NCBI GenBank assembly: GCA_002686365.1
Contig: NZBZ01000018.1
Coordinates: 32,286 to 96,285 of the forward strand
Origin: a bacterium
Lineage (GTDB): Bacteria; Patescibacteriota; Minisyncoccia; UBA6257; GWB1-50-10
Direction: 5' to 3'
Length of the DNA: 64,000 bases
Translations under genes and position numbers: made by a program
The notes under the pieces: model-generated
What the model was told of the DNA's origin: nothing
Seen by the model: only the letters and a program-made list of their open reading frames with translations
Databases searched by the model: none
Part shown: positions 1 through 64,000 of the stretch, one piece after another
Position numbering within the stretch: position 1 is the first letter of the stretch
Layout of the letters: each line of letters begins with the position of its first letter

Positions 1-65
1 TTATACATTTTTATATTTATTTTTCGGCACTTATCCATAGATTTTTTTAGAATACTCCTGCCGTA

Positions 66-100
66 TAACCAACAAAGCACCGTATTGGTGCTTTGCTAGT
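66..100. terminator. 9-bp perfect hairpin (caaagcacc-gtatt-ggtgctttg) downstream of minus-strand gene 125..346; possible weak terminator
   Basis: Inverted repeat read directly; the flanks are only moderately T-rich. Confidence 0.3.
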
Positions 101-124
101 TTCGCCTTTTGACAAATCGTCGCC

Positions 125-346
125 CTATCTTTTTTTTCTTCGTCGTGTTGTCTTTCTCTTTGCCGGCTTTCTACGAGCTGTCTTTTTTCTCGTTGTTTTT
201 CTTTTTGCCGGTTTTCTCCTTGCTGTTTTTCTTTTGGCTGGCCTCCTTTTTGCTGGCTTCCTCTTCGCTGGCTTTCTTTTTGCTGTTTTTCTTTTTCTTG
301 GCATATATTTTGAAAATTTCTCTCTGTCAATTCCGACCTTTGACAC
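125..346 (-). CDS. Small highly basic repetitive protein, (K/R)RKPAKRK(T)A tandem repeats; histone H1-like / nucleoid-associated-like
   Basis: The ORF translation is dominated by KRKPAKRKTARRKPAKRK repeats. This resembles bacterial H1-like tails (Hc1/AlgP-type), an assignment made by composition only. Confidence 0.45.
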   Translation of the reverse strand: MSKVGIDREKFSKYMPRKRKTAKRKPAKRKPAKRRPAKRKTARRKPAKRKTTRKKTARRKPAKRKTTRRRKKR

Positions 347-480
347 GTGTCAAATGTATGTATTTAGATTATATCAGATTTATTTATGAAAAAAATATTT
401 TTTCATAAAACTGTTGATAACTTTTGAATTACTCTTGGCACAAGCTGTCATTACCAGATACAAATTCGTTTCTAAAATAC

Positions 481-518
481 AAAGCGCTGCGTTATAACGC
501 GGCGCTTTGTTATTTTTT
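481..518. terminator. Bidirectional intrinsic terminator (aaagcgctgcg-ttataa-cgcggcgcttt + T-run) between pepA and the basic-protein gene
   Basis: A GC-rich 10-11 bp stem is followed by gttatttttt on the + strand and by a T-rich tract on the - strand. Confidence 0.6.
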
Positions 519-544
519 ATGCCCACACCTAATAGGGGCGGGAG

Positions 545-1930
545 TTATTTTCTATTTTGCAGGAAGCGCATGAGAAGTCCGATTGGAGCGCCTGCAGCGC
601 CTTTTGCAAGATACTCTCCATGTATAGAAGTCATACGCGGCGCCATATCAATATGCGCCCATGGGCAGTCTAATTCTTTTGCAAACTGATATAAAAACAT
701 TGCAGCAGTAATTGCCCCCCCATACCTTGTCTTCCCAGAGTTTGTTACATCCCCGAATGTCCCTTTTATGTCTTCCTCATACTCATCCCAAAGCGGAAGA
801 GGCCACGCATAATCTCCAACGCTCTCTCCTGCTTCTATAAGCTGGCTCACCATTTTTTCATCTTTCCCTAGTATTGCGGATGCCCTTTTTCCAAGAGCTG
901 CCATTGCAGAACCAGTAAGCGTTGCAACATCTATTACGAGCTTTGGCTTAAACTCCTTTGCATAAGTTATAGCATCTGCCAAAATAACTCTTCCTTCTGC
1001 ATCAGTATGCCCTACCTCAATTGTCTTTCCAGACATTGTACGAAGAATATCTCCCGGACGGTAGCTTGAGCCGGAAGGCATATTCTCTACTGCTGGAATA
1101 AGCACTACAATGTGTTTCTTTAATTTAAGTTTTGCCGCAAGAATTATTGTGTGTAAAGCTGCTGCTCCTCCTGACATATCCATATGCATCTCATTCATAC
1201 TTAGGTCCGGCTTAATATTCAGCCCTCCAGTGTCAAAAGTTACTCCCTTTCCCACCAAAACCATTGGCTGACCCGCACTTCCTTTGTATCTCATGACAAT
1301 AAGCTTGGGCTCTTCTTTAGACCCCTCAGCAACACCAAGAATACCTCCCATTTTTAGTTTTCGTATATCTGACTTTCCTAATACTTCTACTTTTACTTTT
1401 GTCCCTTCTGCCCTTTTCTCTGCTGTGCTTGCGAGAAGCTTAGGAGTCATCTCTCCTCCTGGAGTATTTACAAGTTCTCTGCACGCATTTATTTCATCTC
1501 CTATAATCTGTCCCTTTTCTGCCCCTCTTTTTGTCGAGGCCCCCATCTTTCCATATAGCGTTACTTCTTCTATAAACCTCCATCCTTCTTGGGGCTTTGT
1601 TTTATACTTCACAAATTCAAAGTTTCCCATCTCTAGATTTGTAATAAGTATTTCAGCAAGTTCTCCTTCTTTTTCTTTTAATAGCTTCTTTAATTCGTCA
1701 AAATTAATGGCGATCTTCTTTATTCTTCTTGCTTTTGCAAGAGAAATAATCCTTCGCGGAAGAATAATAAGCTTTCTTCTAGAAAATTCCTTTTTTTTCC
1801 CTATTCCAACAACAATCTTTTTCTGTGCTTCTGGAGTAATATAGGCATCTTTTCTGCCTCCTTCTTTTATCTCAATAAGAGCAATATCCTTGTTTTTTGG
1901 GGCTTCTTTTGCAAAATTCAGCTTTATCAT
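545..1930 (-). CDS. pepA: Leucyl aminopeptidase, M17 family
   Basis: The NTDAEGRL-type motif (HTDAEGRVILADAITYA) and the length match the M17 family. Confidence 0.85.
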   Translation of the reverse strand: MIKLNFAKEAPKNKDIALIEIKEGGRKDAYITPEAQKKIVVGIGKKKEFSRRKLIILPRRIISLAKARRIKKIAINFDELKKLLKEKEGELAEILITNLEMGNFEFVKYKTKPQEGWRFIEEVTLYGKMGASTKRGAEKGQIIGDEINACRELVNTPGGEMTPKLLASTAEKRAEGTKVKVEVLGKSDIRKLKMGGILGVAEGSKEEPKLIVMRYKGSAGQPMVLVGKGVTFDTGGLNIKPDLSMNEMHMDMSGGAAALHTIILAAKLKLKKHIVVLIPAVENMPSGSSYRPGDILRTMSGKTIEVGHTDAEGRVILADAITYAKEFKPKLVIDVATLTGSAMAALGKRASAILGKDEKMVSQLIEAGESVGDYAWPLPLWDEYEEDIKGTFGDVTNSGKTRYGGAITAAMFLYQFAKELDCPWAHIDMAPRMTSIHGEYLAKGAAGAPIGLLMRFLQNRK

Positions 1931-2003
1931 GGTTTGAGTATACTATCATTTATCTAGAATTTTTTTCAACCCCAACGCTAAAATAAGTATTTTCTGCCTA
2001 CTT

Positions 2004-2534
2004 CTACTTATCGTGCAAAAATAACTTGAGTTTTTCCAAGGCACTGCGTCTCATAGAGATTTTATTCTTTTCTTCAGCGTCCATTTCAGCAAATGTCTTT
2101 TCGTGCCCCTCTGGAACAAAGATTGTGTCCCATCCAAAACCAGTCTCCCCCCTTGGCTTGGTCGGAATACTTCCTTCTATCTTTCCACGAAAACTTCTAA
2201 ACTCTTTACCATCATAATATCCAACTGCTGTCTCTGCTCTTGCTCTTCTGTCTCCTTTTAGCAGGTGCGGAATATTTTTAAATCCAATGGTTTTGTCTAC
2301 CCACTTTGCAAGCGCGCCGGGGAATCCCTTCCAACTTTCTATATACAGCCCAGTATCTTCTACAATTACTGGTTTTTGTATTTTTGCATATGCCTCACTT
2401 GCTTTGTGTTCAATAACTTTCTTCACATCAATCTCCTGAATTTCATCTAAATCAAGCTCAATCTGCTCAAGCTTTATTTCGAGTATTTCCTCGAACTCGC
2501 GCAGTTTATTTTTATTGCTTGTTACGAAATACAT
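2004..2534 (-). CDS. rdgB: Non-canonical purine NTP pyrophosphatase (Ham1/RdgB family)
   Basis: The N-terminus MYFVTSNKNKLREF.. and the ~180 aa length are typical of ITPases. Confidence 0.8.
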   Translation of the reverse strand: MYFVTSNKNKLREFEEILEIKLEQIELDLDEIQEIDVKKVIEHKASEAYAKIQKPVIVEDTGLYIESWKGFPGALAKWVDKTIGFKNIPHLLKGDRRARAETAVGYYDGKEFRSFRGKIEGSIPTKPRGETGFGWDTIFVPEGHEKTFAEMDAEEKNKISMRRSALEKLKLFLHDK

Positions 2535-2866
2535 AATTCATCTCCAATTTTTATCATTTCCTCCTGCAAAAGTATTGTTGGTATTTCTATAACCTTATTA
2601 AATCTTAAATTCCAAAAAAGGATCCGGCTTGGCTTTAAATTTCTTTTATACTTTACTACCTTCATCTTTTTATCAAGAATTGCTATATCTATTGAAAATG
2701 CCATGCCAAAGGTATGGATTCCCCAGCGAGTTTTGAAAAATAGCGCTGTTTTGCCATCAGACTTAATAAGACCATGCGATTTTTCTTTGTGCGTTTTTGC
2801 TTCCTCTATGTTTTCACAAATCACTACTTCTCTTGTGCGATTTATAAGAGACTTGGAGATACTCAT
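2522..2866 (-). CDS. DUF192-like protein
   Basis: The pattern GLIKSDGKTALFFKTRWGIHTFGMAFSIDIAILD resembles DUF192 (COG1430). Confidence 0.4.
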   Translation of the reverse strand: MSISKSLINRTREVVICENIEEAKTHKEKSHGLIKSDGKTALFFKTRWGIHTFGMAFSIDIAILDKKMKVVKYKRNLKPSRILFWNLRFNKVIEIPTILLQEEMIKIGDELCIS

Positions 2867-2924
2867 TGTGTTGGCACTTTATCACAAAACATGAAAAATA
2901 AAAATTGACTCTCTAAAATGCGGA

Positions 2925-2955
2925 AGAGGGCGCGACTCAAAAGTCGTTCGCCCTC
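2925..2955 (-). terminator. Intrinsic terminator after the primase-like gene (agagggcg...cgccctct stem, T-rich tail on the minus strand)
   Basis: An 8-bp GC-rich inverted repeat lies immediately 3' of the stop at 2957 and is followed on the minus strand by TTCCGCATTTTAG..TTTTTATTTTT. Confidence 0.55.
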
Positions 2956-2956
2956 T

Positions 2957-5671
2957 TTACGTACGCTGCTTCCAGCCTACCTCGGTCCACCACGTGTTGT
3001 AGTCGTCGTGGTCTCTGGCGTCCGGAAACGTGTCCAGGAATGCTGGCGTGAAGTCCTCGGCTTCACACTCTGCTTCCTTCAGGGTTTTGATGATTTTCTT
3101 CGTTGCTTTCCTGCCGGGCTCGTCGAAGTCAAGCGCGACGAAGATCTTCTTTCCGGCTCTCCCAGCTATCCCAATTGCATCAATCACAATGTTATTGTTG
3201 GTGCCGATAATTGCAATTGCGATTTTCCCGGGAAGAGCCTCCATGATGGTCAGCGCATCCATCACTCCCTCGCAGACGATAACTTCTTTGACCTTATCGT
3301 CGTTGAGCCGCCCTTCTCCAAACGCACCATTGGGGAAGCCGGTCCGAAGCTTCATATGCGCAAACCGTGTCTTCTTCTGACCTATCTCCCTTCCGTAGAA
3401 TCCAGTACGGAGTCCGCCCAATGTGAGCGGAAATGTTATGTATCCGTTGCGGCTCCATAGTGGGTTCCGAGGCAGAAGGAGACGCGTATTTCCTTCCTTG
3501 TCTTCTCCTTCCTTTCCAAGCTCCTTCAAAGTGAGCCCAAGTTCCTTCTGCAGCCTTCGGATAAATGGATTATCCGGCTGGACTGTCATGGATCGGGTTA
3601 TAACCCCGAATTGCTCGAGCTCTTCGAATTCGTGCCCCCTCTTCAGTAGGCCAAAGATGACTTCATCAGTCCAGAGTCCTGCTCCAAGATTCCATGCGAG
3701 TTCCGGATCCAGCCTGCGTACTTCTCGCAGGTAGTCTCCTCCTCGGCTTTTCCGGAATCCTCTTCGAAGGATTGTCTGGGCATCCCCCATAAGAACGCCC
3801 AGTTCTTCTGGAATGGCAACATCCTTAATGGACTTGGACGAAGCTTTAGTCCCTCTTTCTGCCCAGTTGCTTCGCACAACATCACGGATGTCGGAAAGCT
3901 CGGGCGGAATGCTCTCCTCTGCGATTACTCCATGCATCTCCCCGCATCCGTAGCAGTGAAAGTGTCCATCCTTGAGGTAGATGTGAAGCGAGGGAGTTCG
4001 TTCTCCGCCTCCTTCGTGACCCGTGTGGTTCGGGTTCATGCACTGGATCGATCCTCCAGTCCGCCAGTTGAACCCCTTGTTAATGGCTATGCGACTGTTC
4101 AGCATTGCCTCTCGAAGCGCTCCGATTTGCATTCGAAGCACTCTTTTACCTCGAACCATTGGTCCGAGTTCCACAATTCTTGTTTTCGGATCGATGAATT
4201 CACGAAAGTGCTCCGTAAGAAGAGCCACGGGCAAGGCAGAGCTCTTTCTCCATCCTTCTGCATGAGGAATATCAATCCTCATCTGCTCTGGCCTGCTTTC
4301 CTCCCAAGCCCTCTGTATTCCTCCATTTCTAACAAGACGATCGAGCGTGTGCTGTACTCTTCGCATTCTCGCCCACTGCCTTGCTCTGGACACACGTGGA
4401 GCAAACACCTCTCTCATATATACCTCTGCTTCTTCCATGGTGATGTGATGTATCATCTCACCATCCTGCAGAAGATATATAATTTCTCCACCTATCATAG
4501 GAGACGAGGAGAATGCCTTTTCAGGGCTTGCTATTCCGCGTGCTCTCCAATGACAAGCCAGTGTTGAGACCGCAAGATACCGCTTCATTTGACGCGCGTG
4601 GATTGCAAGCGGCTCCTTAATCACGTCGGACCGCTTTATTACCTTCCCCTTCGATCCTTCTGAAGGAAGGTTGTCTCCCACCGCGACCTTGAGGTCTAGG
4701 ATCCGCCCACTCACCTGTCTTCCGAGGCTCTTGCGCAGTCGATGCAGAATTGCATCTATGCTGTATTCCTTTAGCCCCCTAAGAGCTTTTAAGCACTCCT
4801 CTCTATTTTTGCCTCTTACCGGCTCTCTTTCCAGGAGTACCTGAAAGATGTCGGCTGGATGACGCCCTGCTCCAAACTCAAAGCCTGCAACAGGAATTTC
4901 AGTGAATACGAGAGATCCTTTCAACCCTTGTAGCGTCGCAGATGTTGGAAACCCTGCGCACGTACTGTATATTACCGCGCGTAGATATCTTCCAATTAGG
5001 TCCTCACCAAGAGACAGCCCTGAAATCCACTCTCCGACCTCTTGCGAAAGGAGGTCCCCTAGCTCAAACATGAGCCCTATGGATTTTGGGTATTTTTCTA
5101 CCCAGGCATTGTGATCTCTCAGCGGGGCATCTAATTCTCCGCGTATCTCTTCCACTCGCTCAAGAATGTTCTCAGGCACTCTCCGAACTACCGAGAAAAG
5201 TCTAGTATCTTCCTCGGCCTCAGCGTCTACATCTTCTTCTTCCACTCTCTCTGGCCACAGTATGAGCTCGCCCTGCCTACTTTCCTCTTCTAGGTCAAGG
5301 ACTCCCAGTACTGCTTCATGAACTCTCGTTCCGATGAGCCTCCATCTGTGTTCGTCCGGATCTCCATTGCTTCCGTTTACCGCGCTTCTTCTTTTCCTTG
5401 TGCCCACCTTTAAGTCTCCGGATGTCAGACTCGTCTCTGTGTCGGACCTCCTTACAATTGCATCTAGTTTCTGCAGTGCAAATCCAATGTCGGATCTTCC
5501 ATCCATTACGATCTGCAGATACTGGAGAAGGACCCCTTCCATATGGGCTTGTCCTGCCCAATCTCGGAATGTATGGGACAGTCCGCGTGTTTCCCGTATG
5601 GCTCGTTCAATCTGGGCTCCGGGCACAAACTCTATTCGACCCTGTTCACTCGCCATTTTGCGTATCACCAC
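2957..5671 (-). CDS. Large DnaG-like primase: N-terminal ~500 aa of unknown function + CHC2 zinc finger (HFHCYGCGEMHG) + primase core + TOPRIM (VIVCEGVMDAL...ALDFDEPG)
   Basis: The zinc-finger and TOPRIM motifs can be read in the translation. The gene is visibly GC-richer than its flanks and sits between its own terminator and an AT-rich intergenic region. Confidence 0.6.
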   Translation of the reverse strand: MVIRKMASEQGRIEFVPGAQIERAIRETRGLSHTFRDWAGQAHMEGVLLQYLQIVMDGRSDIGFALQKLDAIVRRSDTETSLTSGDLKVGTRKRRSAVNGSNGDPDEHRWRLIGTRVHEAVLGVLDLEEESRQGELILWPERVEEEDVDAEAEEDTRLFSVVRRVPENILERVEEIRGELDAPLRDHNAWVEKYPKSIGLMFELGDLLSQEVGEWISGLSLGEDLIGRYLRAVIYSTCAGFPTSATLQGLKGSLVFTEIPVAGFEFGAGRHPADIFQVLLEREPVRGKNREECLKALRGLKEYSIDAILHRLRKSLGRQVSGRILDLKVAVGDNLPSEGSKGKVIKRSDVIKEPLAIHARQMKRYLAVSTLACHWRARGIASPEKAFSSSPMIGGEIIYLLQDGEMIHHITMEEAEVYMREVFAPRVSRARQWARMRRVQHTLDRLVRNGGIQRAWEESRPEQMRIDIPHAEGWRKSSALPVALLTEHFREFIDPKTRIVELGPMVRGKRVLRMQIGALREAMLNSRIAINKGFNWRTGGSIQCMNPNHTGHEGGGERTPSLHIYLKDGHFHCYGCGEMHGVIAEESIPPELSDIRDVVRSNWAERGTKASSKSIKDVAIPEELGVLMGDAQTILRRGFRKSRGGDYLREVRRLDPELAWNLGAGLWTDEVIFGLLKRGHEFEELEQFGVITRSMTVQPDNPFIRRLQKELGLTLKELGKEGEDKEGNTRLLLPRNPLWSRNGYITFPLTLGGLRTGFYGREIGQKKTRFAHMKLRTGFPNGAFGEGRLNDDKVKEVIVCEGVMDALTIMEALPGKIAIAIIGTNNNIVIDAIGIAGRAGKKIFVALDFDEPGRKATKKIIKTLKEAECEAEDFTPAFLDTFPDARDHDDYNTWWTEVGWKQRT

Positions 5672-5779
5672 CCTTCTTTGGCTTTTTCTGTGATTTTCGG
5701 TTTTGGTTTTCCTCTGGTCCTATGCTACTTGAAGGAGCCCTTTTGGGTAAAGGGAAAAACTGTGGACAGCAAAAAAGGG

Positions 5780-7141
5780 CTATTTGACCTTCTTTTTTAA
5801 TAAGGACTCAAAAATACGAGCTCTCACCTCCCCTACGAGATAAAAGGAGCCGGTTACGATTATTATGTCATCTCCTTTGAATTCTTTTATTGCTAGATCA
5901 AGCGCTTCTTCCGGACTTCTTACTATTCTCCGTTCTACTTTTGAAACCTTCTTCATTTTTAGTGAGAGGCTTCTTGCAGACTTACTTTTTTTCTTGCCAA
6001 AGTCAGTTGTGGAAAGGAATTGCGAGAAGTATATCTTTCTTGTAATTGGAGCAATCTTTCGCATTGTTCCGGTCTGATTCTTTCCCTTCTTGATTGCAAA
6101 TATAAAGGTGAACTTCTTTTTTGGAAACAGCTTCTTAATTGTTTGCACAAATGACTCCATCTTCTTAGGATTGTGCGCGCCATCTAAAATAATTGTCTTA
6201 TTTCCATGCAAAGTTTTAATATTGAACGCTTCAATCCTTCCGGGAATTCGAACTTCCCTTAATGCTTTCCTAATAGTTTCTTTTGATACTTTTAGTTTTG
6301 ATTTTTCAAGCGCAGTAATTGCTGTTGCAATATTTACTGCCTGATACTCTCCTAAGAGCGGAGTTTTTAGATTTAGATACGTTTCTTTTTTTGTCTTTAC
6401 GTTTAAGAGAAGTCCTTCTGGACCTAACTTTTTCAGCTTTGTCTGCACATCTCTTCCCATGATTGTAAGAGGCGCCTTTTCCTTTTTTGCTTTCTTTTTT
6501 ATTACTTCCAGCGCGTCTTTTTGTGTTGCTCCTGTTACTACTGGAACTCCCTCTTTAATAATTCCTGCCTTGTTTCGAGCAATCGCCCCCACTGTCCAGC
6601 CAAGAATATTCCGATGGTCAAAATGGATATTTGTAATGACTGAGACAAGGGGGGTTATCACGTTTGTCGCGTCAAGCTTTCCGCCAAGGCCCACTTCTAT
6701 TGCTGCAACATCAACCTTCTTTCTTCGAAAGTGTTCGAATGCTATGGCAACAACTGCCTCAAAGTATGTTGGCAATCCATCAGTTTCTCTTCCTGTTTTT
6801 TCTATTTTTGGCTTTGCCCATTCAACAAGCTCTGTAAGGTCTTTATCGCTTATCTCTTTTCCATTCACCTGTATTCGTTCGTTTACTCTGTTTATGTGAG
6901 GAGAGATATGCAGTCCTGCTTTATATCCCGCCTTTTTCAGGATTCCAGCTGTGATGTAAGTAATTGACCCCTTACCTGCTGTTCCTCCAATATGGATAGA
7001 CTTGAATGACTCATGGGGATTTCCCATGAGTTCTAAAAGATGCGCTACTCGCTCGAGCTTATACAATCTCTTCCCTGTATTTTTATTTGGGATGAGAGAT
7101 TCCAAATATTCAACTGCCCTCTTGTAGGAGGTTATACGCAT
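5780..7141 (-). CDS. folC: Folylpolyglutamate synthase / dihydrofolate synthase (Mur ligase family) with K-rich C-terminal tail
   Basis: The P-loop IHIGGTAGKGS and the Mur-ligase domain order are present. Confidence 0.8.
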   Translation of the reverse strand: MRITSYKRAVEYLESLIPNKNTGKRLYKLERVAHLLELMGNPHESFKSIHIGGTAGKGSITYITAGILKKAGYKAGLHISPHINRVNERIQVNGKEISDKDLTELVEWAKPKIEKTGRETDGLPTYFEAVVAIAFEHFRRKKVDVAAIEVGLGGKLDATNVITPLVSVITNIHFDHRNILGWTVGAIARNKAGIIKEGVPVVTGATQKDALEVIKKKAKKEKAPLTIMGRDVQTKLKKLGPEGLLLNVKTKKETYLNLKTPLLGEYQAVNIATAITALEKSKLKVSKETIRKALREVRIPGRIEAFNIKTLHGNKTIILDGAHNPKKMESFVQTIKKLFPKKKFTFIFAIKKGKNQTGTMRKIAPITRKIYFSQFLSTTDFGKKKSKSARSLSLKMKKVSKVERRIVRSPEEALDLAIKEFKGDDIIIVTGSFYLVGEVRARIFESLLKKKVK

Positions 7142-7283
7142 AACGAGAACAAGGATATAGAATTAATGATGAAGAATCAAGAGTGTGGTGCATAAAAAAC
7201 TGCCCGATGAGACATCGGACAGTTTAAAATTCCGTTTGCATACGTACTGTAAATTTTTGAATTGGAATGCGCTTCGCTTCGCT

Positions 7284-8330
7284 TTACTGTTCTATTGCGC
7301 TTGCCCTTATATCTGCCGGCACAGGCACTCCTTCTTGGAGTCCGATTAATTTTAGGTATGGTAATGGAATTTCTATTGGGGCTGAGCTTTCCTCATCTTC
7401 ACTTAATTCCGCAAAAAGATTTATTGCAAATGAGATGCCGAGATCAAAACCTATGCCTGAAGGTATAAGTGAATTGTCTTTATATGCGTACAAAACTTCA
7501 GTTAAGATAGTGTTTCCCTGTTCGCCTTCCGCTGGTAGCAGTTCTTGTTTGACGTGATGAAGTCGTACTGGATTTTGACCTATCACCACTTTCGTCATCA
7601 TCTTTATTCCGCTTTCACCAAAATCTGTTGTGCTGTCAATACTCTGTATCGTGGTCTCTCCACTTTGTTCGGTGGTTAGACTTCCAATATCCTCCATTAG
7701 CACCTCCCCCCTTATCGTTCTTTGTATAGTGACCACTGTTGCCTTCTCTCCGTTTATTATCCCCTCAGATGCTTCTGTAAATTGGGTTATATTTTGAACA
7801 TTACTCGGAGGATAAAATAATGATTCTATATTCTGTAGTGCAATGTAAGGAGCGGGCATGAGTAGAAATGATTTTGATTTCGCTGCTTTCACTGCTTGTC
7901 CTCCTTCCTGTATTACAAATAGTTCCTGTTCCGTAACATATATTTCTCCTGTTACTTGCGGTTCTCCCTGTAGTGCTAGCTCTGGATTAAACACATTTAT
8001 ATTGTCTCTGTCTTCTATCGTATGCATCTCCATATCAGCATGGAATACATCTGGCCACGCTTCCTTGTGGCGTTTTGCTACCTCCTGAATCAATTCTAGG
8101 GGGTCTTTGGGCAACCCTACTGTTTTTGGCTCTTCTTTTGATTCTCCACTTCCTACCTGTATGCTTTTTTCTGTTTGCGCATTTTCTTGTGCACTCGTAC
8201 TGCTGTCGTTTCTTGAAATAAGCTGCTGTTCAATGAACCCAGCTCCTACTCCCACAGCTAGTCCTATAATTACTGATATAAGTACTGCCACTACTACTCC
8301 GCCTTCATTTTTTTCTTCTGAATATATCAT
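7284..8330 (-). CDS. Hypothetical membrane-anchored/secreted protein
   Basis: An N-terminal TM/signal segment is present; no other family was recognised. Confidence 0.4.
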   Translation of the reverse strand: MIYSEEKNEGGVVVAVLISVIIGLAVGVGAGFIEQQLISRNDSSTSAQENAQTEKSIQVGSGESKEEPKTVGLPKDPLELIQEVAKRHKEAWPDVFHADMEMHTIEDRDNINVFNPELALQGEPQVTGEIYVTEQELFVIQEGGQAVKAAKSKSFLLMPAPYIALQNIESLFYPPSNVQNITQFTEASEGIINGEKATVVTIQRTIRGEVLMEDIGSLTTEQSGETTIQSIDSTTDFGESGIKMMTKVVIGQNPVRLHHVKQELLPAEGEQGNTILTEVLYAYKDNSLIPSGIGFDLGISFAINLFAELSEDEESSAPIEIPLPYLKLIGLQEGVPVPADIRASAIEQ

Positions 8331-8381
8331 ATTGCCATTATAACATTTTAAAGAATCTCCCCCACAGGTTTCTGTTAGGGG

Positions 8382-10103
8382 TCATGAGTTCTCCAATTTT
8401 CGAAGCTTTTTCTGGATGCGCTCCTCCTGCCCACGGCGGGCAAAGTCATAGTTGCCGAGGTTTACCATGATGCGCTCCGCTATCATGGGATAGGCCTTTT
8501 CTACGAGGCGAAACTTCTGCTGTTCTATAGAACGGTAGTCTGGATGCCCTTCTGGGATGGTACGAAGCTCCATTTTCCAAAATATCTGCCTTAGGTTCTC
8601 CCACTGCATAAAGCGAAGGCGGTGCGCAAGGGTTACTGCGTACTGGGCAAGATCAGGATCATGGCGCGCAATTTTTTCGTACACCTCTTGGGCCGGCTCT
8701 ATGGCACCCTTATACTCTTCTTCCAATCCAGCCTCCTTTATTTCTTCTGGAATATCATATCCATGATGCGTAGAGAAGTTTTGTCTTTGCTGAGTAAGCA
8801 TTCTATGCCTATGGAGATCACGCCAAGCGCCGATATTTACGATTGTCTCAAATCTCATATATGTATTTTCAAGCGCTCTCCCCACCTTCTGCCATCTAAC
8901 AGTGCGTCCCTCAAGGTATTTGTCGAGAATGTTTTTCTTTTCCTCTTCTGTCATCTTTCTAATACGTCGGAGAAGTTCTTTCCATCCTCTGTGATTGTTT
9001 GGCGCACTATAAAGAATTCCTGCGATAATCTTATTCTCTCCCTCAAGATCGTGCTCAAGAAGCCGCACCTTAGTTTGGCGATCGCTTGAGACTGTTCCCT
9101 TTTCTTTGAAAACCTCTTCAACTGCTGGCGCAAGACGCCTGCCCTTGCCTGCAAGATATTCCTGATATGAATCTACTGCTTCTTTCTTGTCCTCGTCTTT
9201 TAATCTTCGCAAAAAGGATGGAGTAACTTTGTAAAGCTCCTCTAAAGCCTCATTCGCTGCCCATCGGATTTCTCCAAGTGAGTGCTTTCCCGACCTGCTT
9301 ATCATGTACTCAAATGCCTGCCCATTTCCAAAAAAGGCAACTTGCGAGAGGGTTGAGGCTGGAAGGAGTCCGCGTACTGTATCAAATGCCTTCTTCTCAA
9401 TTACCGACTTCTCTTCTTTTGGAAACTTCTTTGTAAGATATTCGCTTAGCTTTGGAATAAAGTCTGTGTAGGCGTCAAAGAGTCCGTCCATTGCATTCTC
9501 ATATTCAGTTTTCAGTCTTAGCTTTTTTAGCGTTGGATCTGTGTAGTACAAGTACTTCCCTCCTACTTTTTTGGAGTAGTTTACATAGCGTGTGGATTTC
9601 TCAATTGGAGCAAGTCCAATACGCTGGTCTTCAAAGTGTTTTATTGCAACTTGTGAAATGCCCTGAAAGATAAGATGAGATCCTGCCATCTGCGCGATAG
9701 AATCATCTCCATATTCTGCAAGCCACTTTACATAGAAGGAGCGGGCCCTTGGGTTTGCAAAAAGTTCTGATACTGGATGTTTATGCAGAAAGTCGATGAA
9801 CTCTCTTAATCCTTCTCCGTATTTCTGCTTCTCTTTCCAAACTTCTTCCGTATCTTTTGGTTCTCGCTCTGCTTCTATAAAGGGGGCTATATACTCCTTC
9901 AAAAATATGGGACGTAGATCACCCTTTACCCGGCTTGTTCTTGAGCATAGCGCGCCAATAAGCTCCGGAGGGAGCAGTATTGGGGCGTACACCGACTTAT
10001 CACAGTTTGTAAAAAAGGGCTCTAGATACTTCTTCTCTTCTGCCTGATACTTGTTTTTTAGAAAAATTGGAGCGAATTCTTCAAGATTTTCCTTTGATTC
10101 CAT
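8382..10103 (-). CDS. Long ThyX-like protein (FAD-dependent thymidylate synthase-like C-terminal domain; N-terminal ~350 aa unknown)
   Basis: The C-terminal region carries an RHR motif followed by QQRQNF, then ..LAQYAVTLAHRLRF..W..LRQIFWKMELRT. This resembles the ThyX RHR...SQRY...ARFVLP...LRHFFxLR...AQWEIR order. Long (~530 aa) ThyX forms are known in other bacteria. Confidence 0.4.
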   Translation of the reverse strand: MESKENLEEFAPIFLKNKYQAEEKKYLEPFFTNCDKSVYAPILLPPELIGALCSRTSRVKGDLRPIFLKEYIAPFIEAEREPKDTEEVWKEKQKYGEGLREFIDFLHKHPVSELFANPRARSFYVKWLAEYGDDSIAQMAGSHLIFQGISQVAIKHFEDQRIGLAPIEKSTRYVNYSKKVGGKYLYYTDPTLKKLRLKTEYENAMDGLFDAYTDFIPKLSEYLTKKFPKEEKSVIEKKAFDTVRGLLPASTLSQVAFFGNGQAFEYMISRSGKHSLGEIRWAANEALEELYKVTPSFLRRLKDEDKKEAVDSYQEYLAGKGRRLAPAVEEVFKEKGTVSSDRQTKVRLLEHDLEGENKIIAGILYSAPNNHRGWKELLRRIRKMTEEEKKNILDKYLEGRTVRWQKVGRALENTYMRFETIVNIGAWRDLHRHRMLTQQRQNFSTHHGYDIPEEIKEAGLEEEYKGAIEPAQEVYEKIARHDPDLAQYAVTLAHRLRFMQWENLRQIFWKMELRTIPEGHPDYRSIEQQKFRLVEKAYPMIAERIMVNLGNYDFARRGQEERIQKKLRKLENS

Positions 10104-10177
10104 TGTGGCTATCCTACACCTCCTTCCACGCGTCCTGCAAGCTTTTTTTAGGATTAGCGCTTTCTAAAAATATCTTC

Positions 10178-10588
10178 TCAATTGCTTTGAACATATGAAT
10201 CTTCTCTGGCATGACCTTGTTTGAATACAAGAATCGCTACTGTGATTGAGCCCAGTATGTCCATTACAAAATCAAGAAGCGTATCATCTCTGGTTCCCAT
10301 AAATCCCTCCCAAACAGCATAATCAATAGTCCACTCAAAGAACTCCCATGTTATTCCGATAAAGGCTGTTCCTCCTACGATAATTATTAATGTTCCAAGC
10401 CATGATGTTCTCTCTATATCTTTCTTAAGAAGTATTCTTATAAACCAAGCTGCAAAAAATCCTCCAATAAAGTGCATGGGGATATCCAGTATTGGGAAAC
10501 CTGAAAGCGTATTAAATACTGCAAATATCCAAAACAAGGCAAAAAGAATGATTCCTCCTATAATTGGATATCGTATTGATGTATTCAT
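10178..10588 (-). CDS. Integral membrane protein (4 TM), likely start at MNTSIRYPI
   Basis: The hydrophobic profile supports a membrane protein. The upstream part of the ORF overlaps the next gene, so the internal Met was chosen as start. Confidence 0.4.
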   Translation of the reverse strand: MNTSIRYPIIGGIILFALFWIFAVFNTLSGFPILDIPMHFIGGFFAAWFIRILLKKDIERTSWLGTLIIIVGGTAFIGITWEFFEWTIDYAVWEGFMGTRDDTLLDFVMDILGSITVAILVFKQGHAREDSYVQSN

Positions 10589-10598
10589 GTGATAAGAT

Positions 10599-10811
10599 CT
10601 AAGATTTAAGAACTTTTTTCTTCCTATTTTTTTTCTCGCTGAAATAAAAGATATACGCAGCCTCAAGAAGAGCAACAGTATTTACCACCAGAATAATAAT
10701 AAACCACCACCTATGTCCTTTTTTTGATGCCTTCCAAAGAGCATATCCCTTCCACGGAAGGGTCCAAATTAGCAAAAGAAGAAATAGCGGTTCTTGATAG
10801 ATATCGAGCAT
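10599..10811 (-). CDS. Small membrane protein, PLDc_N-like (cardiolipin synthase N-terminal domain family)
   Basis: Two TM helices and LLLLIWTLPWKGYALWK are typical of PLDc_N. Confidence 0.35.
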   Translation of the reverse strand: MLDIYQEPLFLLLLIWTLPWKGYALWKASKKGHRWWFIIILVVNTVALLEAAYIFYFSEKKNRKKKVLKS

Positions 10812-10828
10812 GAGTTAAGTCTTGTGAT

Positions 10829-11053
10829 TTAAGAAGTTTCTATTTTAATTATTTTATTTTTTGAGGTTTGTCCGCTTACTATCATTATGTTTATTTGCGG
10901 AACCTGAAAGTGTTTTGCAAGTTTTCTAATTACTGCCAGATTTGCCTTTCCTTTCTCTGGTTGCTCATGTACTGCTATCTCAAATTCTGATTCACTTATT
11001 TGCTTTAAGTACTCTTTTTTTGCTTTTGGCTTTACTTTAACTGATATGTTCAT
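10829..11053 (-). CDS. DUF167 (YggU-like) protein
   Basis: The motifs ISVKVKPKAKK...IAVHEQPEKGKANLAVIRKLAKHF match the DUF167 signature (GKAN). Confidence 0.55.
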   Translation of the reverse strand: MNISVKVKPKAKKEYLKQISESEFEIAVHEQPEKGKANLAVIRKLAKHFQVPQINIMIVSGQTSKNKIIKIETS

Positions 11054-12723
11054 TTCTTCTTTGTGCCTGTGCCTTCTCTGCGTTTTATTCCCGCTTTTAC
11101 AAGCTCTCTAAATAATGGATGCGGATTTAGGGGGCGAGATTTGAATTCCGGGTGAAACTGACTCCCCACAAAAAAGGGGTGCTTCTCACGAGGAAGCTCT
11201 GCGATTTCCATTAATCTTCTGTCTGGTGACGCGCCGGAAAAGATAAGTCCGGCACGTTCAATCCTTTTTATATATTTTGGATTTACTTCGTATCGGTGAC
11301 GGTGCCGTTCAGAGATGCGCGGTTTCCCATATGCATCTCCTGCAATTGTTCCCTTTTGAAGACGCGCTGGATAGGCGCCAAGACGCATAGTCCCTCCATA
11401 GTTTTTCTTTGAAAGAAGCTCTTTCTGCTCCGGCAGAACATCGATAACCGGATTTGGAGTTTTTGCGTTTATCTCTGTGGTGTGAGCTTCTTTTATCTTT
11501 GCAACGTTTCTTGCGAATTCCACTACCATCATCTGCATTCCATAACAAAGCCCCAGATATGGAATGTTATGTTCTCTGCAGTACTTTACTGCCTGAATCT
11601 TTCCCTCTATTCCCCTTGAACCAAACCCTCCGGGTACGATAATGCCGTCAAGCTTTTCCAATTTTTTCAAACTTGTTCGGTATCCTTTATTTTTTTTATC
11701 AAATTCTTCTGCATCGAGCCATTCAATTATTGGCTTTCTCTTCTCCTTGTAGGCAGCGTGCTTAATTGATTCGATGACAGATATATAAGAATCAGTAAGA
11801 ACAAAGTCTCCTGTTGCAAAATATTTTCCTACAATGCCAATCCGCACCTCCTTTGTTGATCGTCGTATATTTCGTACAAATGCGCGCCACTCACCATCCT
11901 TTTTTTTCTTTCTTGTTCGGATGTTCAGTTTTTCCATTAATACGTCTCCGAGGCGTTCTTTCTCAAAATTTATTGGTACTTCGTAAATACTTTCAACGTT
12001 TGGTGCTGAAATGACGCTTTTTCCATCAATACTGCAGTGGAATGCAATTTTCTCTTTCCTCTTTTTATCAAGCGCAACATCTGCTCGTGCAATGATGACG
12101 TCTGGATGAATTCCTGCAGAGTGAAGGCTGCGTACTGCGTGTTGTGTTGGTTTTGTTTTTAATTCTCCCTCGCTTCCCTGGGTTGGAAGATAACTTACCA
12201 AAACGAGTAACACATTTTCCGGATGCTTAAACTTAAGCATTCGTACAGCCTCCAAAAAAAGGATGTTCTCATACTCTCCTACTGTTCCTCCAATTTCTGT
12301 TATAACCACATCTGCGTGATCTTTTTTTGATGCGCGTTCAATTCTACCGATCACCTCAAGCGGAATGTATGGTACAACACTTACGAATTTTCCTTTATAC
12401 TCGAGATTTCGTTCCTTTTGGATTACATCTAGATAGATGCTCCCAGTTGTCATATAGTTCCTTGCATCAAAATCTCGATCGAGAAAGCGTTCGTAATTTC
12501 CCATGTCCTGATCGCATTCGGTTCCGTCATCCATCACAAACACCTCGCCATGCTCCGTGGGATTCATGGTGCCTGCATCAACGTTTACATATGGATCTAT
12601 TTTTATCGCAGAGACTCCGAGTCCATTCATTTGGAGAATCTTTCCTATTGAGGAGCTTGCTACTCCTTTTCCGACTCCTGACATAACTCCTCCTACGACA
12701 AATATGTATTTTGTATCTGCCAT
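11050..12723 (-). CDS. pyrG: CTP synthase
   Basis: The N-terminal VVGGVMSGVGKG, the GATase domain (GLCYGMQ) and the length all match. Confidence 0.95.
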   Translation of the reverse strand: MADTKYIFVVGGVMSGVGKGVASSSIGKILQMNGLGVSAIKIDPYVNVDAGTMNPTEHGEVFVMDDGTECDQDMGNYERFLDRDFDARNYMTTGSIYLDVIQKERNLEYKGKFVSVVPYIPLEVIGRIERASKKDHADVVITEIGGTVGEYENILFLEAVRMLKFKHPENVLLVLVSYLPTQGSEGELKTKPTQHAVRSLHSAGIHPDVIIARADVALDKKRKEKIAFHCSIDGKSVISAPNVESIYEVPINFEKERLGDVLMEKLNIRTRKKKKDGEWRAFVRNIRRSTKEVRIGIVGKYFATGDFVLTDSYISVIESIKHAAYKEKRKPIIEWLDAEEFDKKNKGYRTSLKKLEKLDGIIVPGGFGSRGIEGKIQAVKYCREHNIPYLGLCYGMQMMVVEFARNVAKIKEAHTTEINAKTPNPVIDVLPEQKELLSKKNYGGTMRLGAYPARLQKGTIAGDAYGKPRISERHRHRYEVNPKYIKRIERAGLIFSGASPDRRLMEIAELPREKHPFFVGSQFHPEFKSRPLNPHPLFRELVKAGIKRREGTGTKKK

Positions 12724-12780
12724 ATCGTTTTCTATTGTAACACCGAGACCATTGATTTCCTAGTGATGCCGTAGTAACTT

Positions 12781-14355
12781 ATGTATATACCTATGTCTAC
12801 ACTTTCTCAACCAGTAGAAGGACTTTTGGAATCTTATCGGCTCTATCTTGAGAAAAAACGGCCTCGAGAAGAAGAGCCAAAGATTGAGGTTGATGAGATT
12901 GCCTCGAAAATTGCGGCCTTCTATGAAAAGTTCCGAAATCTTATTGATTATCAGGAAAGTCACCTTTTGCGGAAAAATGTCATTGGAAGGGCACTTCGAA
13001 GGCGGATTTTTTTGAAAGACATCAGCGGTGAGGATATTGCAGAACCTCTTATTAAAGAAATTATCCGCTCAGGATATCTTGGTAACAACACTATTCCGGA
13101 AAGTAAAATTTCCGAAGTTCAGAGGATTATTGATAATCTTCTCTTTTTTCTTGAGTATGGACGGTCGCTTTCAACATCTGAAGGGCGGGAGTTTTCCGAA
13201 TGGATTGTTGGCGTAACAGTTTGCGCGATTGAAGAAACTCTTGCCACACCAGAGAAAGACCGTTTGCTTGCGACCCTTATGTTCCAGACCCTGCGCCGGG
13301 ATCTTACAATTGCGGGCGCGAATGTTACAGATGACGTTAAAGATGTGCTTCTCTTTATTGCAATACAGAAGTCACTTTTTCGAGTCGATAATGATCAGCT
13401 TCACCATCGACTCTTACGCCTTATGTTTCCGGAGTGGGAAAATTCGAATACAGAAAACTCATCTTCTGTAGCAGGAAGTCTTTTTGTTACGCATAAAAAT
13501 GTTTCTGACTATCTTCGTCACCCCCTACTTCCTTCATTTCTAAAGCTCTGCAATCATTACAATACGGTATTTCAAACTCTTGGCGATCTTGTGTTTTCAA
13601 GTAAAGGATTTGATGATCTTGAGAAGGACGTTGAGGAGGTATACCAAGAACGATACAGGAAACAGCGCGGACGCCTTTTCCGAATGGCCTTTCTCAGCAT
13701 AATATCATTCTTCCTTTCGAAAATTCTTGTTGCTGTTGCGATCGAGGTTCCGATTGACTTGTATATCGCTAATCACTTTTCTTTGTTTCATACACTCTTA
13801 AACATTGCCCTTCCTCCTTTTCTCATGCTTCTTATTGTTGCCTCCATCCGGCTTCCCTCTAGGAAGAACCTCCATCTTGTACAAAGAGCGGTTCGATCTA
13901 TTGTGTTTGAGGGAGAACGAGAGGCTTACACTGTTCAGACCCCCAAGAAGAAGAGCTGGTTTATCTGGTTTCTTGTTCACTTTATCTACCTTGTTGTGTT
14001 TGTTGTTACTATCCGAATTATCGCAGCGTTTCTTCTCTCGCTCGGATTTAGCATTGCAAATGTTGTAGTCTTTCTCCTATTTACATCTCTTGTTACTGCT
14101 GTTGGCGTGAAGATTTATAATAGATCAAAAGACATCAGCCTAGAGAAAGAGCGGCCTAGGTTTTTCAACTTCCTTCTTGATCTTTTTACCATGCCGCTTG
14201 TAACAATTGGAAAGTGGCTCATTGCCGGATTTCGAAGGTTCAACATATTTGTTATTTTTACAAATGTGTTTATCGAGTTCCCCTTCCAGCTCATTGTTGA
14301 GTTTTTCGAAAATCTTCATGAGTTTGTTCGGAACAAGAAAGAAGAGATACAGTAA
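12781..14355 (+). CDS. Hypothetical protein with C-terminal multi-TM region
   Basis: This is the only long + strand ORF in this part of the window and is followed by a strong terminator; no family was recognised. Confidence 0.5.
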   Translation: MYIPMSTLSQPVEGLLESYRLYLEKKRPREEEPKIEVDEIASKIAAFYEKFRNLIDYQESHLLRKNVIGRALRRRIFLKDISGEDIAEPLIKEIIRSGYLGNNTIPESKISEVQRIIDNLLFFLEYGRSLSTSEGREFSEWIVGVTVCAIEETLATPEKDRLLATLMFQTLRRDLTIAGANVTDDVKDVLLFIAIQKSLFRVDNDQLHHRLLRLMFPEWENSNTENSSSVAGSLFVTHKNVSDYLRHPLLPSFLKLCNHYNTVFQTLGDLVFSSKGFDDLEKDVEEVYQERYRKQRGRLFRMAFLSIISFFLSKILVAVAIEVPIDLYIANHFSLFHTLLNIALPPFLMLLIVASIRLPSRKNLHLVQRAVRSIVFEGEREAYTVQTPKKKSWFIWFLVHFIYLVVFVVTIRIIAAFLLSLGFSIANVVVFLLFTSLVTAVGVKIYNRSKDISLEKERPRFFNFLLDLFTMPLVTIGKWLIAGFRRFNIFVIFTNVFIEFPFQLIVEFFENLHEFVRNKKEEIQ

Positions 14356-14387
14356 CAGCACAAAACGCCTTCAGGCCATAAAACACA

Positions 14388-14418
14388 AAACCCCAGCTCA
14401 AGCTGGGGTTTTGTTTAA
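14388..14418. terminator. Bidirectional intrinsic terminator (ccccagct-caa-gctgggg flanked by T-runs both ways)
   Basis: Hairpin with T-runs on both strands, between convergent genes 12781..14355(+) and 14426..15454(-). Confidence 0.75.
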
Positions 14419-14425
14419 GTTTCTG

Positions 14426-15454
14426 TTATCTCCTCTTCAAAATCACTGCGGGGTATATATCAATAAGAGCCAAGATAAAGCTTAGGATGAGTGGACCTAT
14501 TAAGAATCCCACTGGACCAAATATGGTAATGCCGCCGAGGACGCTTAGGAGTATCATAAACTGATGCATCTTTGTTCCCCGACCCATAAGGCGCGGGCCC
14601 AAAAAGTTATCAATTAGGCCCACAGCTACAAATCCCCAAATAAGAAGAAGGAATGCGCTTACAAGACTTCCGGAGAATGCGAGAAAAAGAACTCCAGGGA
14701 TGATAATGAGAGCAGTCCCTGCTCCGGGAACGAGAGCCGCAATAACTGCCAGACTTCCCCAAAGCGCTGGATTAGGGATTCCAAAGAGCGAGAATCCAAT
14801 TCCCGTAAGAATTCCCTGAATAATTCCAATAACGAGCGATCCCCGCACTACTGATGTGATTGCGGTTTTTATCTTTTCTATGATTTCTCTATTTTCTTTT
14901 TCTTTTAAGGGGGAGAGCTTGATTAGCTCCTCTTTTAATTTATCTCCATCTTTTAAGAAATAATAAAACGCCATAAGGCTTAGCACGATGTGAAGGGCAA
15001 TCTGCGCTATGCCTGAAAATACTGGGCCGATGTTTTCAATTACCTTCCCAAGCACCTGACGCGCATACTCCCCGATTTGCGCGTTTGAGATGTCGAATGA
15101 TGCCCCTGGAATATATTTTGTAATCAGATTTTTTGTGCTCTCAAACAGGCCCCCCAGTGTGCCGTTTGATGTCAGGCTGGAGTATACATCTTTTGATTCC
15201 TGAAATACCTGACTTCCCAGAAAGAAGAGCGGAATGAGAATAACTATAAATACCAGAATAAGAGTTACTGCCGCAGTAAGACTTTCTTTGCGGACGAAGC
15301 GGCGTAAGTAGTCGTATAAAGGCGAAAAGATAGCCGCAAGAATTCCTCCCACAATTATTGTGGTAATGTAGGGACGAATGATAATAAATCCAAGGACGAG
15401 CGCTGCCCCCAATAGTATAAGAAAAAAGTTTACGTGTGTTTTTGCTTTTGCCAC
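14426..15454 (-). CDS. AI-2E family transporter (PerM/YhhT-like permease)
   Basis: The 8-TM profile, the N-terminus and the length (~340 aa) are typical. Confidence 0.6.
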   Translation of the reverse strand: MAKAKTHVNFFLILLGAALVLGFIIIRPYITTIIVGGILAAIFSPLYDYLRRFVRKESLTAAVTLILVFIVILIPLFFLGSQVFQESKDVYSSLTSNGTLGGLFESTKNLITKYIPGASFDISNAQIGEYARQVLGKVIENIGPVFSGIAQIALHIVLSLMAFYYFLKDGDKLKEELIKLSPLKEKENREIIEKIKTAITSVVRGSLVIGIIQGILTGIGFSLFGIPNPALWGSLAVIAALVPGAGTALIIIPGVLFLAFSGSLVSAFLLLIWGFVAVGLIDNFLGPRLMGRGTKMHQFMILLSVLGGITIFGPVGFLIGPLILSFILALIDIYPAVILKRR

Positions 15455-15493
15455 TGTGTTACTTATTATACACTTTTTTCTTTTGCAGGCGTT

Positions 15494-16456
15494 TTAGTAA
15501 TGGATTGTTTTTGTAAGATGGTGGGGGTTTGGAAGTTTTCCTTCCTTACTCTTGTTCCATAATATCCAATCGATTTCAAACGCGTTTTTTTCTACTCCAT
15601 ACTTTTCTAATGCGTCCCTCAAATACTCTACTGCCCATATGGTTGCGCTCCGAATTTCTATCTCCTCTCTTGATCCCTGCGGAATAAAATCTTGCTGCTC
15701 TATTTTTTCTTCTAGTGTTTTTTCGTACTCGAATACATTCCAGTGACGAAGAATCTGCGGAATCTTGTAGTCTGCGAATGCTGTCAGCCACCCCATATGC
15801 TGCAGTGCTCCTACGCCCTCTCCGCCCAATGCGCCCCATATGTCTCCAACCAAAATTTGTGCCCGCTTCCAAAAGTAAATTTTCTCTCCTTTGTATATTA
15901 CCTCATCATTAAATGAGGGAAGTTCTTGTACAATTTTTTGTACAAGCTTGGAGCACTCTCCTTTTGCGTCTTCTATAAATTTTTTAGGATCTCCAGCGTA
16001 CTCTTCCACCATTTTTCTACTTACCCCCTGCACCATTTTCTGTCGTTCTTTTAAGAAGTATAAATTTTCTCCTCCTTGAAATATGTCTTCAAACTCCTTA
16101 GTGTCGACATGCTGAAGATATTCAAATGTTGCCTTGTCTGGGTGTTCTTTAAAAAATTTTTTAAAAGAAAGTGCCGCCCCGTTGTATCCCTTCTCTTTTT
16201 TGCCTTGATGTTCAATATACCACCTCTCTTCCTCCTTGTTCCAAAAGCAGAAGTTTAATGTATCGAGAAGAAATTGATATGTGAGAAGCGCTTTTTCATT
16301 CTTGCTATCGAGATGGATGTTTACGTTCCATGACTCTTCTGGCATGCCCTCCTCTGCCCACCTTACTGCTATCTTCTCAATCTGTTTTTGATTGATTGAT
16401 ACGTACGCTGCGCTTTGTATGATTGGATGTGTTGATGTTCGAACTGGATTTTCCAT
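15494..16456 (-). CDS. DUF2419 / queuosine-salvage (Qng1-like) family protein
   Basis: LDTLNFCFWN and the overall length/composition are consistent with the C9orf64/Qng1 family. Confidence 0.4.
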   Translation of the reverse strand: MENPVRTSTHPIIQSAAYVSINQKQIEKIAVRWAEEGMPEESWNVNIHLDSKNEKALLTYQFLLDTLNFCFWNKEEERWYIEHQGKKEKGYNGAALSFKKFFKEHPDKATFEYLQHVDTKEFEDIFQGGENLYFLKERQKMVQGVSRKMVEEYAGDPKKFIEDAKGECSKLVQKIVQELPSFNDEVIYKGEKIYFWKRAQILVGDIWGALGGEGVGALQHMGWLTAFADYKIPQILRHWNVFEYEKTLEEKIEQQDFIPQGSREEIEIRSATIWAVEYLRDALEKYGVEKNAFEIDWILWNKSKEGKLPNPHHLTKTIHY

Positions 16457-16457
16457 C

Positions 16458-16586
16458 CCAGTAGAAGTACTGCGATTGCATCACCTCCGATGATGCGTAT
16501 CACAGAACATTATATAGATTTTCTTTGTTTGACCATTTTTGCACTTTTCGATCCTTCTGCCCTGCTCTATCGCAGTACTCTACTGG
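16458..16586. repeat. ~130 bp element bounded by 18-19 bp inverted repeats (ccagtagaagtactgcgat / atcgcagtactctactgg); encloses a GGAGGTGA motif and abuts the ATG at 16456
   Basis: Arms read directly; they differ by one indel. An inner hairpin gcatca-cctccg-atgatgc is also present. Confidence 0.5.
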
Positions 16587-16611
16587 GTGCCAGCTTATTA
16601 TCAACGGGGGC

Positions 16612-16815
16612 TTATCCTTTGTATCCAATCTCTAAAATAAAGCCCGCTACAATAAGTACCATTCCTAATATTCCAAGCCTCTGCTCTCTTTTCATTGCTC
16701 TGAAAACACGCTTGCCAATCTTATGCTCGTTTAGCACCCTGTGATGAACACGCAAGGCTGCGAATCCTATTAGTAAAGTTCCTACTACTTCAAGTACATC
16801 TATTAAAACATTCAT
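16612..16815 (-). CDS. Small membrane protein (2 TM)
   Basis: ORF with two hydrophobic helices that fills the gap between flanking genes. Confidence 0.35.
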   Translation of the reverse strand: MNVLIDVLEVVGTLLIGFAALRVHHRVLNEHKIGKRVFRAMKREQRLGILGMVLIVAGFILEIGYKG

Positions 16816-16825
16816 ACTCTTATTC

Positions 16826-16856
16826 TATCAAAAATCCTCCGCATAAGCAGAGGATT
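16826..16856 (-). terminator. Intrinsic terminator after the glutaredoxin-like gene (aatcctc-cgcataagcag-aggatt + TTTTTGAT on minus)
   Basis: Hairpin followed by a U-run in minus-strand orientation, directly 3' of the stop at 16863. Confidence 0.6.
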
Positions 16857-16862
16857 TTTAAT

Positions 16863-17099
16863 TTATGAGATACTTAGCAGTTCTGAAAGTCTTTCCTTAT
16901 CAAATCCTATAACTGATTCATCATCTACCATGATTACTGGAACTCCCATCTGCCCTGTCTTTTCTACCATTTCTTCTTTTGCTGAATCATCTTCTGCTAT
17001 ATCTTTTTCTGAATACTCTATCTTATTTTCCTTAAAAAACTCTTTTGCCATTTTGCAATAAACACAAGATGGTGTCGTATATATTGTTACGTTAGCCAT
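16863..17099 (-). CDS. Glutaredoxin/NrdH-like redoxin (CVYC active site)
   Basis: YTTPSCVYCKMAKEFF..GVPVIMVDDESVIGFD is a classic glutaredoxin-fold signature at ~78 aa. Confidence 0.75.
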   Translation of the reverse strand: MANVTIYTTPSCVYCKMAKEFFKENKIEYSEKDIAEDDSAKEEMVEKTGQMGVPVIMVDDESVIGFDKERLSELLSIS

Positions 17100-17102
17100 A
17101 AA

Positions 17103-17215
17103 ACCTCACTAATATCGAATAGGGCACGAATATACGAATTCTTTACTCGTACATTTCGTATATTAGATATTCGTGCTTGATTTGTATATTCGTGTAGTAT
17201 TTACGACCTTTTCTT
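17103..17215. promoter_or_regulatory. Upstream region with an iterated ACGAATAT / ATATTCGT motif array including the palindrome TACGAATTCTTTA(C/T)TCGTA; ~85% identical to 38404..38515
   Basis: Two ~110 bp intergenic regions align nearly base-for-base, and both lie immediately 5' of minus-strand gene starts. Confidence 0.5.
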
Positions 17216-17229
17216 CCAATATTATTTTT

Positions 17230-17264
17230 CATCCCTCACATAACTTGTTATGTGCGGGATTCAT
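17230..17264. repeat. Mini-copy of the TIR element family: both arms (atccctcacataac / ttatgtgcggga) separated by 3 nt and flanked by ATGA on each side; the arm supplies the stop codon of the Cas4-like gene
   Basis: Sequence comparison with the full copies at 26193, 27809, 31823 and 46376. Confidence 0.5.
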
Positions 17265-18009
17265 GGAGTGCGGCGGCTTTTCTGTACGCGCAATATTCAC
17301 AGCTTGGATCAGACTCTGGAATTTTATCAGCTGAAAGGCAGGCGTGTGCTTCCTTAATTTTTCCTTCTACCCAGTCATCACTTCCTGTGTGCGGAAGGAG
17401 ATGTACGTCAAACTCGAGCTTTTTGTCGAATGCTTTTTTATCCTTATCTGCATTTACATAGACGAAGTATCCTGTATCTGATACTGCGTATCCGTTTTTT
17501 CTTAAAAGCCACTGGTATATTTCCATCTGACGCTTGTATCCGTCTTTATATCCTCCACCCGCGAGAGTAATTTCTCCTCGCGTGCTTGTTGCTTTGTAAT
17601 CTACGACAATTAGTTCTTTCTTTGGATTTACCCAAACGTCATCTACTGCTCCGGTTATAACAAGATTTGTAGGTCTATGCAGAAACTGCACTCCTACAAA
17701 GTTTTCTCTCCACTTATTTAGATCTTCATGCTGAAATGGAACAGCGTCTATTCCATACTCCTCCATAATAGGATGTTTTGATCCCTGCGCGCGGTGAATA
17801 TCGAACTCCTTCTTTAAAAGCTCATCTACTGCAACATTTAAAGTAAATGGAAAGCCGGGCGGACGGTCTGTGCCTAGCCGCCTATCTATATAAAAGCAGC
17901 GCGGACATCCGGTAAAAAGCTCAAGCCTTGATCGGCTTAGTCTGAAGGGCTCACTTGAATTTGGGTTAAAGAGATTTCTTTGTCGTTGTGGGTTATAGCT
18001 CCAGTCCAT
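17248..18009 (-). CDS. Cas4-like PD-(D/E)XK nuclease with Fe-S cysteine cluster (standalone, no CRISPR array nearby)
   Basis: It carries an N-terminal Cys pair (TGCPRCFY), a VVDYKAT (D..K) nuclease motif and a C-terminal CEYC. Confidence 0.45.
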   Translation of the reverse strand: MDWSYNPQRQRNLFNPNSSEPFRLSRSRLELFTGCPRCFYIDRRLGTDRPPGFPFTLNVAVDELLKKEFDIHRAQGSKHPIMEEYGIDAVPFQHEDLNKWRENFVGVQFLHRPTNLVITGAVDDVWVNPKKELIVVDYKATSTRGEITLAGGGYKDGYKRQMEIYQWLLRKNGYAVSDTGYFVYVNADKDKKAFDKKLEFDVHLLPHTGSDDWVEGKIKEAHACLSADKIPESDPSCEYCAYRKAAALHESRT

Positions 18010-18017
18010 GGGTTCGC

Positions 18018-19016
18018 CTATATTTTTTCTTTTACTATCGTCCTCTCAAAGCAAGCCTCGCCCTCTTCATGGGTCCAGCTGTTTGATTCTATATAATACT
18101 GCTCTCTTTCCCCTGCATCTTCCAAAGTTCTTACAGGAATTGGTTTTCTTTCCAGATATACGTATGGTTCTATAAACTCCTTGCCTCTAGTTTCTTTTTC
18201 GAATGCTGCGCATAACTCAAAACTCATCTCTCCTGTAATCCTATATCCATATGTTTCTTCTGTTACTGGATCTCTTAACGGGTCATATCCATTCTCTCTT
18301 GCTTCAATTCCTAATTCATCAAGCGAGCTAGGAAGAGTTGACGTTGGTGCTCCCTGCCTCCAATTCTCTACAATTCTACTCTGGATAATCTGAAGATCCT
18401 GCATTCTTCTATCGTCGTTTTTGTAAGCGCGCTCATCCGCAGGAGAATCAATTAGTACAAATCCAACAATTATTACAGCGAGTACGAAGACAATTGTTTT
18501 CCATACAAATATCTTTTTTGCTGGCAGACCTAATATCTTGTATGACCATGGTGTTTTTTTCACACTCTGTAAGTAGTACCAGAATATTGCTGCAGCTATT
18601 ACAAGAACAGACAAGAATTTCAAGATAAAGCGCGGGGTGAGTTCGCCTCCCAAAAATTCAAAGATAAGGCGCACCAGATCAATAATGATAATTATCGCTG
18701 TTGCAAAGAGTGTAAAATACACCAGCCACTTCCTGATTTTGAGCTCTTTTTTTTCAGGCTCTCTATTATATGCCCTCTCCAGAAATCTTCCTGTTCCCAA
18801 CAGCACTGGAAACATCACGATGAGTACTGCAATACTCCACCTAACTGCGCTGTTTATTCCGTAAAACCTATATCCTCCCTCTGCCGCATCAGGAAAGCCG
18901 ATGTTTATCACTTGCCAGAGAATCGAAATTAGTGCGATTGCTGACCCATATAGCGTGATAATGTGAAGGAGATGTAAAAAGAAATCTCTCGGAGTTGTGT
19001 GTGTTTTATTCTTCAT
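18018..19016 (-). CDS. Polytopic membrane protein, hypothetical
   Basis: It has 6+ hydrophobic segments in its N-terminal half and a soluble C-terminal domain. Confidence 0.4.
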   Translation of the reverse strand: MKNKTHTTPRDFFLHLLHIITLYGSAIALISILWQVINIGFPDAAEGGYRFYGINSAVRWSIAVLIVMFPVLLGTGRFLERAYNREPEKKELKIRKWLVYFTLFATAIIIIIDLVRLIFEFLGGELTPRFILKFLSVLVIAAAIFWYYLQSVKKTPWSYKILGLPAKKIFVWKTIVFVLAVIIVGFVLIDSPADERAYKNDDRRMQDLQIIQSRIVENWRQGAPTSTLPSSLDELGIEARENGYDPLRDPVTEETYGYRITGEMSFELCAAFEKETRGKEFIEPYVYLERKPIPVRTLEDAGEREQYYIESNSWTHEEGEACFERTIVKEKI

Positions 19017-19024
19017 ACTAAATA

Positions 19025-20110
19025 TTATATCCCCTCAATACGCTCTCTGGCAATCTTCTCTGCTGTTTTTCTCGGACTCTCCCCTGTTTCTTTTGCCCTA
19101 TCAAGTATTTCTTTTGTATTTTTTGTAATCTTTTCTTCTACAAGCCTGAACATCTCCTCCTCTCCCTTTTCAACGTGTTCAGCGTAAGATGAGATAACTC
19201 CTCCGGCATTTGCAACAAAATCCGGCACTATTAAGATTCCCTTTTCATGAAGCTCTTCTTCAAGCTCCTCCTTCATTGGGATGTTTGCCCCCTCTACAAT
19301 AATTTTTGCCCTTATATTATTTATATTCTTTTCGTGTATCACGTCTGGAAGCGCTGCAGGGATTAAAACATCCACATCAAGTTCGAAAATTTTTGTTCCC
19401 TCGATCTTTTCTGCATCTTCATATTCTATTACTGACCCCTTATCTTTTTTAATTTCAAGAACTTTTTTCCAGTCTAATCCATCAGGATTATGAATTGCGC
19501 CTTTTGAATCTGACACTGCAACAATTTTTGCTCCCATCTCAGTTAAGAACTGCGCAGCAAAGACTCCTACATTTCCATACCCTTCAATGGCGACTGTTGC
19601 TCCTTTTACTTCTATGCCTTTATGCTCTAGTGCGGTTTTTGCTGCATGCGCTACACCAAACCCTGTTGAACCCAGCTCATGCGGGAGTCCTCCCATGTCA
19701 GCCGGCTTTCCTGTTGCAGCTTTTGAATCTCCATGGCCCTCTATGAGCCACTGCATCTCAATTTCTGCCATATTCATGTCCGGAGCTGCAATATAGTATT
19801 TTGGCGCGTACATTTTGAGAGATTCTCCAAACCACTTCACAATTTCTTTTTTTGTCTTCTCATCTGCGCCTTTTGGGTCAAATGCAATGCCGGACTTGCC
19901 TCCTCCAAACGGAAGGTCTGCTACTGCGTTTTTTAAAGTCATAGCGCGGGCAAGACGGCCTACTTCTTCTTCATTTACAGTTCCGGTCATCCGTATACCT
20001 CCCTTGCTTGGGCCGCGCTTTATATTATCGATAACTGTAAATGCCCAAACATCATGCTTGGGATTGTACATTTTTATAACGTATGCTGGTCCGATTTTGT
20101 CTCCTTCCAT
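19025..20110 (-). CDS. Glu/Leu/Phe/Val dehydrogenase family (size fits leucine/valine dehydrogenase)
   Basis: The GGGK(S)G catalytic lysine motif and a Rossmann-type GYGNVG are present; total length is 361 aa. Confidence 0.7.
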   Translation of the reverse strand: MEGDKIGPAYVIKMYNPKHDVWAFTVIDNIKRGPSKGGIRMTGTVNEEEVGRLARAMTLKNAVADLPFGGGKSGIAFDPKGADEKTKKEIVKWFGESLKMYAPKYYIAAPDMNMAEIEMQWLIEGHGDSKAATGKPADMGGLPHELGSTGFGVAHAAKTALEHKGIEVKGATVAIEGYGNVGVFAAQFLTEMGAKIVAVSDSKGAIHNPDGLDWKKVLEIKKDKGSVIEYEDAEKIEGTKIFELDVDVLIPAALPDVIHEKNINNIRAKIIVEGANIPMKEELEEELHEKGILIVPDFVANAGGVISSYAEHVEKGEEEMFRLVEEKITKNTKEILDRAKETGESPRKTAEKIARERIEGI

Positions 20111-20114
20111 AGAT

Positions 20115-20561
20115 TTAGAATTTTAATAGATTAAGACCAACGGATTCATCATGCTCACGCCCGATTTCTCCTTCTTTTATCTCTATAACTGCTTCGAATG
20201 CGCCGCTTACTATAGCAGATTTGCAGTGCCCTGCATATGTTTTAAAATCTCTGTCTCCAAGGACAATGTGGCAGTGCAAATATGGTTTACCCCGAGCATT
20301 GTCGAGGGGCTTTTCATTCTTTCTTGTGATATTTCCAATAAAACTTGTGACTTCATAATTCTCCCCTTCCAGTGTTTTTTCAGAATACTCCTTCTTATCA
20401 GGGTCGTACCAAAGAAGTTCTGCGCGATTTGTTGCGCCAATTGCAGTGATAGAACCTACTTTTATGTTTTCTTTCTCACAAAGCTCTGTTAGTTTTTCTA
20501 TCGCCTCCTCCCCCTTCTCAACACGAACAATATATGTATTTTCCAGTTTTTTATACTGCAT
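20115..20561 (-). CDS. PPC/DUF296 domain protein
   Basis: GEIVS..GNI...G.P..HCHIVLGD..GHC resembles the PPC (DUF296) fold signature. Confidence 0.45.
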   Translation of the reverse strand: MQYKKLENTYIVRVEKGEEAIEKLTELCEKENIKVGSITAIGATNRAELLWYDPDKKEYSEKTLEGENYEVTSFIGNITRKNEKPLDNARGKPYLHCHIVLGDRDFKTYAGHCKSAIVSGAFEAVIEIKEGEIGREHDESVGLNLLKF

Positions 20562-20563
20562 AC

Positions 20564-21259
20564 TTACTTAATGCTTTTTCCAAATACATACTCATAAATT
20601 GGCGTCCACATAAGCCCGAGAGACAGCGCGAATAAGAGTTCTTCTATTGGATATGAAAAGACCATAACTCCACTCAAGCTCTCAAGCGTCCATGGCACTG
20701 GACCAAATATCTTTTCATATAGAAAAAGCGCAATGATGTATATGGTGAAAAATACTCCTGCACCTGATATTGATGCTAATATAAGGTCCTTTCGCTGGAC
20801 TGCGATTACGCCCCATCCAATTAGACTCGCAAGAATCAGATTGTAGATAATGTTCCATGAAAATATATATGCCCCTGCTATGCTGACTACTGGAAATATA
20901 ATAAGCGAGATAATATGATGATGTTTTTTTGTATTTTTTATTCGGTGCGGAGAGACAACTTCGTAAATCACTGCGGCAAGACCTCCTATTCCCAGAGTAA
21001 ACAATACATCTTCGATAGAAACAATGCCTGTAACTCTTCCCAGATTAAACAATGTGTCCGGATTCCAATAATCCGGAATGACTTGCCAGGTAATGTCTGA
21101 TATCTTTCCAAGAAGTATCAGAATAAACGCGAGCGGGATAATAAGAGCTGTATATATTACTCCGCCCCAAATCACTGGCCTCCTAAGATCCTTCCTTAGC
21201 CAAAAGATTATCCCATCCAGCGCTACAACTGAAAGTGTTGCTAAAAGATACCCGTACAT
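20564..21259 (-). CDS. Lycopene cyclase domain-containing membrane protein (CrtYcd-like)
   Basis: A 7-TM protein with two PxE(E/D)-type motifs (SIEDVLF, YPIEELLF) as in heterodimeric/fused lycopene cyclase domains. The IDI gene at 28417 lies nearby. Confidence 0.45.
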   Translation of the reverse strand: MYGYLLATLSVVALDGIIFWLRKDLRRPVIWGGVIYTALIIPLAFILILLGKISDITWQVIPDYWNPDTLFNLGRVTGIVSIEDVLFTLGIGGLAAVIYEVVSPHRIKNTKKHHHIISLIIFPVVSIAGAYIFSWNIIYNLILASLIGWGVIAVQRKDLILASISGAGVFFTIYIIALFLYEKIFGPVPWTLESLSGVMVFSYPIEELLFALSLGLMWTPIYEYVFGKSIK

Positions 21260-21266
21260 AGAATTA

Positions 21267-21566
21267 CTATATTTTCTCTATTTGCTCTTTAATGTACCCT
21301 ACTTCTTCTTCTACTATCTCACTATCATAATCTCCGCTGTGGGCTGTTTCATTTCCGTATGATGGACGCTTTTGATCTAAATGGATATTGAATATAAATG
21401 TATCGCTCTCTTCTTTAATATAGGCGTGGAAACGGGGATAGTCGCGGCCTATTGGACGGACGCAGTTTAACTCTCCGCGATCAGAGTGTCCTATTGGCGT
21501 ATACCCAAGCCTCCGCACAATGGTCTGCAGATTTTCGTTCTTTGGTTTTTTGATCTTGAGCGTCAC
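21267..21566 (-). CDS. Hypothetical protein (GTG start likely)
   Basis: ORF only. Confidence 0.3.
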   Translation of the reverse strand: MTLKIKKPKNENLQTIVRRLGYTPIGHSDRGELNCVRPIGRDYPRFHAYIKEESDTFIFNIHLDQKRPSYGNETAHSGDYDSEIVEEEVGYIKEQIEKI

Positions 21567-21586
21567 GGTTATTCTTTATTTTATCA

Positions 21587-21616
21587 TATACCCCCATTCG
21601 CGCGAATGGGGGTATA
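21587..21616. promoter_or_regulatory. 30-bp perfect palindrome TATACCCCCATTCGCGCGAATGGGGGTATA immediately upstream of the minus-strand gene 21267..21566, at the left edge of a GC-rich island
   Basis: Read directly; a perfect 15+15 inverted repeat. Confidence 0.5.
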
Positions 21617-21729
21617 TAAGATAGCAATATTGTACTTTGTTTATTGGGGATGATACTATTTTTATAGAGTTTGGGGGCGTCTTCCCGAATCTCTTCTTTC
21701 TTTGAGTCGAATGTGCAAGGGGCAAGGAC

Positions 21730-21996
21730 ATGCTCTTTGAGGAACTTGCTCGACATATCGGAGATGATTCGGAACTCCTTCAAAGGATGCATGAGCTCGT
21801 CCACATGGACGATGCCCAGCTTATGACTCCTGAAGGACGAAAGTCGTGGCAGCGCTTTGGAGAGGCTCTTGATCTTGATAAGCGGATGTGGGATTCGCTT
21901 CGTCGATGGAAAGACCAAGACCAAGACACAAGGCGTAATTGGTGGGGTAGGAGTTCTTTTCAGGAGCAATACATCAGAGTAATGTTCCTGGCGTGA
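21730..21996 (+). CDS. Hypothetical small protein in GC-rich island (W/R/D/Q-rich)
   Basis: + strand ORF with an AGGGG..AAGGA upstream and a terminator hairpin at 22059..22090. Confidence 0.35.
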   Translation: MLFEELARHIGDDSELLQRMHELVHMDDAQLMTPEGRKSWQRFGEALDLDKRMWDSLRRWKDQDQDTRRNWWGRSSFQEQYIRVMFLA

Positions 21997-22058
21997 TCCC
22001 TTCAAACCACTTCTTCTGCCTGTGCTGCCTAGCTATGCCCTGCACGACAACGTGCTCG

Positions 22059-22090
22059 CAAGGCACCCGATGAGCGTAGGGTGTCTTTTT
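22059..22090 (+). terminator. Intrinsic terminator (gcaccc-gatgagcgta-gggtgtc + T8)
   Basis: Hairpin followed by tcttttttt on the + strand. Confidence 0.55.
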
Positions 22091-22113
22091 TTATATAAGC
22101 TATTTCTCCAATG

Positions 22114-22140
22114 GCTACGCAGCATGTGTAGCCGTTAAAA
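22114..22140. repeat. Hairpin motif GGCTACGCAGcatgtGTAGCCGTTAAA; a second copy is at 51068..51097
   Basis: About 26 nt are shared between the two loci with 3 mismatches, and both lie inside GC-rich islands. Confidence 0.45.
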
Positions 22141-22159
22141 TTGAGTTTTTTAAGATTTT

Positions 22160-22687
22160 GTGATATCCTTTTGCCCAGATGAGTGCCCTTATGGAGTGGT
22201 TATCCATTGGGCATTCTCCCGGAAATCAGGATCTCGCAACGTGCGGATTTACCGCACATTCAGAGAGGTAGCCTGCATGCCTACTGCGTACACGAATCTG
22301 GCACGCGAACTTCGGAAGTGCCGAGATGGCTCCGTGAGTCAGGACAATGATCCAGATGCCCGCGAGCTGCTTAGGATTACCGCAGCGCTGATCCAGGGTC
22401 TTCTGGGCCTGACCGATGTCCAGCTGAGGTCCTCGCTTTCGAGGGGACTCTTCGGACTTCCCCTTGACCGTTTCGGTAGGTGCGGTAAGCGGACCATGGA
22501 TGCCGTCAACGCGTTTGCGGACGGATGTCTCTCAGACAGTGCGCGAGACGAGTTCCTTCAGCTCATAGGTTCGTCGAGTACTGAGAGAACTCAAGGGCTC
22601 AACCAGATCTGGAAGATCATTGCTTGCTTAGATCGCGTTGCCGAGCCGACCAGGTCATCCGGCGATCTCGCCGCTGCTTCGGCCTGA
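22160..22687 (+). CDS. Hypothetical protein in GC-rich island (true start possibly the Met at 22277, MPTAYTNLAREL..)
   Basis: ORF only. Confidence 0.3.
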   Translation: MISFCPDECPYGVVIHWAFSRKSGSRNVRIYRTFREVACMPTAYTNLARELRKCRDGSVSQDNDPDARELLRITAALIQGLLGLTDVQLRSSLSRGLFGLPLDRFGRCGKRTMDAVNAFADGCLSDSARDEFLQLIGSSSTERTQGLNQIWKIIACLDRVAEPTRSSGDLAAASA

Positions 22688-22747
22688 CTCTGCCCCGCAG
22701 TCATACTATACGCACAGGGCGTCCCTAACCGGACGCCCATTTCTTTT

Positions 22748-23800
22748 TTAAGACTCTATCTTTTCCCACGGGAGATCTGGTTTGCCAAAGTGGCCATATG
22801 CAGCTGTCTGCCTATAAATTGGAGCTTGGAGATTCAGGCGTTCAATAATTGCCTTGGGACGAAAGTCGTACTTGTCCCTTATCTCATTTGCAATACTTTC
22901 CCCATTTTCATTTAAGGCCTCAATCATGACCGGCTCTGCCCGGCCTATAGCGTAGGCTACTGACATAAGACACTTCTTTGCAGCTCCGCGCGCTACAAGA
23001 TTTTTCGCAGCAAAGCGGCACATGTAGGCTGCGGAACGGTCTACTTTTGTAGGATCCTTCCCAGAAAAGCATCCTCCGCCATGCGGTATAAGTCCGCCAT
23101 AGGTATCTACCATAATCTTTCTTCCTGTCAGACCTGCGTCTGCCTCAAATCCGCCTTGGACAAACTTGCCTGTTGGATTTATTAGAACTTCGATTTTTGA
23201 CACGTCTTCTACAAGCGGAGCAATAAGTTTTTCAATAAGAGTTTTTCGAATTTCCTCCTGAGAAACTTCTTCATCATGCTGACAACTTACTAAAATGGTT
23301 TTGATTTCGCCGTCTTCTATAGTGACCTGCGCCTTACCATCCGGACCAAGCCATGGAATCTCTCCCTTCTTTCTTAAGTTCTCAAGTCCATATGTCAGCT
23401 TGTGAACAAGCACAATGCCTTTTGGCAAAAACTCTTCTGTTTCATCTGTTGCATACCCATACATAATACCCTGATCCCCTGCTCCGCCTGTATCCACGCC
23501 TTGAGCAATATCCGGAGATTGCTGAACTATTTGCGTAATAATTTTTAGGTCTTCTTTATATCCGATGTCTGTGTATATATCTCGCGCTAGTTTCTCAAAA
23601 TCTATTTTCGCGCTTGTTGTAATCTCTCCCCCTAGAACAAGAAGTCCGTGGGACCCAAGCACTTCTGCTCCGGCTCGTGTTTTAGGATCGACTTTTAAAC
23701 ACTCATCTAAGATGGCGTCTGAAATCTGGTCACAGACCTTATCTGGATGGCCAGAAGTAACTGATTCGACTGTGTAGACTTTTGGATTGGATAAAATCAT
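22748..23800 (-). CDS. metK: S-adenosylmethionine synthetase
   Basis: GHPDKVCDQISDA, GAGDQG and GGGCFSGKD motifs are all present. Confidence 0.95.
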   Translation of the reverse strand: MILSNPKVYTVESVTSGHPDKVCDQISDAILDECLKVDPKTRAGAEVLGSHGLLVLGGEITTSAKIDFEKLARDIYTDIGYKEDLKIITQIVQQSPDIAQGVDTGGAGDQGIMYGYATDETEEFLPKGIVLVHKLTYGLENLRKKGEIPWLGPDGKAQVTIEDGEIKTILVSCQHDEEVSQEEIRKTLIEKLIAPLVEDVSKIEVLINPTGKFVQGGFEADAGLTGRKIMVDTYGGLIPHGGGCFSGKDPTKVDRSAAYMCRFAAKNLVARGAAKKCLMSVAYAIGRAEPVMIEALNENGESIANEIRDKYDFRPKAIIERLNLQAPIYRQTAAYGHFGKPDLPWEKIES

Positions 23801-23904
23801 GCTCGCGAATTTGCACGAATGTGGACACGAATGTCACGAATATTGGTGAAATTTGTGCTTATATTTGTGCTTATTAGTGATTAAACAAATAATCTCCCAA
23901 GAAG

Positions 23905-24025
23905 GAAGATTCGACTTAGTTATCTTTCCCATTTGGGACTGGATTTGGCACCTTTCTTACAGTGTCACCTGTAAGCGGTTGCCGGCGGATCATTGGGCCA
24001 GTTCCCTTACCGCACTCTTAATAAT
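23905..24025 (-). promoter_or_regulatory. SAM-I (S-box) riboswitch in the metK leader
   Basis: The minus-strand RNA reads UAUUAAGAGUGCGGUAAGGGAACUGGCCCAAUGAUCCGCCGGCAACC GCUUACAGGUGACACUGUAAG AAAGGUGCCAAAUCCAGUCCCAAAUGGGAAAGAUAACUAAG. This matches the SAM-I consensus (AAGAG.GG.AGGGA.CUGGCCC.AUGA..C.GGCAACC ... AAGGUGC.AAAUCC.G ... GAAAGAU.A) and keeps the P1/P3/P4 pairings. Confidence 0.85.
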
Positions 24026-24176
24026 TATTTAATTGTATTTTTATTTTATTATTTATTTTTATAGAAGTCAATATACTTTTGTGGATATTCTTATGTTGAC
24101 AGCAGTTAAGTTAGAGGAGTAGTGTGATTATAGGATTTCGACATGTGCGTTGGGGAGATCCTTGGAGGACACTCCT

Positions 24177-24314
24177 ATGGAGTGGATACTCTTGCTAAGC
24201 GGCATAGCTCTAGTCGTGCTTCTCGTTGTGCTACTGTTTCGCGGCAGCAGAAGACGAGCCAAAGAACGCTGGAAGCGTTCGGCTCGCGCTGACGCAAACA
24301 CGTCTACGGCATAG
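24177..24314 (+). CDS. 45-aa hydrophobic peptide MEWILLLSGIALVVLLVVLLFRGSRRRAKERWKRSARADANTSTA (single TM + basic tail); below the ORF-track size cutoff
   Basis: A GGAGG sits 8 nt upstream of the ATG, a strong terminator follows 40 nt downstream, and the segment is GC-richer than its flanks. Confidence 0.45.
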   Translation: MEWILLLSGIALVVLLVVLLFRGSRRRAKERWKRSARADANTSTA

Positions 24315-24352
24315 ACTCGACGAGTCACTGTAGTCGACGAATCCAACACCGC

Positions 24353-24395
24353 GTTGCATTGGTTCTTCCGTGCAACGCGATTTTATTTTAATTTC
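24353..24395 (+). terminator. Intrinsic terminator (cgcgttgca-ttggttcttccg-tgcaacgcg + attttatttt)
   Basis: A 9-bp GC stem is followed by a T-run. Confidence 0.65.
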
Positions 24396-24403
24396 TGTTC
24401 CTA

Positions 24404-25378
24404 TTACTTAATAAGCCCCTTAAACTCCTCTACCATTGGAACCTGTTCTGGTTCAAGTCCATAGAAATCTGCTGTGTAATATGCAGCCCAATCTGCAAGA
24501 ATAAGAGAAGAAAAAATCTTTTCAAATTCTGTCTCTCCCTCTAGCGCCACTTCTTTTACTGGAAGCTTTCTGTCTTTGTAGAGTTCCTTCAGCACCTTCA
24601 TCCTTTTTTGTGTGCCATCTTGATCACTTGCGTCTTTTAAAAATATGAAAGAGAAATTTTTTGACAGCTCTTTTGTTGGGCTCTGAACATCAAATCCTGT
24701 CATCTCATTATGATTTAATTCCGGCAGGATATTGCAGAATGCAGGAACTTTTCCTGTCTCATTAAACTTAATCTTCCAGTTATATGCTATTGGTCCGTTT
24801 CTGGTTCCAGAGTAAATTACTGGCACCTTTCCTTTTAACTCTTTTGCAAGATCGTGCCCTTTCTGCTCTAGGGCTCCGGGATCCAGTGTTTCTGTAAGCT
24901 CTTTTATTTCCTCAAGCGTGTCCTCTTCTCCTATAAGCTTTAAAAGCCCTTTGAAGCTTAGTCCGAGAGCAGAGCGTGGCTGGATACCAGTATTCGGCAT
25001 CTTAATATATGGAGTCTCTGTTTTTTTCGCGAGTTTGATAAGCTCTCCTCCGGTTGAAATTACTGCTATTTGCAGATTTTTTTCTTTTGCCTTTTCAAAC
25101 GCATCAACTGTTTCTTCTGTATTTCCTGAGTATGAGCTTACGATAATTAAACGATTTTCCAAATCCTCTAAAGAAAGAGGAGGGAGTCCATAATCTTTGT
25201 GAATTATGAGATCAAGATATGGATTCCAGACTTTTAAGAGGTCTGCCGCAAGATGAGACCCGCCCATGCCGATTACTACGAACTTTCCTTTTGATTCAAG
25301 GTTGTCTTTGTTTTCTATCTTTGGCTCATAGGAAAACTGTTTTGGAAAGTTCTCTATGGCAGTTTTCATCCCTCCCAT
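24404..25378 (-). CDS. Bifunctional phosphoglucose/phosphomannose isomerase (SIS-domain, archaeal-type PGI/PMI)
   Basis: N-terminal SIS domain with GMGGSHLAADLL; ~320 aa in length. Confidence 0.65.
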   Translation of the reverse strand: MGGMKTAIENFPKQFSYEPKIENKDNLESKGKFVVIGMGGSHLAADLLKVWNPYLDLIIHKDYGLPPLSLEDLENRLIIVSSYSGNTEETVDAFEKAKEKNLQIAVISTGGELIKLAKKTETPYIKMPNTGIQPRSALGLSFKGLLKLIGEEDTLEEIKELTETLDPGALEQKGHDLAKELKGKVPVIYSGTRNGPIAYNWKIKFNETGKVPAFCNILPELNHNEMTGFDVQSPTKELSKNFSFIFLKDASDQDGTQKRMKVLKELYKDRKLPVKEVALEGETEFEKIFSSLILADWAAYYTADFYGLEPEQVPMVEEFKGLIK

Positions 25379-25477
25379 AACTTTAATATTGTATATTAGA
25401 TTTTTTCGACTTATACATCTTTTTTAAATATTTGCCCTGTTCTTTACGCATAACCCTTAGTTATGTGAGGGATTCAT
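25368..25477. repeat. TIR element copy E (left arm catccctcCcataac, conserved core ttttcgacttatacat, right arm gttatgtgagggattcat), ending at the PGI/PMI start
   Basis: Alignment with copies A-D. Confidence 0.6.
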
Positions 25478-25484
25478 GCTCATA

Positions 25485-26195
25485 TTATTTCACTAGCTTA
25501 TCTATTAGCTTTAATGCCTCATCAGCACTATTGACCAGATGATAAAGCTTCATATCCTCTTTATCTATTGCCTTATTCTTTTTGTATACGGTTTCTTCAA
25601 TGAAGTCCAGTAAGGGTGTCCAGTATTCTTTGCCAACAAGAATTATTGGAATGGATTTTATTTTATCTGTTTGTACAAGTGTTGTTATCTCAAAAAACTC
25701 ATCAAGCGTTCCAAGCCCTCCGGGAAAGAAGATATAGACTTCAGATGCAAACGCGAGCATTACTTTACGCGTAAAAAAGTAGTGAAATGCCTCACCGTCT
25801 TTTACATACTTGTTTCTTCTCTGCTCCTGCGGAAGCTGAATGTTTAATCCTACAGACGCCCCCTTTGCCTCATATGCCCCCTTATTTGCTGCCTCCATTA
25901 TTCCCGGTCCCCCTCCGGTAATAATCGCAAAATCCTTTTTTGCCAGTTTATATGCCAGTTTTGTTGCCTCCCTATACATTTCCTGCTTGATTCCGCACCT
26001 GGATGTTCCGAAGAAGGTTGCTGCCATTTCATATCTCTGAAGAATCTCAAATCCTTTCACAAACTCGCTTAATACCTTGAAAATTCTCCAAGATTCATCT
26101 TCCTGCAGATGAGAGCTTAAGACGTTTTGTATTCGCTTTGGAACTGCCCAGTCTTTCTTATGAAGCGCCTCGTGCTGTTTTTGTTTCTTTTTCAT
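25485..26195 (-). CDS. LOG family protein (cytokinin riboside 5'-monophosphate phosphoribohydrolase-like)
   Basis: The GGGPGIMEA and PGGLGTLDE motifs are present. Confidence 0.8.
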   Translation of the reverse strand: MKKKQKQHEALHKKDWAVPKRIQNVLSSHLQEDESWRIFKVLSEFVKGFEILQRYEMAATFFGTSRCGIKQEMYREATKLAYKLAKKDFAIITGGGPGIMEAANKGAYEAKGASVGLNIQLPQEQRRNKYVKDGEAFHYFFTRKVMLAFASEVYIFFPGGLGTLDEFFEITTLVQTDKIKSIPIILVGKEYWTPLLDFIEETVYKKNKAIDKEDMKLYHLVNSADEALKLIDKLVK

Positions 26196-26297
26196 CCCTC
26201 ACATAAAACACACTTTGAGATATTCATGTGTGCTATTTTTATGTTTTCGACTGTAAACATACTTTGTTTTCTCCCGCACGTTATGTGAGGGATTCAT
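26193..26297. repeat. TIR element copy A (catccctcacataa ... gttatgtgagggattcat) filling the junction between genes 26281..26601 and 25485..26195
   Basis: See the finding on the TIR element family. Confidence 0.65.
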
Positions 26298-26601
26298 ACT
26301 TTTTATTATACAGGATTTTGTGTTTCGACATTTTTTTCAAGTGCTCTTCTAATTTCTTTGGATCAGAGCTTACAAAGAAAACTTCCTGAACACCTTGTGA
26401 ATGGGCAATACACTTTAGACCGCTTTTTGTGCAGTACTGTATACGAATTGCAAATGGACTTCCCTTTCTTTTAGGCTTTATGCGGCCGGGATTTATAGCA
26501 TCTATCTCAGGCCACAGCTCTATCTTTTGTAGAAAACTTTCAAGACCTGCTATAAGTCCGTGTTGAAGTTTAATTTTGGATCTCTTCCTGTGGCGCATCA
26601 T
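26281..26601 (-). CDS. Hypothetical basic protein; its last codons (YESLT*) are supplied by TIR element copy A
   Basis: ORF only. Confidence 0.3.
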   Translation of the reverse strand: MMRHRKRSKIKLQHGLIAGLESFLQKIELWPEIDAINPGRIKPKRKGSPFAIRIQYCTKSGLKCIAHSQGVQEVFFVSSDPKKLEEHLKKMSKHKILYNKKYESLT

Positions 26602-27811
26602 TTTTTAAAGCTTCCCATGTATATGTGTTACTTGGGTCCCAAAGCAAGTAGCCGGCATAGTCATCCCCCATTGCGTCTTTGGTTGCTCTAATCTGGTCAC
26701 GTACCATCTCTTCAGTGTATGGAACTTCAAGGTCAAAGTCCTGCAGCCATGGGCGTATTGCAGATCTTGCCTGTGTTGTTGTTGACATTGCTTTGAGCCG
26801 TCTTTTTGCATGCTCCATAGAGTAATGAACTACCTCGTACGGATGCTCTGCAGAATTTTCAAATCCGAGGAAGGACTTTACATAGTGGGATGGGTAGATC
26901 ATGGGCGCAACTGCATCAAAGTACTCATAAGCATCTTCTATGACCTGCCCTATTCCCATGTCATTTCCATAGGTTACTGTTGTCTGTCCGAATATATCCG
27001 CGGAGATTTTTGTTCCTGCAAGCTCCTGCCTTATATATTCAAAAAAGTTTTTGATTGCTGTTTCTCTACGCGTGTTCTCATCCCATGAGAAAAAGTATGT
27101 GTTTTCTATTCCCGCGTCTGATGGAAAGCGGATGTAATCAAAGTTTATCTCATCAAAGCCGCGGCTTGCAGCGTCTTTTGCAATGTTTGCAGTGTACTCC
27201 CACGCCTCGCGCGATGCAGGATCTATCCAGCCAACGTCATGATTGTCCAGCCAGAGTGTTTCTACAGAGATTGGAGTAGATGAGCTTATTTTCGTAATGT
27301 CATGGATAGCAAGGTCTGGCCGGGCCGTAGAAAGCACTGGGTCCTGAAATACTGTCATGCGGGCAATAACATAAATTCCCGCATCATGAAGTTTTTTTAT
27401 CACACCGTTTACATCTTTAATTCTGTTCTCCTGCGCATTGTACTTTTTCAGCTCTGGAATATCTGTTTCATATGAGAGAACTCCTGTGAAATCTTTAATA
27501 TCCATAATTACTGCGTTTATTTCTGAATCTTGGGCAAGTCGGATAACATTGCTGATTGTTCCTGAATTTGCCGCTGACCATGCAGTAAGATAGATTCCAT
27601 TTATAACTTTTGGAGGATTTGGAAGGGGTTTCTGGGCTGGAGTTTCTTTTCTTATAATTGGAGCAAGTATTTTTTCTACAAGAGTTGCTTTTTCTTCCTG
27701 TTCGGAATCTTCTATCTCTACATCAAAACTGTTTCCAACTAAAAATCCAAATCCAAATGGAATTGCTATAATAACGATAATTATGAGCGCTGGGTAGATT
27801 ATTTTCCTCAT
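26570..27811 (-). CDS. Secreted GHL10/DUF4015-like putative glycoside-hydrolase TIM-barrel protein (YngK-like)
   Basis: N-terminal TM/signal segment plus GIYLTAWSA..INAVIMDIKD..IYVIARMTVFQD..WLDNHDVGWIDP, which is typical of GH-like family 10. Confidence 0.45.
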   Translation of the reverse strand: MRKIIYPALIIIVIIAIPFGFGFLVGNSFDVEIEDSEQEEKATLVEKILAPIIRKETPAQKPLPNPPKVINGIYLTAWSAANSGTISNVIRLAQDSEINAVIMDIKDFTGVLSYETDIPELKKYNAQENRIKDVNGVIKKLHDAGIYVIARMTVFQDPVLSTARPDLAIHDITKISSSTPISVETLWLDNHDVGWIDPASREAWEYTANIAKDAASRGFDEINFDYIRFPSDAGIENTYFFSWDENTRRETAIKNFFEYIRQELAGTKISADIFGQTTVTYGNDMGIGQVIEDAYEYFDAVAPMIYPSHYVKSFLGFENSAEHPYEVVHYSMEHAKRRLKAMSTTTQARSAIRPWLQDFDLEVPYTEEMVRDQIRATKDAMGDDYAGYLLWDPSNTYTWEALKNDAPQEEIQN

Positions 27812-27917
27812 CCCTCACATAACACGCACTTCAAGGCACCTTTTCGTGTGCGTGCTATTTTAATGCTTTCGACTGTATACATAATATTTCTCTTTACGTG
27901 TTATGTGAGGGACTCAT
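27809..27917. repeat. TIR element copy B
   Basis: catccctcacataac...ctttcgactgtatacat...gttatgtgagggactcat; flanked by ATGA on the minus strand, giving the stop of the DHFR-like gene and the start of the GH-like gene. Confidence 0.65.
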
Positions 27918-28420
27918 TTTTTCTTGTAATGGAGCAGAATTGAGCCCTGTTTATTTAATTTCTTTGTGCTTACTAGCGTAAATTTCTTATCGTGTTTTTC
28001 ACTAAATAGGCCTATCCCCTGTCCGAATACAATAGGTTCTATTGTAAGATAGAGTTCATCAAATAGTCCATTCTTGAGGCAGAAGCTGTATGTCTCTGCT
28101 CCTCCCAAGATATTTATGCGCTTGTATCTAAGGTCTTTAATCAGCTTTTTTAAGTCTAGATTCTTGGGATTGCAATAGAGGAGGTTCTTTACTTTTTTTA
28201 CTGTTCTTGTTTTGCGCGTGAAAACTATGCAGTTTCGTTTTGAAAGATATGTTCGTGCTGTTTTGTAGGTATTGTTGCCTACTATTATCGCATCTCCCTT
28301 TTCAAGTTCTTTTCGGAAAAATATCTTGTCCTCTTTGCTTGTCCAATCTGTGAAGTGTCGAGAGTTTTTAGCAATCTTGCCGTCTAATGTTATTGCAGCA
28401 AGAGCTATATACTTTGTCAT
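27914..28420 (-). CDS. Dihydrofolate reductase family protein
   Basis: ~168 aa; LAAITLDGKIA...IVGNNTY...ILGGAETY matches the DHFR/RibD-C fold pattern. Confidence 0.5.
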   Translation of the reverse strand: MTKYIALAAITLDGKIAKNSRHFTDWTSKEDKIFFRKELEKGDAIIVGNNTYKTARTYLSKRNCIVFTRKTRTVKKVKNLLYCNPKNLDLKKLIKDLRYKRINILGGAETYSFCLKNGLFDELYLTIEPIVFGQGIGLFSEKHDKKFTLVSTKKLNKQGSILLHYKKK

Positions 28421-28986
28421 TCTTCAAGAAGTTTTTTTAGTTTTTCGTTTTCTTTTAAGATTGCCACCTCCTCAATGCACCATTCAGAGTATCTTTCTGG
28501 ATGCTCTTCTGTTTCTTTTACAAACTCCTCCCATGGCACCCATCTTACTGCCTCAACTTCCTTTGGGTTTAGATTTGGGTCCTTATCTGTTTTTCCAATA
28601 AGAATGGGACAGATTTCATTTTCCATTACTCCATCCCTTGTGAACTTGTATCTATATAGAGAGGCCTCTTCTATGTGCTCTACGTGAAGTCCTAATTCAT
28701 CTTTTAGGCGTCGTTTTACTGCATCTGCATTTGATTCATTAAGCGCTGGATGGCCGCATAAAGAATTAGACCACACAAGAGGCCATGTTTTCTTCTCGTG
28801 ACTTCTCTGCTGCAAAAGAAGGTCTTTGCCCTTAAAAATAAAGGCAGAAAAGCCGCGATGCAAAGGAGTCTCTTTAGTATGCACCTCAGACTTTGGCATT
28901 GTTCCGAGGACATTATTATCTTGGTCTACAAGGACCACATGTTCAGTCATGAGTGTTAGTGTATCTAAATATGTATAGTTCTGCAA
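28417..28986 (-). CDS. idi: Isopentenyl-diphosphate delta-isomerase type 1 (Nudix)
   Basis: WSNSLCGHP (the IDI-1 WTNTCCSHP-like motif) and a Nudix box RRLKDELG are present. Confidence 0.65.
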   Translation of the reverse strand: MQNYTYLDTLTLMTEHVVLVDQDNNVLGTMPKSEVHTKETPLHRGFSAFIFKGKDLLLQQRSHEKKTWPLVWSNSLCGHPALNESNADAVKRRLKDELGLHVEHIEEASLYRYKFTRDGVMENEICPILIGKTDKDPNLNPKEVEAVRWVPWEEFVKETEEHPERYSEWCIEEVAILKENEKLKKLLEE

Positions 28987-29007
28987 TTTTCTAAGGCAGT
29001 CTTTTTT

Positions 29008-29880
29008 TTATTCAAGATGACTTAAAGGGCAGATTTCTTGGAACATTCCATCTTCAAGTGTGTAGTAAGTAGTTGTAACTGGAGAAGGTAATTCTTCTGG
29101 AATATATGGGTTTGCAATAAGAAGATAGCTTTCTGGATAATGCTCTACTCCGTACTGTGAGCCCAGTCCATAAAAGACGATTTCTCCGCTTCTTACATCT
29201 ACAATTGCGTGAGACTGGCATCCTGCTCCACATCCCCATTCAGAAACTGCGTAATATCCTGCAAAATTTACTCCCTCTTTTGTCCCCTCTATAATTTTTG
29301 TCTGGAAAACAAGCGCGTCTTCATTGGATGAAAAGTCTACCTCGCTTATTTGACCAGTGTAGACCTCATCTGCAGGCATGCCTTCAAATGTAAAACCTTT
29401 GCAGTCTATTTCTGACATTGGCAGAGCTGCTGCTCCCATCATCTCTGGCATGGCTGATTCTCTCCCTCCTCCGCCTATTCCAAGAATCTGCTTTGGAGCT
29501 TCTGCAGGTACTGCCTTTGGAGCTGAATCGCCAAAAGAGAATGATTCTACTGTGATATCATCTTCAAGGGAGACAATTTTATTGAGGAGCTCCTCATCAC
29601 TTTTTGGCTTTTCTATCCTTGTCTGATAATACACAACTCCTGCAACTACAATAAACGCAAATACTGCACCTCCTACTCCAAGGGCGAATCTGTTTATTGA
29701 TGTGAGGATTCCCAATGGACGATCTTCTTTCATCACTCTTTGTGCCTTCATCTGTCCGGCCTTTTCTTCAAGAAGATTTCTTAATTCATTCTTAAAGTTT
29801 TCGTCACACTGAACTTCTGGACGGACCCGACGCAAATCACGAATCATCTCTTTTTCTATTTTTCCTTTGTCTTCCCTCAT
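29008..29880 (-). CDS. Putative anti-sigma factor (single TM, extracytoplasmic domain)
   Basis: It lies immediately downstream of and overlapping the ECF sigma gene. A short cytoplasmic N-terminus is followed by one TM segment and a periplasmic domain. Confidence 0.45.
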   Translation of the reverse strand: MREDKGKIEKEMIRDLRRVRPEVQCDENFKNELRNLLEEKAGQMKAQRVMKEDRPLGILTSINRFALGVGGAVFAFIVVAGVVYYQTRIEKPKSDEELLNKIVSLEDDITVESFSFGDSAPKAVPAEAPKQILGIGGGGRESAMPEMMGAAALPMSEIDCKGFTFEGMPADEVYTGQISEVDFSSNEDALVFQTKIIEGTKEGVNFAGYYAVSEWGCGAGCQSHAIVDVRSGEIVFYGLGSQYGVEHYPESYLLIANPYIPEELPSPVTTTYYTLEDGMFQEICPLSHLE

Positions 29881-30395
29881 ATTTCTTTTCTTAACTTATT
29901 TATAACTCTTGAAAACATAACCTTACATGCTCCCTCACTCTTTCCTGTAATGTCTGCGATTTCTTTATATGACAACTCATCCCATACTCGCATAAGGACT
30001 ACATCTCTCTGATCTTTTGGAAGCTTTTTTAAATATTTCTGCGCCTTCCCTATATCCTCCTTCAGATCAAGACCCTCCTCTACCTTATCGCTCTCTCCTA
30101 TCTCCCACACTTCTTCAATATCTACTGTTTCTTTAGATACTCTCCAGTGGTCAAATAGAGTGTTGCGCGCAATGCGGTATATCCATGCAGAAAATGTTCC
30201 CTTGCCTTCCTCAAATGTCCCTATCTTCTCAAGGGCCTTGATAAATGTCTTGCTTGTAATATCTTCTGCAGTCTCCTTGTGGAATGTACGATAGTAGAGG
30301 AAGTTGTAGATTTTCTGGAAGTACTCCTCGTAGAGCACGCTAAAGTGCTCTAGTTCACCCTTCTGACATTTTTCAATTGCATCATGCTCATCCAT
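29877..30395 (-). CDS. RNA polymerase ECF-type sigma factor (sigma-70 regions 2 and 4)
   Basis: Region 2 (FSAWIYRIARNTLFDHWR) and a region-4 HTH (LSYKEIADITGKSEGACKV) are present. Confidence 0.85.
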   Translation of the reverse strand: MDEHDAIEKCQKGELEHFSVLYEEYFQKIYNFLYYRTFHKETAEDITSKTFIKALEKIGTFEEGKGTFSAWIYRIARNTLFDHWRVSKETVDIEEVWEIGESDKVEEGLDLKEDIGKAQKYLKKLPKDQRDVVLMRVWDELSYKEIADITGKSEGACKVMFSRVINKLRKEI

Positions 30396-30607
30396 GTGCT
30401 CTTCATTCTACACTCCCATTCTCCCAAGACCAAATTTTCTGCGCCAGGAGGGAGAGCACAAGAGGCGAGCAAAACTTGTGCTCATATATCCTCTGGCAAT
30501 CGAGCTTTAAGAGGATTAATCTCAAAGCTTCATATATATCTACGATTGAAGAGAATTGTTGTAACTATAAAAAATAGCCCCATGATAGAGGCTTATTTTT
30601 ATTCCCT

Positions 30608-31825
30608 TTATTCGTACAATCTTAGGAGTTCGTTGTACTTGTCAATACGTTCTCTGTATGGAGCTCCGATTTTTACGCCATCTGCTGAAGATGCGCGCGC
30701 AAGCTGAATGATAAACACACCCTCTGTCTCCCCTGCTCTGTGAGATATAACGAATTTTAAGTTATTGTTTTTTGCAGCCTGAATTGCCTCACAGGTTTCT
30801 GTAACTGTGCCAATCTGATTTGGTTTTATAATAACGCCTGTAATGAGCTTTTCTTTCGCAGCTCTTTCAATGGTTTCCGGATCAGTGGTTGTAATGTCGT
30901 CTCCAATAATGAGCAAATCTTCACACTCTGCCTGTAGCTCCCTGAATCCATCCTCGTCTTTTTCTCCAAATGGGTCTTCTATTGAATACAAAAGGCCTGT
31001 TTCGTCTTTGTAGGTCTTATAAATCTCCTGCAGCTCCTTTCTCTCAAGCTTTTTGCCTTTTAGTGTGTACTCCTTCCCTTTTTGGAAGTGATTTGCCGCA
31101 GCATCAAGACCAATCTTGAATTCGCGCTCCAGCTTCTCTGATTTTATGAGCTTTGTAAGGATTTGAATTGGTTTAAAATTATCTCTGAAATTTTCGTCAA
31201 TTCCTCCCTCGTCTCCGATTGGAATCGTATGTAGCCTATGGCTTTTTTCAATTTGTAAGTGGAGCTTTCTGTAAAGTGTAATAAGTTTTTTTATTGTATC
31301 TCTTATTGACTTCCCAGACTCTGCAACTACAAGGTATTCCTGAATATCAAGATTGTTTTTCGCGTGTGCTCCTCCCTCAATAAAATTCGCGAATATTGCC
31401 GGCTGCTTTCTGGTATTCGTGCCATTTGTGCCTGATTCGTGCGATTTGCGAGCTCCAAAAAACTCTTTCTGAATTACTTCCCACGGTTCTTTTTCTCCTG
31501 CAAGAAGCTTGGTAAATGCGACAGAGAGCCCTAGCGCAACATTTCCGCCTATCTTTTCTTTTCTTCTTGTGTTGTCGAGCTCCTTTAATGCCTCATCAAA
31601 ACTTTTAATTGAGCTAAATGATTTTCCAATAAGCTTCTTCCTTGCCTTATCAATGGAGCTCTTTGCCCTTCCATAATCTACTGTTATAACCTCATTGCCT
31701 CCCCTGCTTCTGCCCGCAGGGATGCCAGCGCAAGCCCTTGCCTTGTCTCCTGCAACCTCAAACTCGAGCGTTATATCCGCCCTAGAGTCAAAAATCTCTC
31801 TTACTTGTATATCCCGTATTATCAT
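30608..31825 (-). CDS. eno: Enolase
   Basis: N-terminal IREIFDSRADITLE, then GAGLD..NHF and the SHRSGETED motif. Confidence 0.9.
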   Translation of the reverse strand: MIIRDIQVREIFDSRADITLEFEVAGDKARACAGIPAGRSRGGNEVITVDYGRAKSSIDKARKKLIGKSFSSIKSFDEALKELDNTRRKEKIGGNVALGLSVAFTKLLAGEKEPWEVIQKEFFGARKSHESGTNGTNTRKQPAIFANFIEGGAHAKNNLDIQEYLVVAESGKSIRDTIKKLITLYRKLHLQIEKSHRLHTIPIGDEGGIDENFRDNFKPIQILTKLIKSEKLEREFKIGLDAAANHFQKGKEYTLKGKKLERKELQEIYKTYKDETGLLYSIEDPFGEKDEDGFRELQAECEDLLIIGDDITTTDPETIERAAKEKLITGVIIKPNQIGTVTETCEAIQAAKNNNLKFVISHRAGETEGVFIIQLARASSADGVKIGAPYRERIDKYNELLRLYE

Positions 31826-31932
31826 CCCTCACATAACACGAACTCCAAGGCGTCTTTTTGTACGTGTATTACTTTAATGGTTTCGACTGCAAGCATGTGT
31901 TTTTTTTCCTGCACGTTATGTGAGGGAATCAT
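31823..31932. repeat. TIR element copy C
   Basis: catccctcacataac...tttcgactgcaagcat...gttatgtgagggaatcat; the ATGA at each end gives the stop of the 2-hydroxyacid dehydrogenase gene and the start of eno. Confidence 0.65.
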
Positions 31933-32927
31933 TCTTCCGGCACTACGTTTTCAGGCTTGCCCTTTATAAATCCTTTGATGTTTCCAATTGTAATGTCTAG
32001 AATCCTTTCATGCGCCTCTACGGAGTTGAATGCATCATGCGGAGTGATTAAGACATTATCCATGTGTATCAAAATGTGATCCTGAAGCATGGTTTCCGCG
32101 TCCTCCCCCTTTGCCGGCTTGTAATGCTTTTCTTTTAGCGCAACCTCTTCTTCGAGCACGTCGAGTCCTGCTCCTGCAATTTTCTTTTTCTTTAACGCCT
32201 CTACCAAAGCCTCAGTTTCTACAAGCCCGCCTCTGGCTGCATTTATTAGATATGCGGTGGGCTTCATGAGTTTTATGTTCTTTTTATTTATTAAGTGATT
32301 CGTATGTTTATTTAGCGGGCAGTGAAGTGTTACAAAGTCAGACTTTTTAAGAAGCGCCTCAAGCGATACATACTTATATCCCATCTTTTTTGCATATGCC
32401 GCATCTTTTACAACATCAAAGGCAATAATATTCATGTCGAATCCTCTTGCAATGCGAACTACCTCTTTTCCGATTCGTCCTGTTCCTACAACTCCGATAG
32501 TCTTTCCCTTAAGATCAATTCCTCGAAGTCCCATAAATTCAAATCTGCTTGTTTCTTTTAGCCTATCAATTCCCCAGTATATTTTTCTAGAAAGATTTAA
32601 AATCAGCCCGAATGTAAATTCTGCCACTGTATTGTCTCCATATCCCGGAACATAAGAAGCTGTAATCCCTCTTTTTTTGCACTCCTTAAGATCAATATGA
32701 TCAAAGCCAGTTGAGCGTGTCGTGACGAATTTCAGATTTGGCAGCTTATCAAGCATTGCCTTGTCCATTTTTGAATCCACAAATACAGAAATTACTTCTG
32801 CGTCTTTTGCATCTTTGGCGTTTTTTAGTGTAAGCGGACTCTTAACAAACTTCAGTTCATGAGAAGAGAAGTTCTTTTTTAAATGGGCTTCTTCCCAGCC
32901 CTCAAAGCTAAAGAATGAGATGTTCAT
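31929..32927 (-). CDS. D-isomer-specific 2-hydroxyacid dehydrogenase family (D-lactate/phosphoglycerate dehydrogenase-like)
   Basis: NAD-binding GVVGTGRIGKEV and the catalytic domain order are present. Confidence 0.8.
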   Translation of the reverse strand: MNISFFSFEGWEEAHLKKNFSSHELKFVKSPLTLKNAKDAKDAEVISVFVDSKMDKAMLDKLPNLKFVTTRSTGFDHIDLKECKKRGITASYVPGYGDNTVAEFTFGLILNLSRKIYWGIDRLKETSRFEFMGLRGIDLKGKTIGVVGTGRIGKEVVRIARGFDMNIIAFDVVKDAAYAKKMGYKYVSLEALLKKSDFVTLHCPLNKHTNHLINKKNIKLMKPTAYLINAARGGLVETEALVEALKKKKIAGAGLDVLEEEVALKEKHYKPAKGEDAETMLQDHILIHMDNVLITPHDAFNSVEAHERILDITIGNIKGFIKGKPENVVPEE

Positions 32928-32965
32928 ATATTTAAGACCTAAGACTTAAGACATAGGATTTAGTA

Positions 32966-35380
32966 CTATTTTTTACGACGTTTTTCTTCTTTTGCGATTC
33001 TTAATATTGCCGGAATAACTGTATCTGGATTTAGAGAGATGCTCTCGATTCCTTCTCGCACCAGAAGCTCTGCAAATCCCTGATGGTCAGATGGAGCCTG
33101 CCCGCAGATTCCCACATACTTATTCCTCTTTCTGCATATTTCTATTGTTCTTGTTATAAGCTCTATAACAGACGCGTCCTTCTCATTCCCAATATGCGCG
33201 ATTATTTCCGAATCTCTATCGAGCCCCAGAGTGAGCTGCGTGAGATCGTTTGAACCAATAGACATTCCATCAAACAAATTGAGAAACTCATCAGCTCTTA
33301 ATATATTTGACGGAATCTCGCACATTACATACACCTTAAGACTTTTGTCTTTCTTGCGGTCGAGTCCGTTCTCTTTCATTACCTCCAGCACCTGCCTTCC
33401 CTCTTCCGGAGTTCTGCAGAATGGAATCATAGGAGTAATGTTTGTAAGCCCCATCTTCTCTCTGGCTTTTTTCAGGGCCCTACACTCGAGTCCAAATGCT
33501 TTTTTAAACTTTTTATCATAATATCGGGACGCTCCTCTCCATCCAAGCATTGGGTTCTCCTCCTCTGGTTCATAGAGCTCTCCCCCTAAGAGGGTCCTGT
33601 ATTCGTTTGTCTTAAAGTCAGAGAAACGAATGATGACCTCATGCGGATAGAATGCTGCGCCTATCTTTCCTATTCCTTCTGCAATTTCATCTACATAGTA
33701 GTTTGCCTTATTTGCATATCCTAGTGTTTTCTTCTCAATCTGTCTCGCGATTTTCCTTTTTCCCTTATCCTCTGACCTGCTTAATCTGCTATATTCCAAA
33801 AGAGCATTTGGATGCATGCCTATGTGCGATGCAATAATAAACTCTAATCTTCCAAGTCCCACACCTTGGGCAGGAAGATGATGATTCTTCATTGCATCAT
33901 CCGGAGAACCAATATTTACCATTACTTTTGTTCTTGTCTCTGGAATCTTTTGAAGCCTGTGCTCTATGATGCTAAATGGAAGACTTCCTTTGTAGACTAT
34001 TCCAGTTTCTCCGGATGAACAGTCTGCTGTTACCTCTTTTCCGGTTTTTAGTTTTTTCGTTGCGCTTTCTGTTCCTACAATGCAGGGAATGCCGAGTTCG
34101 CGTGAGACAATTGCTGCGTGGCTCGTGCGCCCGCCCTCGTCAGTAATAATTGCGGATGCAATCTTCATAATCGGCTCCCAGTCCGGATCAGTAATTTCCG
34201 TAACAAGAATTTCTCCTTTCTGAAACCTCTTTATGCCTCTTACATCTTTTATAACCCGCACCTTGCCTGTTGCAATCTTTGTTCCCACTGCAACTCCTTC
34301 GATTATTGGCTTACCCTCTCCTTTTAGACGAAACTCCTGTATAACATTTTTATCTTTGGAGGAGTGGACAGTCTCTGGACGAGCTTGGACAATAAAAAGT
34401 TTTTCAGTCTTCCCATCCTTTGCCCACTCAATATCCATTGGCTGGTGTGTCTTTCGTTTCTTTGAAAAGTACTTTTCAATCTCTACACACCATTTCGCAA
34501 GCTTAACAATCTCTTTTTCTGTAATACAAAACTTTTCTCTATCTTTTTTTGAAACCTTCACTACTTTTGTGCCATTTGGCGCGTAGATCATTTTTATATC
34601 TTTGCGCCCAATGTTTGTTTCAATGATTGCCTTGTAGCCCTTATCAAGAGTTGGCTTGAACATAGTAAACTCATCTGGAGTTACCTTGCCCTGAACTACC
34701 ATCTCACCTAGTCCGTATGAGCCGTTCATTGTTACCACATCCTCAAAGCCGGTTTCAGTGTCTAAGGTGAATGCAACACCTGATGAGGCAAGGTCAGAGC
34801 GCACCATGAGCTGCACCCCCACAGAGAGTGCTGCATCAAAGTGTGAAAACTTCTTGTCTACCCGATAAGAAATAGCGCGGTTGGTAAAAAGCGAGGCAAT
34901 ACACTTCTTTGTTGCCTCAAGCACTCCACTTACTCCCCTGACATTTAGGAATGTTTCCTGCTGGCCTGCGAAAGAAGCGTCCGGCAGATCTTCTGCTGTG
35001 GCAGATGAACGTACTGCAACATCCGGATTATCTCCAAGCTCTTTGTATGCCTTCTCTATCTCCTTTTCAATATGCTTGGGGAGTTTTGATTTTAGAATCA
35101 CCTCGCGCACCTCTCTACCCCTTTTCTGAAGGTTGTGAATATCGTGAGTATCGAGTCCGCGCAGAATTCTTCTTATTTCTTTTTCAAGCCCTGCCTCTTT
35201 AAGAAATAATCTGTATGCATGAGCTGTGAGCGCAAAGCCGTTTGGAACATTTATTCCAAGCTTTGTAAGCCCTTGATACATCTCACCAAGTGCTGCATTT
35301 TTTCCGCCTGCAAGAGGAACATCTTTAATACTAAGGTCTTTAAACCACAGAATGAGAGCATTTTTTCTAGATTTTTCCAT
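32966..35380 (-). CDS. ppsA: Phosphoenolpyruvate synthase (PEP-utilising enzyme, pyruvate water dikinase)
   Basis: N-terminal ATP-grasp-like domain, a mobile His domain (GGRTSHAAIVSRELGIPCIVG) and a C-terminal PEP-utilising TIM barrel; ~800 aa. Confidence 0.8.
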   Translation of the reverse strand: MEKSRKNALILWFKDLSIKDVPLAGGKNAALGEMYQGLTKLGINVPNGFALTAHAYRLFLKEAGLEKEIRRILRGLDTHDIHNLQKRGREVREVILKSKLPKHIEKEIEKAYKELGDNPDVAVRSSATAEDLPDASFAGQQETFLNVRGVSGVLEATKKCIASLFTNRAISYRVDKKFSHFDAALSVGVQLMVRSDLASSGVAFTLDTETGFEDVVTMNGSYGLGEMVVQGKVTPDEFTMFKPTLDKGYKAIIETNIGRKDIKMIYAPNGTKVVKVSKKDREKFCITEKEIVKLAKWCVEIEKYFSKKRKTHQPMDIEWAKDGKTEKLFIVQARPETVHSSKDKNVIQEFRLKGEGKPIIEGVAVGTKIATGKVRVIKDVRGIKRFQKGEILVTEITDPDWEPIMKIASAIITDEGGRTSHAAIVSRELGIPCIVGTESATKKLKTGKEVTADCSSGETGIVYKGSLPFSIIEHRLQKIPETRTKVMVNIGSPDDAMKNHHLPAQGVGLGRLEFIIASHIGMHPNALLEYSRLSRSEDKGKRKIARQIEKKTLGYANKANYYVDEIAEGIGKIGAAFYPHEVIIRFSDFKTNEYRTLLGGELYEPEEENPMLGWRGASRYYDKKFKKAFGLECRALKKAREKMGLTNITPMIPFCRTPEEGRQVLEVMKENGLDRKKDKSLKVYVMCEIPSNILRADEFLNLFDGMSIGSNDLTQLTLGLDRDSEIIAHIGNEKDASVIELITRTIEICRKRNKYVGICGQAPSDHQGFAELLVREGIESISLNPDTVIPAILRIAKEEKRRKK

Positions 35381-35433
35381 ATTTTCTTGCTTTCTATTAT
35401 ACCCTTTTTCTTAAAGGCGGTATAATAGCTGTA

Positions 35434-35640
35434 ATGGAATCTATCTTCTCTACTATTACCCTGTTTGCCTTTCCCATTATTATTGTGGTGTTTATTATCA
35501 TCACCATTGTGCTTGAACACCACTGGAAGAAGTATAGCGTTGGAATAGACATCCTGAAAAGAATACGAAAAATATACTATCGCGTATCAGCAGTACTCTT
35601 TATTTTTGTGGCAATTTCATTTGCTCTTTCTTTTTTATGA
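35434..35640 (+). CDS. Small membrane protein (2 TM)
   Basis: ORF with two hydrophobic helices, directly preceding the bPH_2 gene. Confidence 0.35.
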   Translation: MESIFSTITLFAFPIIIVVFIIITIVLEHHWKKYSVGIDILKRIRKIYYRVSAVLFIFVAISFALSFL

Positions 35641-36152
35641 TTAAACTGTACGAAAATGAAAAAGTTTTAGCAGAGATACGCAAACACTGGTTTGTGATTG
35701 CTGGTGAGGCCATAGCTCTTGGCGCGCTTGCTGTTGCGCCTCTTATTGTCCTCCCTATTCTCCAGAGCACGCTTCGTAGTATTTCTTCGTTTGAGGGTAA
35801 TATCCCATTTTTTACCTTTTTGTTTTTCTATTCTGTGTGGCTTGTTTTTATCTGGATTCTTTTCTTTGTTGCGTGGACAAACTACTACTTGGATGTGCTT
35901 ATTGTTACGAATAAGCGAATTGTTGATATTGAACAGGTTGCCTTATTCTCACGAGACCATGTTTCAGTGCCCCTGCGAAATGTTGAAGATGTGAAAGTAG
36001 AGATTGCTGGTCTCCTTCCCTCTCTTTTTAAGTATGGTGATCTGCATGTGCAGACTGCAGGAGAATCAAAGGAGGTTATTATACCCCGAATCAATCGACC
36101 TCATGATGCGCGGCGCCGCATTATGGAGGAGTACCACAAGTTGCACGAGTAG
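35637..36152 (+). CDS. bPH_2/YdbT-like (DUF304) membrane-associated PH-domain protein
   Basis: N-terminal 2-TM hairpin followed by a PH-like domain (VLIVTNKRIVDIEQ..). Confidence 0.45.
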   Translation: MIKLYENEKVLAEIRKHWFVIAGEAIALGALAVAPLIVLPILQSTLRSISSFEGNIPFFTFLFFYSVWLVFIWILFFVAWTNYYLDVLIVTNKRIVDIEQVALFSRDHVSVPLRNVEDVKVEIAGLLPSLFKYGDLHVQTAGESKEVIIPRINRPHDARRRIMEEYHKLHE

Positions 36153-36235
36153 TGTTAAAAAAATTCCCAATTTTCAATTTCTAATTTCCAATACATTTTG
36201 TTGCCCTAGTAACCTACTTTAGGTATTATGCGACT

Positions 36236-37996
36236 ATGAATGATATACGATCCTGTCAAAACTGTAAGCAGGATTTTTCTTTATCTCAGGACGAGAAGAC
36301 GTTTTATATTAAGATAAAAGTTCCAGAGCCCACCTTCTGTCCTGCATGCAGATTCCAGCGGCGTGTTGCTGTTCGTAACGAACGCACTCTTTATAAGCGA
36401 AAGTGCGGGCTTTGCGGAAACTTAATGCTTGCAATGTACGGGCCAGAGAAGCCATTCCCTGTGTACTGCAAAGACTGCTGGTGGTCTGATAAGTGGGATC
36501 CAACTGCCTATGAGCTTGCATATGACTGGGAAAAGCCCTTTTTCGTACAGTTCCGTTCTCTTTTAGAAAAAGTGCCTCGCCCTAATCTCATTACGCAGAA
36601 TGCCCCAAACAGCGACTACTCAAACTACGTTGTTGATGTAAAAAACTGCTATCTCTGCTTTGGCACCATTGAATCTGAAGACTGCATGTATGGAGCTCCG
36701 TACGAATCAAAGCACTGCGTAGATACCTATCTTGCCAGAGAGTGCGAGTACTGCTACGAATGCCTTGATTGCGAGAAGCTTTCAAGCTCTCTTTTTGCGC
36801 AGGATTCCTCTGCATCACTTAATCTCCTGCACTGCTTTGACTGTAAGAACTGCCATGACTGCATTGGATGCGTGGGATTGAGAAATAAAAAATATCATAT
36901 ATACAATAAGGAGTATCAAAAAGAAGAGTTTGAGAAGATGCAAAATGAGATTTTCTCACGCGGAAGAGAGGGGTTTGAGGAGGTGCGCGTGGAATTTGAA
37001 AAGCTCAAGCTTGCTATTCCCCATCGATTTGCCACAACACTAAAATGCGAGCGCGTGAGCGGCGACCATATTGTCCAGTCAAAAAATGCGGAGCACTCGT
37101 TTGATATAAAAAAGCTGGAAGATGCAACGCACTGTATTCGCATGATTGACGGGCGGGACGTACATGATACGAACTACTGTGAGTTTATGGAACTTACCTA
37201 CGACTACCTTGGATTTTTGCGGGACAGCAATATTCGATTTTCAAATACGTGCGGAGAGTGTGAAGATGTTCAGTATTCTGATTTCTGTCAGGGCTCTTCT
37301 CATCTTTTTGGGTGTATTGGGCTTCGTAAGAAGGAGCACTGCATTTTTAATAAAGAATACGAAAAGCAGGAGTATGAAGAAATGGTTTTGAAAATAGAGG
37401 AGCAGATGAACAGTATTCCGTACAAGGATGCGAAGGGGCGGGAGTATAGATATGGGGAGTTTTTCCCAATTGAGCTGTCTCCTTTGGCTTACAATGAATC
37501 TGTGGCTCAGGAGTTCTTTCCTCTTTCAAAAGAAGAGGCAGTAAGTCAAGGATATTCATGGCGGGACCCGGATGATCAGGGGTATGATGTTGCTATGCAG
37601 ACTTCTCAAATTCCTAATACTATCGAGGAAACAGGCAGTGATATTTTGAATCAGGTAATTGGCTGTGAGCACGCGGGCACATGTAATGAAAAGTGCACGA
37701 CTGCATTTAAAATTACCTCTATGGAACTTCAGTTTTATCAAAGGATGAGGATCCCTATTCCTACCCTCTGCCCGAACTGCAGGCACTATGCTCGGCTTGG
37801 GAGACGTACTCCGTTTCAGGTGTGGAGACGAAAGTGCATGTGCGGAGGAAAAGCATCAGATGGAGGCATGTATTCAAACACGAGCGCTCACTCACACAAT
37901 GAAGAACACTGTGCAAATGAATTCGATACTTCATATGCTCCAGAACGTGACGAGGTTGTCTACTGTGAAGAATGCTACAATGCAGAAATTGTCTGA
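36236..37996 (+). CDS. 586-aa cysteine-rich protein with many CxxC pairs (multiple zinc-ribbon-like modules); unknown function
   Basis: Regularly spaced CxxC..CxxC pairs run throughout, and the C-terminus reads ..VVYCEECYNAEIV. Confidence 0.55.
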   Translation: MNDIRSCQNCKQDFSLSQDEKTFYIKIKVPEPTFCPACRFQRRVAVRNERTLYKRKCGLCGNLMLAMYGPEKPFPVYCKDCWWSDKWDPTAYELAYDWEKPFFVQFRSLLEKVPRPNLITQNAPNSDYSNYVVDVKNCYLCFGTIESEDCMYGAPYESKHCVDTYLARECEYCYECLDCEKLSSSLFAQDSSASLNLLHCFDCKNCHDCIGCVGLRNKKYHIYNKEYQKEEFEKMQNEIFSRGREGFEEVRVEFEKLKLAIPHRFATTLKCERVSGDHIVQSKNAEHSFDIKKLEDATHCIRMIDGRDVHDTNYCEFMELTYDYLGFLRDSNIRFSNTCGECEDVQYSDFCQGSSHLFGCIGLRKKEHCIFNKEYEKQEYEEMVLKIEEQMNSIPYKDAKGREYRYGEFFPIELSPLAYNESVAQEFFPLSKEEAVSQGYSWRDPDDQGYDVAMQTSQIPNTIEETGSDILNQVIGCEHAGTCNEKCTTAFKITSMELQFYQRMRIPIPTLCPNCRHYARLGRRTPFQVWRRKCMCGGKASDGGMYSNTSAHSHNEEHCANEFDTSYAPERDEVVYCEECYNAEIV

Positions 37997-38075
37997 GGAG
38001 ATTGCCTGCCCCGTGGGAGCGGAGCGACTCTACGGGGTGTACTGCGAGGAGTGCTACAATAGCGAGATTGTATAA
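37997..38075 (+). pseudogene. GC-rich duplicated copy of the 3' end of gene 36236..37996 (..EEIACPVGAERLYGVYCEECYNSEIV*), in the +1 frame; remnant of a homologous gene tail
   Basis: The peptide ..YCEECYN(A/S)EIV* is encoded twice in tandem. The second copy differs mostly at synonymous third positions and is visibly GC-richer. Confidence 0.5.
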
Positions 38076-38145
38076 AGATAAACCAAAACCCGCCCTGAGC
38101 AATGTCGAAGGGCGGGCTTTTGGTTTGAGCTCAAATCAAAATTTA

Positions 38146-38403
38146 CTATGCTGGATTTACTGGTTCTGCTGGCGCTTCTCCTCCTTTCTTTTCTCCGCCG
38201 CAGCAGTTCCTACTACATACGCCCTTGTGCGTTACAGCTTCAAAGACTGCTGCAAGACCAATTACGATGTAGATAATTCTGGAGATAATGTTGGCCTGCC
38301 CGCCAAATAATTCCCCAATGTCCCACCCAATAACTCCAATAAGCAGCAAGTTTATACCTCCAATAATGAGTAGGATAAACGTGACAATGTGTAATGCCTT
38401 CAT
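38146..38403 (-). CDS. DUF378 family small membrane protein
   Basis: MKALHIVTFILLIIGGINLLLIGV...ISRIIYIVIGLAAV matches the DUF378 pattern. Confidence 0.6.
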   Translation of the reverse strand: MKALHIVTFILLIIGGINLLLIGVIGWDIGELFGGQANIISRIIYIVIGLAAVFEAVTHKGVCSRNCCGGEKKGGEAPAEPVNPA

Positions 38404-38515
38404 GGGAACTTCACGAATATCGAATTGGGTACGAATATACGAATTCTTTATTCGTATAGTTCGTATATTAGATATTCGTGCTTGATTCGCATATTCGTGT
38501 ATTTTCGACCTTTCT
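38404..38515. promoter_or_regulatory. Second copy of the ACGAATAT/ATATTCGT motif-array upstream region (paralogous to 17103..17215)
   Basis: Near-identical alignment to the region upstream of the glutaredoxin-like gene. Confidence 0.5.
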
Positions 38516-38605
38516 CGCTCTTAAATATATACAAACCGCTTCCTCACAAAGCGGTATGTCAATATCCTCATTATACCAAAATCTCCTCTTTTTTTCGGTA
38601 TTTTG

Positions 38606-38641
38606 TGGATGAATAAAAAAGGACCAAAGGAAACGGTTTCC
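38606..38641 (-). terminator. Intrinsic terminator after the HD-domain gene (AAGGAAACcGUUUCCUU + U-run on minus)
   Basis: Perfect 8-bp palindrome with an A-run on the + strand, giving a U-run on the minus strand. Confidence 0.55.
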
Positions 38642-38652
38642 TTCGGCCATTG

Positions 38653-40263
38653 TTACGAGTCTCTTTGGCGCGACTCCTCTCTCCATGTCATGTATTCCGA
38701 GCTTTGCATGAGCTCAGGAAGATACTTCGTCCTGCACCAGTGGAGTAGCCACCCTCCTTGTCCTGTTTCCAGAGAGATCTCTTCGTGAGCCTCAGGCTGC
38801 ACCTCCTGAAACTCTCTTATCTCTCCTTCCCAGAGCACGAGGGCGTTCGTTCCAGGATTGTAGGAGGATATTTCCTCGATATGCGTAAGGAGGACTCCTT
38901 CTTTTTGAAGCTCTGCCTCGCGCCCTCTCGCTTCCCCCTCACTTTCGAACCACTCGACCTCAGACTTTGGACATTCCGCCAGTATTCCTGCGTCTATCCA
39001 GTGCCCGTTTAGCGCCTCGTTTATCTTATCTGTGACGAAGCTGTCGCTGTTGGCCAAGAGGCTTTCTTTTGTGAAGACCTTGCGATCCCATAGCCACTTG
39101 ATGACTAGAGTTGCGAGAAAGTGCTCGAGTGTTCGAGTTGTTGGGTTCGCATAGACGCTCTTGATGAGGCGTGCCCGCAAACGCAGGAAGTGCTCAAATC
39201 GCGAAACGTCTGTAACTACGGCCTTGTCCTCTATCACTTGCACAGAATCCCAGCATCCGCACACGCAAGGCGTGGTGCTTATCATGTGCTCAATGCTGTG
39301 GTCGTAGCCTACACTTACGTTCTGACAGCTGCAGTACGCGACTGCGTCTCCGCCCACATAGGCGAATCGATCAGCAAGATTAAGTATCTCGCCGAGTATC
39401 CCTTGCCCCTGGATCGTGTCAATCACACGTTCGGCAGAGATATTGAGCAACTGCAGTCTTGCAGCATGCTGCCAAATGAGAGGGACACAGGTTTCTTCCT
39501 CATCCAGCTCCTCTCCGACTGCCATCTTGGTCGTGTCTCCGCCAGCTGGAGTTGTAATGTCGTGGAGCACAGCCGCTGCCTCAAGGACCCTCATGTCCTC
39601 CTCAGAGAGGCCGCTGTTCGCTCCGATGAGCACTGCAATTCCAACCACAGAAAGCGTGTGTACCAGCCGTGTGTGAGAGAAGAGCATTCTACTCTCTGTC
39701 TCTTCCCTCTCCATCCTCACCATAACGCCGGCAAGAAATCCTAGTTGCCGGATTTCTCTTAAGCGCCATCCATCAAAGAGGGTTAGTAGCTGCTCTGTAA
39801 GTCCCCCTCGGTGGAAGATGCATCCGGTTCCTGTAAGAGGGAAGGTTGGAACGATCTGACTTGGATCTTCCGTTTCTATGAGCGCATGCGACTGACGCAG
39901 ATGCCTTCTCAGTACTCCCGGAAGCTCTTCTGTCCAAGGCGGCTCATCGCCTTTATTCTCTTCTCTGTTCCTGAGGTAGGCGTTTTCGACAATGATGATT
40001 TGCAGTATACTACTTGTTTTTTCTGCTTTCTCATCATTAACGATTTTCCGCCACACTTCACAAGAAATCGCGTCTATCCAGTCTTTCATAGAACGCGCTT
40101 CTTGTGCTGTAATCTGCGGTATAAAGGTTATATCTTCGATTCGTACGCATTTCTCAAAGCCTTGTGCCATATACATGCCATATTCTCCTTGAAAAGTGCT
40201 AAAAACGAGCCTTTCTATAGGCATTTTAGGTATACCAGTCCTCCTTTCTTTCGTCAAAGTCAC
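38653..40263 (-). CDS. HD-domain phosphohydrolase-superfamily protein (536 aa) with a large uncharacterised C-terminal region; GC-rich
   Basis: H..H...LHD..D pattern (FSHTRLVHTLSV ... AAAVLHDITTPAGGD); no specific subfamily recognised. Confidence 0.5.
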   Translation of the reverse strand: MTLTKERRTGIPKMPIERLVFSTFQGEYGMYMAQGFEKCVRIEDITFIPQITAQEARSMKDWIDAISCEVWRKIVNDEKAEKTSSILQIIIVENAYLRNREENKGDEPPWTEELPGVLRRHLRQSHALIETEDPSQIVPTFPLTGTGCIFHRGGLTEQLLTLFDGWRLREIRQLGFLAGVMVRMEREETESRMLFSHTRLVHTLSVVGIAVLIGANSGLSEEDMRVLEAAAVLHDITTPAGGDTTKMAVGEELDEEETCVPLIWQHAARLQLLNISAERVIDTIQGQGILGEILNLADRFAYVGGDAVAYCSCQNVSVGYDHSIEHMISTTPCVCGCWDSVQVIEDKAVVTDVSRFEHFLRLRARLIKSVYANPTTRTLEHFLATLVIKWLWDRKVFTKESLLANSDSFVTDKINEALNGHWIDAGILAECPKSEVEWFESEGEARGREAELQKEGVLLTHIEEISSYNPGTNALVLWEGEIREFQEVQPEAHEEISLETGQGGWLLHWCRTKYLPELMQSSEYMTWREESRQRDS

Positions 40264-40333
40264 TGCCTTTTTTCTTTTGCTATTCTAATATTCTTGAGAA
40301 TTTGAGAATAGCTGGGATTAGAATTTCTTTGCA

Positions 40334-40363
40334 ACAAAAAAGGAGCGCGTGGATGTGCGCCCC
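40334..40363 (-). terminator. Intrinsic terminator T1 (GGGGCGCACAUCCACGCGCUCC + U6 on minus) after paralog P1
   Basis: This is one of three near-identical copies at 40334, 40767 and 41108. Confidence 0.7.
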
Positions 40364-40402
40364 AATGGATTCGATGGTTGAAAAGGTGATGGTCGTCTGT
40401 AG

Positions 40403-40663
40403 TCATCTGGAAGTCGTGCGTTGGGCTCGGTATCCCCTCGGAATGGTGGCGAAAATACCGAAAACTCCCACCACAAACAACCCACCAGAAATGCTCAGCT
40501 TCCACTTATGCGATGCTATTACCTCACTCAACTCTTGCCCGCCATGAGTCATCAGATACAGCAGGAAGAATAGTGAAAATAAGGCGAGGATCAAAGAAGC
40601 CACGTTCGCTAATCTCAGCGTTCTCCCTGATACTCCAGCCCGCAGGAGTGCATTATGCAGCAC
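40403..40663 (-). CDS. Small membrane protein paralog P1 (MLHNALLRAGVSGRTLR..., 2 TM)
   Basis: It is paralogous to the ORFs at 40821 and 41179; these share an N-terminal (M/V)L(H/L)N.L.R.GVS...TLR motif followed by TM helices. Confidence 0.5.
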   Translation of the reverse strand: MLHNALLRAGVSGRTLRLANVASLILALFSLFFLLYLMTHGGQELSEVIASHKWKLSISGGLFVVGVFGIFATIPRGYRAQRTTSR

Positions 40664-40708
40664 GCGATCGCCCCCCTCAGCTTGATTCCTGTATCGAACT
40701 CACGCTGT

Positions 40709-40746
40709 CTATTTTATACCCCTATTTTGCGAAAAAACCAAGTTTC
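40709..40746 (-). promoter_or_regulatory. Conserved promoter (minus strand: TTGGTT-N17-TATAAAAT preceded by GGGG) for P1
   Basis: The same ~38-nt block occurs at 41920..41962 and a variant at 51010..51042. Confidence 0.5.
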
Positions 40747-40766
40747 TTTATTTTTAACTTTTTTCA

Positions 40767-40796
40767 ACAAAAAAGGGGCGCATGGATGTGCGCCCC
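40767..40796 (-). terminator. Intrinsic terminator T2 after paralog P2
   Basis: Near-identical to T1 and T3. Confidence 0.7.
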
Positions 40797-40820
40797 AATG
40801 GATTGACGAGTATCTGCTTC

Positions 40821-41050
40821 TCACTTTCTGGGCTTGAGGGTGCGTTTTGCGCCTAAAAGTCCCACCACAATCACTGTTCCCGAGACAATCAGTGTCCAAG
40901 GGAACAATATCTCATCTGGCCCTGGGCCGAATGCTGCTCTAGGCAGCGCAAAGGCTAGTGCCGCAAAGGCACAAATGAGACAGATCGTATTTGCTCGCGT
41001 CAGTACTTTCTCTGAGGCTCTCCTTCGCCAGAATATGTTGAGCAACACGC
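40821..41050 (-). CDS. Small membrane protein paralog P2 (likely GTG start: VLLNIFWRRRASEKVLTRAN...)
   Basis: Paralogy with P1 and P3. The ORF-track start at 41111 lies inside terminator T3, so an internal start is preferred. Confidence 0.4.
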
Positions 41051-41107
41051 GACGTCTCCTGTCATCCTGTTGGAGGTCTCTGCTGACCTCGCTCTGTCTT
41101 ATATTAT

Positions 41108-41137
41108 ACAAAAAAGGAGCGCGTGGATGTGCGCCCC
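41108..41137 (-). terminator. Intrinsic terminator T3 after paralog P3
   Basis: Near-identical to T1 and T2. Confidence 0.7.
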
Positions 41138-41178
41138 AATGAATTTGACGATCAGGAAGGCTGCTGTCATCGAGGAGG

Positions 41179-41604
41179 TCATGCGAGATTCACGCTTGTC
41201 TTCCAAGTCGTGGGCACGAGACCAATAACTCCCGCGCACATCAACCTCCAAACAATGAAGAACGCCTTGTCGAATTCCCCTTTCGTTTGTGGGTCTATTA
41301 ATGACGTCAATATCACGCAGAGCATCGCAATAGAGGCGCCAAAGGACAGGATGAAGAAAATCGTGCCCAGCGCTATCATGAGTTTCGAGGTCGTAAGGAT
41401 GGCGCCAATAGTCCCTACCACAATCAATGCCCCGAAGAAACTCTGTAAGCAGTGGAGCAGTATGGCGTATTGCCCCTGTTGGTCACCACTCACCAACATC
41501 AGAAATGGGACTATTGATACCCCAGTAGCGATTATGAAGGTCAAGGTCATTGACCTTAGCGTCCCTCTAGACACTCCTCGCCGCAGGAGAATTTTGTGCA
41601 GCAT
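41179..41604 (-). CDS. Membrane protein paralog P3 (MLHKILLRRGVSRGTLR..., 4 TM); the ORF-track N-terminal extension is probably not translated
   Basis: Paralogy with P1 and P2. Confidence 0.45.
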   Translation of the reverse strand: MLHKILLRRGVSRGTLRSMTLTFIIATGVSIVPFLMLVSGDQQGQYAILLHCLQSFFGALIVVGTIGAILTTSKLMIALGTIFFILSFGASIAMLCVILTSLIDPQTKGEFDKAFFIVWRLMCAGVIGLVPTTWKTSVNLA

Positions 41605-41654
41605 GCGATCACCCCCTCTCTTCTCTTGTGGGCTTGAAGATTGAGACGGATCAC

Positions 41655-41873
41655 CTAAGTTAATGAGCCACCTAATCTTGGTTTGTGAGACACGTAGATC
41701 ATTATAGATCCAAGTGCCCCCACCAAGAACAATCCTACCATGGCATACGCCAATACAGGTGGCATCACTGGTAGTTCTGCTGCCTCTTGGCCAGAAGAGC
41801 ATATGATACTCGATATATATCCTGCCGGCACCGCGCCCATGGTGAAGAAGGTCCTAAAAAGTATTCTTCGCAT
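41655..41873 (-). CDS. Small membrane protein (2 TM) downstream of a copy of the conserved promoter
   Basis: ORF plus promoter motif copy at 41920..41962. Confidence 0.35.
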   Translation of the reverse strand: MRRILFRTFFTMGAVPAGYISSIICSSGQEAAELPVMPPVLAYAMVGLFLVGALGSIMIYVSHKPRLGGSLT

Positions 41874-42218
41874 TCTTCTGATGCCTTCCTCTTTTTTGTT
41901 TTGCCCTGCCCCCCACTACTTATTTTATACCTCTATTTTGTTGAAAAACCAAGCTCTTCTCCCAAACTTCAATGTATCAGTGTACTAGTACACTGATACA
42001 TGGGCAAAGAGATGGTTGGGGTTATTGCAAAACTTTTCTGCAGGTGCAGAATTTGCCGAGTTGGCAAATGTTTAAATTGGAGACAGTATCGGGATTCAGA
42101 AGAATAAGAGTGCGTTCTAGTATTTTCACGATGCCCTCCTCTCTACCGTGCTGCCGTGTTAATCTACGCTTCTAAGCTGCCCCTAAAATACAATATTAAG
42201 GTGCTGATGTCAAGTATC

Positions 42219-42743
42219 TTAGTACTCTACCCCCTTTCTTGCCCTTGTGCCTTTTTGATAGGGGTGTTTTATTTCTTTGCACTCTGTTGCAAGGTCAGCT
42301 TGGTTTATAAATTCTTTTGGAGCATACCTGCCAGTTAAGATTACATCCATGTCTTCAGGAATGCTTTTTATAAGTTTTTGCACCTGTGCTTTTGTTAAAA
42401 GCTTCAGATACAAAGCTACCCAGAGCTCATCAAGAATTACGAGGTCATACTTCCCTCCCTGCATTGCTCTCCTTCCCTTTTCAAATGTGTCTTGGGCAGC
42501 TTTTTTGTGGACGCTTTTTGGAAGCTTGTCTCCTAAAATTCCCACAAATCCTTTACCACCCTTCACATAAAGAAATTTCTTTCCAAACTTTTTCTTTAAT
42601 ATCTCATCCTCGCCGCTTGGATAGGTCTTTGATTTAATAAACTGAAACATTGCAACGCGCTTGCCCTGCCCTAAGGCGCGTATGCCCTGTCCAATTGAAG
42701 AGGTTGTCTTGCCCTTACCATTTCCTGTGATAATTATGAGCAT
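42219..42743 (-). CDS. cobO: Cob(I)alamin adenosyltransferase (CobO/BtuR-type)
   Basis: The N-terminal GNGKGKTT P-loop and the ~175 aa length match. Confidence 0.8.
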   Translation of the reverse strand: MLIIITGNGKGKTTSSIGQGIRALGQGKRVAMFQFIKSKTYPSGEDEILKKKFGKKFLYVKGGKGFVGILGDKLPKSVHKKAAQDTFEKGRRAMQGGKYDLVILDELWVALYLKLLTKAQVQKLIKSIPEDMDVILTGRYAPKEFINQADLATECKEIKHPYQKGTRARKGVEY

Positions 42744-42805
42744 AATTTAGATGACAACTACAACGGATTATTGCCGCTTTAGTGTTATTTCTATTATTTC
42801 TGATC

Positions 42806-45379
42806 CTAGACGCAAAGCCCCCATCCGCAGGATGGGCATTTCAAACATCCTTCTGCTCTTACGAGCTTTGTACTGCATTTTGGACAGCTGGTAGGCGTTC
42901 CTCCATTTCCATTGCCGCCTCCTGAAGGCTTTATCTGGCCTTCTTCCGGCACACTCTCTTCTTTCTTTGCCGGAGTTGAAAGTACCTGATCCTTGATTGA
43001 TGAGTCACGAAATACAGTTACATCCTTACATCCAAGTTTGTATGCGAGAAGGTATGCTTTTTTCATATCCTCTACTGTTGCGTCTTTCGGGAAGTTAGTT
43101 GTTTTTGAAATTGATGAGTCTGTCCATTTTTGGAATATTCCAAGGGTCTCAATGTGGCTCTCTGGAGTGAGGTCGTACGCAACTCGGAAGACTTTCTTTA
43201 TGACTGACGGAAGGTATGGAATTTTTTGAAGGCTTCCTCTGTGCTCTGAAATATCCTTCATGAGCGCTTCGTCATAGACACCAAACTCTTTCATTGCTAT
43301 TTCAAACTCCTCATCAATGTAGTAGAAACTTCCTACCGCAACATTTTTCTCAAATACCAGACTGAATACCGGCTCGATGCCTGATGAGGTGCCGGCAATC
43401 ATGGAGATTGAACCGGTTGGCGCGATTACCGTGGTATATCCATTTCGTATTCCGTGCTTTTTCACCTCTCTTGAAATCTCCCTCCAATCAAAGTCCCATG
43501 ATTTTTTATCGTGGAATCCTGCGATTGGGAGCTTGCCCTCTGTGTAGAAACTCTTTCTATAATATGGGAGTGGGCCTCGTTTCTTTGCAAGCTCTATTGA
43601 TGCAACCTTTGACCAGTAGTTTACAAACTGCATCAGCTTTTCCATAAACTTCAGTCCCTCTTTTGAGTCGTACGGAATGCGAAGAGCAAAGAGTGTGTCT
43701 GCAACACCCATGACACCGAGCCCAATCTTTCTTGTTGCCCGCGTCATGTCTTCTATTTCTTTTAGCGGGAAGTTATTTACGTCAATTACATTGTCTAACA
43801 ACTCGCATCCTGTCATAACTGCCTCTTTCAATCCATCCCAGTCAAATTTTGTTGTCCTATCTCCATTTCTATATACAAATGCGTGAACATTCACGCTTCC
43901 TAAGTTGCATGACTCGTTTGGATAAAGAAGTACCTCGCCGCATGGATTTGTAGTTACAATCGGACCAAGGTGCTTTAAGAATGGATTGTACTCATTTACC
44001 TTGTCTGAAAAGATAATCCCCGGCTCTGCTGATTCCCATGCCTGATAGACAATTAAATCGAATAGGGTGCGGGCGCTTATATGACGCGCTACCTCTCCTG
44101 TTCTTGGATTTATCAAAGGATAGTCCTTGTCTTTTTCGTAATACTTCCAGAAGTCATCTGTGAGAAGTACTGATATATTGAAGTTTTTGAGAGCCTTATT
44201 CCCTCCCTTTGCCTTTACGAACTTCTCTATGTCCGGATGATTAGAGTTCAAAATCCCCATATTTGCTCCTCTCCTAATGCCGCCCTGCTTTATCACCTCT
44301 GTCATTCTGTCGAACATGCTCATAAAGGTAATCGGCCCTGAGGCAGTCCCTGAAGTGCTTTTCACCCTATCTCCTTCAGGGCGCAGGTTTGAGAAGTTAT
44401 ATCCAACTCCTCCTCCTGCCTTAAAGATGTAGGCAGCATTTGTTAACGTATTCATAATGCTCTCCATTGAGTCTTCAAGACCCAATACAAAGCAGGCGCT
44501 TCCCATCCCAAGAGATCTTCCAAAGTTAGCAATGGCAGGCGTGTTTGGCAGAAACTTCCTATCTTTCATTACGTTGAAAAAGGACTCTATTCCTTTTTCA
44601 TGTACTGGAGAAGTTTTTCTTGCCTGAAGCATTCTCAGCGTTCTGCTCCAGGAATATTTCATATTGCGATCGTTATTCAGACGATCGTACGCAAGCTTTA
44701 GTCCTTCGAGATGAAATTCATTTAATACATACTCTCCAATTTGTATTTTTCCAACATATGACTTTGGCTTGAACGGCTCTTCTTCAAATGGCTCCTTTTG
44801 TCTTCTCTTTTGAAAAAACTTTTGGTCGTATAAAAGTGTTGGAAGGTAGCTGTGGATTGCTACGCGAGTGAAAAGTTCTTTTGGAGTTTCGATTACTTTT
44901 CCATCTTCATTTTTATCGAGGTATCTGGACTTTAGGACTCGGAGAGAGTTTACATCAAATGCTTTATCAACTTCATCAATCGTATCCTTCTCCAGAATCT
45001 GCTTTTTTTCGTTTCTGAGCTCTGTGCGTACCTGACGATACATGATATAACAGCGAGCAAGACGTACTTCTCCTGCTTCTATTAAAACTTTTTCTACTAC
45101 ATCCTGTACACCCTCTACCGTGGGTATTCTTTTAGACGAATAAACCTTCTCAAGCTCTTTGGCTACCTTGTTTGCGTAAGAGTCAGCCTTCTTTTCGTCC
45201 TCCACCCCCAGACTTGCCATTGCTTTAAAGATTGCAGCGGCAACTTTTTCTTTATGGAATGGAACCACAGTGCCATCACGCTTTTTAATCTTCGTGATGG
45301 AGATATTTTTCTTTACTCTCTTTCGACTTTGCGTTCTCTTTCTCTTTTTTTGCGCCTGAGCTTTCCTTTTTTGTGCCAT
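42806..45379 (-). CDS. nrdJ: Adenosylcobalamin-dependent (class II) ribonucleotide reductase with K/R-rich N-terminal extension and ATP-cone
   Basis: Active-site NPCGE, a C-terminal zinc ribbon CPKCS..CLKCPSCGWGLC typical of NrdJ, and ~857 aa in length. Confidence 0.85.
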   Translation of the reverse strand: MAQKRKAQAQKKRKRTQSRKRVKKNISITKIKKRDGTVVPFHKEKVAAAIFKAMASLGVEDEKKADSYANKVAKELEKVYSSKRIPTVEGVQDVVEKVLIEAGEVRLARCYIMYRQVRTELRNEKKQILEKDTIDEVDKAFDVNSLRVLKSRYLDKNEDGKVIETPKELFTRVAIHSYLPTLLYDQKFFQKRRQKEPFEEEPFKPKSYVGKIQIGEYVLNEFHLEGLKLAYDRLNNDRNMKYSWSRTLRMLQARKTSPVHEKGIESFFNVMKDRKFLPNTPAIANFGRSLGMGSACFVLGLEDSMESIMNTLTNAAYIFKAGGGVGYNFSNLRPEGDRVKSTSGTASGPITFMSMFDRMTEVIKQGGIRRGANMGILNSNHPDIEKFVKAKGGNKALKNFNISVLLTDDFWKYYEKDKDYPLINPRTGEVARHISARTLFDLIVYQAWESAEPGIIFSDKVNEYNPFLKHLGPIVTTNPCGEVLLYPNESCNLGSVNVHAFVYRNGDRTTKFDWDGLKEAVMTGCELLDNVIDVNNFPLKEIEDMTRATRKIGLGVMGVADTLFALRIPYDSKEGLKFMEKLMQFVNYWSKVASIELAKKRGPLPYYRKSFYTEGKLPIAGFHDKKSWDFDWREISREVKKHGIRNGYTTVIAPTGSISMIAGTSSGIEPVFSLVFEKNVAVGSFYYIDEEFEIAMKEFGVYDEALMKDISEHRGSLQKIPYLPSVIKKVFRVAYDLTPESHIETLGIFQKWTDSSISKTTNFPKDATVEDMKKAYLLAYKLGCKDVTVFRDSSIKDQVLSTPAKKEESVPEEGQIKPSGGGNGNGGTPTSCPKCSTKLVRAEGCLKCPSCGWGLCV

Positions 45380-45392
45380 GCGAATGTATATT

Positions 45393-45971
45393 TTATTTAA
45401 ACGTATTCTTTTTGCGACTGGTTATAATTTCTTGAGGAACGGGTCGCGCGAATTTCATATAGACCCGCTTATACAATTTCTTTTCTACTATAGCATATAA
45501 TCCGAAGAAGCTTGCTGTGTATAACAGGTTGCCTGCCAAGGTGTTTCTGAAGAATGGAAGGGCCAAAGCATACGAACTCATGAGTCCTTCTATGGTTTTA
45601 GAATACCAAGGAGAAAATGCCCATACTGCTGCGTTTGTTGAGAGGAAAAAGATGACAGATCCTGCAAATGATGCTCCCACTATGCGTTCCCAAGAGGTAT
45701 TTCTTCGTATCCAGCGCCCCAAAAGGCCCATCACGAGGAAAGTTCCATATACTGCTATCATGACTCCCGGCTCGTAGAAGCCTAAGAAGAAATCTGTCAC
45801 TCCCATTACGATTAGAGGAATGATAAGGCTCCATTTATTTTTTCCATGCGCTCCTGCAAAAAGGGCAAGGGCTCCAATGGCTGCCATGTTTGGCGGGTGC
45901 GGCAGTAGGCGAAGTGCTGCGCCTATGCCTGCGTATAGCGCTAAAAATTTTGTTGTTTTGTGTATCTCCAT
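45393..45971 (-). CDS. 6-TM membrane protein, candidate ECF-type vitamin (cobalamin?) transporter S-component
   Basis: The size (~190 aa), the TM profile and the position between the DUF4430 gene and nrdJ suggest this; no diagnostic motif was found. Confidence 0.35.
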   Translation of the reverse strand: MEIHKTTKFLALYAGIGAALRLLPHPPNMAAIGALALFAGAHGKNKWSLIIPLIVMGVTDFFLGFYEPGVMIAVYGTFLVMGLLGRWIRRNTSWERIVGASFAGSVIFFLSTNAAVWAFSPWYSKTIEGLMSSYALALPFFRNTLAGNLLYTASFFGLYAIVEKKLYKRVYMKFARPVPQEIITSRKKNTFK

Positions 45972-46378
45972 ATTATCTCGTCCCCCTCTTGAGGAATATA
46001 TGAACTTGCGCCGACTTTTGCATACTCATCCCCTACCCAGTACTGCCAGTACGCGCCGTTATCTCCATTTTCTTTATCTCCAATTTTTGTGATAAGCTCT
46101 CCGAGCCCTGGGAAACTTTTGTATGACAATTGTACCTTATTTTCCTCTCCTAGTCTTTGCATAAGTTCGAAGAGAGATTCGTTTGGCTCTGACATAGGCG
46201 TAAACGATTCTACTTCTCCATCTTCGTAATCTATGACTAGACTTACCTCAACTGCCTCTTCTCTTAGCGCGGCTTCTTGTATAGTTGCTTCCTGATTTGG
46301 AGTCTCTAATGAGAGTCCTATTAGAAGTGTTGCTGCTAGTAAAACAATCAGTATTCCAAGATATGTGTTTCTTTTCAT
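45941..46378 (-). CDS. Secreted DUF4430 protein (transcobalamin/intrinsic-factor beta-domain-like)
   Basis: Signal peptide plus GAYWQYWVGDEY...GDEIIWRY, matching the DUF4430 pattern (W.Y.VNG....GD.I.W.Y). Confidence 0.55.
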   Translation of the reverse strand: MKRNTYLGILIVLLAATLLIGLSLETPNQEATIQEAALREEAVEVSLVIDYEDGEVESFTPMSEPNESLFELMQRLGEENKVQLSYKSFPGLGELITKIGDKENGDNGAYWQYWVGDEYAKVGASSYIPQEGDEIIWRYTKQQNF

Positions 46379-46480
46379 CCCTCACATAACGCACTCCAAG
46401 ATTTCTCTTGTGCGCGTATTATGTTTTCTGTCGACCTTAGGCATATTGTTTTTATTACATGGGTTATGTGAGGGATTCAT
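46376..46480. repeat. TIR element copy D
   Basis: catccctcacataac...ctgtcgacc...gttatgtgagggattcat, with ATGA at both ends. Confidence 0.65.
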
Positions 46481-47046
46481 GTTTTTTGTCTTAGTGTTTT
46501 AATGCTATAGCCCATAAGCATGATTCCGAATATAAGAAGCGCTGTTACGACCAAAGTCATCATTCCTCTGCTCTCTTTTGCATTTCCTAAGAAAGCGGCT
46601 AAGAGCGGAGATGACTCTTCTGACTTTATTATGATAGGAACTTTAACTCCTGCTCCTGCCTCAAATTCACTTTTGGATAGAGGCCTTGAGACAACAGAGA
46701 GAGTGGTTGCGTACTGTCCTTCTTTTTCCGGTGTTACGCGTATTACTACCTCCCTTTTTTCATTGCTCTCAAGAACTAGGCTCGAGGGAATGGGCTGAAT
46801 CATTTTTTCGAATTCGTCTGGATATATTTCAAACAGAGCTACTGCGGAAGACGGATTCTCGAGCATCAGTTTTTCTACTCCTCCTTTGCCTGCCTCTGTT
46901 TCTATCTCAAGACTGGAGGGAGTCACAGAAATTCCTACTGCTTCTGTTCTTAATACTCCCTGTGCGCCTACTATAGGCAGAATTAGAAGTATGATGAGTA
47001 TGTATTTCTTTGATTTTCTCATAATTACTGCGTTTGTATTGCCCAA
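46477..47046 (-). CDS. Secreted protein with C-terminal TM anchor, unknown function
   Basis: Signal peptide and a C-terminal hydrophobic helix followed by basic residues. Confidence 0.45.
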   Translation of the reverse strand: MGNTNAVIMRKSKKYILIILLILPIVGAQGVLRTEAVGISVTPSSLEIETEAGKGGVEKLMLENPSSAVALFEIYPDEFEKMIQPIPSSLVLESNEKREVVIRVTPEKEGQYATTLSVVSRPLSKSEFEAGAGVKVPIIIKSEESSPLLAAFLGNAKESRGMMTLVVTALLIFGIMLMGYSIKTLRQKT

Positions 47047-48872
47047 AATACCAAATTTCCTGTCTTTGCTCCTGCGCTCGTGCTTTGCGGGATTGTAAGG
47101 CCTACTTCAGCGTCTTTTGTGCCTCCTGCAAGAAGAGCTGTAGAGAATCTCCTCCAGCTTCCCTCATCAATTGTAAGATTTTCCCTGAAAAGCTCGTCTC
47201 CTGTTACAATGCTTTCCAAGTACAGCTTTGAGGTTCCATTGTTCTGCAAAGAAACTGATTCCTGCAAAGCCTCACCTGTATTTACAGATGGAAAGACAAA
47301 TTCCGGCTCTCCATCTGCAGAATTTGTAACTGAAAATGCAACGCTTGGACTTGATGCGCTTCCATTAGTGCCCCCTCCCCCTCCTCCAGCATCTTCTTCA
47401 ATTGTTACTTCCAATGGAATATTTAGTTCGTGCGTTTCTCCAACAATGAGTTCTTGTGTTTCGCTCCTTACATATCCTTCTTTTTCAGCGAAGACTTCGA
47501 AATACCCGCTTGTAGGTGTGAAGCTTACAACTCCGTCTTCTCCGGTTGTGTATGTATCGTCTCCAACATTTACTTCTGCGCCTTCAAGCAGTGTCCACGC
47601 CTCCTCTTCAAAATATTCAACTGTTGCTGTTACTGATTCCCCTATATCAACTTCTTCATCACTTATTGAAACGCGCATGTAAGGCTCTTCTGACTCTCCG
47701 TAATGCCAGAGTATGCTATCGTTCTCTTCCAATGCGTAGTCTGCAGCTCCTACTGACGGCAACTCTAGATTTACTGCATAGAGCCATCCAATAAACCCTT
47801 CAGCCTCATCATCTCCAATACGCTTCAGATATGGGCCAAATGAAAACTCTTCAATTTCGTATGTGAATCCGCACTCTTCTGCAACTTCTTCTATAAGCAC
47901 TAATGGATTTTCTACGCGCATCTCCCCAGAGCAGAAGGTCTCCACGCTTCCTTCGATTCTATATGTTACAAGCGGCTCCTCTGCTTCAAATACTGCGACT
48001 GGATATGATTTATTGAGAAGCGCTACTAGGGCGTAGGCGGTTTCTGTTGGAGTAAAGCTTGTTTCTCCAGCTCCTGTTTGATTTTCAAAATATCCTTCAG
48101 TTGTTTGGAGAGATTCAAGATGGTCTATTGGAGTAATCCCGTCTTTTGCCCAAGAACTTATATCTTCTTCTGCAGAATACAACGCTGATATGACCCATGC
48201 GTCAGATGAGGCATCTGAGTTTGTCCCCCATGTGCTTTGTGGGTCGTATGGAAAGCCAGCATCCTCATTTTGGGCTTCCCTAAGATAGTCTAGAGCGTTT
48301 TGGATTTCTGTGGAGCCTTTTGATGTTCCTACTGCGATAAGCGCCATTATTCCCGCAGATGTAGTATTTGTATCTCCGCTTTCAGAATCTACTCCATAGG
48401 ACCAGCTTCCGTCTTCTTTCTGGTTATTTAATATGAATGTTTTTGCATCCTCTATTATTTCGTCAGACACGTCCTCTCCTGCTGCAGTAAGAGCCAGAAC
48501 GCCGAATATGTCGTCATTTACAAGAGAGGCGTCTCCTATCTGACTATCTATGTGATATGACTTTAATTCTTCTACTAGATTAATATTGGGAAAGGTTCGT
48601 GGATCCTCTCCTTTTGCGGAGATTGCGAGTATTGGCGCCTCAAAATCGAGCGCCTTATCTCCTGTAGTTCCTTTTAGATACTCGACTGATGCCTCCTCTC
48701 CTGCTGTAATGAGCGCCATTGTGACCCAAGGATTCGGGTCTTTGCTCTGCAGATATGTGACTGCTGCCTGTGTTTCTCCGTATGTTCCAATGGGCACGAA
48801 AAGCCCTATTAGCGCGACGATGAGTTGGAGCGCGAGTGCTCCGCGAATTCCCTCTTTTGTATGTGCTCGCAT
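47025..48872 (-). CDS. Cell-surface transcobalamin-like protein: alpha/alpha-toroid (prenyltransferase/SQCY-like repeats) + DUF4430 beta-like domain + Ig-like/G-rich C-terminal region
   Basis: KEDGSWSYG-type toroid repeats, then GFIGWLYAVN...GAADYALEENDSILWHY (DUF4430-like). The start was reassigned to the ATG at 48872 (MRAHTKEG.. signal-like), 8 nt after AGGGG. Confidence 0.55.
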   Translation of the reverse strand: MRAHTKEGIRGALALQLIVALIGLFVPIGTYGETQAAVTYLQSKDPNPWVTMALITAGEEASVEYLKGTTGDKALDFEAPILAISAKGEDPRTFPNINLVEELKSYHIDSQIGDASLVNDDIFGVLALTAAGEDVSDEIIEDAKTFILNNQKEDGSWSYGVDSESGDTNTTSAGIMALIAVGTSKGSTEIQNALDYLREAQNEDAGFPYDPQSTWGTNSDASSDAWVISALYSAEEDISSWAKDGITPIDHLESLQTTEGYFENQTGAGETSFTPTETAYALVALLNKSYPVAVFEAEEPLVTYRIEGSVETFCSGEMRVENPLVLIEEVAEECGFTYEIEEFSFGPYLKRIGDDEAEGFIGWLYAVNLELPSVGAADYALEENDSILWHYGESEEPYMRVSISDEEVDIGESVTATVEYFEEEAWTLLEGAEVNVGDDTYTTGEDGVVSFTPTSGYFEVFAEKEGYVRSETQELIVGETHELNIPLEVTIEEDAGGGGGGTNGSASSPSVAFSVTNSADGEPEFVFPSVNTGEALQESVSLQNNGTSKLYLESIVTGDELFRENLTIDEGSWRRFSTALLAGGTKDAEVGLTIPQSTSAGAKTGNLVFWAIQTQ

Positions 48873-48949
48873 ATGAATCTGCCCCTGCAATTCAAGCAGG
48901 GGCAGATAGGAAGCTAATATACTTTACTCCTCTATCCACTCTCCCCTTG

Positions 48950-49112
48950 CTCGAGGTTGTAGTGGGTAATAATTACGCGCACAGTAAGTTCCGGACTTAT
49001 CATCTCTCTTGTGATGTATGCGTACAAGATGGTGTACATCATACATCGCGGGAGAGACGACACACCGTAGCGGCACTGTGGAGGACTTTCACCTCCTTCC
49101 TTACGACGCGCG
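48950..49112 (-). promoter_or_regulatory. Cobalamin riboswitch leading the B12 uptake operon
   Basis: The minus-strand RNA contains GGAAGGAGGUGAAAGUCCUCCACAGUGCCGCUACGGUGU. This matches the consensus GGGAA..GGUGAAA.UCC..C.G..CCGC.AC.GU. The B12-box region is less clear. A downstream 11-bp hairpin (CUGCCCCUGC..GCAGGGGCAG) sequesters the AGGGG just 5' of the ATG. Confidence 0.65.
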
Positions 49113-49147
49113 TTTAACGACTATTTAATTTTCAATTTTATTTATTG

Positions 49148-49714
49148 CTATTCTCCTCTCTGAATTAATTTGCCAATTCCGTACCCAAATCCTTTGTGGA
49201 ATTTTATGAGTACAAGGAATGCGATTGAATAGATAATGTGTTCGTCAACAATATAACCATGTCCCACATGAGGAAACTCAAGTATTGGAAAGTAGTAAAG
49301 CAGCATAATCAGGATTCCTGCAATGGATGCCCATCGTATAAAAAGTCCTGTCAGAAGCGCGATACCGATTATAGTTAATCCCCATTCGTTTAGTAAATCT
49401 ACTATCGGAAGAATCGATGGGCTTGCGAAAAAGTCATAGAGCCCGGAGAATGTCTTTGCATTTTCAATATATCCTTTCGAGGTCCAGCTTGGGTCGAGAA
49501 TCTTTGTGATGCCTGAGTAGAATAAGAGCCAACCCAATCCAATTTGAAGAAGTACTACGGAAATTTTTTTACCACTCATGAAGGTACGTTTAATTATCTT
49601 CTCTTCATTCTTTATGTCAAATGTCCGCTTCTGTGGATAAGTGCCCATTTCCTTCGAACGAAGTGGGATTAGGAAATGGAGCATCCTGAGGAACGAAGTG
49701 ACGTAGGATCTCAT
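49148..49714 (-). CDS. DoxX family membrane protein (probable start at the MSGKK internal Met)
   Basis: VLLQIGLGWLLFYSGITKILDP matches the DoxX motif. Confidence 0.55.
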   Translation of the reverse strand: MRSYVTSFLRMLHFLIPLRSKEMGTYPQKRTFDIKNEEKIIKRTFMSGKKISVVLLQIGLGWLLFYSGITKILDPSWTSKGYIENAKTFSGLYDFFASPSILPIVDLLNEWGLTIIGIALLTGLFIRWASIAGILIMLLYYFPILEFPHVGHGYIVDEHIIYSIAFLVLIKFHKGFGYGIGKLIQRGE

Positions 49715-49811
49715 CTCACGTCTTCTTTTGACTATGTTTCTAGAAATAAAAAAGCACCCGCGGTTTGTTCCTTGGGTGCTGTGCGTACGGCGGATTGGTA
49801 CGTTCTTTGTC

Positions 49812-50264
49812 TTATGTTTCGCCTTGGTCGGCCAGATTTCGGAGTCTTTCCCTCTCTTCTTGTGCCAACCATCTTACGACGCGGCACGCGAGAAGAAGTG
49901 CGATCGCAGCAACTGCTCCTGCCACCATTCCGTAGATTCTGTAGGGTCCGAAGATTCCACCTGCCATGATGGCGCCTATTGTGCCGTAAAGCAGAGCGAA
50001 GACAATGATTCCGTTCCGCTTGCGCTTGCGCTTCCTTTCTGCATCGAGAAAAGCGAGCCCTCTAGAAGCGTTTGCGTATTGCTCTCTCTCGAGCAAGAAC
50101 CAGAGAAGTGCTCCGATGAATGCCGAGACAATCACCGTGATAGATAGGTTCATCGCCCATGCTGTAAATAGAGAGCTTCCGTTAAGTGTGGCTACGAACA
50201 TCATGCCACCGCCTATGAATCCCCCTAGCGCTCCTGTTGCGGCTCCCTTTAGCGCTGCACCCAT
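49812..50264 (-). CDS. GC-rich hypothetical membrane protein (G/A-rich TM helices)
   Basis: ORF with TM helices, inside a GC-rich island. Confidence 0.4.
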   Translation of the reverse strand: MGAALKGAATGALGGFIGGGMMFVATLNGSSLFTAWAMNLSITVIVSAFIGALLWFLLEREQYANASRGLAFLDAERKRKRKRNGIIVFALLYGTIGAIMAGGIFGPYRIYGMVAGAVAAIALLLACRVVRWLAQEERERLRNLADQGET

Positions 50265-50300
50265 GATGACGCCAAACGTCCTTGTTGCGTCTTTGCCCCC

Positions 50301-50684
50301 CTATTCTATGTAGACTTCGTACCGCGTGAGGATGCATGAGGCAAGAGTGCAGACCGCAGCAAGTCCAGCTGCTGCCTTTCCGTGCACTCCTCCTACCATG
50401 TAGGCGCCCACTATGCTGTTGGATGCGGTAAAGAGAATGACGATAATCCACCCATACCCTGTTGCAATTGGGCGTAGCGGCGCCTTCCTGCCAAATGGGT
50501 TTGGACTTCCAAGCCGAGTCCCGAAAAACAATGCAACACTTGCCACGAGGGCGAAGTTCACGATTATGGCTGAATCTGAATCCCACTCGAAGATGAGTTC
50601 GCTTGCAAGAGCGCCAAACGCTCCTACTACGACTCCTGCTGCTGTTGCAATGAAGACGCCGACCACAACATCTATGGCCTTCAT
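50301..50684 (-). CDS. GC-rich hypothetical membrane protein, distantly similar to 49812..50264
   Basis: ORF with TM helices, inside a GC-rich island. Confidence 0.4.
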   Translation of the reverse strand: MKAIDVVVGVFIATAAGVVVGAFGALASELIFEWDSDSAIIVNFALVASVALFFGTRLGSPNPFGRKAPLRPIATGYGWIIVILFTASNSIVGAYMVGGVHGKAAAGLAAVCTLASCILTRYEVYIE

Positions 50685-50729
50685 GAGCTTCCCTTTCCGA
50701 AGTCGGTGATGCTGATGACGTCCTCTTGT

Positions 50730-50957
50730 CTACAGAGGCCAGATCTCACTGGGCATAGCCACGCCGTGAGTAACCTGCCGCGTTCCTGTTCCATCACAGG
50801 CTTCACATTTCTTTGTCTTGTCTGGGCCTGCGGGCAGCTCACAAAGCAGTGCCCACCTTAACCGTTCTCCTCGACTTAGTTTCCCCTCGGGCACTCTTTC
50901 TCTTCCCTTACACTCATCGCACCCTGCTGTCTCAAGATACTCCATGCCTTCTATCAT
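50730..50957 (-). CDS. Small DnaJ-type zinc-finger protein (CDECKGRE...CEACDGTG)
   Basis: Two CxxCxGxG repeats; GGAGGAAG lies 6 nt before the ATG; the conserved island promoter lies upstream. Confidence 0.45.
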   Translation of the reverse strand: MIEGMEYLETAGCDECKGRERVPEGKLSRGERLRWALLCELPAGPDKTKKCEACDGTGTRQVTHGVAMPSEIWPL

Positions 50958-51009
50958 GTTTCTTCCTCCATATCCTACAGATCAGTACGGACCGCGACAC
51001 GCTTGCTAC

Positions 51010-51042
51010 TATTTTTTATACCCCCCTCCTTTAAAAAGTCAA
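51010..51042 (-). promoter_or_regulatory. Conserved island promoter (minus strand: TTGACT-N17-TATAAAAAAT preceded by G-run)
   Basis: Read directly; a variant of the 40709 and 41920 promoter blocks. Confidence 0.5.
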
Positions 51043-51097
51043 TTCGCCCCCACACCCATGCATGGGCGTGGGGGTTTAACGGCTACGCAGGACGCGT
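51037..51097. repeat. Two adjacent hairpins: cccccacaccc-atgcat-gggcgtggggg and aacGGCTACGCaggacGCGTAGCCgtt; the second is a copy of the 22114 motif
   Basis: Read directly; located at the right edge of a GC-rich island. Confidence 0.45.
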
Positions 51098-51112
51098 AGC
51101 CGTTAAAGTACT

Positions 51113-51415
51113 CTATTTTAGGCGGTAGTGGACGTATCTACCTTTTTCTCCAACTTGAACTATCTTTCTCTCCTTCTCCAGCTCCTGAAGATACTTTGTT
51201 GCTGTAGAATCTGCCACTCCCAAAAGCCACTCAACATCATTGTTGGTTATCTCCTTCTTAGTTTTAAACATGCCGAGGATCTGCTCTTTTCGTTTATCTT
51301 TTTCCCGTCTTTGTAAAAGTATGTTCTTTGGCAGATGCTCGCGCTTCCAAAGCTTGTATGCTCCTACTGTAATTACTATTCCAATAACGATTCCTAGTAA
51401 CAGTGTTGGGGTCAT
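51113..51415 (-). CDS. Small protein with N-terminal TM and C-terminal winged-helix-like region
   Basis: TM segment plus ..VEWLLGVADSTATKYLQELEKERKIVQVGEKGRYVHYRL (HTH-like). Confidence 0.35.
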   Translation of the reverse strand: MTPTLLLGIVIGIVITVGAYKLWKREHLPKNILLQRREKDKRKEQILGMFKTKKEITNNDVEWLLGVADSTATKYLQELEKERKIVQVGEKGRYVHYRLK

Positions 51416-51419
51416 GATT

Positions 51420-52451
51420 CTATGTTCCGAAAAAGTGATTTATAGCAAGTCCTATTAGGAAGCTCAAAAATGCAACTCCCAAGCTTATTGCTGCCATCTC
51501 AAGGAATCGCTTTTTAAAGGAAAGATTTCGCGCAACTGATGTGTAAAAGGTGAATACAAGAATAATGAGAATTGCTATTGCAAGTGTTACTGCTAGCGCG
51601 ATAAATGGGTTTTTGAAGATGAAGTACGGGATGATTAAGAGGAGAACGGTAATGATGTAGGAAATGCCAGTTACAACTCCTGCTCGTAGAGCTTTTTTTC
51701 TATTCCCCTCTTCCTTTGTGGATAAATATTCAGAAGCAGCCATTGAAAGAGAGGCAGCAATGCCTGTGATAAATCCTACGATTGCGATAAGGCGAGTGTC
51801 TTGAAGGGCAAGCGTGAGACCTGCTATGGCGCCAGTAAGCTCAACAAGTGCGTCATTTAAACCCAAGACCACAGAGCCTATGAGCTGAAGCTTATGGTCG
51901 CTTATCATATTCAGAATCTTTTCCTCATGCTTCTGTTCGTCCCTAATAATCTTTGCTACTTCAGGATGTGTTTTTTTGAGTCTTTTATATGCCTCCACTG
52001 CCAATCTCTCTCCCTGCTCCATGAGGCGGAGGCCAAAATTGATTCCAAGAATTCTGCTTATCCAGTAGTGTGCCTCCCCTTTTATCTTTGAGGGCCTTAT
52101 GCTTTTGCCTGTTACCTTTTTCCAGATTTCATAATGATTCTTTTCCTGATCGGCGATTTTCTCCAGAACCTCCTGGTCTGCCTTATGCGGAACTACACGA
52201 GCAAGCCTGCGATACACCTTGTACTCGGTTATTTCATTGCGCTGGATTTTTATAATGCGGGCAAGCTCTGCCCTGTCTATTTTTTCAGGCATATTAAAAT
52301 TATGCCCTATTGTACGCATGGAGGCAAAAACATTGACTTCTTTTAGATATTCTTGTAGATTCTGGACAGTTGATCCGACAACCCGACCGGGCGGAACCCG
52401 GAATGATCGCATACCTCCGAAGGAGGAGCTACGATGTCGGCTCATGTTCAC
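51420..52451 (-). CDS. MbfA-like iron exporter: N-terminal erythrin/ferritin-like domain fused to a VIT1/CCC1 membrane domain (true start possibly at 52319 or 52292)
   Basis: Ferritin-like E..H pairs (EKNHYEIW, RDEQKHEE), followed by LGLNDALVELTGAIAG, which is typical of the VIT1 family. Confidence 0.6.
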   Translation of the reverse strand: MNMSRHRSSSFGGMRSFRVPPGRVVGSTVQNLQEYLKEVNVFASMRTIGHNFNMPEKIDRAELARIIKIQRNEITEYKVYRRLARVVPHKADQEVLEKIADQEKNHYEIWKKVTGKSIRPSKIKGEAHYWISRILGINFGLRLMEQGERLAVEAYKRLKKTHPEVAKIIRDEQKHEEKILNMISDHKLQLIGSVVLGLNDALVELTGAIAGLTLALQDTRLIAIVGFITGIAASLSMAASEYLSTKEEGNRKKALRAGVVTGISYIITVLLLIIPYFIFKNPFIALAVTLAIAILIILVFTFYTSVARNLSFKKRFLEMAAISLGVAFLSFLIGLAINHFFGT

Positions 52452-53069
52452 GCACTTCAGCTTGTGAGGCTTTACGCGCCTCAGATCTGGTGGCTATACA
52501 ATGACCCTGGAAGCGGCGAGCTTCCGTTCGGCACGCACAGCGCATTCCTTACATCGCCGGGCATGCACTGGTCTAAGGGAGCCATCTGTGGTGGTTCTCT
52601 GACGCTCGCTTTTCCTCACGGCGATCGAGCCGTCTCGCGTCCGGTTCATGTCGTGTGTTCCGGGTGTGAGTTCTGCTTCACCATTTCTACTCGTGGCGTC
52701 ACAGACGCCCTGGAAGAGTGGATGAGGATCGTTGTTGGTGCTGCAATCCAGCAACTTCGCGATAAGCCTCGATTCTCCGAGTCGACCTCGGTCTTCGATG
52801 CCGAACTTCACATCTGTCGTCCAGCATCCATTCTCGTGGATCTCGAGGACGATTCGTCTCCTCGTTCCTGTCCAACGTGGAGAGACTTCGGCTTCGCAAT
52901 CTCGGAGATCGTTTCTCCTCCCAATGGGGAAGCCCTCGAGGATCTCCTCATCTCTGCTGTGTATCTCATGGGACACCTTGAGCGCACCTTTCAGGGTGCT
53001 GCGAAAAGGGCTTCCGGGCACATCTGCTCTGCCTCCGAAGCGTTCCACCCAGAGTCACGCCGCGAGTAG
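52434..53069 (+). CDS. GC-rich hypothetical Cys-containing protein; a competing minus-strand ORF 52494..53048 exists
   Basis: GGAGGAG lies 6 nt upstream of the ATG on the + strand, which favours this strand; no family recognised. Confidence 0.3.
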   Translation: MSAHVHALQLVRLYAPQIWWLYNDPGSGELPFGTHSAFLTSPGMHWSKGAICGGSLTLAFPHGDRAVSRPVHVVCSGCEFCFTISTRGVTDALEEWMRIVVGAAIQQLRDKPRFSESTSVFDAELHICRPASILVDLEDDSSPRSCPTWRDFGFAISEIVSPPNGEALEDLLISAVYLMGHLERTFQGAAKRASGHICSASEAFHPESRRE

Positions 53070-53179
53070 GTCTGATTTCAGCCCACTCGTCGCGCACAAC
53101 GCCCTCGATATTTGTTCGAGGGCCTTTCTTTTGTCGAATTACCCTATCTCACATAAGAAGACAAAAAAAGGACGCTGTA

Positions 53180-53521
53180 TTAGAGCATCCATTTGGCAGC
53201 ATCTTCTTTGACTTCTTCTGGTGGGTCAACGTGGGCAGATCCGTAAAGTTCCACCTTGCAGCGCGGACAGTCAAGCTCCAAGTCCCACTCCCATGGCCAG
53301 GCTGGTCTTCCTTCTCCCTTTGCTCGTGCTCCTTCTCGTTCGTAGGTGGGTCTAGGGAGAAGTTTCCAGATCTTCCTTCCTCCTGGAGATCTCACATCAA
53401 ATCCGCGATAGCAGACGCGGCATGTGACGCCTACTGGAGATGTGTTTTCCGAATCCTGCCCGCCCTTGACTGTTGCGTCTACGACTATTCTTTTTTCAAT
53501 CTTTACGCACATGAACCTCAC
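53180..53521 (-). CDS. GC-rich hypothetical protein with CxxC...CxxC zinc-ribbon-like pairs
   Basis: CRVCYRG...CPRCKVE pairs. Confidence 0.35.
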   Translation of the reverse strand: MRFMCVKIEKRIVVDATVKGGQDSENTSPVGVTCRVCYRGFDVRSPGGRKIWKLLPRPTYEREGARAKGEGRPAWPWEWDLELDCPRCKVELYGSAHVDPPEEVKEDAAKWML

Positions 53522-53593
53522 GCTTTCTTTCCTGTTCCTGTGATCGTACTAGTCAAGAATTATGCCTTATTATTTGCTAGAAGGCAAAATCAA

Positions 53594-53615
53594 ACAGCCC
53601 CGCTAAAGCGGGGTT
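53594..53615. terminator. Hairpin ccccgctaaagcgggg with T-rich flanks (bidirectional terminator); the same hairpin type occurs at 60104..60127
   Basis: Read directly. Confidence 0.55.
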
Positions 53616-53627
53616 CTTTGATATATT

Positions 53628-54029
53628 TTATTTTTTCAGGAGCTCACACTCACTTGCATCAGCTAGGCGCTCGAGACCCTGCTTCCCCACTAATTTTGTT
53701 CCATCAGCAAGTACCCAAGTGGGCGTACTTTCTATATTTGCCTCTGCGCACCTCTCTGGCTCTTTATCGCACTCGATATAGTTTATGTACTGAAAAGCGC
53801 TTTTGAATTCTGCTTTTTCAGCCCTGCAGTAAGAACAGCTGTCTGTGCCGTACATTACAATTCCTTTATCAGTAATACACTGTGCAAATTCATCAAGATT
53901 TTCATATGGAGATGATCTCCACTGATTGTAGGAAAGTGCAGCAATTATCATTACAACCACTACTGCTCCTCCGCCGTAGAGAATAAGTTTATTTTTCATT
54001 TGTTTTAAGTATTTTACTCGTCGCAGCAA
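53628..54029 (-). CDS. Secreted thioredoxin-fold protein (CSYC), paralog of 60697..61101
   Basis: Signal/TM segment, the YGTDSCSYC active site and ..TPTWVL.. are present. Confidence 0.6.
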   Translation of the reverse strand: MLRRVKYLKQMKNKLILYGGGAVVVVMIIAALSYNQWRSSPYENLDEFAQCITDKGIVMYGTDSCSYCRAEKAEFKSAFQYINYIECDKEPERCAEANIESTPTWVLADGTKLVGKQGLERLADASECELLKK

Positions 54030-54526
54030 TCAACGAGTTTATCGACGATTTCCTGAAGTGACCACGCCTTATCTTTTTCGCCTTCTTCTTTGGCCATCTT
54101 TTTTACCTCTGGCATTTTTAAGAGTTTTAGGCGCAGACCCCAGAAGATTGAGTAAATCTTGAAGGCGTAGTCAAATGTTTCTTTTGCTTTTTCCTTGTCT
54201 CCATCTGATTGAAGTTTTGTTCCAACTTCGATCAGACGCATGGTGGTTGCCAACAGATGCTTTGAGATACACCAAGTTTCTCCCTCATGCTTATCAATCA
54301 TTCGAGCAAGAAGCTGCTTCCTTGCCTCACGTATTTCTAAGAGGGTGTCAAAGTATTCACTATTTCCAGTTCTCTCCCCTGTGAAGAAGAAGTGTTCTTC
54401 TAAAGAGATGAGGTTCATAATGGCAATCGAAAGGTCTTCCTCTGTTGAGAGGTCGACGTGTTCTGCCTTTTTCATCTCATCAATTCTTTTTATGAGCTTT
54501 TTGAACTCTTTTTCGTGGATTTCCAT
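54014..54526 (-). CDS. Hypothetical helical protein (E/K-rich)
   Basis: ORF only. Confidence 0.35.
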   Translation of the reverse strand: MEIHEKEFKKLIKRIDEMKKAEHVDLSTEEDLSIAIMNLISLEEHFFFTGERTGNSEYFDTLLEIREARKQLLARMIDKHEGETWCISKHLLATTMRLIEVGTKLQSDGDKEKAKETFDYAFKIYSIFWGLRLKLLKMPEVKKMAKEEGEKDKAWSLQEIVDKLVDCCDE

Positions 54527-54527
54527 A

Positions 54528-55313
54528 TTAGTAAAGCAAGAACATGATAGCTGCTAGGGCGAGCATTGCAATGCCTCCCCATACTCTCATGGCTCCTGTA
54601 TTTGTTTTTTTCCATTCATCGACTTTTGCGAGCACTCCCTTATCTCCTGCAATAAGCAGAATAAGTATTAGAGGAAGTACGAATACAAAGTTATAGATTG
54701 CCAGATATCCAAGTCCTGTAAGATATGTCTGCGAGTCATGAAGAAGTCCTAAAATCAACAGATATGGGCCTCCTGTGCATGGAAACTCAAAGAGTCCAAC
54801 AATTACACCCAAAGCAAATGCTGCTGGCAGAGAGGCGCGTTCCATAAGTGATGCCATTGATCCGTGTGCTGCTTTTGGAATTTTCAGTTTTATTGGGAAG
54901 CTTGGGATGTAGTGATTTACCAGACTTAGTATTCCAACAAACGCGAGTATTCCCGCTCCAATCATTGCCATGCCGTGCGGCGCTCCGAAGATTGAGAGTG
55001 CCCGCAGAATTCCAAGGCCTATCAGAACATAGACTGTGTAAAGCCCTACAATATAGACTGCGCCGATTTTTAGGATTTCTCTATGCGATTTCCCAAGAGA
55101 AAAGAAGAATGCAATTGTAAGAAGAAGTACGGAGAAGGCGCATGGATTTATGCTATCGATTATGGCTGCGATGAGTACTATTGGCAGAAGTAGCCCACTC
55201 TGCTCTTTTGCTGTTTGCAGAAGTGTCTCGCCAATACTGCTTGTTTTCAGGAATACTGTAAGTGCTACAAACAGCACAAGTATTCCTCCAAGGATTATGA
55301 GTCGTTTTTTCAT
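54528..55313 (-). CDS. ccdA: CcdA/DsbD-family thiol:disulfide transporter membrane protein
   Basis: IDSINPCAFSVLLL (conserved Cys in TM1), a second Cys in EFPCTGGPYL, and 6-8 TM segments. Confidence 0.7.
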   Translation of the reverse strand: MKKRLIILGGILVLFVALTVFLKTSSIGETLLQTAKEQSGLLLPIVLIAAIIDSINPCAFSVLLLTIAFFFSLGKSHREILKIGAVYIVGLYTVYVLIGLGILRALSIFGAPHGMAMIGAGILAFVGILSLVNHYIPSFPIKLKIPKAAHGSMASLMERASLPAAFALGVIVGLFEFPCTGGPYLLILGLLHDSQTYLTGLGYLAIYNFVFVLPLILILLIAGDKGVLAKVDEWKKTNTGAMRVWGGIAMLALAAIMFLLY

Positions 55314-55404
55314 GTACTAGATACAAAAATCCTCTCGTTTTTTTCGAGAGGTCTTAGGCACGAAGAGTATGCGGTGCGACTTCACCGGTTCTTTTCGCGC
55401 CTTT

Positions 55405-55791
55405 TCAGATGTGCGAAGGGCTTAGTTCATGAAGCGCTCTCCAAAACACAATTGATTTTAAGATTGATAGATTCTTAATGATGGAGTGTTCTTGTATAAA
55501 TCTTGGAAGCGCATATTTAGACGATATATTTGTTTTTGTAATTATAACAATGCCAAAAAGCAGAAGTAGAGCAAAAGTAAATGGCGCAAGGAGAAGAAGC
55601 GTAGTTGGAGCTTTTGCTGCATTTAAATGGAATAGCGCCTGCTCTGCAGCGCTTTCGCCTGAACAGTTAAATCCGTTTATTAATGTTGCAAGGCATACCT
55701 TATGAGTTGTCATCTGCCCGATCACAAGTCCGCCTAGCACGGCAATTGAAATGAATCCTATGAGAATTGCGCAGGCGAGAGTTATCTTCAT
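55405..55791 (-). CDS. Hypothetical membrane protein
   Basis: ORF with TM segments. Confidence 0.3.
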   Translation of the reverse strand: MKITLACAILIGFISIAVLGGLVIGQMTTHKVCLATLINGFNCSGESAAEQALFHLNAAKAPTTLLLLAPFTFALLLLFGIVIITKTNISSKYALPRFIQEHSIIKNLSILKSIVFWRALHELSPSHI

Positions 55792-55805
55792 TTCTCTATT
55801 ATATC

Positions 55806-57185
55806 CTACTTTTTCCTTTTTTTCTTTTTTACTGGCTTGGGCTTTGAGTTCTTCGAATTCAACTTCTTCGTTTTTGATTTTTTTATCTTTGTACCGTTTG
55901 TTGGCTTCTCTGTCTCAATTTTTATAGTCTGTTCAAGACGTCGAATGTCAGCCTGTAATTCTGATCTTGATTTGTTAAACAAAGTTACCTCTACCACTCC
56001 CCTGCCTCCATGCTTTGCAAATACGCATCGATCTCCAACTTTTTTATTTATCTTGCTTTCCATATAGGACTTCAGCTTTTCCATTTTCTGAATACCCTTC
56101 AGACTTGTTAGTGTTCCCTCCTCCTTTGCAAAGAATCGCACCATTGCTGCGTATCCTTTTGCTTTTTTCGAGAGTATTGGCTTTTTAGGACTGCGAATAA
56201 GAATATCGTTTAGTGTGTGGTCAAATCCAAATGCCAGTTCATAGAGACGGTGTCTGAATCCTCCTGCTCGCGGACCCAGTTCTATTACCTTCCATCCATC
56301 TTCTGTGCGCATTAGTTCAATGTGTACTGTGGTACTTCTAAGGCCTAGGGCGTGAACTGATTTTTCTGCTGCTTCTTCTGCTGCTTCTTGTGATGACTTC
56401 TTTAGCGTTGTTGGAGTTATTGTTTTGTATGCAAAGAAATCGTCAAATCCTACTGTTCGTCCAGTCTGCACGTATACTAACGGGCATAAATAGACTCTTC
56501 CTTTTGAAGAAACATAAGCATCAATTGAGTACATGTCTCCTTCCATGAACTGCTCAACCAGAACTTTTGGCTCTGCCTTTCTTTTATTATCTTTATATAT
56601 CTTCTGGATTTTTTTGAAAGATAATCGAAGGGTCTTTTCGAGTTCTTCTTTATGGAAACAAATAGTTACAAGAAGACTTGCTGCAAGATTTGCCGGCTTT
56701 AATACCAGAGGAAATCCTATTTTTTCCCTAATATCTTTTAGAGTCTCCGGCTTTGTATCTGTAACAACCTTAAATGTGGGTATGATTGACTTGTCATACG
56801 CCCTCATCTGCCGTCTCATCATCACCTTATCAGTTGCCCACTCAAGAGATTTTGCTGTTGGGGTTCGGAGATATGGAACGTGCGGAATAATTTTTATAAA
56901 CTCCTGAATCCCAATTTCTCCTCTGCATGTGATTGCGAGGAGTTCATCCTGGTACGGGCGGAGAGCTTCACTTATTTTTTCGTCTTGATCTAAATCGCAG
57001 ATGATTTCAATGTCTGGCTTCTTCTTGCTCTTCTCTGGTTTCTTTTCCTGCTTTCGCGCTCTGGAGCTCTTTATTACTGCAACATCGCACTTCTTTCCTG
57101 TTTCTTTCGCGTATTTACCAAGAGAACGATAGACATCCGGCAGTACCTGATTGATAAAAAGGATAATGTGTTTCTTTTTTCCCAT
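55806..57185 (-). CDS. ATP-grasp domain protein with K-rich C-terminal tail
   Basis: GFPLVLKPANLAAS.. and the downstream E..N motifs are typical of the ATP-grasp fold; specificity unknown. Confidence 0.5.
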   Translation of the reverse strand: MGKKKHIILFINQVLPDVYRSLGKYAKETGKKCDVAVIKSSRARKQEKKPEKSKKKPDIEIICDLDQDEKISEALRPYQDELLAITCRGEIGIQEFIKIIPHVPYLRTPTAKSLEWATDKVMMRRQMRAYDKSIIPTFKVVTDTKPETLKDIREKIGFPLVLKPANLAASLLVTICFHKEELEKTLRLSFKKIQKIYKDNKRKAEPKVLVEQFMEGDMYSIDAYVSSKGRVYLCPLVYVQTGRTVGFDDFFAYKTITPTTLKKSSQEAAEEAAEKSVHALGLRSTTVHIELMRTEDGWKVIELGPRAGGFRHRLYELAFGFDHTLNDILIRSPKKPILSKKAKGYAAMVRFFAKEEGTLTSLKGIQKMEKLKSYMESKINKKVGDRCVFAKHGGRGVVEVTLFNKSRSELQADIRRLEQTIKIETEKPTNGTKIKKSKTKKLNSKNSKPKPVKKKKRKK

Positions 57186-57315
57186 AATACTCCCTTTTCT
57201 TTTTTAACGTGTGAAGTATAGATGCGGGGTGTGAAAAGTCAATAGAAAAGTCAATGCACCCCTTCTATTTGCTTTGGGCGCTTTTATCTTTCAGTAATTT
57301 TCTATTATATCATTA

Positions 57316-58053
57316 TTATTCTGTAAATAGAGTTCCCACAATAAATACTATTGCAATGCCTGCGATAATAGTAAGGATATGCTCAAATCCGTTTCCTTTT
57401 TCTTTATGCCGTACTTCTGGGATAAGGTCAGAAGCAGAGATATATATGAAGGCGCCGGCAGTAAATGCCAAGATAAGGCCTATCCATGGCTCAATATAAG
57501 AAAGAAGAAAGTATCCGGCAAGAGCTCCTACAGGTGTTGTAAGCGCTGTTAATAGGTTATATAAGAATACTTTTCCTTTTGCGTATCCGCTGTGCAGGAG
57601 AACTCCGAAATCCCCTATCTCCTGCGGGACCTCGTGAAAGAAGACAGCAATGGTTGTTGCAATACCCACTGGTACGCTTACTGAAAATGCTACTGCTATT
57701 ACAATGCCGTCTAGAAGATTATGAATTCCGTCTCCAATAAGGACAGTGCCTGATAATATGTGCGCCTCACACTCTTCCTGGTCATGACAGTGATGCCATC
57801 TTAAAAACTTCTCAACAAGGAAGAGAACAAGTATTCCTACTACTGCTGCTATGAATGCCTGGTTCTGCGGCGCTTTTTCTATTGCCCCTGGAAGAAGGTC
57901 AAAAAAGGCAGCACCCAGTAGTGCGCCTGCGGCAAAGCTCACTAGGAAAAGAGATATCTTCCTAATCCAAGTTTCTTTGTAGAGCAAAATTACACCTCCA
58001 ATAAGGGCCGCGACACTTCCAATAAGACTTGCGATTATTATCTGCAGAAGCAT
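57316..58053 (-). CDS. ZIP family metal transporter (ZupT-like)
   Basis: HEVPQEIGDFGVLL and HH..H motifs; 8 TM segments. Confidence 0.8.
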   Translation of the reverse strand: MLLQIIIASLIGSVAALIGGVILLYKETWIRKISLFLVSFAAGALLGAAFFDLLPGAIEKAPQNQAFIAAVVGILVLFLVEKFLRWHHCHDQEECEAHILSGTVLIGDGIHNLLDGIVIAVAFSVSVPVGIATTIAVFFHEVPQEIGDFGVLLHSGYAKGKVFLYNLLTALTTPVGALAGYFLLSYIEPWIGLILAFTAGAFIYISASDLIPEVRHKEKGNGFEHILTIIAGIAIVFIVGTLFTE

Positions 58054-58153
58054 GGCTTTATCTTATCACTGTTTCTTTTTTAGGCAACTTTTTAGCAATA
58101 AAAAAGACGGTTGAACGACTCTTCCGTCTTTTGCGCATTGGCGAGGTTCGGCG

Positions 58154-59182
58154 TTAGACAATCTCTACGCCGCGTTCCCCCTGGACGATCTCTCCTATAA
58201 CTATGGGTGTTTCATTATGTATTTGGAGCAGTTCGAGGGCTTGGTCCTGGTCTTCTCTTTCTATGGCCAGCACCATGCCGATTCCCATGTTGAAGACGCG
58301 GAACATTTCCCTATCCTCAACGCCTCCCGCCTTCTGGATGTGCGCGAAGATAGGAAGTGCGTCCCAGGTTTCTCTGCGGATCACGGCACGGCATGCCTCA
58401 GGCAGGATGCGTCGGATGTTGTCCGGAAGTCCTCCGCCTGTGATGTGGGCGATTCCCCGTATCACGACCTTCCCCTGAAGCATCTGAATGGCTTTCAAGT
58501 AAGATCTGTGAGGCTTGGAGAGTTCTTCGCCCACTGAAATTCCTAGACCAGGAATTTCACTTCCCACAGACAGGCCCTCTATCTCGAAGATTACCTTCCG
58601 TGCTAGGGAGTAGCCGTTCGTGTGGATACCGACTGATGGGAAGCCAATGACGACGTTGCCTGGTTGTATGCCTTCCCCTGTGATGAGGCAAGAGCGTCCC
58701 ACCATACCTATCATGCAGCCAACGAGGTCGTATGCGTCCCCTTGGTATGTATCGGGCATCTGGGCAGTTTCGCCGCCTATGATTGGAATCGTTAAGCATC
58801 CAATCTCTCTACACGTATCCGCCATTCCTCTTGTCAGGCCCTCGGCCATCTCGACGGATAGCGTTCCTGACCCCACGTAGTCTAAGAAGAAGAGCGGGCT
58901 TGCCCCTTGGCAGATGGTGTCGTTTCCACAGTGCCTAACGATGTCTCCTCCGACAGTGTGATGTGGGGCTACTTTCGCTTTCGTTCCTACCCCATCAATG
59001 GTCGCGGTAAGTACCTGATCTGGAAATTGCTCAGGAACGAAGAGCGCTGCGAATGTTCCGGTCTTACTCACTACCCCGGGTCCGTAGGTTGACTCTAGGA
59101 GAGGTCTCATTCTTTCAAGCGCCACATCTGCTTCCCCTATGTCAACTCCGGCGTCAGCGTACGTCAGCGGATCCCTTCTCAT
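58154..59182 (-). CDS. purM: Phosphoribosylformylglycinamidine cyclo-ligase (AIR synthetase); GC-rich
   Basis: LTYADAGVDI..., the GG.TAQMP motif and ~340 aa in length. The start was set to MRRDPLTY, which has GGAAGGA upstream. Confidence 0.8.
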   Translation of the reverse strand: MRRDPLTYADAGVDIGEADVALERMRPLLESTYGPGVVSKTGTFAALFVPEQFPDQVLTATIDGVGTKAKVAPHHTVGGDIVRHCGNDTICQGASPLFFLDYVGSGTLSVEMAEGLTRGMADTCREIGCLTIPIIGGETAQMPDTYQGDAYDLVGCMIGMVGRSCLITGEGIQPGNVVIGFPSVGIHTNGYSLARKVIFEIEGLSVGSEIPGLGISVGEELSKPHRSYLKAIQMLQGKVVIRGIAHITGGGLPDNIRRILPEACRAVIRRETWDALPIFAHIQKAGGVEDREMFRVFNMGIGMVLAIEREDQDQALELLQIHNETPIVIGEIVQGERGVEIV

Positions 59183-59299
59183 TTCTCGTCCTTCCGAGTT
59201 CACTTCCCCAGATTGGCCTGGAGATCTATCGCAACTATACTTGTCCTTTTTCCTTTTTTCAACTTTTTGTATTTTGTGTGGATAACTTTTGAGTTATGG

Positions 59300-59625
59300 A
59301 AAGATTTTCGTGGTATTCTGAATATAGATATGTTCTTTATCCGCTAGCCCCGACGACACACGGCGGAGGCGTGTATGATTGGACCTGCTTGCGCTGCTCG
59401 GCAACCTCGTTCCTCGACTCGACAGGACCCAGGAAGGAGGGCGTCTTCCAACTCGTCTTGCTGCTCTTCTCTTCCCAATAACCGTCGCCTCTGCAATGAC
59501 TTGCGGCGCAGAGCGCCCAAGTTCCCTCCTTCTCGATAGTCCCATACAGAAGGGAGGTGGTCCAATCTTTTCGGGCGGCGTGTACGAAAGGGGCAGGCTC
59601 ACGTCTGCCTCGCTTTTTCCTTCAC
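59300..59625 (+). ncRNA. GC-rich ~320 nt non-coding segment ending in a strong + strand terminator (ggcaggc-tcacgt-ctgcc + tcgcttttt); candidate structured RNA or decayed gene
   Basis: It has no convincing ORF, only overlapping short frames on both strands. It contains a GACAGGACCCAGGAAGGAGGGCG tract and ends in a terminator. Confidence 0.25.
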
Positions 59626-59751
59626 TTGATTTTATTTTTAATAGAGCTATACTTTTCTAACGTAAAAGTAGATTCGTAATCAAAATTGGTTTTTAGGCCG
59701 TTTTGCTTCGGGTCGAATAAAAGGTCAATTTAGTTTAGTTCACAAAGCAAA

Positions 59752-60084
59752 ATGGCAGATGAAGATACAGGCGGCGGATTCCAAAGGCAGATGTACCAAG
59801 GTAACTGGACCTGCTCTGGATGTGGAAACGCCATCACTGAACTTCCTTTTGAGCCGGATCCATCTCGTGCTGACAGCTTGCTCTGTCGAGAATGTCACCA
59901 ACAAAAGCGTGATTCTCGAGGAGGGGGCGGCGGAGGCGGAGGATTTGGACGAAAGATGTTTCAGGGAAATTGGAAGTGCTCAGGTTGTGGAGGCGATATT
60001 ACAGAGCTTCCATTTGAACCTGATCCATCCCGGCTTGAGAACTTGAAGTGTAGAGATTGCTTCAAGAAAGAGAAGGGATACTAG
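59752..60084 (+). CDS. Tandem-duplicated CxxC-x17-CxxC zinc-ribbon protein with a poly-Gly linker
   Basis: Two ~40-aa repeats MYQGNWTCSGCGNAITELPFEPDPSR..LCRECHQ / MFQGNWKCSGCGGDITELPFEPDPSR..LKCRDCF. Confidence 0.6.
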   Translation: MADEDTGGGFQRQMYQGNWTCSGCGNAITELPFEPDPSRADSLLCRECHQQKRDSRGGGGGGGGFGRKMFQGNWKCSGCGGDITELPFEPDPSRLENLKCRDCFKKEKGY

Positions 60085-60103
60085 ATTCACAATCTATGAA
60101 AAC

Positions 60104-60133
60104 ACCCCCGCTAAGGCGGGGGCGTTTTTTAAT
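60104..60133 (+). terminator. Intrinsic terminator (cccccgc-taag-gcggggg + T6)
   Basis: Read directly. Confidence 0.75.
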
Positions 60134-60145
60134 ATAAATTACTTA

Positions 60146-60700
60146 TCATTCACTAGGCATACTTTCTTGTTTTGATAGCCCAGCAAAAGACGAGAGCGCG
60201 ATAAAGAGTAGGATAGAGAAGGACATCATGGGAATTGTAATATAACCATACTGCAGAGTGAACTGCTTTGTGCATGATGCGGCAGATCCTTCTGCCGAGC
60301 ATGGAAGAAGACTAGTGTGGGAGATTTGTCCGTAGTATTGGAAAAGAGCAATTGCGCCTCCAATTATAGAAAGTGTAATCACATATGGAATTATGCCTCT
60401 ATCTCGTTTTATGAGAGCCACTAGGAAGAGGATAACTTGCGGATATATAAGAATCCTTTGATACCAGCAGAGGACGCATGGTTCGTACCCGGCAAATTCT
60501 GAATAGAAAAGACTTCCCAGAGTTGCTCCCAGAGAAACGAGAAATCCGATCCAAAGCGCGTTTTTCCCTATCGTATCTTTATATGCGCCTAACATTCTCC
60601 CCTTTGAAATGAGCGAGACAATTAGTCCCAGCGACGCGAGTTGGACAAGGATGGTAAGCGCTCCTAGTAAAGAGTCTGCACTTGAGACAAGTGAATTCAT
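60146..60700 (-). CDS. Vitamin K epoxide reductase (VKOR) family protein
   Basis: CVLCWYQR CxxC in a TM helix plus loop cysteines (PCSAEGSAASC). Confidence 0.75.
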   Translation of the reverse strand: MNSLVSSADSLLGALTILVQLASLGLIVSLISKGRMLGAYKDTIGKNALWIGFLVSLGATLGSLFYSEFAGYEPCVLCWYQRILIYPQVILFLVALIKRDRGIIPYVITLSIIGGAIALFQYYGQISHTSLLPCSAEGSAASCTKQFTLQYGYITIPMMSFSILLFIALSSFAGLSKQESMPSE

Positions 60701-61101
60701 AGGTTTTCTGATTGCGTGTACTTCTCCGGCAGTTCACAGCCGGTTTTTTCTGCGAGAAATCGAACATCCTGAACTCCTGTTACACGCTCTCCATCTGAAA
60801 ACTCCCATGTTGGATAGGCCTCTATGTCCGCCTCATTACACTCGGCAGCCTGCTGATTCTGAGCTCCACGAACACCGCATTCCACATATTCCAGATGTTT
60901 TTTTGAATTGCCGAACATCTGATTTTGATTTTGACAGTTAGGGCACCAGTATGCTCCGTAATAAGTTACATCCTCATCTTTCAAACACTGTGCAAACGCG
61001 TCAAGTTTTCCTGGAAGAAATCGCTGGCCGACAAGGAGCCCTACGATAACAAGAAAAGCAATAATAAGAAGTCCTGGGGTACTAAAGATTTTTCTTTTCA
61101 T
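60697..61101 (-). CDS. Secreted thioredoxin-fold protein (CPNC), probable VKOR partner
   Basis: YGAYWCPNCQ and ..YPTWEF..; translationally coupled to VKOR through a 4-nt overlap. Confidence 0.65.
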   Translation of the reverse strand: MKRKIFSTPGLLIIAFLVIVGLLVGQRFLPGKLDAFAQCLKDEDVTYYGAYWCPNCQNQNQMFGNSKKHLEYVECGVRGAQNQQAAECNEADIEAYPTWEFSDGERVTGVQDVRFLAEKTGCELPEKYTQSENL

Positions 61102-61102
61102 A

Positions 61103-61894
61103 TTAGATGAACGCGGCCCCTATCATGATGAGACCGAATATTAATATAAAATATCCTAAATTTACTTTTCGCGCGAGTGTTAAAAGTATATGTATTGTAA
61201 CTATTCCAAAAAGAAATGAAAAGAGGAGTCCAACGAAAAGCTCCAGTGACCATACAAAACTTTTTATATTCAAAATAATGTTTCCCGCAAGAACAATCGG
61301 CAGAGACATGAGAAAGCTTAAGCGGAGAGCGTCTGTGTCGTTTATTTTTCTAAGAAGGAGAGCTCCAATGGTAAGTCCTGATCTGGAGAGTCCGGGGAGC
61401 ACTGCAATGCCTTGGGCAATACCTAGCGCTATACTGTCTTTCCAGTTTATTTCTTCTACCTTCCTGTGAGCCTCCTCTTTTCTTTTTATCTGCAAAGCTG
61501 CTGTTCCAATAAGGAGGAGTCCTATTGCTCCGGTTATGACTTTTCCAGAAAGCTCTATCTGTTCTCCCAGCTGTATTAAAAGTTTCAAGAGCCCAAATCC
61601 AAGAATTCCGCTTATGATGGTGGATATGACGAGGAATTTTAATGTTACTCTATCTTTTTCCTCTGCGCTCTTATATGAGAAGAACGTTTTTATAAGAGTA
61701 ATAACATCTTTTCTTAGATAGATGAGTGCTGCGAGAAAGGTTCCAAGATGCAGAAAGAGCGCGAGTTCTATGATGTCTTCTATTCCGGTCTTCTTAAATA
61801 TATTTATCTCTGCAAGCGCAATAAGCCCCTCCGAACTTACGGGGAGCCACTCTGCAATACCTTGGATTGCTCCGAGTACTACTTCTTCAATCAT
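61103..61894 (-). CDS. uppP: Undecaprenyl-diphosphate phosphatase
   Basis: AIQGIAEWLPVSSEG and the GLSRSG motif are present. Confidence 0.85.
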   Translation of the reverse strand: MIEEVVLGAIQGIAEWLPVSSEGLIALAEINIFKKTGIEDIIELALFLHLGTFLAALIYLRKDVITLIKTFFSYKSAEEKDRVTLKFLVISTIISGILGFGLLKLLIQLGEQIELSGKVITGAIGLLLIGTAALQIKRKEEAHRKVEEINWKDSIALGIAQGIAVLPGLSRSGLTIGALLLRKINDTDALRLSFLMSLPIVLAGNIILNIKSFVWSLELFVGLLFSFLFGIVTIHILLTLARKVNLGYFILIFGLIMIGAAFI

Positions 61895-63213
61895 AGAAGC
61901 GCATTTTGCGGAGTTAGCTCTTCCCGTTCTTTTTCATTAAAGATTTTGATTGTGCCGAATTCTCCATCATAGCCTGCGGCAATATGAATCTTCCCTTTTC
62001 GCATTCTATCTACTGCTTCTTTCACCATTGGTCCAACTGATTTTTCTATTTCTTCTAAAGGAACGTCAAGAAGAATTGAAAATTCATCTCCAAGATCTTC
62101 TAGCATTTTCATATAGATTCCCTCCACCTTCTTACTTCCTGCTCCTACATTTTCTACCTCTGAAATAACTTCTGGTAAGGGGACGATGCTTTTGAAGGGA
62201 CGTACTTCTTCAGGCTTCTGTCCTTCTTCTCGATTTGCTATGTCCTCTACCCTATGCATGACACCTACAGTTACTCGGCGGCTGCACTTTGTACATAGAA
62301 AGTCATTCTTCTTTGTATCTTTTGGCTCCATGCGGGTTTCACAATTTCTGTGTCCGTCTAAATGATACTTTCCTTCCTCTGGGTAGAATTCAATGGTCGA
62401 CTCAAATGCCTTAGTGTCGTTTTCTTTGAGCGCGCGGGTTATTGCCGCATATGAAAGATCCGTATTAAAAACATTTGCCTCTCTTCCCAGCTTGCCTGGT
62501 GAGTGTGCGTCTGAATTTGAAATTATGGCGCGGCCATCGAGCTCTTTAATTCTCCAGTTCATTGAAGGATCACTTGATAGTCCTGTTTCTACCGCATATA
62601 TCTGCGGAGTAAGTTCTTCAAAGCATTCTTCAAGCGTGTCAAAGCCGGATTGGGAGCCAAACACGGAAAAGTGCGGAGTCCAAATATGCGCGGGTATGAA
62701 CATGCACTCTTCGGACACGCCTAATACTATCTTCATGAGCTCTTTTGTATCCAGTCCTAAAATTGGCCGACCATCAGACTTAATATTCCCGATAATTCCA
62801 AGCTCTGCATTTATTTTCTCTACAACTTCTAAAGACGGAGCAAGAACCAGGCTGTGAACCTTACGAGTCTTGTCGTTTTTCTTGTAGATTGTGCTTATTT
62901 CAGAAGTTAAGATAAAGCGAATTGGAGCTTTACACTTTTCTGGTACATCCTTCTGAATATCTTTTTCGAGTTCTGGCTTTAGTTTATACAAACCCGGCTC
63001 TGCAGGCTCAAGCCTTTCCTGAAGTTCCTTAAACCACTCTGGGTGCGTAAAATCCCCTGTTCCTACTACTTGTATGCCTTTTAACTGAGACCACTTAGTT
63101 AAGGAGATGATGTTCATCTCTTTTGACGTGGCCCTTGAGTACTTAGAATGTATATGGAAATCTGCGATGTATTTCATAAAGGTATGATAGCATGATTCGA
63201 CTTTACTAAACAA
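61891..63213 (-). CDS. PHP-domain protein with C-terminal zinc-binding region, EndoQ-like (TIGR00375 family)
   Basis: N-terminal ADFHIHSKYSRATS (PHP His cluster) and a C-terminal NCETR...CTKCSRR; ~440 aa. Confidence 0.45.
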   Translation of the reverse strand: MFSKVESCYHTFMKYIADFHIHSKYSRATSKEMNIISLTKWSQLKGIQVVGTGDFTHPEWFKELQERLEPAEPGLYKLKPELEKDIQKDVPEKCKAPIRFILTSEISTIYKKNDKTRKVHSLVLAPSLEVVEKINAELGIIGNIKSDGRPILGLDTKELMKIVLGVSEECMFIPAHIWTPHFSVFGSQSGFDTLEECFEELTPQIYAVETGLSSDPSMNWRIKELDGRAIISNSDAHSPGKLGREANVFNTDLSYAAITRALKENDTKAFESTIEFYPEEGKYHLDGHRNCETRMEPKDTKKNDFLCTKCSRRVTVGVMHRVEDIANREEGQKPEEVRPFKSIVPLPEVISEVENVGAGSKKVEGIYMKMLEDLGDEFSILLDVPLEEIEKSVGPMVKEAVDRMRKGKIHIAAGYDGEFGTIKIFNEKEREELTPQNALL

Positions 63214-63253
63214 AAAGACCCGCGGACTTGTCCGAAGGCCTTTTTAATAACTA

Positions 63254-63590
63254 ATATATTTTCTATTGGAATAACTTTTTAATTCCTCCTGCTATTGCAG
63301 AGAATAGGTCGGTAAAGTTGGCAAAAAGTTTTCCTACTCCTTGCGGCTCTCCAAAAGCCAAAGATGGGTTGCTATATCTTTGCAAAACCTCAGAAGAATC
63401 CATAGAGCGATTGTAGATCTTAAGATTATCTATGTCAGTGTCAATTGCTGAATCTCCAATTATTATATCAACTGTTGGTATTTTTGCTGATCCAGCATAA
63501 TCAGTGCGTACAGTTGTATCAAGCGCATGGAAAAGAGTTCCATCAAGATAGTATGAGGCTCCTGTTGCATATTTGCTCTCCAGGAGAACC
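63254..63590 (-). pseudogene. 5'-truncated gene fragment encoding the C-terminal part of a LamG/concanavalin-A-like domain (..IDNLKIYNRSMDSSEV..); the open frame begins right at the AT/GC composition break ~63590 and has no start codon
   Basis: A frame of ~110 codons is open from the TAG at ~63590 to the stop at 63254. It contains the LamG-type IxxxRIYNRALS motif, and the sequence upstream of 63590 is GC-rich and unrelated. Confidence 0.45.
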
Positions 63591-63616
63591 TAGGGAGGGA
63601 CGAGAATGGTCGAGCG

Positions 63617-64000
63617 TGTGCTCCTTCTTATTGGATGGTTCGTAGTGATCAGTACGGTCGGTTACATGCTGATCGCGCTTGACAAACTTCGGGTCCAATA
63701 CAACAACGGGGGGCAGAGAATTCCTCATGCTCGTTTTAACCGGCTAGCTCTTTTGGGGGCTTGGCCGGGTATCCTTGTGGCGATGCACATATATCACCAC
63801 AAGACTAGAAGAAGTGGATTCCAGGCGGGGCTCGCGACATCTGTCATCGCGAATCTCTGTTTCGTTCTCGCGCTCCTTGTTAGTCCCCTTTTCGACTTCA
63901 GGATGCCCAGCGCACTGATGTTCGAGATAGACCTTGGCGGGACTTTCCCCGGAGCCGCATGGAGGTTGACTCCTTTAGGTGTTCTGGTGATTTTAGGGAT
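63617..64000 (+). CDS. DUF1294 family membrane protein, 3'-partial (runs off the window); GC-rich
   Basis: GGAGGG lies 6 nt upstream of the ATG. The motif NRLALLGAWPGILVAMHIYHHKTRRSGF matches the DUF1294 pattern (L..LA..GGWPGA..A...FRHKT.K..F). Confidence 0.55.

Follow-up and report, generated by a model that had tools for sequence, protein, structure and literature searches.

MIRUs (Supply et al. 1997, summarised in PMC12548453) are short, mobile-looking repeats at start codons inside operons. The stop of the small MIRU ORF overlaps the host start by 4 nt, its start often overlaps the upstream stop, and insertion has been proposed to barely disturb expression (PMC12548453). The family described here differs from them: its copies occur singly, are bounded by 13-bp terminal inverted repeats (TIRs) that pair into a long hairpin and are flanked by a 5-bp target duplication, its host is Patescibacteria-like, and it has a long form that encodes a nuclease; identity with MIRUs was rejected, as the copies are single, TIR-bounded and outside Mycobacterium. 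MIRUs themselves are 46-101-bp direct or tandem units without TIRs; they are not known outside mycobacteria, and no enzyme is known to be associated with them.

Bacterial MITEs (Correia/NEMIS, RUP, ERIC, MITEAba12 and others) are non-autonomous units of ~100 bp with TIRs and target duplications, present many times per genome, and are co-transcribed with their neighbours, giving mRNA hairpins and sometimes ORFs or in-frame fusions (PMC10969869). The present elements resemble them in being ~100 bp, TIR-bounded, multi-copy and associated with a target duplication. The MITEs described so far trace back to IS elements carrying DDE or HUH transposases, and their targets are mostly TA or AT-rich intergenic DNA, whereas the present elements occupy ATGAN at gene starts, have a built-in stop/relay-ORF/stop-start design and hold their ends in common with an element encoding only a GIY-YIG nuclease.

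In homing endonuclease genes (phage T4 seg, I-TevI), as in the long form, a GIY-YIG nuclease is the sole product and is wedged between host genes. Homing endonucleases, however, are proteins of ~220-250 aa that include DNA-binding domains; they enter the cognate allele through double-strand-break repair and are not known to have TIRs or a target duplication, whereas the long form encodes a bare 85-88-aa catalytic domain closest to UPF0213/Slx1; identity with a homing endonuclease gene was excluded by the many unrelated sites, the TIRs and the 5-bp repeats. Rickettsia palindromic elements, for which we know of no enzyme, are palindromic repeats lying in frame inside coding genes whose protein still works. 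One copy (L008) is comparable, but in-frame intragenic insertion is exceptional in this family, most copies of which lie at gene boundaries. REP elements with their RAYTs (REPtrons) offer a likeness in that short palindromes, far outnumbering the enzyme genes, are presumably spread by a small hairpin-recognising nuclease-type enzyme; RAYTs, though, are enzymes of the HUH Y1 type, and REPs are extragenic units of 20-40 nt with no known target duplication. No description of short start-codon copies sharing ends with GIY-YIG-only elements was found in the literature.

Insertions at start codons and ATGA overlaps

Five ~100-bp copies and one 26-bp mini-copy, bounded by 13-bp TIRs TCCCTCACATAAC/GTTATGTGAGGGA and all on the minus (gene) strand, were identified in the window (the whole 64,000-nucleotide stretch analysed, from an uncultured, probably Patescibacteria host), each where the preliminary description had placed it. 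Spans take in both direct repeats:

17228..17264, minus strand: mini-copy, two arms 2 nt apart (26 bp), ATGAA repeats
25365..25477, minus strand: copy c1, 102 bp between arm ends, ATGAA on both sides
26191..26297, minus strand: copy c2, 96 bp, ATGAA repeats, inserted on the LOG start codon
26305..26312, minus strand: TGTATAAT, read from sequence as an extended -10 box, 7 nt upstream of the c2 left ATG
27807..27917, minus strand: copy c3, 100 bp, ATGAG repeats, where the DHFR stop overlaps the start of DUF4015 (GH-like)
31821..31932, minus strand: copy c4, 101 bp, ATGAT repeats, where the 2-hydroxyacid dehydrogenase stop overlaps the start of enolase
46374..46480, minus strand: copy c5, 96 bp, ATGAA repeats, from the stop of an Ig-like-domain protein to the DUF4430 start

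A search of the window with the 13-mer arm at up to 1 mismatch returned 12 matches, exactly six inverted pairs, and no match had exactly 2; allowing up to 3 gave 31 matches against 13.8 expected, a number reached in 0 of 100 shuffles. Searching the window and a further ~17 kb of the scaffold with an nhmmer profile added no copy. Nine of the 12 window arms were perfect and three had one mismatch, giving an arm identity among copies of 153/156 (98%), with interiors only ~60-80% alike. Full short copies were 92-102 bp, and the six copies lay inside 30 kb. All were in sense orientation and a few nt from a gene boundary (12 nt or less in 6/6, against 8% of 613 ATGA sites). The core GTCGAAAACAT, described initially as conserved, was retained in c2-c4 and not in the other copies. 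This core also reads as an antisense ATG (MFST..), for which we offer no explanation.

ATGA flanked all six window copies on both sides, as first described. The direct repeats were ATGAA (four copies), ATGAG (one) and ATGAT (one), and because the fifth base matches too (A/A, G/G, T/T) the proposed 4-bp duplication was refined to 5 bp, ATGAN, which can also be read as 4 bp plus a terminal T..A pair. Element-free syntenic relatives (L016, L023, L027/28), anchored by a LOG protein 79-81% identical, had a single ATGA or ATG at the c1-c4 sites: an empty single ATGA at the 2-hydroxyacid dehydrogenase/enolase, DHFR/GH-like and LOG/PGI junctions, and a bare start codon before LOG. Because the relatives have plain ATGA overlaps or bare starts without the element, sequence comparison establishes the window copies as insertions with target duplication. 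The comparison for empty sites urged in the preliminary description thus returned a single ATGA at three junctions, and these, with the unrelated loci occupied elsewhere, support its reading of MITE-like insertion into ATGA stop/start sites.

The relatives bear equally on a reading as integron attC-like recombination sites between gene cassettes. attC sites are typically imperfect palindromes of 57-141 bp that separate co-directional genes, and the arm inner ends CATAAC..GTTATG resemble the RYYYAAC..GTTRRRY motif. The empty sites and the synteny of flanking housekeeping genes in element-free relatives nevertheless refute this reading; the target is duplicated by insertion, the AAC/GTT motifs lie at the inner, not the outer, arm ends and no integrase is nearby, so that attC criteria are not met and such an origin is scarcely conceivable.

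Copies had been expected on stop/start junctions throughout, with the upstream ATGA as the preceding stop and the downstream ATGA as the next start; two of the six lie near gene ends instead. The upstream part holds for c3, c4 and c5 and fails for c1, c2 and the mini-copy; the downstream part holds for c1-c4 by ortholog N-termini, is plausible for c5 and fails for the mini-copy, at whose right ATG no gene starts. Copy c1 lies 2 codons inside the ancestral PGI/PMI ORF (MSM followed by KTAIENF; L020 has MSMRSAIENF), its right ATG (25369) being the present PGI start. It is the most degenerate copy, with one arm mismatch and no relay ORF, and the LOG stop upstream falls 8 nt before the TGA of its left repeat. 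The last codons said to be supplied by the element were verified: the DUF2103 ORF upstream of c2 now terminates at the left-arm TAA (..YESLT), and the PD-(D/E)XK (Cas4-like) nuclease gene, entered by the mini-copy 2 codons before its original stop, now terminates as ..HESRT in the left arm. A box matching that upstream of c2 precedes the bare LOG ATG in element-free relatives, which suggests a leaderless-type promoter, its function being inferred; if so, the c2 transcript would start at the left repeat of the element.

Copies outside the window were collected with an exact-arm pattern, so their arm conservation across genomes is partly ascertainment. The family was present in several Patescibacteria-like MAGs at unrelated loci, including the ribosomal junctions L14/L24, S14/S8, L23/L2 and L16/L29, the polA/histidine kinase junction and sites before ftsH and PBP genes. 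MAG FK3.bin18 had at least 7 copies, and a 12-kb locus (L011) held two full copies and one mini-copy; L011a and L014 were ~94% identical at different loci, and a decayed older copy lay directly upstream of L011b. At pilin genes, the ..LCEG of the element joins in frame to FT(L/I)(I/V)E, recreating the prepilin G/F site, and L008 lengthens a prepilin leader by 32 residues, in frame. Identical 5-mers flanked 16 of 25 copies (including ATGAG, ATGAT, ATTTA and ATTGA); flanks of the other 9 were imperfect (among them L007, L030 and L036) or inverted (ATTCA..ATGAA, also written TTCAT..ATGAA, in L002, L003, L009a and L009b). The expectation that every copy sits on ATGA, met in the window, fails for the ATTTA and ATTGA copies elsewhere: ATGA is preferred, not obligatory, and in effect the element targets start codons or overlapping ATGA stop/start sites. 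MITE criteria were met as to TIRs, target-site duplication, empty sites and small multi-copy units without a mobility gene of their own.

Hairpins and relay reading frames

Across 25 copies, 98.4% of arm cells were paired, with compensatory changes in 3 of 13 arm pairs. The outer stem was 13-19 bp (dG -29 to -37 kcal/mol; z -2.9 to -6.7), and the loop ATG was unpaired. TGAA was changed to TTCA in the left repeat of four copies, whose stem is thereby 17 bp. Copies of the marine type had a second hairpin whose sequence differed from copy to copy. In c3, a second hairpin (~27823-27854) adjoins the right arm. Rfam at gathering thresholds gave only a SAM riboswitch in the window, elsewhere than the copies, and at E up to 5 gave no match within 25300-32000 on any of the four copies there.

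These structures could be those of a host-selected intercistronic regulatory module, a structured leader and uORF gating translation, with arms kept by host selection and transposon traits merely historical. The stem buries the AUG, the four TGAA to TTCA changes lengthen it, the second hairpin varies in sequence, the window arms are far better conserved than the interiors, and a displaced L011 copy lacks arms. Recognition by a transposase or nuclease would require arm conservation equally, however, and at these junctions close relatives have a plain ATGA overlap; no shared function links the genes served, near-identical copies occupy different loci, and the mini-copy, L006 and L010a lie where there is nothing to regulate. 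Such a module was judged improbable, and insertion of a mobile element remained the preferred reading.

Each arm closes two frames with stop codons. Among 18 full copies, 14 had an ORF that begins at the duplicated or an internal ATG and ends on, or 3 nt before, the regenerated start codon, the arrangement for translational coupling seen in MIRUs. Interior shuffles gave an expectation of 4.2/18 (14 reached in 0 of 2000 simulations), and the antisense strand had such ORFs in 5/18; the relay ORF was absent in c1, L003, L010a and L012. From the left ATG, the relay ORFs of c2 (26199-26297, MNPSHN..KVCFM) and c5 (46382-46480, MNPSHN..ILECVM) stop 3 nt before the LOG and DUF4430 ATGs, respectively. 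The internal ORF of c2 (26192-26260, MFTVENIKIAHMNISKCVLCEG) terminates in the ATGA overlap, and that of c3 (27808-27882, MYTVESIKIARTRKGALKCVLCEG) has a TGA overlapping the GH-like ATG. The 36-codon relay ORF of c4 (31822-31932), annotated as a gene by the ENA gene caller, runs from the left ATGA, where it overlaps the upstream stop, to the right ATGA, where it overlaps the enolase start, the exact double overlap of MIRUs. SD-like GAGGG/GGGAG motifs were 13-15 nt from the internal ATG, further than optimal.

Whether the elements are simply small protein-coding genes with functional peptides (..VLCEG, ..SRLxxELCEG) was weighed against these frames. Most copies have ORFs of 14-36 codons, one of them annotated as a gene, and in FK3-type ORFs indels are in frame and the SRL motif is spelled in synonymous codons, points that also speak for the relay ORF. 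The frame differs, however, among copies sharing nucleotides (c4, L011a, L011b), early stops interrupt c1, c3 (relay frame), L012 and L014, and the C-terminal residues are dictated by the inverted repeat and conserved at all codon positions, which leaves the peptide reading very unlikely.

Without transcript or ribosome data, we infer from the relay ORFs why insertion is tolerated. The left arm would stop upstream frames in two of three (TGA in the repeat, TAA in CATAAC), and the third (ATG AAT CCC TCA CAT AAC..) would open the relay ORF from the duplicated ATG, keeping the host's original initiation or coupling context; where an internal ATG is used, it may be a remnant of the nuclease start. 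Translation of either ORF would unwind the stem burying the downstream AUG. Because termination would occur at GUU AUG UGA GGG AUG, or at ..GGA UGA overlapping the regenerated AUG, we propose that ribosomes would start again on the host gene by termination-reinitiation, the mechanism suggested for MIRUs. The translation-uncoupling leader considered at the outset would fit the burial of the start codon by the hairpin, but the relay ORF should re-couple translation.

A long form encoding a GIY-YIG nuclease

Elements of ~280 bp shared the arms of the short copies and had as their only gene an 85-88-aa SLX1/UPF0213-type GIY-YIG nuclease. Intact ORFs of this length lay between the same or co-varied arms in L030, L032-35 and L036-37, with ATGAA flanks and an adjoining host ATG; in L010b a degenerate gene lay between the arms (PF01541, E 3e-8). 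PDB sequence matches were 1zg2 (E 1e-5) and Slx1. The nuclease model (pLDDT 89) matched best the folds of UPF0213 BH0048 (1zg2) and Slx1 (TM 0.65, rmsd 1.7 A) and less well the I-TevI catalytic domain; membership of the GIY-YIG domain (UPF0213/Slx1 branch) was met in sequence and fold.

As to the MITE criterion of a cognate autonomous element, the same-arm long forms (L030, L010b) and those with co-varied arms (L032, L036) encode this nuclease, an enzyme not recognised as a transposase. L030 comes from MAG clean1859, also home of short copy L002. Short copies of the marine type keep ATG-TAT..CAGTC..ATTAAA and ..GCCT(T)GA..GCGT-GTTATG, resembling the 5' and 3' ends of the nuclease ORF. Given the shared arms and a MAG with both a long form and a short copy, the short copies seem to be derived by deletion; we consider it likely that they are non-autonomous MITE-like relatives of a TIR-bounded GIY-YIG-only mobile element, probably through internal deletion. 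They are presumed to be mobilised through the shared ends by a nuclease that a full-length copy at another genomic site would encode, since these ends could form a hairpin or cruciform of the kind that SLX1-type nucleases cut. Mobilisation is inferred only from arm co-occurrence and co-variation, and enzyme activity and site-specific cleavage are likewise inferences. We know of no GIY-YIG nuclease that performs strand transfer or integrates DNA, so the origin of the 5-bp duplication is not explained by nuclease-driven mobilisation.

A rival reading is that the short copies are ordinary MITEs of a conventional (e.g. DDE) IS whose transposase lies elsewhere, the GIY-YIG genes being passengers or secondary homing-endonuclease invaders. 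Besides the lack of known integration by GIY-YIG enzymes, it is favoured by three points: DDE transposition is marked by TIRs with a 4-5-bp target duplication, no cognate full-length, nuclease-bearing copy was found in the ~82 kb of scaffold read, and FK3-type interiors had no clear similarity to the nuclease gene. Against this, four diverged nuclease ORFs (54-72% identity) each had correspondingly diverged arms with compensatory changes, and each ORF began 0-11 nt from the left arm and stopped inside or against the right; no transposase domain was found in any locus table or Pfam scan, and 280 bp leaves no space for another gene. A conventional IS was considered unlikely.

More tentatively, and short of even odds in our estimate, the ~280-bp long form may be an unrecognised class of prokaryotic transposable element, whose sole enzyme, a bare 85-88-aa SLX1/UPF0213-type GIY-YIG structure-specific nuclease, would work on the hairpin or cruciform made by the element's inverted repeats, with start-codon targeting, self-expression via the duplicated host ATG and return of ribosomes to the host gene. 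Expression would proceed from the duplicated ATG with the host SD or upstream coupling, through the open frame in the left repeat (MNPSHN-MHYVY..), and the ribosome would be handed back through the stop/start overlap in the right repeat. A protein search gave 2915 representatives at E up to 0.001; among the best 150 of 2915 were 114 small proteins, of which 25 have a C-terminal G (11 of them ..AG) and 5 an N-terminal MNPAP/MNPV, the residues expected from ends ATGAATCCCGC..GCGGGATGA. These termini suggest that the start-codon design may be widespread with other repeat sequences.

Implications for compact genomes

For annotation, the element is a warning: relay ORFs and MNPSHN-extended nucleases are taken for genes by gene callers, which also place the starts or stops of neighbouring genes inside the arms. 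The element is a natural portable 'bicistronic coupler' with a defined hairpin and a candidate translation-insulating part. It connects a concrete selfish life-style with the tiny stand-alone GIY-YIG (UPF0213/YhbQ/Slx1-like) proteins, which are numerous and still poorly understood; on confirmation, this nuclease family would join the short list of enzymes of TIR/target-duplication-type transposition. For the host, the element represents a way for mobile DNA to persist where operons are tightly packed and the genome is very small: insertion falls on a start codon, the start is duplicated, the upstream frame is stopped and ribosomes are passed downstream. Through this start duplication and ribosome handover, essential loci such as ribosomal-protein operons, polA, ftsH and glycolysis genes appear to tolerate insertions.

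Copies in the window and their gene setting

The five ~100-bp copies (c1–c5) and the 26-bp mini-copy were confirmed at all six places, where they share the minus-strand layout ATGAN-T-CCCTCACATAAC-(2 or 72–78 nt)-GTTATGTGAGGG-ATGAN. When the window was searched with the 13-mer of the terminal inverted repeats (arms) at ≤1 mismatch, 12 matches were returned, which make up exactly six inverted pairs; none had exactly 2 mismatches, and at ≤3 mismatches 31 matches were obtained vs 13.8 expected, a count reached by no shuffle. Neither a profile search of the window nor inspection of ~17 kb more of the scaffold gave further copies. Across the window copies 153/156 arm positions are identical, and the interiors are only ~60–80% alike. 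The preliminary description had proposed a 4-bp target duplication. The repeat is indeed found on both sides, but it is 5 bp long, with the fifth base identical on the two sides in 6/6 copies (A/A in four, G/G in c3, T/T in c4); a 4-bp duplication would describe it equally well if the inverted repeat is taken to end in a T..A pair. An IS200/IS605-type insertion with a pseudo-repeat was set aside because of this co-variation of the repeat on the two sides.

The window belongs to a 105-kb TARA Oceans scaffold, and its closest named homologues and one syntenic MAG are assigned to 'Patescibacteria group bacterium'. The DNA was judged bacterial because a SAM-I riboswitch precedes metK:

23917–24027, minus strand, SAM-I riboswitch (65.7 bits, E 5e-13), immediately before the S-adenosylmethionine synthetase gene (22748–23800)

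At gathering thresholds Rfam gave no other hit in the window, and no family was placed on the copies, whether the whole window was scanned at these thresholds or 25300–32000 at permissive E-values. All six copies run the same way as the flanking genes:

c1, between LOG and PGI
c2, between DUF2103 and LOG
c3, between DHFR and DUF4015
c4, between 2-hydroxyacid dehydrogenase and enolase
c5, between an Ig-like-domain protein gene and DUF4430
mini-copy, at the end of a PD-(D/E)XK nuclease gene

The left ATGA had been thought to provide the stop codon of the upstream gene, which holds for c3, c4 and c5 but not for the others: the gene upstream of c2, and likewise that upstream of the mini-copy, extends to a TAA within the left arm, and in c1 the LOG stop lies 8 nt before the left TGA. 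No gene begins at the right ATG of the mini-copy, to which a start had been assigned. The position of c1 is two codons within the ancestral PGI frame, and the reconstructed PGI start, ATGAGC|ATGAAAACT, reads MSMKTAIENF vs MSMRSAIENF in another contig (L020). In 6/6 copies a gene boundary is no more than 12 nt away, compared with just 8% of the window's 613 ATGA sites; this bias in position and sense orientation reflects strong selection or targeting. Four ATGA overlaps in the window are left unoccupied.

The small element-borne reading frame of c4, which ends at the start of the next gene (relay ORF), is publicly annotated as a 36-aa gene at 9894–10004 of contig L001 (window 31822–31932), and ORF listings put starts and stops of neighbours inside arms (PGI start at 25378; DUF2103 and PD-(D/E)XK stops). 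This gene call and the arm-internal starts and stops are annotation artefacts caused by the element.

Two other repeats were seen in the window:

17102–17196 and 38407–38501, 95-nt repeat, copies 91% identical, rich in CGAATAT/ATATTCG half-sites
40328–40371, 40761–40804 and 41102–41145, 44-nt unit, on the minus strand GGGGCGCACATCCACGCGCTCC then TTTTTTGT

The 95-nt repeat, which has the appearance of a shared operator or promoter, lies upstream of a glutaredoxin-like gene (16863–17099) in one case and of a DUF378 gene (38146–38403) in the other. The 44-nt unit has the shape of an intrinsic terminator, and its spacing suggests a position after every one of three small genes in tandem, which are unconfirmed. 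A TATAAT-like box was also seen 6–8 nt (in one case up to 13) before many starts (8330, 15454, 19016, 35380, 55791, 26297) that have no Shine-Dalgarno motif; relatives have conserved the one in front of LOG. Because such boxes adjoin starts without a Shine-Dalgarno motif, the sequence suggests that leaderless mRNAs may be common in the window organism.

Element-free sites in relatives and copies in other genomes

That the copies are MITE-like insertions and not ancient leaders was borne out by relatives, which were syntenic contigs reached by a search with the LOG protein. At the sites examined in L016 (LOG 79% identical; gene order PPDK-2Hacid_dh-enolase-NUDIX-DUF4015-LOG-PGI), L023 and L027/28 (LOG 81% identical), arms were absent and the site was empty.

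Sites of window copies in syntenic relatives
c4 site (2-hydroxyacid dehydrogenase / enolase), L016: GAAGTATGAAAATAG, plain 4-nt ATGA overlap
c1 site (LOG / PGI), L016: GAAACAATGAAAGAAG, plain 4-nt ATGA overlap
c3 site (DHFR / DUF4015), L023: CGAAAATGAAAAAAAAGG, plain 4-nt ATGA overlap
c2 site (before LOG), L027/28, L016 and L023: TGTATAAT box, 6–7 nt, then the bare LOG ATG

No host base was lost, since ortholog N-termini match the window proteins from the right-hand ATG onward. An integron attC site was ruled out by these empty sites and the synteny in relatives; a translational bypass (hop) element was set aside because the flanking ORFs are separate genes in relatives, and a tRNA or riboswitch-type leader because the genes served are unrelated. 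Contig L029 (80%) has, ahead of LOG, a relative of the element that has diverged (right arm reading ..GGGTGAGGG), which shows that the family extends beyond copies with the exact arms.

The exact-arm pattern was found in four MAGs of a genome collection (clean1859, FK3.bin18 with 6 copies across 5 contigs, WY2.bin82 and a Candidatus Sungiibacteriota genome) and, by metagenome scan, in four TARA contigs; a further candidate from that scan, L013, was rejected as an unrelated CCCTCACAT tandem repeat. Viral contigs contained neither these short copies nor the ~280-bp long form with the same arms. Copies elsewhere also lie between or within co-directional genes.

Locations of copies in other contigs
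L009: at L14|L24 and S14|S8
L002: at L23|L2
L015: at L16|L29
L010b: at polA|histidine kinase
L007: before ftsH
L012: before a PBP gene
L014: before a methyltransferase gene

ATGA, said to flank every copy, does so in 6/6 window copies, but elsewhere ATTTA/ATTTA (L008) and ATTGA/ATTGA (L010a) occur. The copies of L005 and L008 and one L011 mini-copy lie within type IV pilin-like genes, at precisely the prepilin G|FT(L/I)(I/V)E site. In L008 the reading frame runs on through the entire element (..VSGF-IPHITQ..LCEG-FTLIE); in L005 the upstream part terminates and an element-borne ORF (MRRYINIKTIITESSRLQGLCEG) is joined to FTIVE. Both have the N-terminal methylation motif directly after ..LCEG. 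The mini-copy at the G|FT site of the L011 pilin-like gene (982–1038) is compound: its left arm occurs twice in tandem, each time following TAGGGGCTTG, and its right arm once; as in L005, C..G replaces T..A as the terminal pair.

Evidence of mobility came from L011a and L014, which are ~94% identical at different loci, and evidence of decay from a copy with eroded arms immediately upstream of L011b. Copies L002, L003 and L009a/b have an inverted flank (left TTCAT, right ATGAA), so that the left repeat is now the complement of the right and the stem is lengthened to 17 bp; the left repeat seems free to change where no stop codon is needed.

The long form and its GIY-YIG gene

The only gene of the long form encodes a small GIY-YIG nuclease. 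The L010b copy (239 bp, between the polA stop and the histidine-kinase start, ATGAAT on both sides) has as its interior a frameshifted gene of this kind (PF01541, E 3e-8), which starts directly after the left arm (CATAAC ATG CAT TAC GTC.., read as MHYVNILQS in the frame of the left ATGAAT) and has its end, ..SLMHVM*, at the right-arm ATG TGA. A search with this gene returned four proteins, and intact elements were found on their contigs.

Intact long forms
L030, MAG clean1859 (which also holds short copy L002): left ATTTAT-CCCTCACATAAC; ATG..88 codons..CAT GTT ATG TGA; right GGG-ATGAAACTG
L032–35, groundwater: left ATGAAT-CCCACACATAAC; 85-codon ORF; right TTATGTGTGGG-ATGAAAGC, before an NTP-transferase gene
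L036–37, two ENA metagenome assemblies: left CCCACACATAAT; 85-codon ORF; right ATTATGTGTGGG

In L030 a 549-aa host gene begins at the right-end ATG, and the host Shine-Dalgarno AAGGAGG is now upstream of the left end. Arm differences are compensatory, with 3/13 pairs changed on both sides, as matched by only 1/500 shuffles. The best PDB matches by sequence were 1zg2 (E 1e-5) and Slx1, which were also the best folds for the structural model (pLDDT 89; TM 0.65, rmsd 1.7 Å), and the GIY-YIG domains of I-TevI and UvrC matched the model more weakly. By sequence and predicted structure, the putative nuclease thus resembles UPF0213 protein BH0048 and Slx1.

Short-copy interiors are of two kinds, marine type and FK3-type (after FK3.bin18). 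Marine-type copies keep ATG-TAT..CAGTC..ATTAAA, and ..GCCT(T)GA..GCGT beside the right arm. Because these stretches are similar to the opening and closing codons of the nuclease ORFs, they suggest that marine-type copies arose by internal deletion, with the internal ATG as the old nuclease start. No such similarity was seen in FK3-type interiors.

A HMMER scan with one of these small GIY-YIG proteins (P0121) gave 2915 representatives at E ≤0.001, mostly ~85–100 aa. Among the 114 small proteins in the best 150 of the 2915, a C-terminal G is present in 25 (..AG in 11) and an N-terminal MNPAP or MNPV in five. Such termini are the expected coding of ends ATGAATCCCGC..GCGGGATGA, a lead that rests on proteins only, without DNA evidence; when viral contigs were scanned for this hypothetical variant, only chance matches in GC-rich phages were obtained. 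Many of the small GIY-YIG proteins P0125–P0273 have ..AG or ..EG at the C-terminus or MNPAP at the N-terminus, as would be expected of further inverted-repeat variants (TCCCGC../..GCGGGA) placed in the same way on ATGA junctions. On the same TARA scaffold, ~2.9 kb past the high end of the window (L025, 4688–4960, minus strand), lies a small GIY-YIG gene of a second kind (40% identity to P0121) that adjoins a tRNA-Lys(UUU) gene with a duplicated tRNA 5′ half upstream and has no CCCTCACATAAC arms; it looks like a different GIY-YIG mobile element targeting tRNA genes.

Four of five MITE criteria are met (terminal inverted repeats, target duplication, empty sites, small multi-copy size); for the fifth, a cognate element with a recognised transposase, the long form encodes a GIY-YIG nuclease instead. 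The window feature is accordingly filed as a MITE with MIRU-like coupling. A new class of nuclease-driven transposon is kept as a reading, in which GIY-YIG integration with a 5-bp repeat is unexplained. Literature searches turned up MIRU alone as a published analogue; it is functionally closest, being described as a mobile repeat that inserts at start codons with its ORF coupled to the host gene at −4 spacing. When papers were searched literally for the arm, only unrelated primers came up, and no description was found of the arm sequence, of MITEs in Patescibacteria or of GIY-YIG elements bounded by terminal inverted repeats, an absence that is not proof.

Relay ORF and hairpin

The left end, ATGAATCCCTCACATAAC, has stops in two frames (TGA of the repeat; TAA of CATAAC), and the third is open and reads MNPSHN. 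The right end, GTTATGTGAGGGATGA, also has stops in two frames, one (ATG TGA) 3 nt before the host ATG and the other (GGA TGA) overlapping it. In c2, c4, c5, the mini-copy, L006, L011a, L014 and L015 the whole element is open from the duplicated left ATG; the relay ORF of c4, called by the ENA gene caller, begins in the upstream ATGA and finishes in the downstream one. Where the left-ATG frame is closed (c3, L011b, L002, L004, L007, L009a/b), an ORF from an internal ATG uses the same stops. Such an ORF is present in 14/18 full-length copies vs 4.2 expected with shuffled interiors (14 reached in 0/2000 simulations) and in only 5/18 on the antisense strand; the copies are related, and the test is not fully independent. 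Read antisense, the conserved GTCGAAAACAT gives ATG TTT TCG AC.

RNA folding predicted for every copy an outer stem of 13–19 bp (ΔG −29 to −37 kcal/mol, z −2.9 to −6.7). This stem takes in the A and U of the downstream AUG, whereas the internal ATG falls in a loop that is open and A-rich. Marine-type copies have an extra hairpin stacked on the right arm, which differs in sequence per copy (z down to −4.9), and FK3-type loops are unstructured. RNAalifold on a MAFFT alignment recovered the outer stem only; the second hairpin is seen copy by copy. An intrinsic terminator was set aside, as there is no U-run.

In the proposed mechanism, a ribosome would open up the stem as it translates the relay ORF, and would then terminate and re-initiate at the overlapping or adjacent AUG. 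The proposal builds on behaviour that is established for ATGA overlaps (PMC6728339), and the same coupling argument has been put forward for MIRUs (PMC12548453). In FK3-type copies, length differences inside the ORF are multiples of three, the spacer before the ORF has a 1-nt indel, and the SRL motif is encoded by AGT CGC TTA, AGT CGT CTA or TCT CGG CTT; the in-frame indels and codon variation are signs of constraint on coding. Marine-type copies with the same nucleotides do not keep the same frame, which counts against a conserved peptide. It is translation up to the right arm, and not the identity of the peptide, that appears to matter.

Follow-up and report, generated by a model that had tools for sequence, protein, structure and literature searches.

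A second, out-of-frame copy of a gene's 3' end lies directly downstream of an intact multi-zinc protein gene, and our analysis indicates that this second tail is very probably what remains of another member of that gene's family, whatever the origin of this member. As for how it came about, we lean towards the loss by deletion of a tandem paralog that adjoined the surviving gene. The relic is genuine and at the same time an ordinary gene relic, a known kind of feature; in itself it matters little, being a gene-loss footprint, and fragments of this kind can be mistaken for recoding signals or for DGR repeats. A by-product of its study was the description of a large uncharacterised CPR protein family, which is more interesting than the relic. 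The window, i.e., the whole stretch of 64,000 nucleotides that was analysed, comes from a 105-kb scaffold assembled from a Tara Oceans metagenome (ERZ2773065, TARA_SAMEA2619974 scaffold_103). Its best hits and the genes it carries assign it to Patescibacteria (CPR), here an uncultured marine member, and the features of the region are as follows.

36236 to 37996, + strand: intact multi-zinc protein gene, a 586-aa open reading frame of a large Patescibacteria family that has no name
36236 to 36490, + strand: double zinc module at the N-terminus (residues ~1-85), a homologue of the C-terminal one
37643 to 37996, + strand: double zinc module at the C-terminus (residues ~470-586), closing with C.NEF.TSYAPER.E.VYCE.CY..E.V and the stop
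37788 to 38075, + strand: 95-aa alternative-frame open reading frame that ends in the relic, not a gene, and not called on the public scaffold
37958 to 37996, + strand: functional tail (first copy), VYCEECYNAEIV and the stop, the end of the intact gene
37998 to 38021, + strand: 5' part of the relic, EEIACPVG, doubtful, of which only EE..CP fits the family pattern H.H..EE.CPNEF
38022 to 38075, + strand: very probable relic, ERLYGVYCEECYNSEIV and the stop, of the 3' end of another gene of the family, now non-coding, as indicated by tblastn, the repeat, the synonymous pattern and GC3
38080 to 38125, no strand assigned: GC-rich hairpin flanked by an A-run and a T-run (inverted repeat I4)
38146 to 38403, - strand: DUF378 membrane protein gene, convergent and downstream, found as an open reading frame and a gene call, with a host-like GC3 of 0.43

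The protein encoded by the intact gene ends in RDEVVYCEECYNAEIV (in a longer reading, APERDEVVYCEECYNAEIV), followed by the stop codon. A word-indexed search returned 6,401 significant matches to this protein, the closest of them, other than the protein itself, displaying 62% identity over its full length. The alignments with homologues span residues 1-586, from residue 1-5 through the final residue, and since the homologues align end to end, both the start and the stop of the gene are correct; further, the proteins of the family terminate exactly at the position of its stop. An exhaustive profile search of clusters formed at 50% identity assigned 5,196 of them to the family at E<=1e-3, and 2,227 at E<=1e-30. 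All named matches belong to Patescibacteria MAGs and carry the annotation 'hypothetical protein', and as far as seen the family is confined to Patescibacteria. Its members share an architecture of ~590 aa, with two homologous double-zinc modules at the termini and two Cys-rich repeats in the centre. In the protein of the window, the N-terminal and C-terminal modules are homologous with E=3e-13 (BLASTP), and the two central Cys-rich segments are weakly alike (E=5e-4). The C-terminus of the family is near-invariant, reading CPNEFETSYAP(E/D)RPEIVYCExCYxxE(V/I)x up to the stop.

The preliminary description had called this family unrecognised, and our searches agree, given that no curated Pfam or NCBIfam model exists for it and that only sub-threshold treble-clef or CxxC-x17-CxxC matches were obtained, at the N-terminus. 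The terminal modules share the CxxC-x17-CxxC spacing of zf_Tbcl (PF13451), zf_Tbcl_2 (PF23477) and TIGR04272; however, the matches to these three models fall under the curated cut-offs (21.4 vs 27, 16.6 vs 24 and 16.2 vs 36 bits, respectively), with the weak Pfam matches lying at residues 6-43 for zf_Tbcl and 50-83 for zf_Tbcl_2, and out of 37 family members no more than 5 and 3 attain E<=0.01 with such zinc models. An AF2 model of the protein (pLDDT 77, pTM 0.77) gave no fold match in the PDB, nor was any PDB sequence matched in a profile search. Unlike treble-clef domains, the ~590-aa architecture with its two Cys-rich central repeats has neither a model nor a solved-structure match. As a considerable portion of CPR biology that is yet to be characterised, the family merits a model of its own and functional study.

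According to the preliminary description, the last 26 codons of the zinc gene are duplicated in a GC-rich, frame-shifted second copy. The second copy is real, lies in another frame and is GC-richer than the first, but the homology between the two tails is secure for the last 13 codons only (17 by BLAST), and not for 26. The second tail reads EEIACPVGAERLYGVYCEECYNSEIV up to its own stop, and occupies positions 37998-38075 in the +1 frame, one base past the stop of the zinc gene. When the last 29 aa of the zinc protein were compared with the 64-kb window by tblastn, the segment 38022-38072 was recovered with 13 of 17 residues identical (E=1.6e-5), and the window held no further match besides the two zinc modules of the gene itself. 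A repeat finder paired positions 37958-37999 with 38037-38078 (42 nt, 74% identity, 79-nt spacing). The relic tail fits the C-terminus of the family and stops at the family's stop position, and it is owing to the near-invariance of this C-terminus that a relic of 13 codons is still recognisable. Upstream of these codons the resemblance fades: the BLAST alignment of the tails leaves out positions 37998-38021, agreement with the family over the first ~9-13 codons of the relic is limited to EE..CP and (A)ER, and the upstream part of the relic frame is without family similarity. The segment EEIACPVG could be either degraded family sequence, in which EE.CP persists, or junction DNA. Furthermore, the relic holds three cysteines, as against the four of a zinc site, and its Cys-to-Cys spacing is 11 residues, 6 short of the 17 that are invariant in the family.

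The manner in which the two tails differ speaks for a second gene. Over the 39 nt that encode VYCEECYN(A/S)EIV and the stop, 10 bases differ and 12 of the 13 codons keep their meaning, which bears out the earlier statement that the differences are mostly synonymous; when ten substitutions were placed at random 100,000 times, as many codons were never preserved (P<1e-5). Accordingly, the tails diverged under purifying selection as the ends of two working genes. In addition, the relic agrees with the neighbouring tail at 29 of these 39 nucleotides, and with tails of unrelated family members at up to 32 of 39; as it is no nearer to its neighbour than to unrelated tails, it should derive from another member of the family and not from a copy of the zinc gene.

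Genes of this family usually stand in tight tandem arrays, the copy number of which changes quickly from one genome to another. Among the 82 related loci, 47 hold 2-6 family copies within 4-6 kb, and the 86 adjacent same-strand paralog pairs are separated by a median spacer of ~50 nt, many of them lying at -4 to +10 nt and many overlapping by ATGA, the arrays being tightly packed, probably co-translated and made up of as many as six diverged paralogs. The closest relative of the zinc protein (P0002, with 62% identity) is encoded by the first of at least 5 tandem paralogs with ATGA overlaps, and the remaining close relatives occur in 1, 1 and 2 copies. Copy number varies at orthologous loci, since the same upstream gene order (SecDF, sigma-70/HARE-HTH, DUF8128 and a T4SS-type ATPase) precedes at least 5 copies at one locus (L082), whose array includes a 550-aa member, and 1 copy at another (L088).

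Gene debris was also found at other loci of the family. At two of them an orphan tail lies right after a full-length gene, as in the window: one occupies positions 3736-3903 of L065, between two intact paralogs, and the other positions 5647-5778 of L075, where 23 of 51 nt differ and 14 of 17 codons are kept (P<1e-5). This orphan-tail pattern was seen in 3 of about 150 family genes, and in all three cases the terminal 13-17 codons are intact and the GC-rich 5' part is degraded. Relative to the intact gene, the relic lies in the +1 frame in the window and in the -1 frame in both L065 and L075. Other remnants comprise C-terminal fragments of 63 aa, ahead of an intact gene (L066), and of 100 aa (L057), an N-terminal fragment of 34 aa (L037), and a family copy with an internal out-of-frame deletion of ~107 nt (L071).

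On these grounds, we propose that a second family gene would once have stood directly downstream of the zinc gene in a head-to-tail array, and that a single deletion, beginning a few bases from the stop of the first gene and ending ~20-26 codons before the stop of the second, would have removed this resident paralog and left the first gene intact. Where paralogs are packed stop-to-start, a deletion that spares the first gene must start within a few bases of its stop, which is where the relic begins in the window. The last ~17-26 codons of the lost paralog, its old stop and the hairpin at 38080-38125 would remain, its terminator would now serve the surviving gene, and the relic would persist as a neutral sequence, presumably with no function of its own, within the 3' UTR of that gene. 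Tight arrays of variable copy number make the deletion of an adjacent paralog a simpler route than recombination with foreign DNA. The arrangement resembles the relics left by the birth and death of genes in tandem arrays, where a short fragment lies beside an intact member, and where, as here, copies vary in number and some are reduced to fragments or internally deleted; it differs from ordinary array relics in that the relic lies within 1 nt of the stop, keeps a perfect 13-codon tail and displays a composition that is odd for the genome. One observation that counts against the deletion is that the 5' half of the relic is far more degraded than the last 13 codons, an unevenness not expected if neutral decay had acted uniformly, save where the lost paralog came from a divergent subfamily, such as that of the 550-aa protein encoded in the L082 array.

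The composition of the relic likewise counts against a resident paralog. The second copy has a GC content of 0.57 and a GC3 of 0.74 (20 of 27 codons), as against 0.40 and 0.30 in the first copy, and the GC content of the window is 0.43, with a GC3 of 0.31-0.43 in most genes and of 0.31-0.46 in the host genes compared with the relic. Among 57 family genes with an overall GC3 of 0.36-0.50, the GC3 of the tails has a mean of 0.42 (sd 0.13) and a maximum of 0.65, so that the relic tops every one of them. At the GC3 of the zinc gene the binomial P is about 0.003, for a signal of only 27 codons. Family tails as GC-rich as the relic come from genes with a GC3 of 0.54-0.79, at loci of 48-57% GC. The relic is therefore not host-like in composition, which is odd for the deletion model because a long-resident paralog would be expected to resemble the host. 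The stretch downstream of the relic is itself somewhat GC-richer, with a 536-aa HD-like gene of GC3 0.54, for which no homologue other than itself was found among 5.8 billion proteins, and an open reading frame of GC3 0.58.

These values bear on the explanation offered in the preliminary description, namely a recombination scar with a homologous, GC-richer gene. The part of it that stands is that the tail comes from a different homologous gene and not from a fresh local duplication; a GC-richer donor genome was not established. Under this explanation, horizontal transfer or illegitimate recombination would have placed foreign DNA just past the resident stop, this DNA coming from a Patescibacterium of higher GC content and beginning within the 3' end of the donor's copy of the gene, or else the body of the gene would have been replaced and its old end left behind. 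The GC3 of the relic fits family genes from the 48-57% GC loci, the GC-richer stretch 3' of the relic, including the HD-like gene, agrees with such an import, and a selection signature of tails from two genes is equally expected; on account of the GC3 and the downstream stretch, a possibly foreign homologue stays a live rival. We nonetheless consider it less likely than the deletion. The intact GC-rich homologue that the preliminary description proposed to seek was not found: neither the JGI metagenomes nor the protein collection yielded an intact donor bearing the relic tail, and two degenerate DNA patterns gave 0 and 3 matches in metagenome contigs, none of them with the upstream residues of the relic. 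The DUF378 gene that adjoins the relic is host-like in GC3, the window's neighbouring genes (DUF378, the HD-like ORFan and others) are never beside a family gene in the 82 other loci, and the compositional signal is confined to 27 codons. Moreover, the relic of L075 matches the composition of its host, and foreign origin is thus no general feature of such relics. A more specific form of import, in which an element targeting the 3' end of the gene brought a replacement tail and was later lost by imprecise deletion, seems very improbable to us. Its model would be icd/icdC, the attachment site of prophage e14 in E. coli K-12, where the element brings its own replacement tail at the conserved 3' end of the gene and a displaced C-terminal fragment remains as a pseudogene (PMC13626634; Hill et al., 1989, cited there). 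The anatomy is similar, as in both cases a displaced C-terminal fragment occurs alongside a working gene and its differences are largely synonymous (PMC13626634). However, the E. coli copies are kept apart by a 15-kb prophage that carries an integrase, and the crossover takes place in an identical core (PMC13626634), whereas in the window nothing lies between the copies and there is neither an integrase nor a common core. The tails are only 1-40 nt apart, no integrase or mobile-element gene was called within 10 kb, the longest exact run common to both tails is 9 nt, and the relative frame varies among the three known cases.

Other explanations do without a lost second gene or without a relic. 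If the final ~79-97 nt of the zinc gene had recently been duplicated in tandem and the copy had then drifted, this would account for units that abut exactly, with a 79-nt spacing, and that both start with EE..C; drift should nevertheless strike all codon positions, and the retention of 12 of 13 codons at 26% divergence (P<1e-5) leads us to reject a recent local duplication, as does a copy no nearer to its neighbour than to unrelated family tails, leaving this course of events with scarcely any probability. Equally little credence attaches to a DGR template/variable repeat pair or an assembly chimera, in spite of a DGR-like layout, in which the 3' end of the target gene holds a repeat that recurs a short way downstream, and of the metagenomic origin of the contig. 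The earlier argument against a DGR holds: mismatches are not confined to adenine (3 of 10 or 4 of 10, depending on the copy taken as template), the repeat is very short (~42 nt), no reverse transcriptase (RVT family) was found among the genes called within 10 kb on each side, and the differences are synonymous and not diversifying. As for a chimera, exact words common to the copies reach at most 9 nt, too short to have confused an assembler; the joined positions are not homologous, and the composition is the same on the two flanks, which belong to one 105-kb scaffold. A functional second tail is also very doubtful, be it a C-terminus reached by frameshifting, an overlapping 95-aa gene, a structured 3' UTR or a 31-aa small open reading frame that starts with the ATG at 37980. 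Over the 110 codons that lead to the relic stop, the +1 frame holds no other stop, the last 13 codons are intact, and the arrangement recurs in three genomes, all of which would suit a function; against it, the frame is +1 in the window and -1 in L065 and L075, the latter having no start codon in the frame of its relic, and the three cysteines fall short of the four that a zinc site needs. The 95-aa frame, which had been considered as a possible overlapping gene, found no support as such: it is uncalled, matches nothing in Pfam, and has no relatives, no protein among 5.8 billion sharing three 5-residue words with its last 42 aa. Similar alternative-frame open reading frames are common here, with others of 81 and 112 aa elsewhere in or around the zinc gene, and the 31-aa frame was rejected along with it. 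Nor do the three relics fold as RNA any better than shuffled sequences (z = -1.5, -1.1 and +0.9). An improbable alternative of a broader kind is that the orphan tails mark a recurrent process, in which the conserved 3' zinc knuckle would, e.g., be exchanged among paralogs or with incoming homologues through gene conversion or a cassette-like replacement; if such tail replacement were true, the family would be a diversifying, conflict-type system and not a housekeeping one.

Two further candidate signals next to the stop of the zinc gene were rejected. A recoded stop, with TGA read as Gly, would keep readthrough in frame 0 and yield GDCLPRGSG... instead of the relic, and the GAGGAG past the stop is hardly the Shine-Dalgarno sequence of a lost paralog, as an SD-like motif was present in only 2 of 42 tight paralog junctions. 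Downstream of the relic, the hairpin at 38080-38125 has 17-nt arms with 82% complementarity and a 12-nt loop, and it was missing from a simple terminator scan because its loop exceeds 8 nt. It is the sole strong terminator-like hairpin, and lies 3' of the relic and not directly after the stop of the zinc gene; it probably acts as a bidirectional intrinsic terminator common to the zinc gene and the convergent DUF378 gene, and if so, the relic is located in the 3' UTR of the zinc gene. The same hairpin is the dominant stem of the RNA fold and the main source of the signal obtained for the wider region (z -3.75).

The anatomy found in the window, in which a full-length gene of the multi-zinc family is followed by the orphan 3' end of a second family gene, is repeated in two unrelated Patescibacteria MAGs:

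L065, 3736-3903: orphan family tail after a full-length family gene
L075, 5647-5778: orphan family tail after a full-length family gene

Both tails start 40-90 nt past the stop of the full-length gene, in a frame different from that of the gene, and read ...RPEIV(Y/C)CE.CY...*, with a degraded 5' part rich in Gly, Ala and Arg. Copy number also differs among related loci: L082 (6001-13767) harbors at least five tandem family copies with ATGA start/stop overlaps, and L088 (6001-7764) a single one, with SecDF, sigma-70/HARE-HTH, DUF8128 and a T4SS-type ATPase as common upstream genes. Further, one member of a five-copy array (L071, 7150-7353) lacks ~107 nt internally, between CPNCRHY and CPNEFETSY, which breaks its reading frame and corresponds either to a pseudogene in the making or to a sequencing error.

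The 586-aa zinc protein of the window itself carries an ancient internal duplication, as its N-terminal (36236-36490) and C-terminal (37643-37996) zinc modules are homologous (27% identity, E=3e-13). Array match lengths obtained by tblastn are inflated, the C-terminus of one paralog cross-matching the N-terminus of the next.

Regarding composition, GC3 reaches 0.52-0.60 in several ORFs of the window, over a background of 0.31-0.43:

2957-5671: ORF with raised GC3
22160-22687: ORF with raised GC3
41123-41644: ORF with raised GC3
49812-50264: ORF with raised GC3
58154-59203: ORF with raised GC3

The genome is compositionally patchy, which weakens any composition-based case for the foreign origin of a single short segment. 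Close to the relic lies a further gene:

38653-40263, minus strand: 536-aa gene with weak matches to an HD domain and to a dGTPase (PADLOC E=0.0013)

Its GC3 is 0.54 versus ~0.38 for the genome, and it is an ORFan, since its sole match among 5.8 billion proteins was itself.

Beyond this gene, a stretch largely uncalled in public annotation (40328-41145) contains three copies of a 44-nt element, with 89-93% identity among them, one located just 3' of each of three small ORFs:

40328-40371, 40761-40804 and 41102-41145: copies of the 44-nt element
40403-40663, minus strand: small membrane-protein-like ORF
40821-41111, minus strand: small membrane-protein-like ORF
41179-41802, minus strand: small membrane-protein-like ORF

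Read on the minus strand, the element resembles an intrinsic terminator, with a T-run behind a GC hairpin. Elsewhere in the window, an RNA element is located upstream of the minus-strand ORF 22748-23800:

23917-24027, minus strand: SAM riboswitch (RF00162, 65.7 bits)
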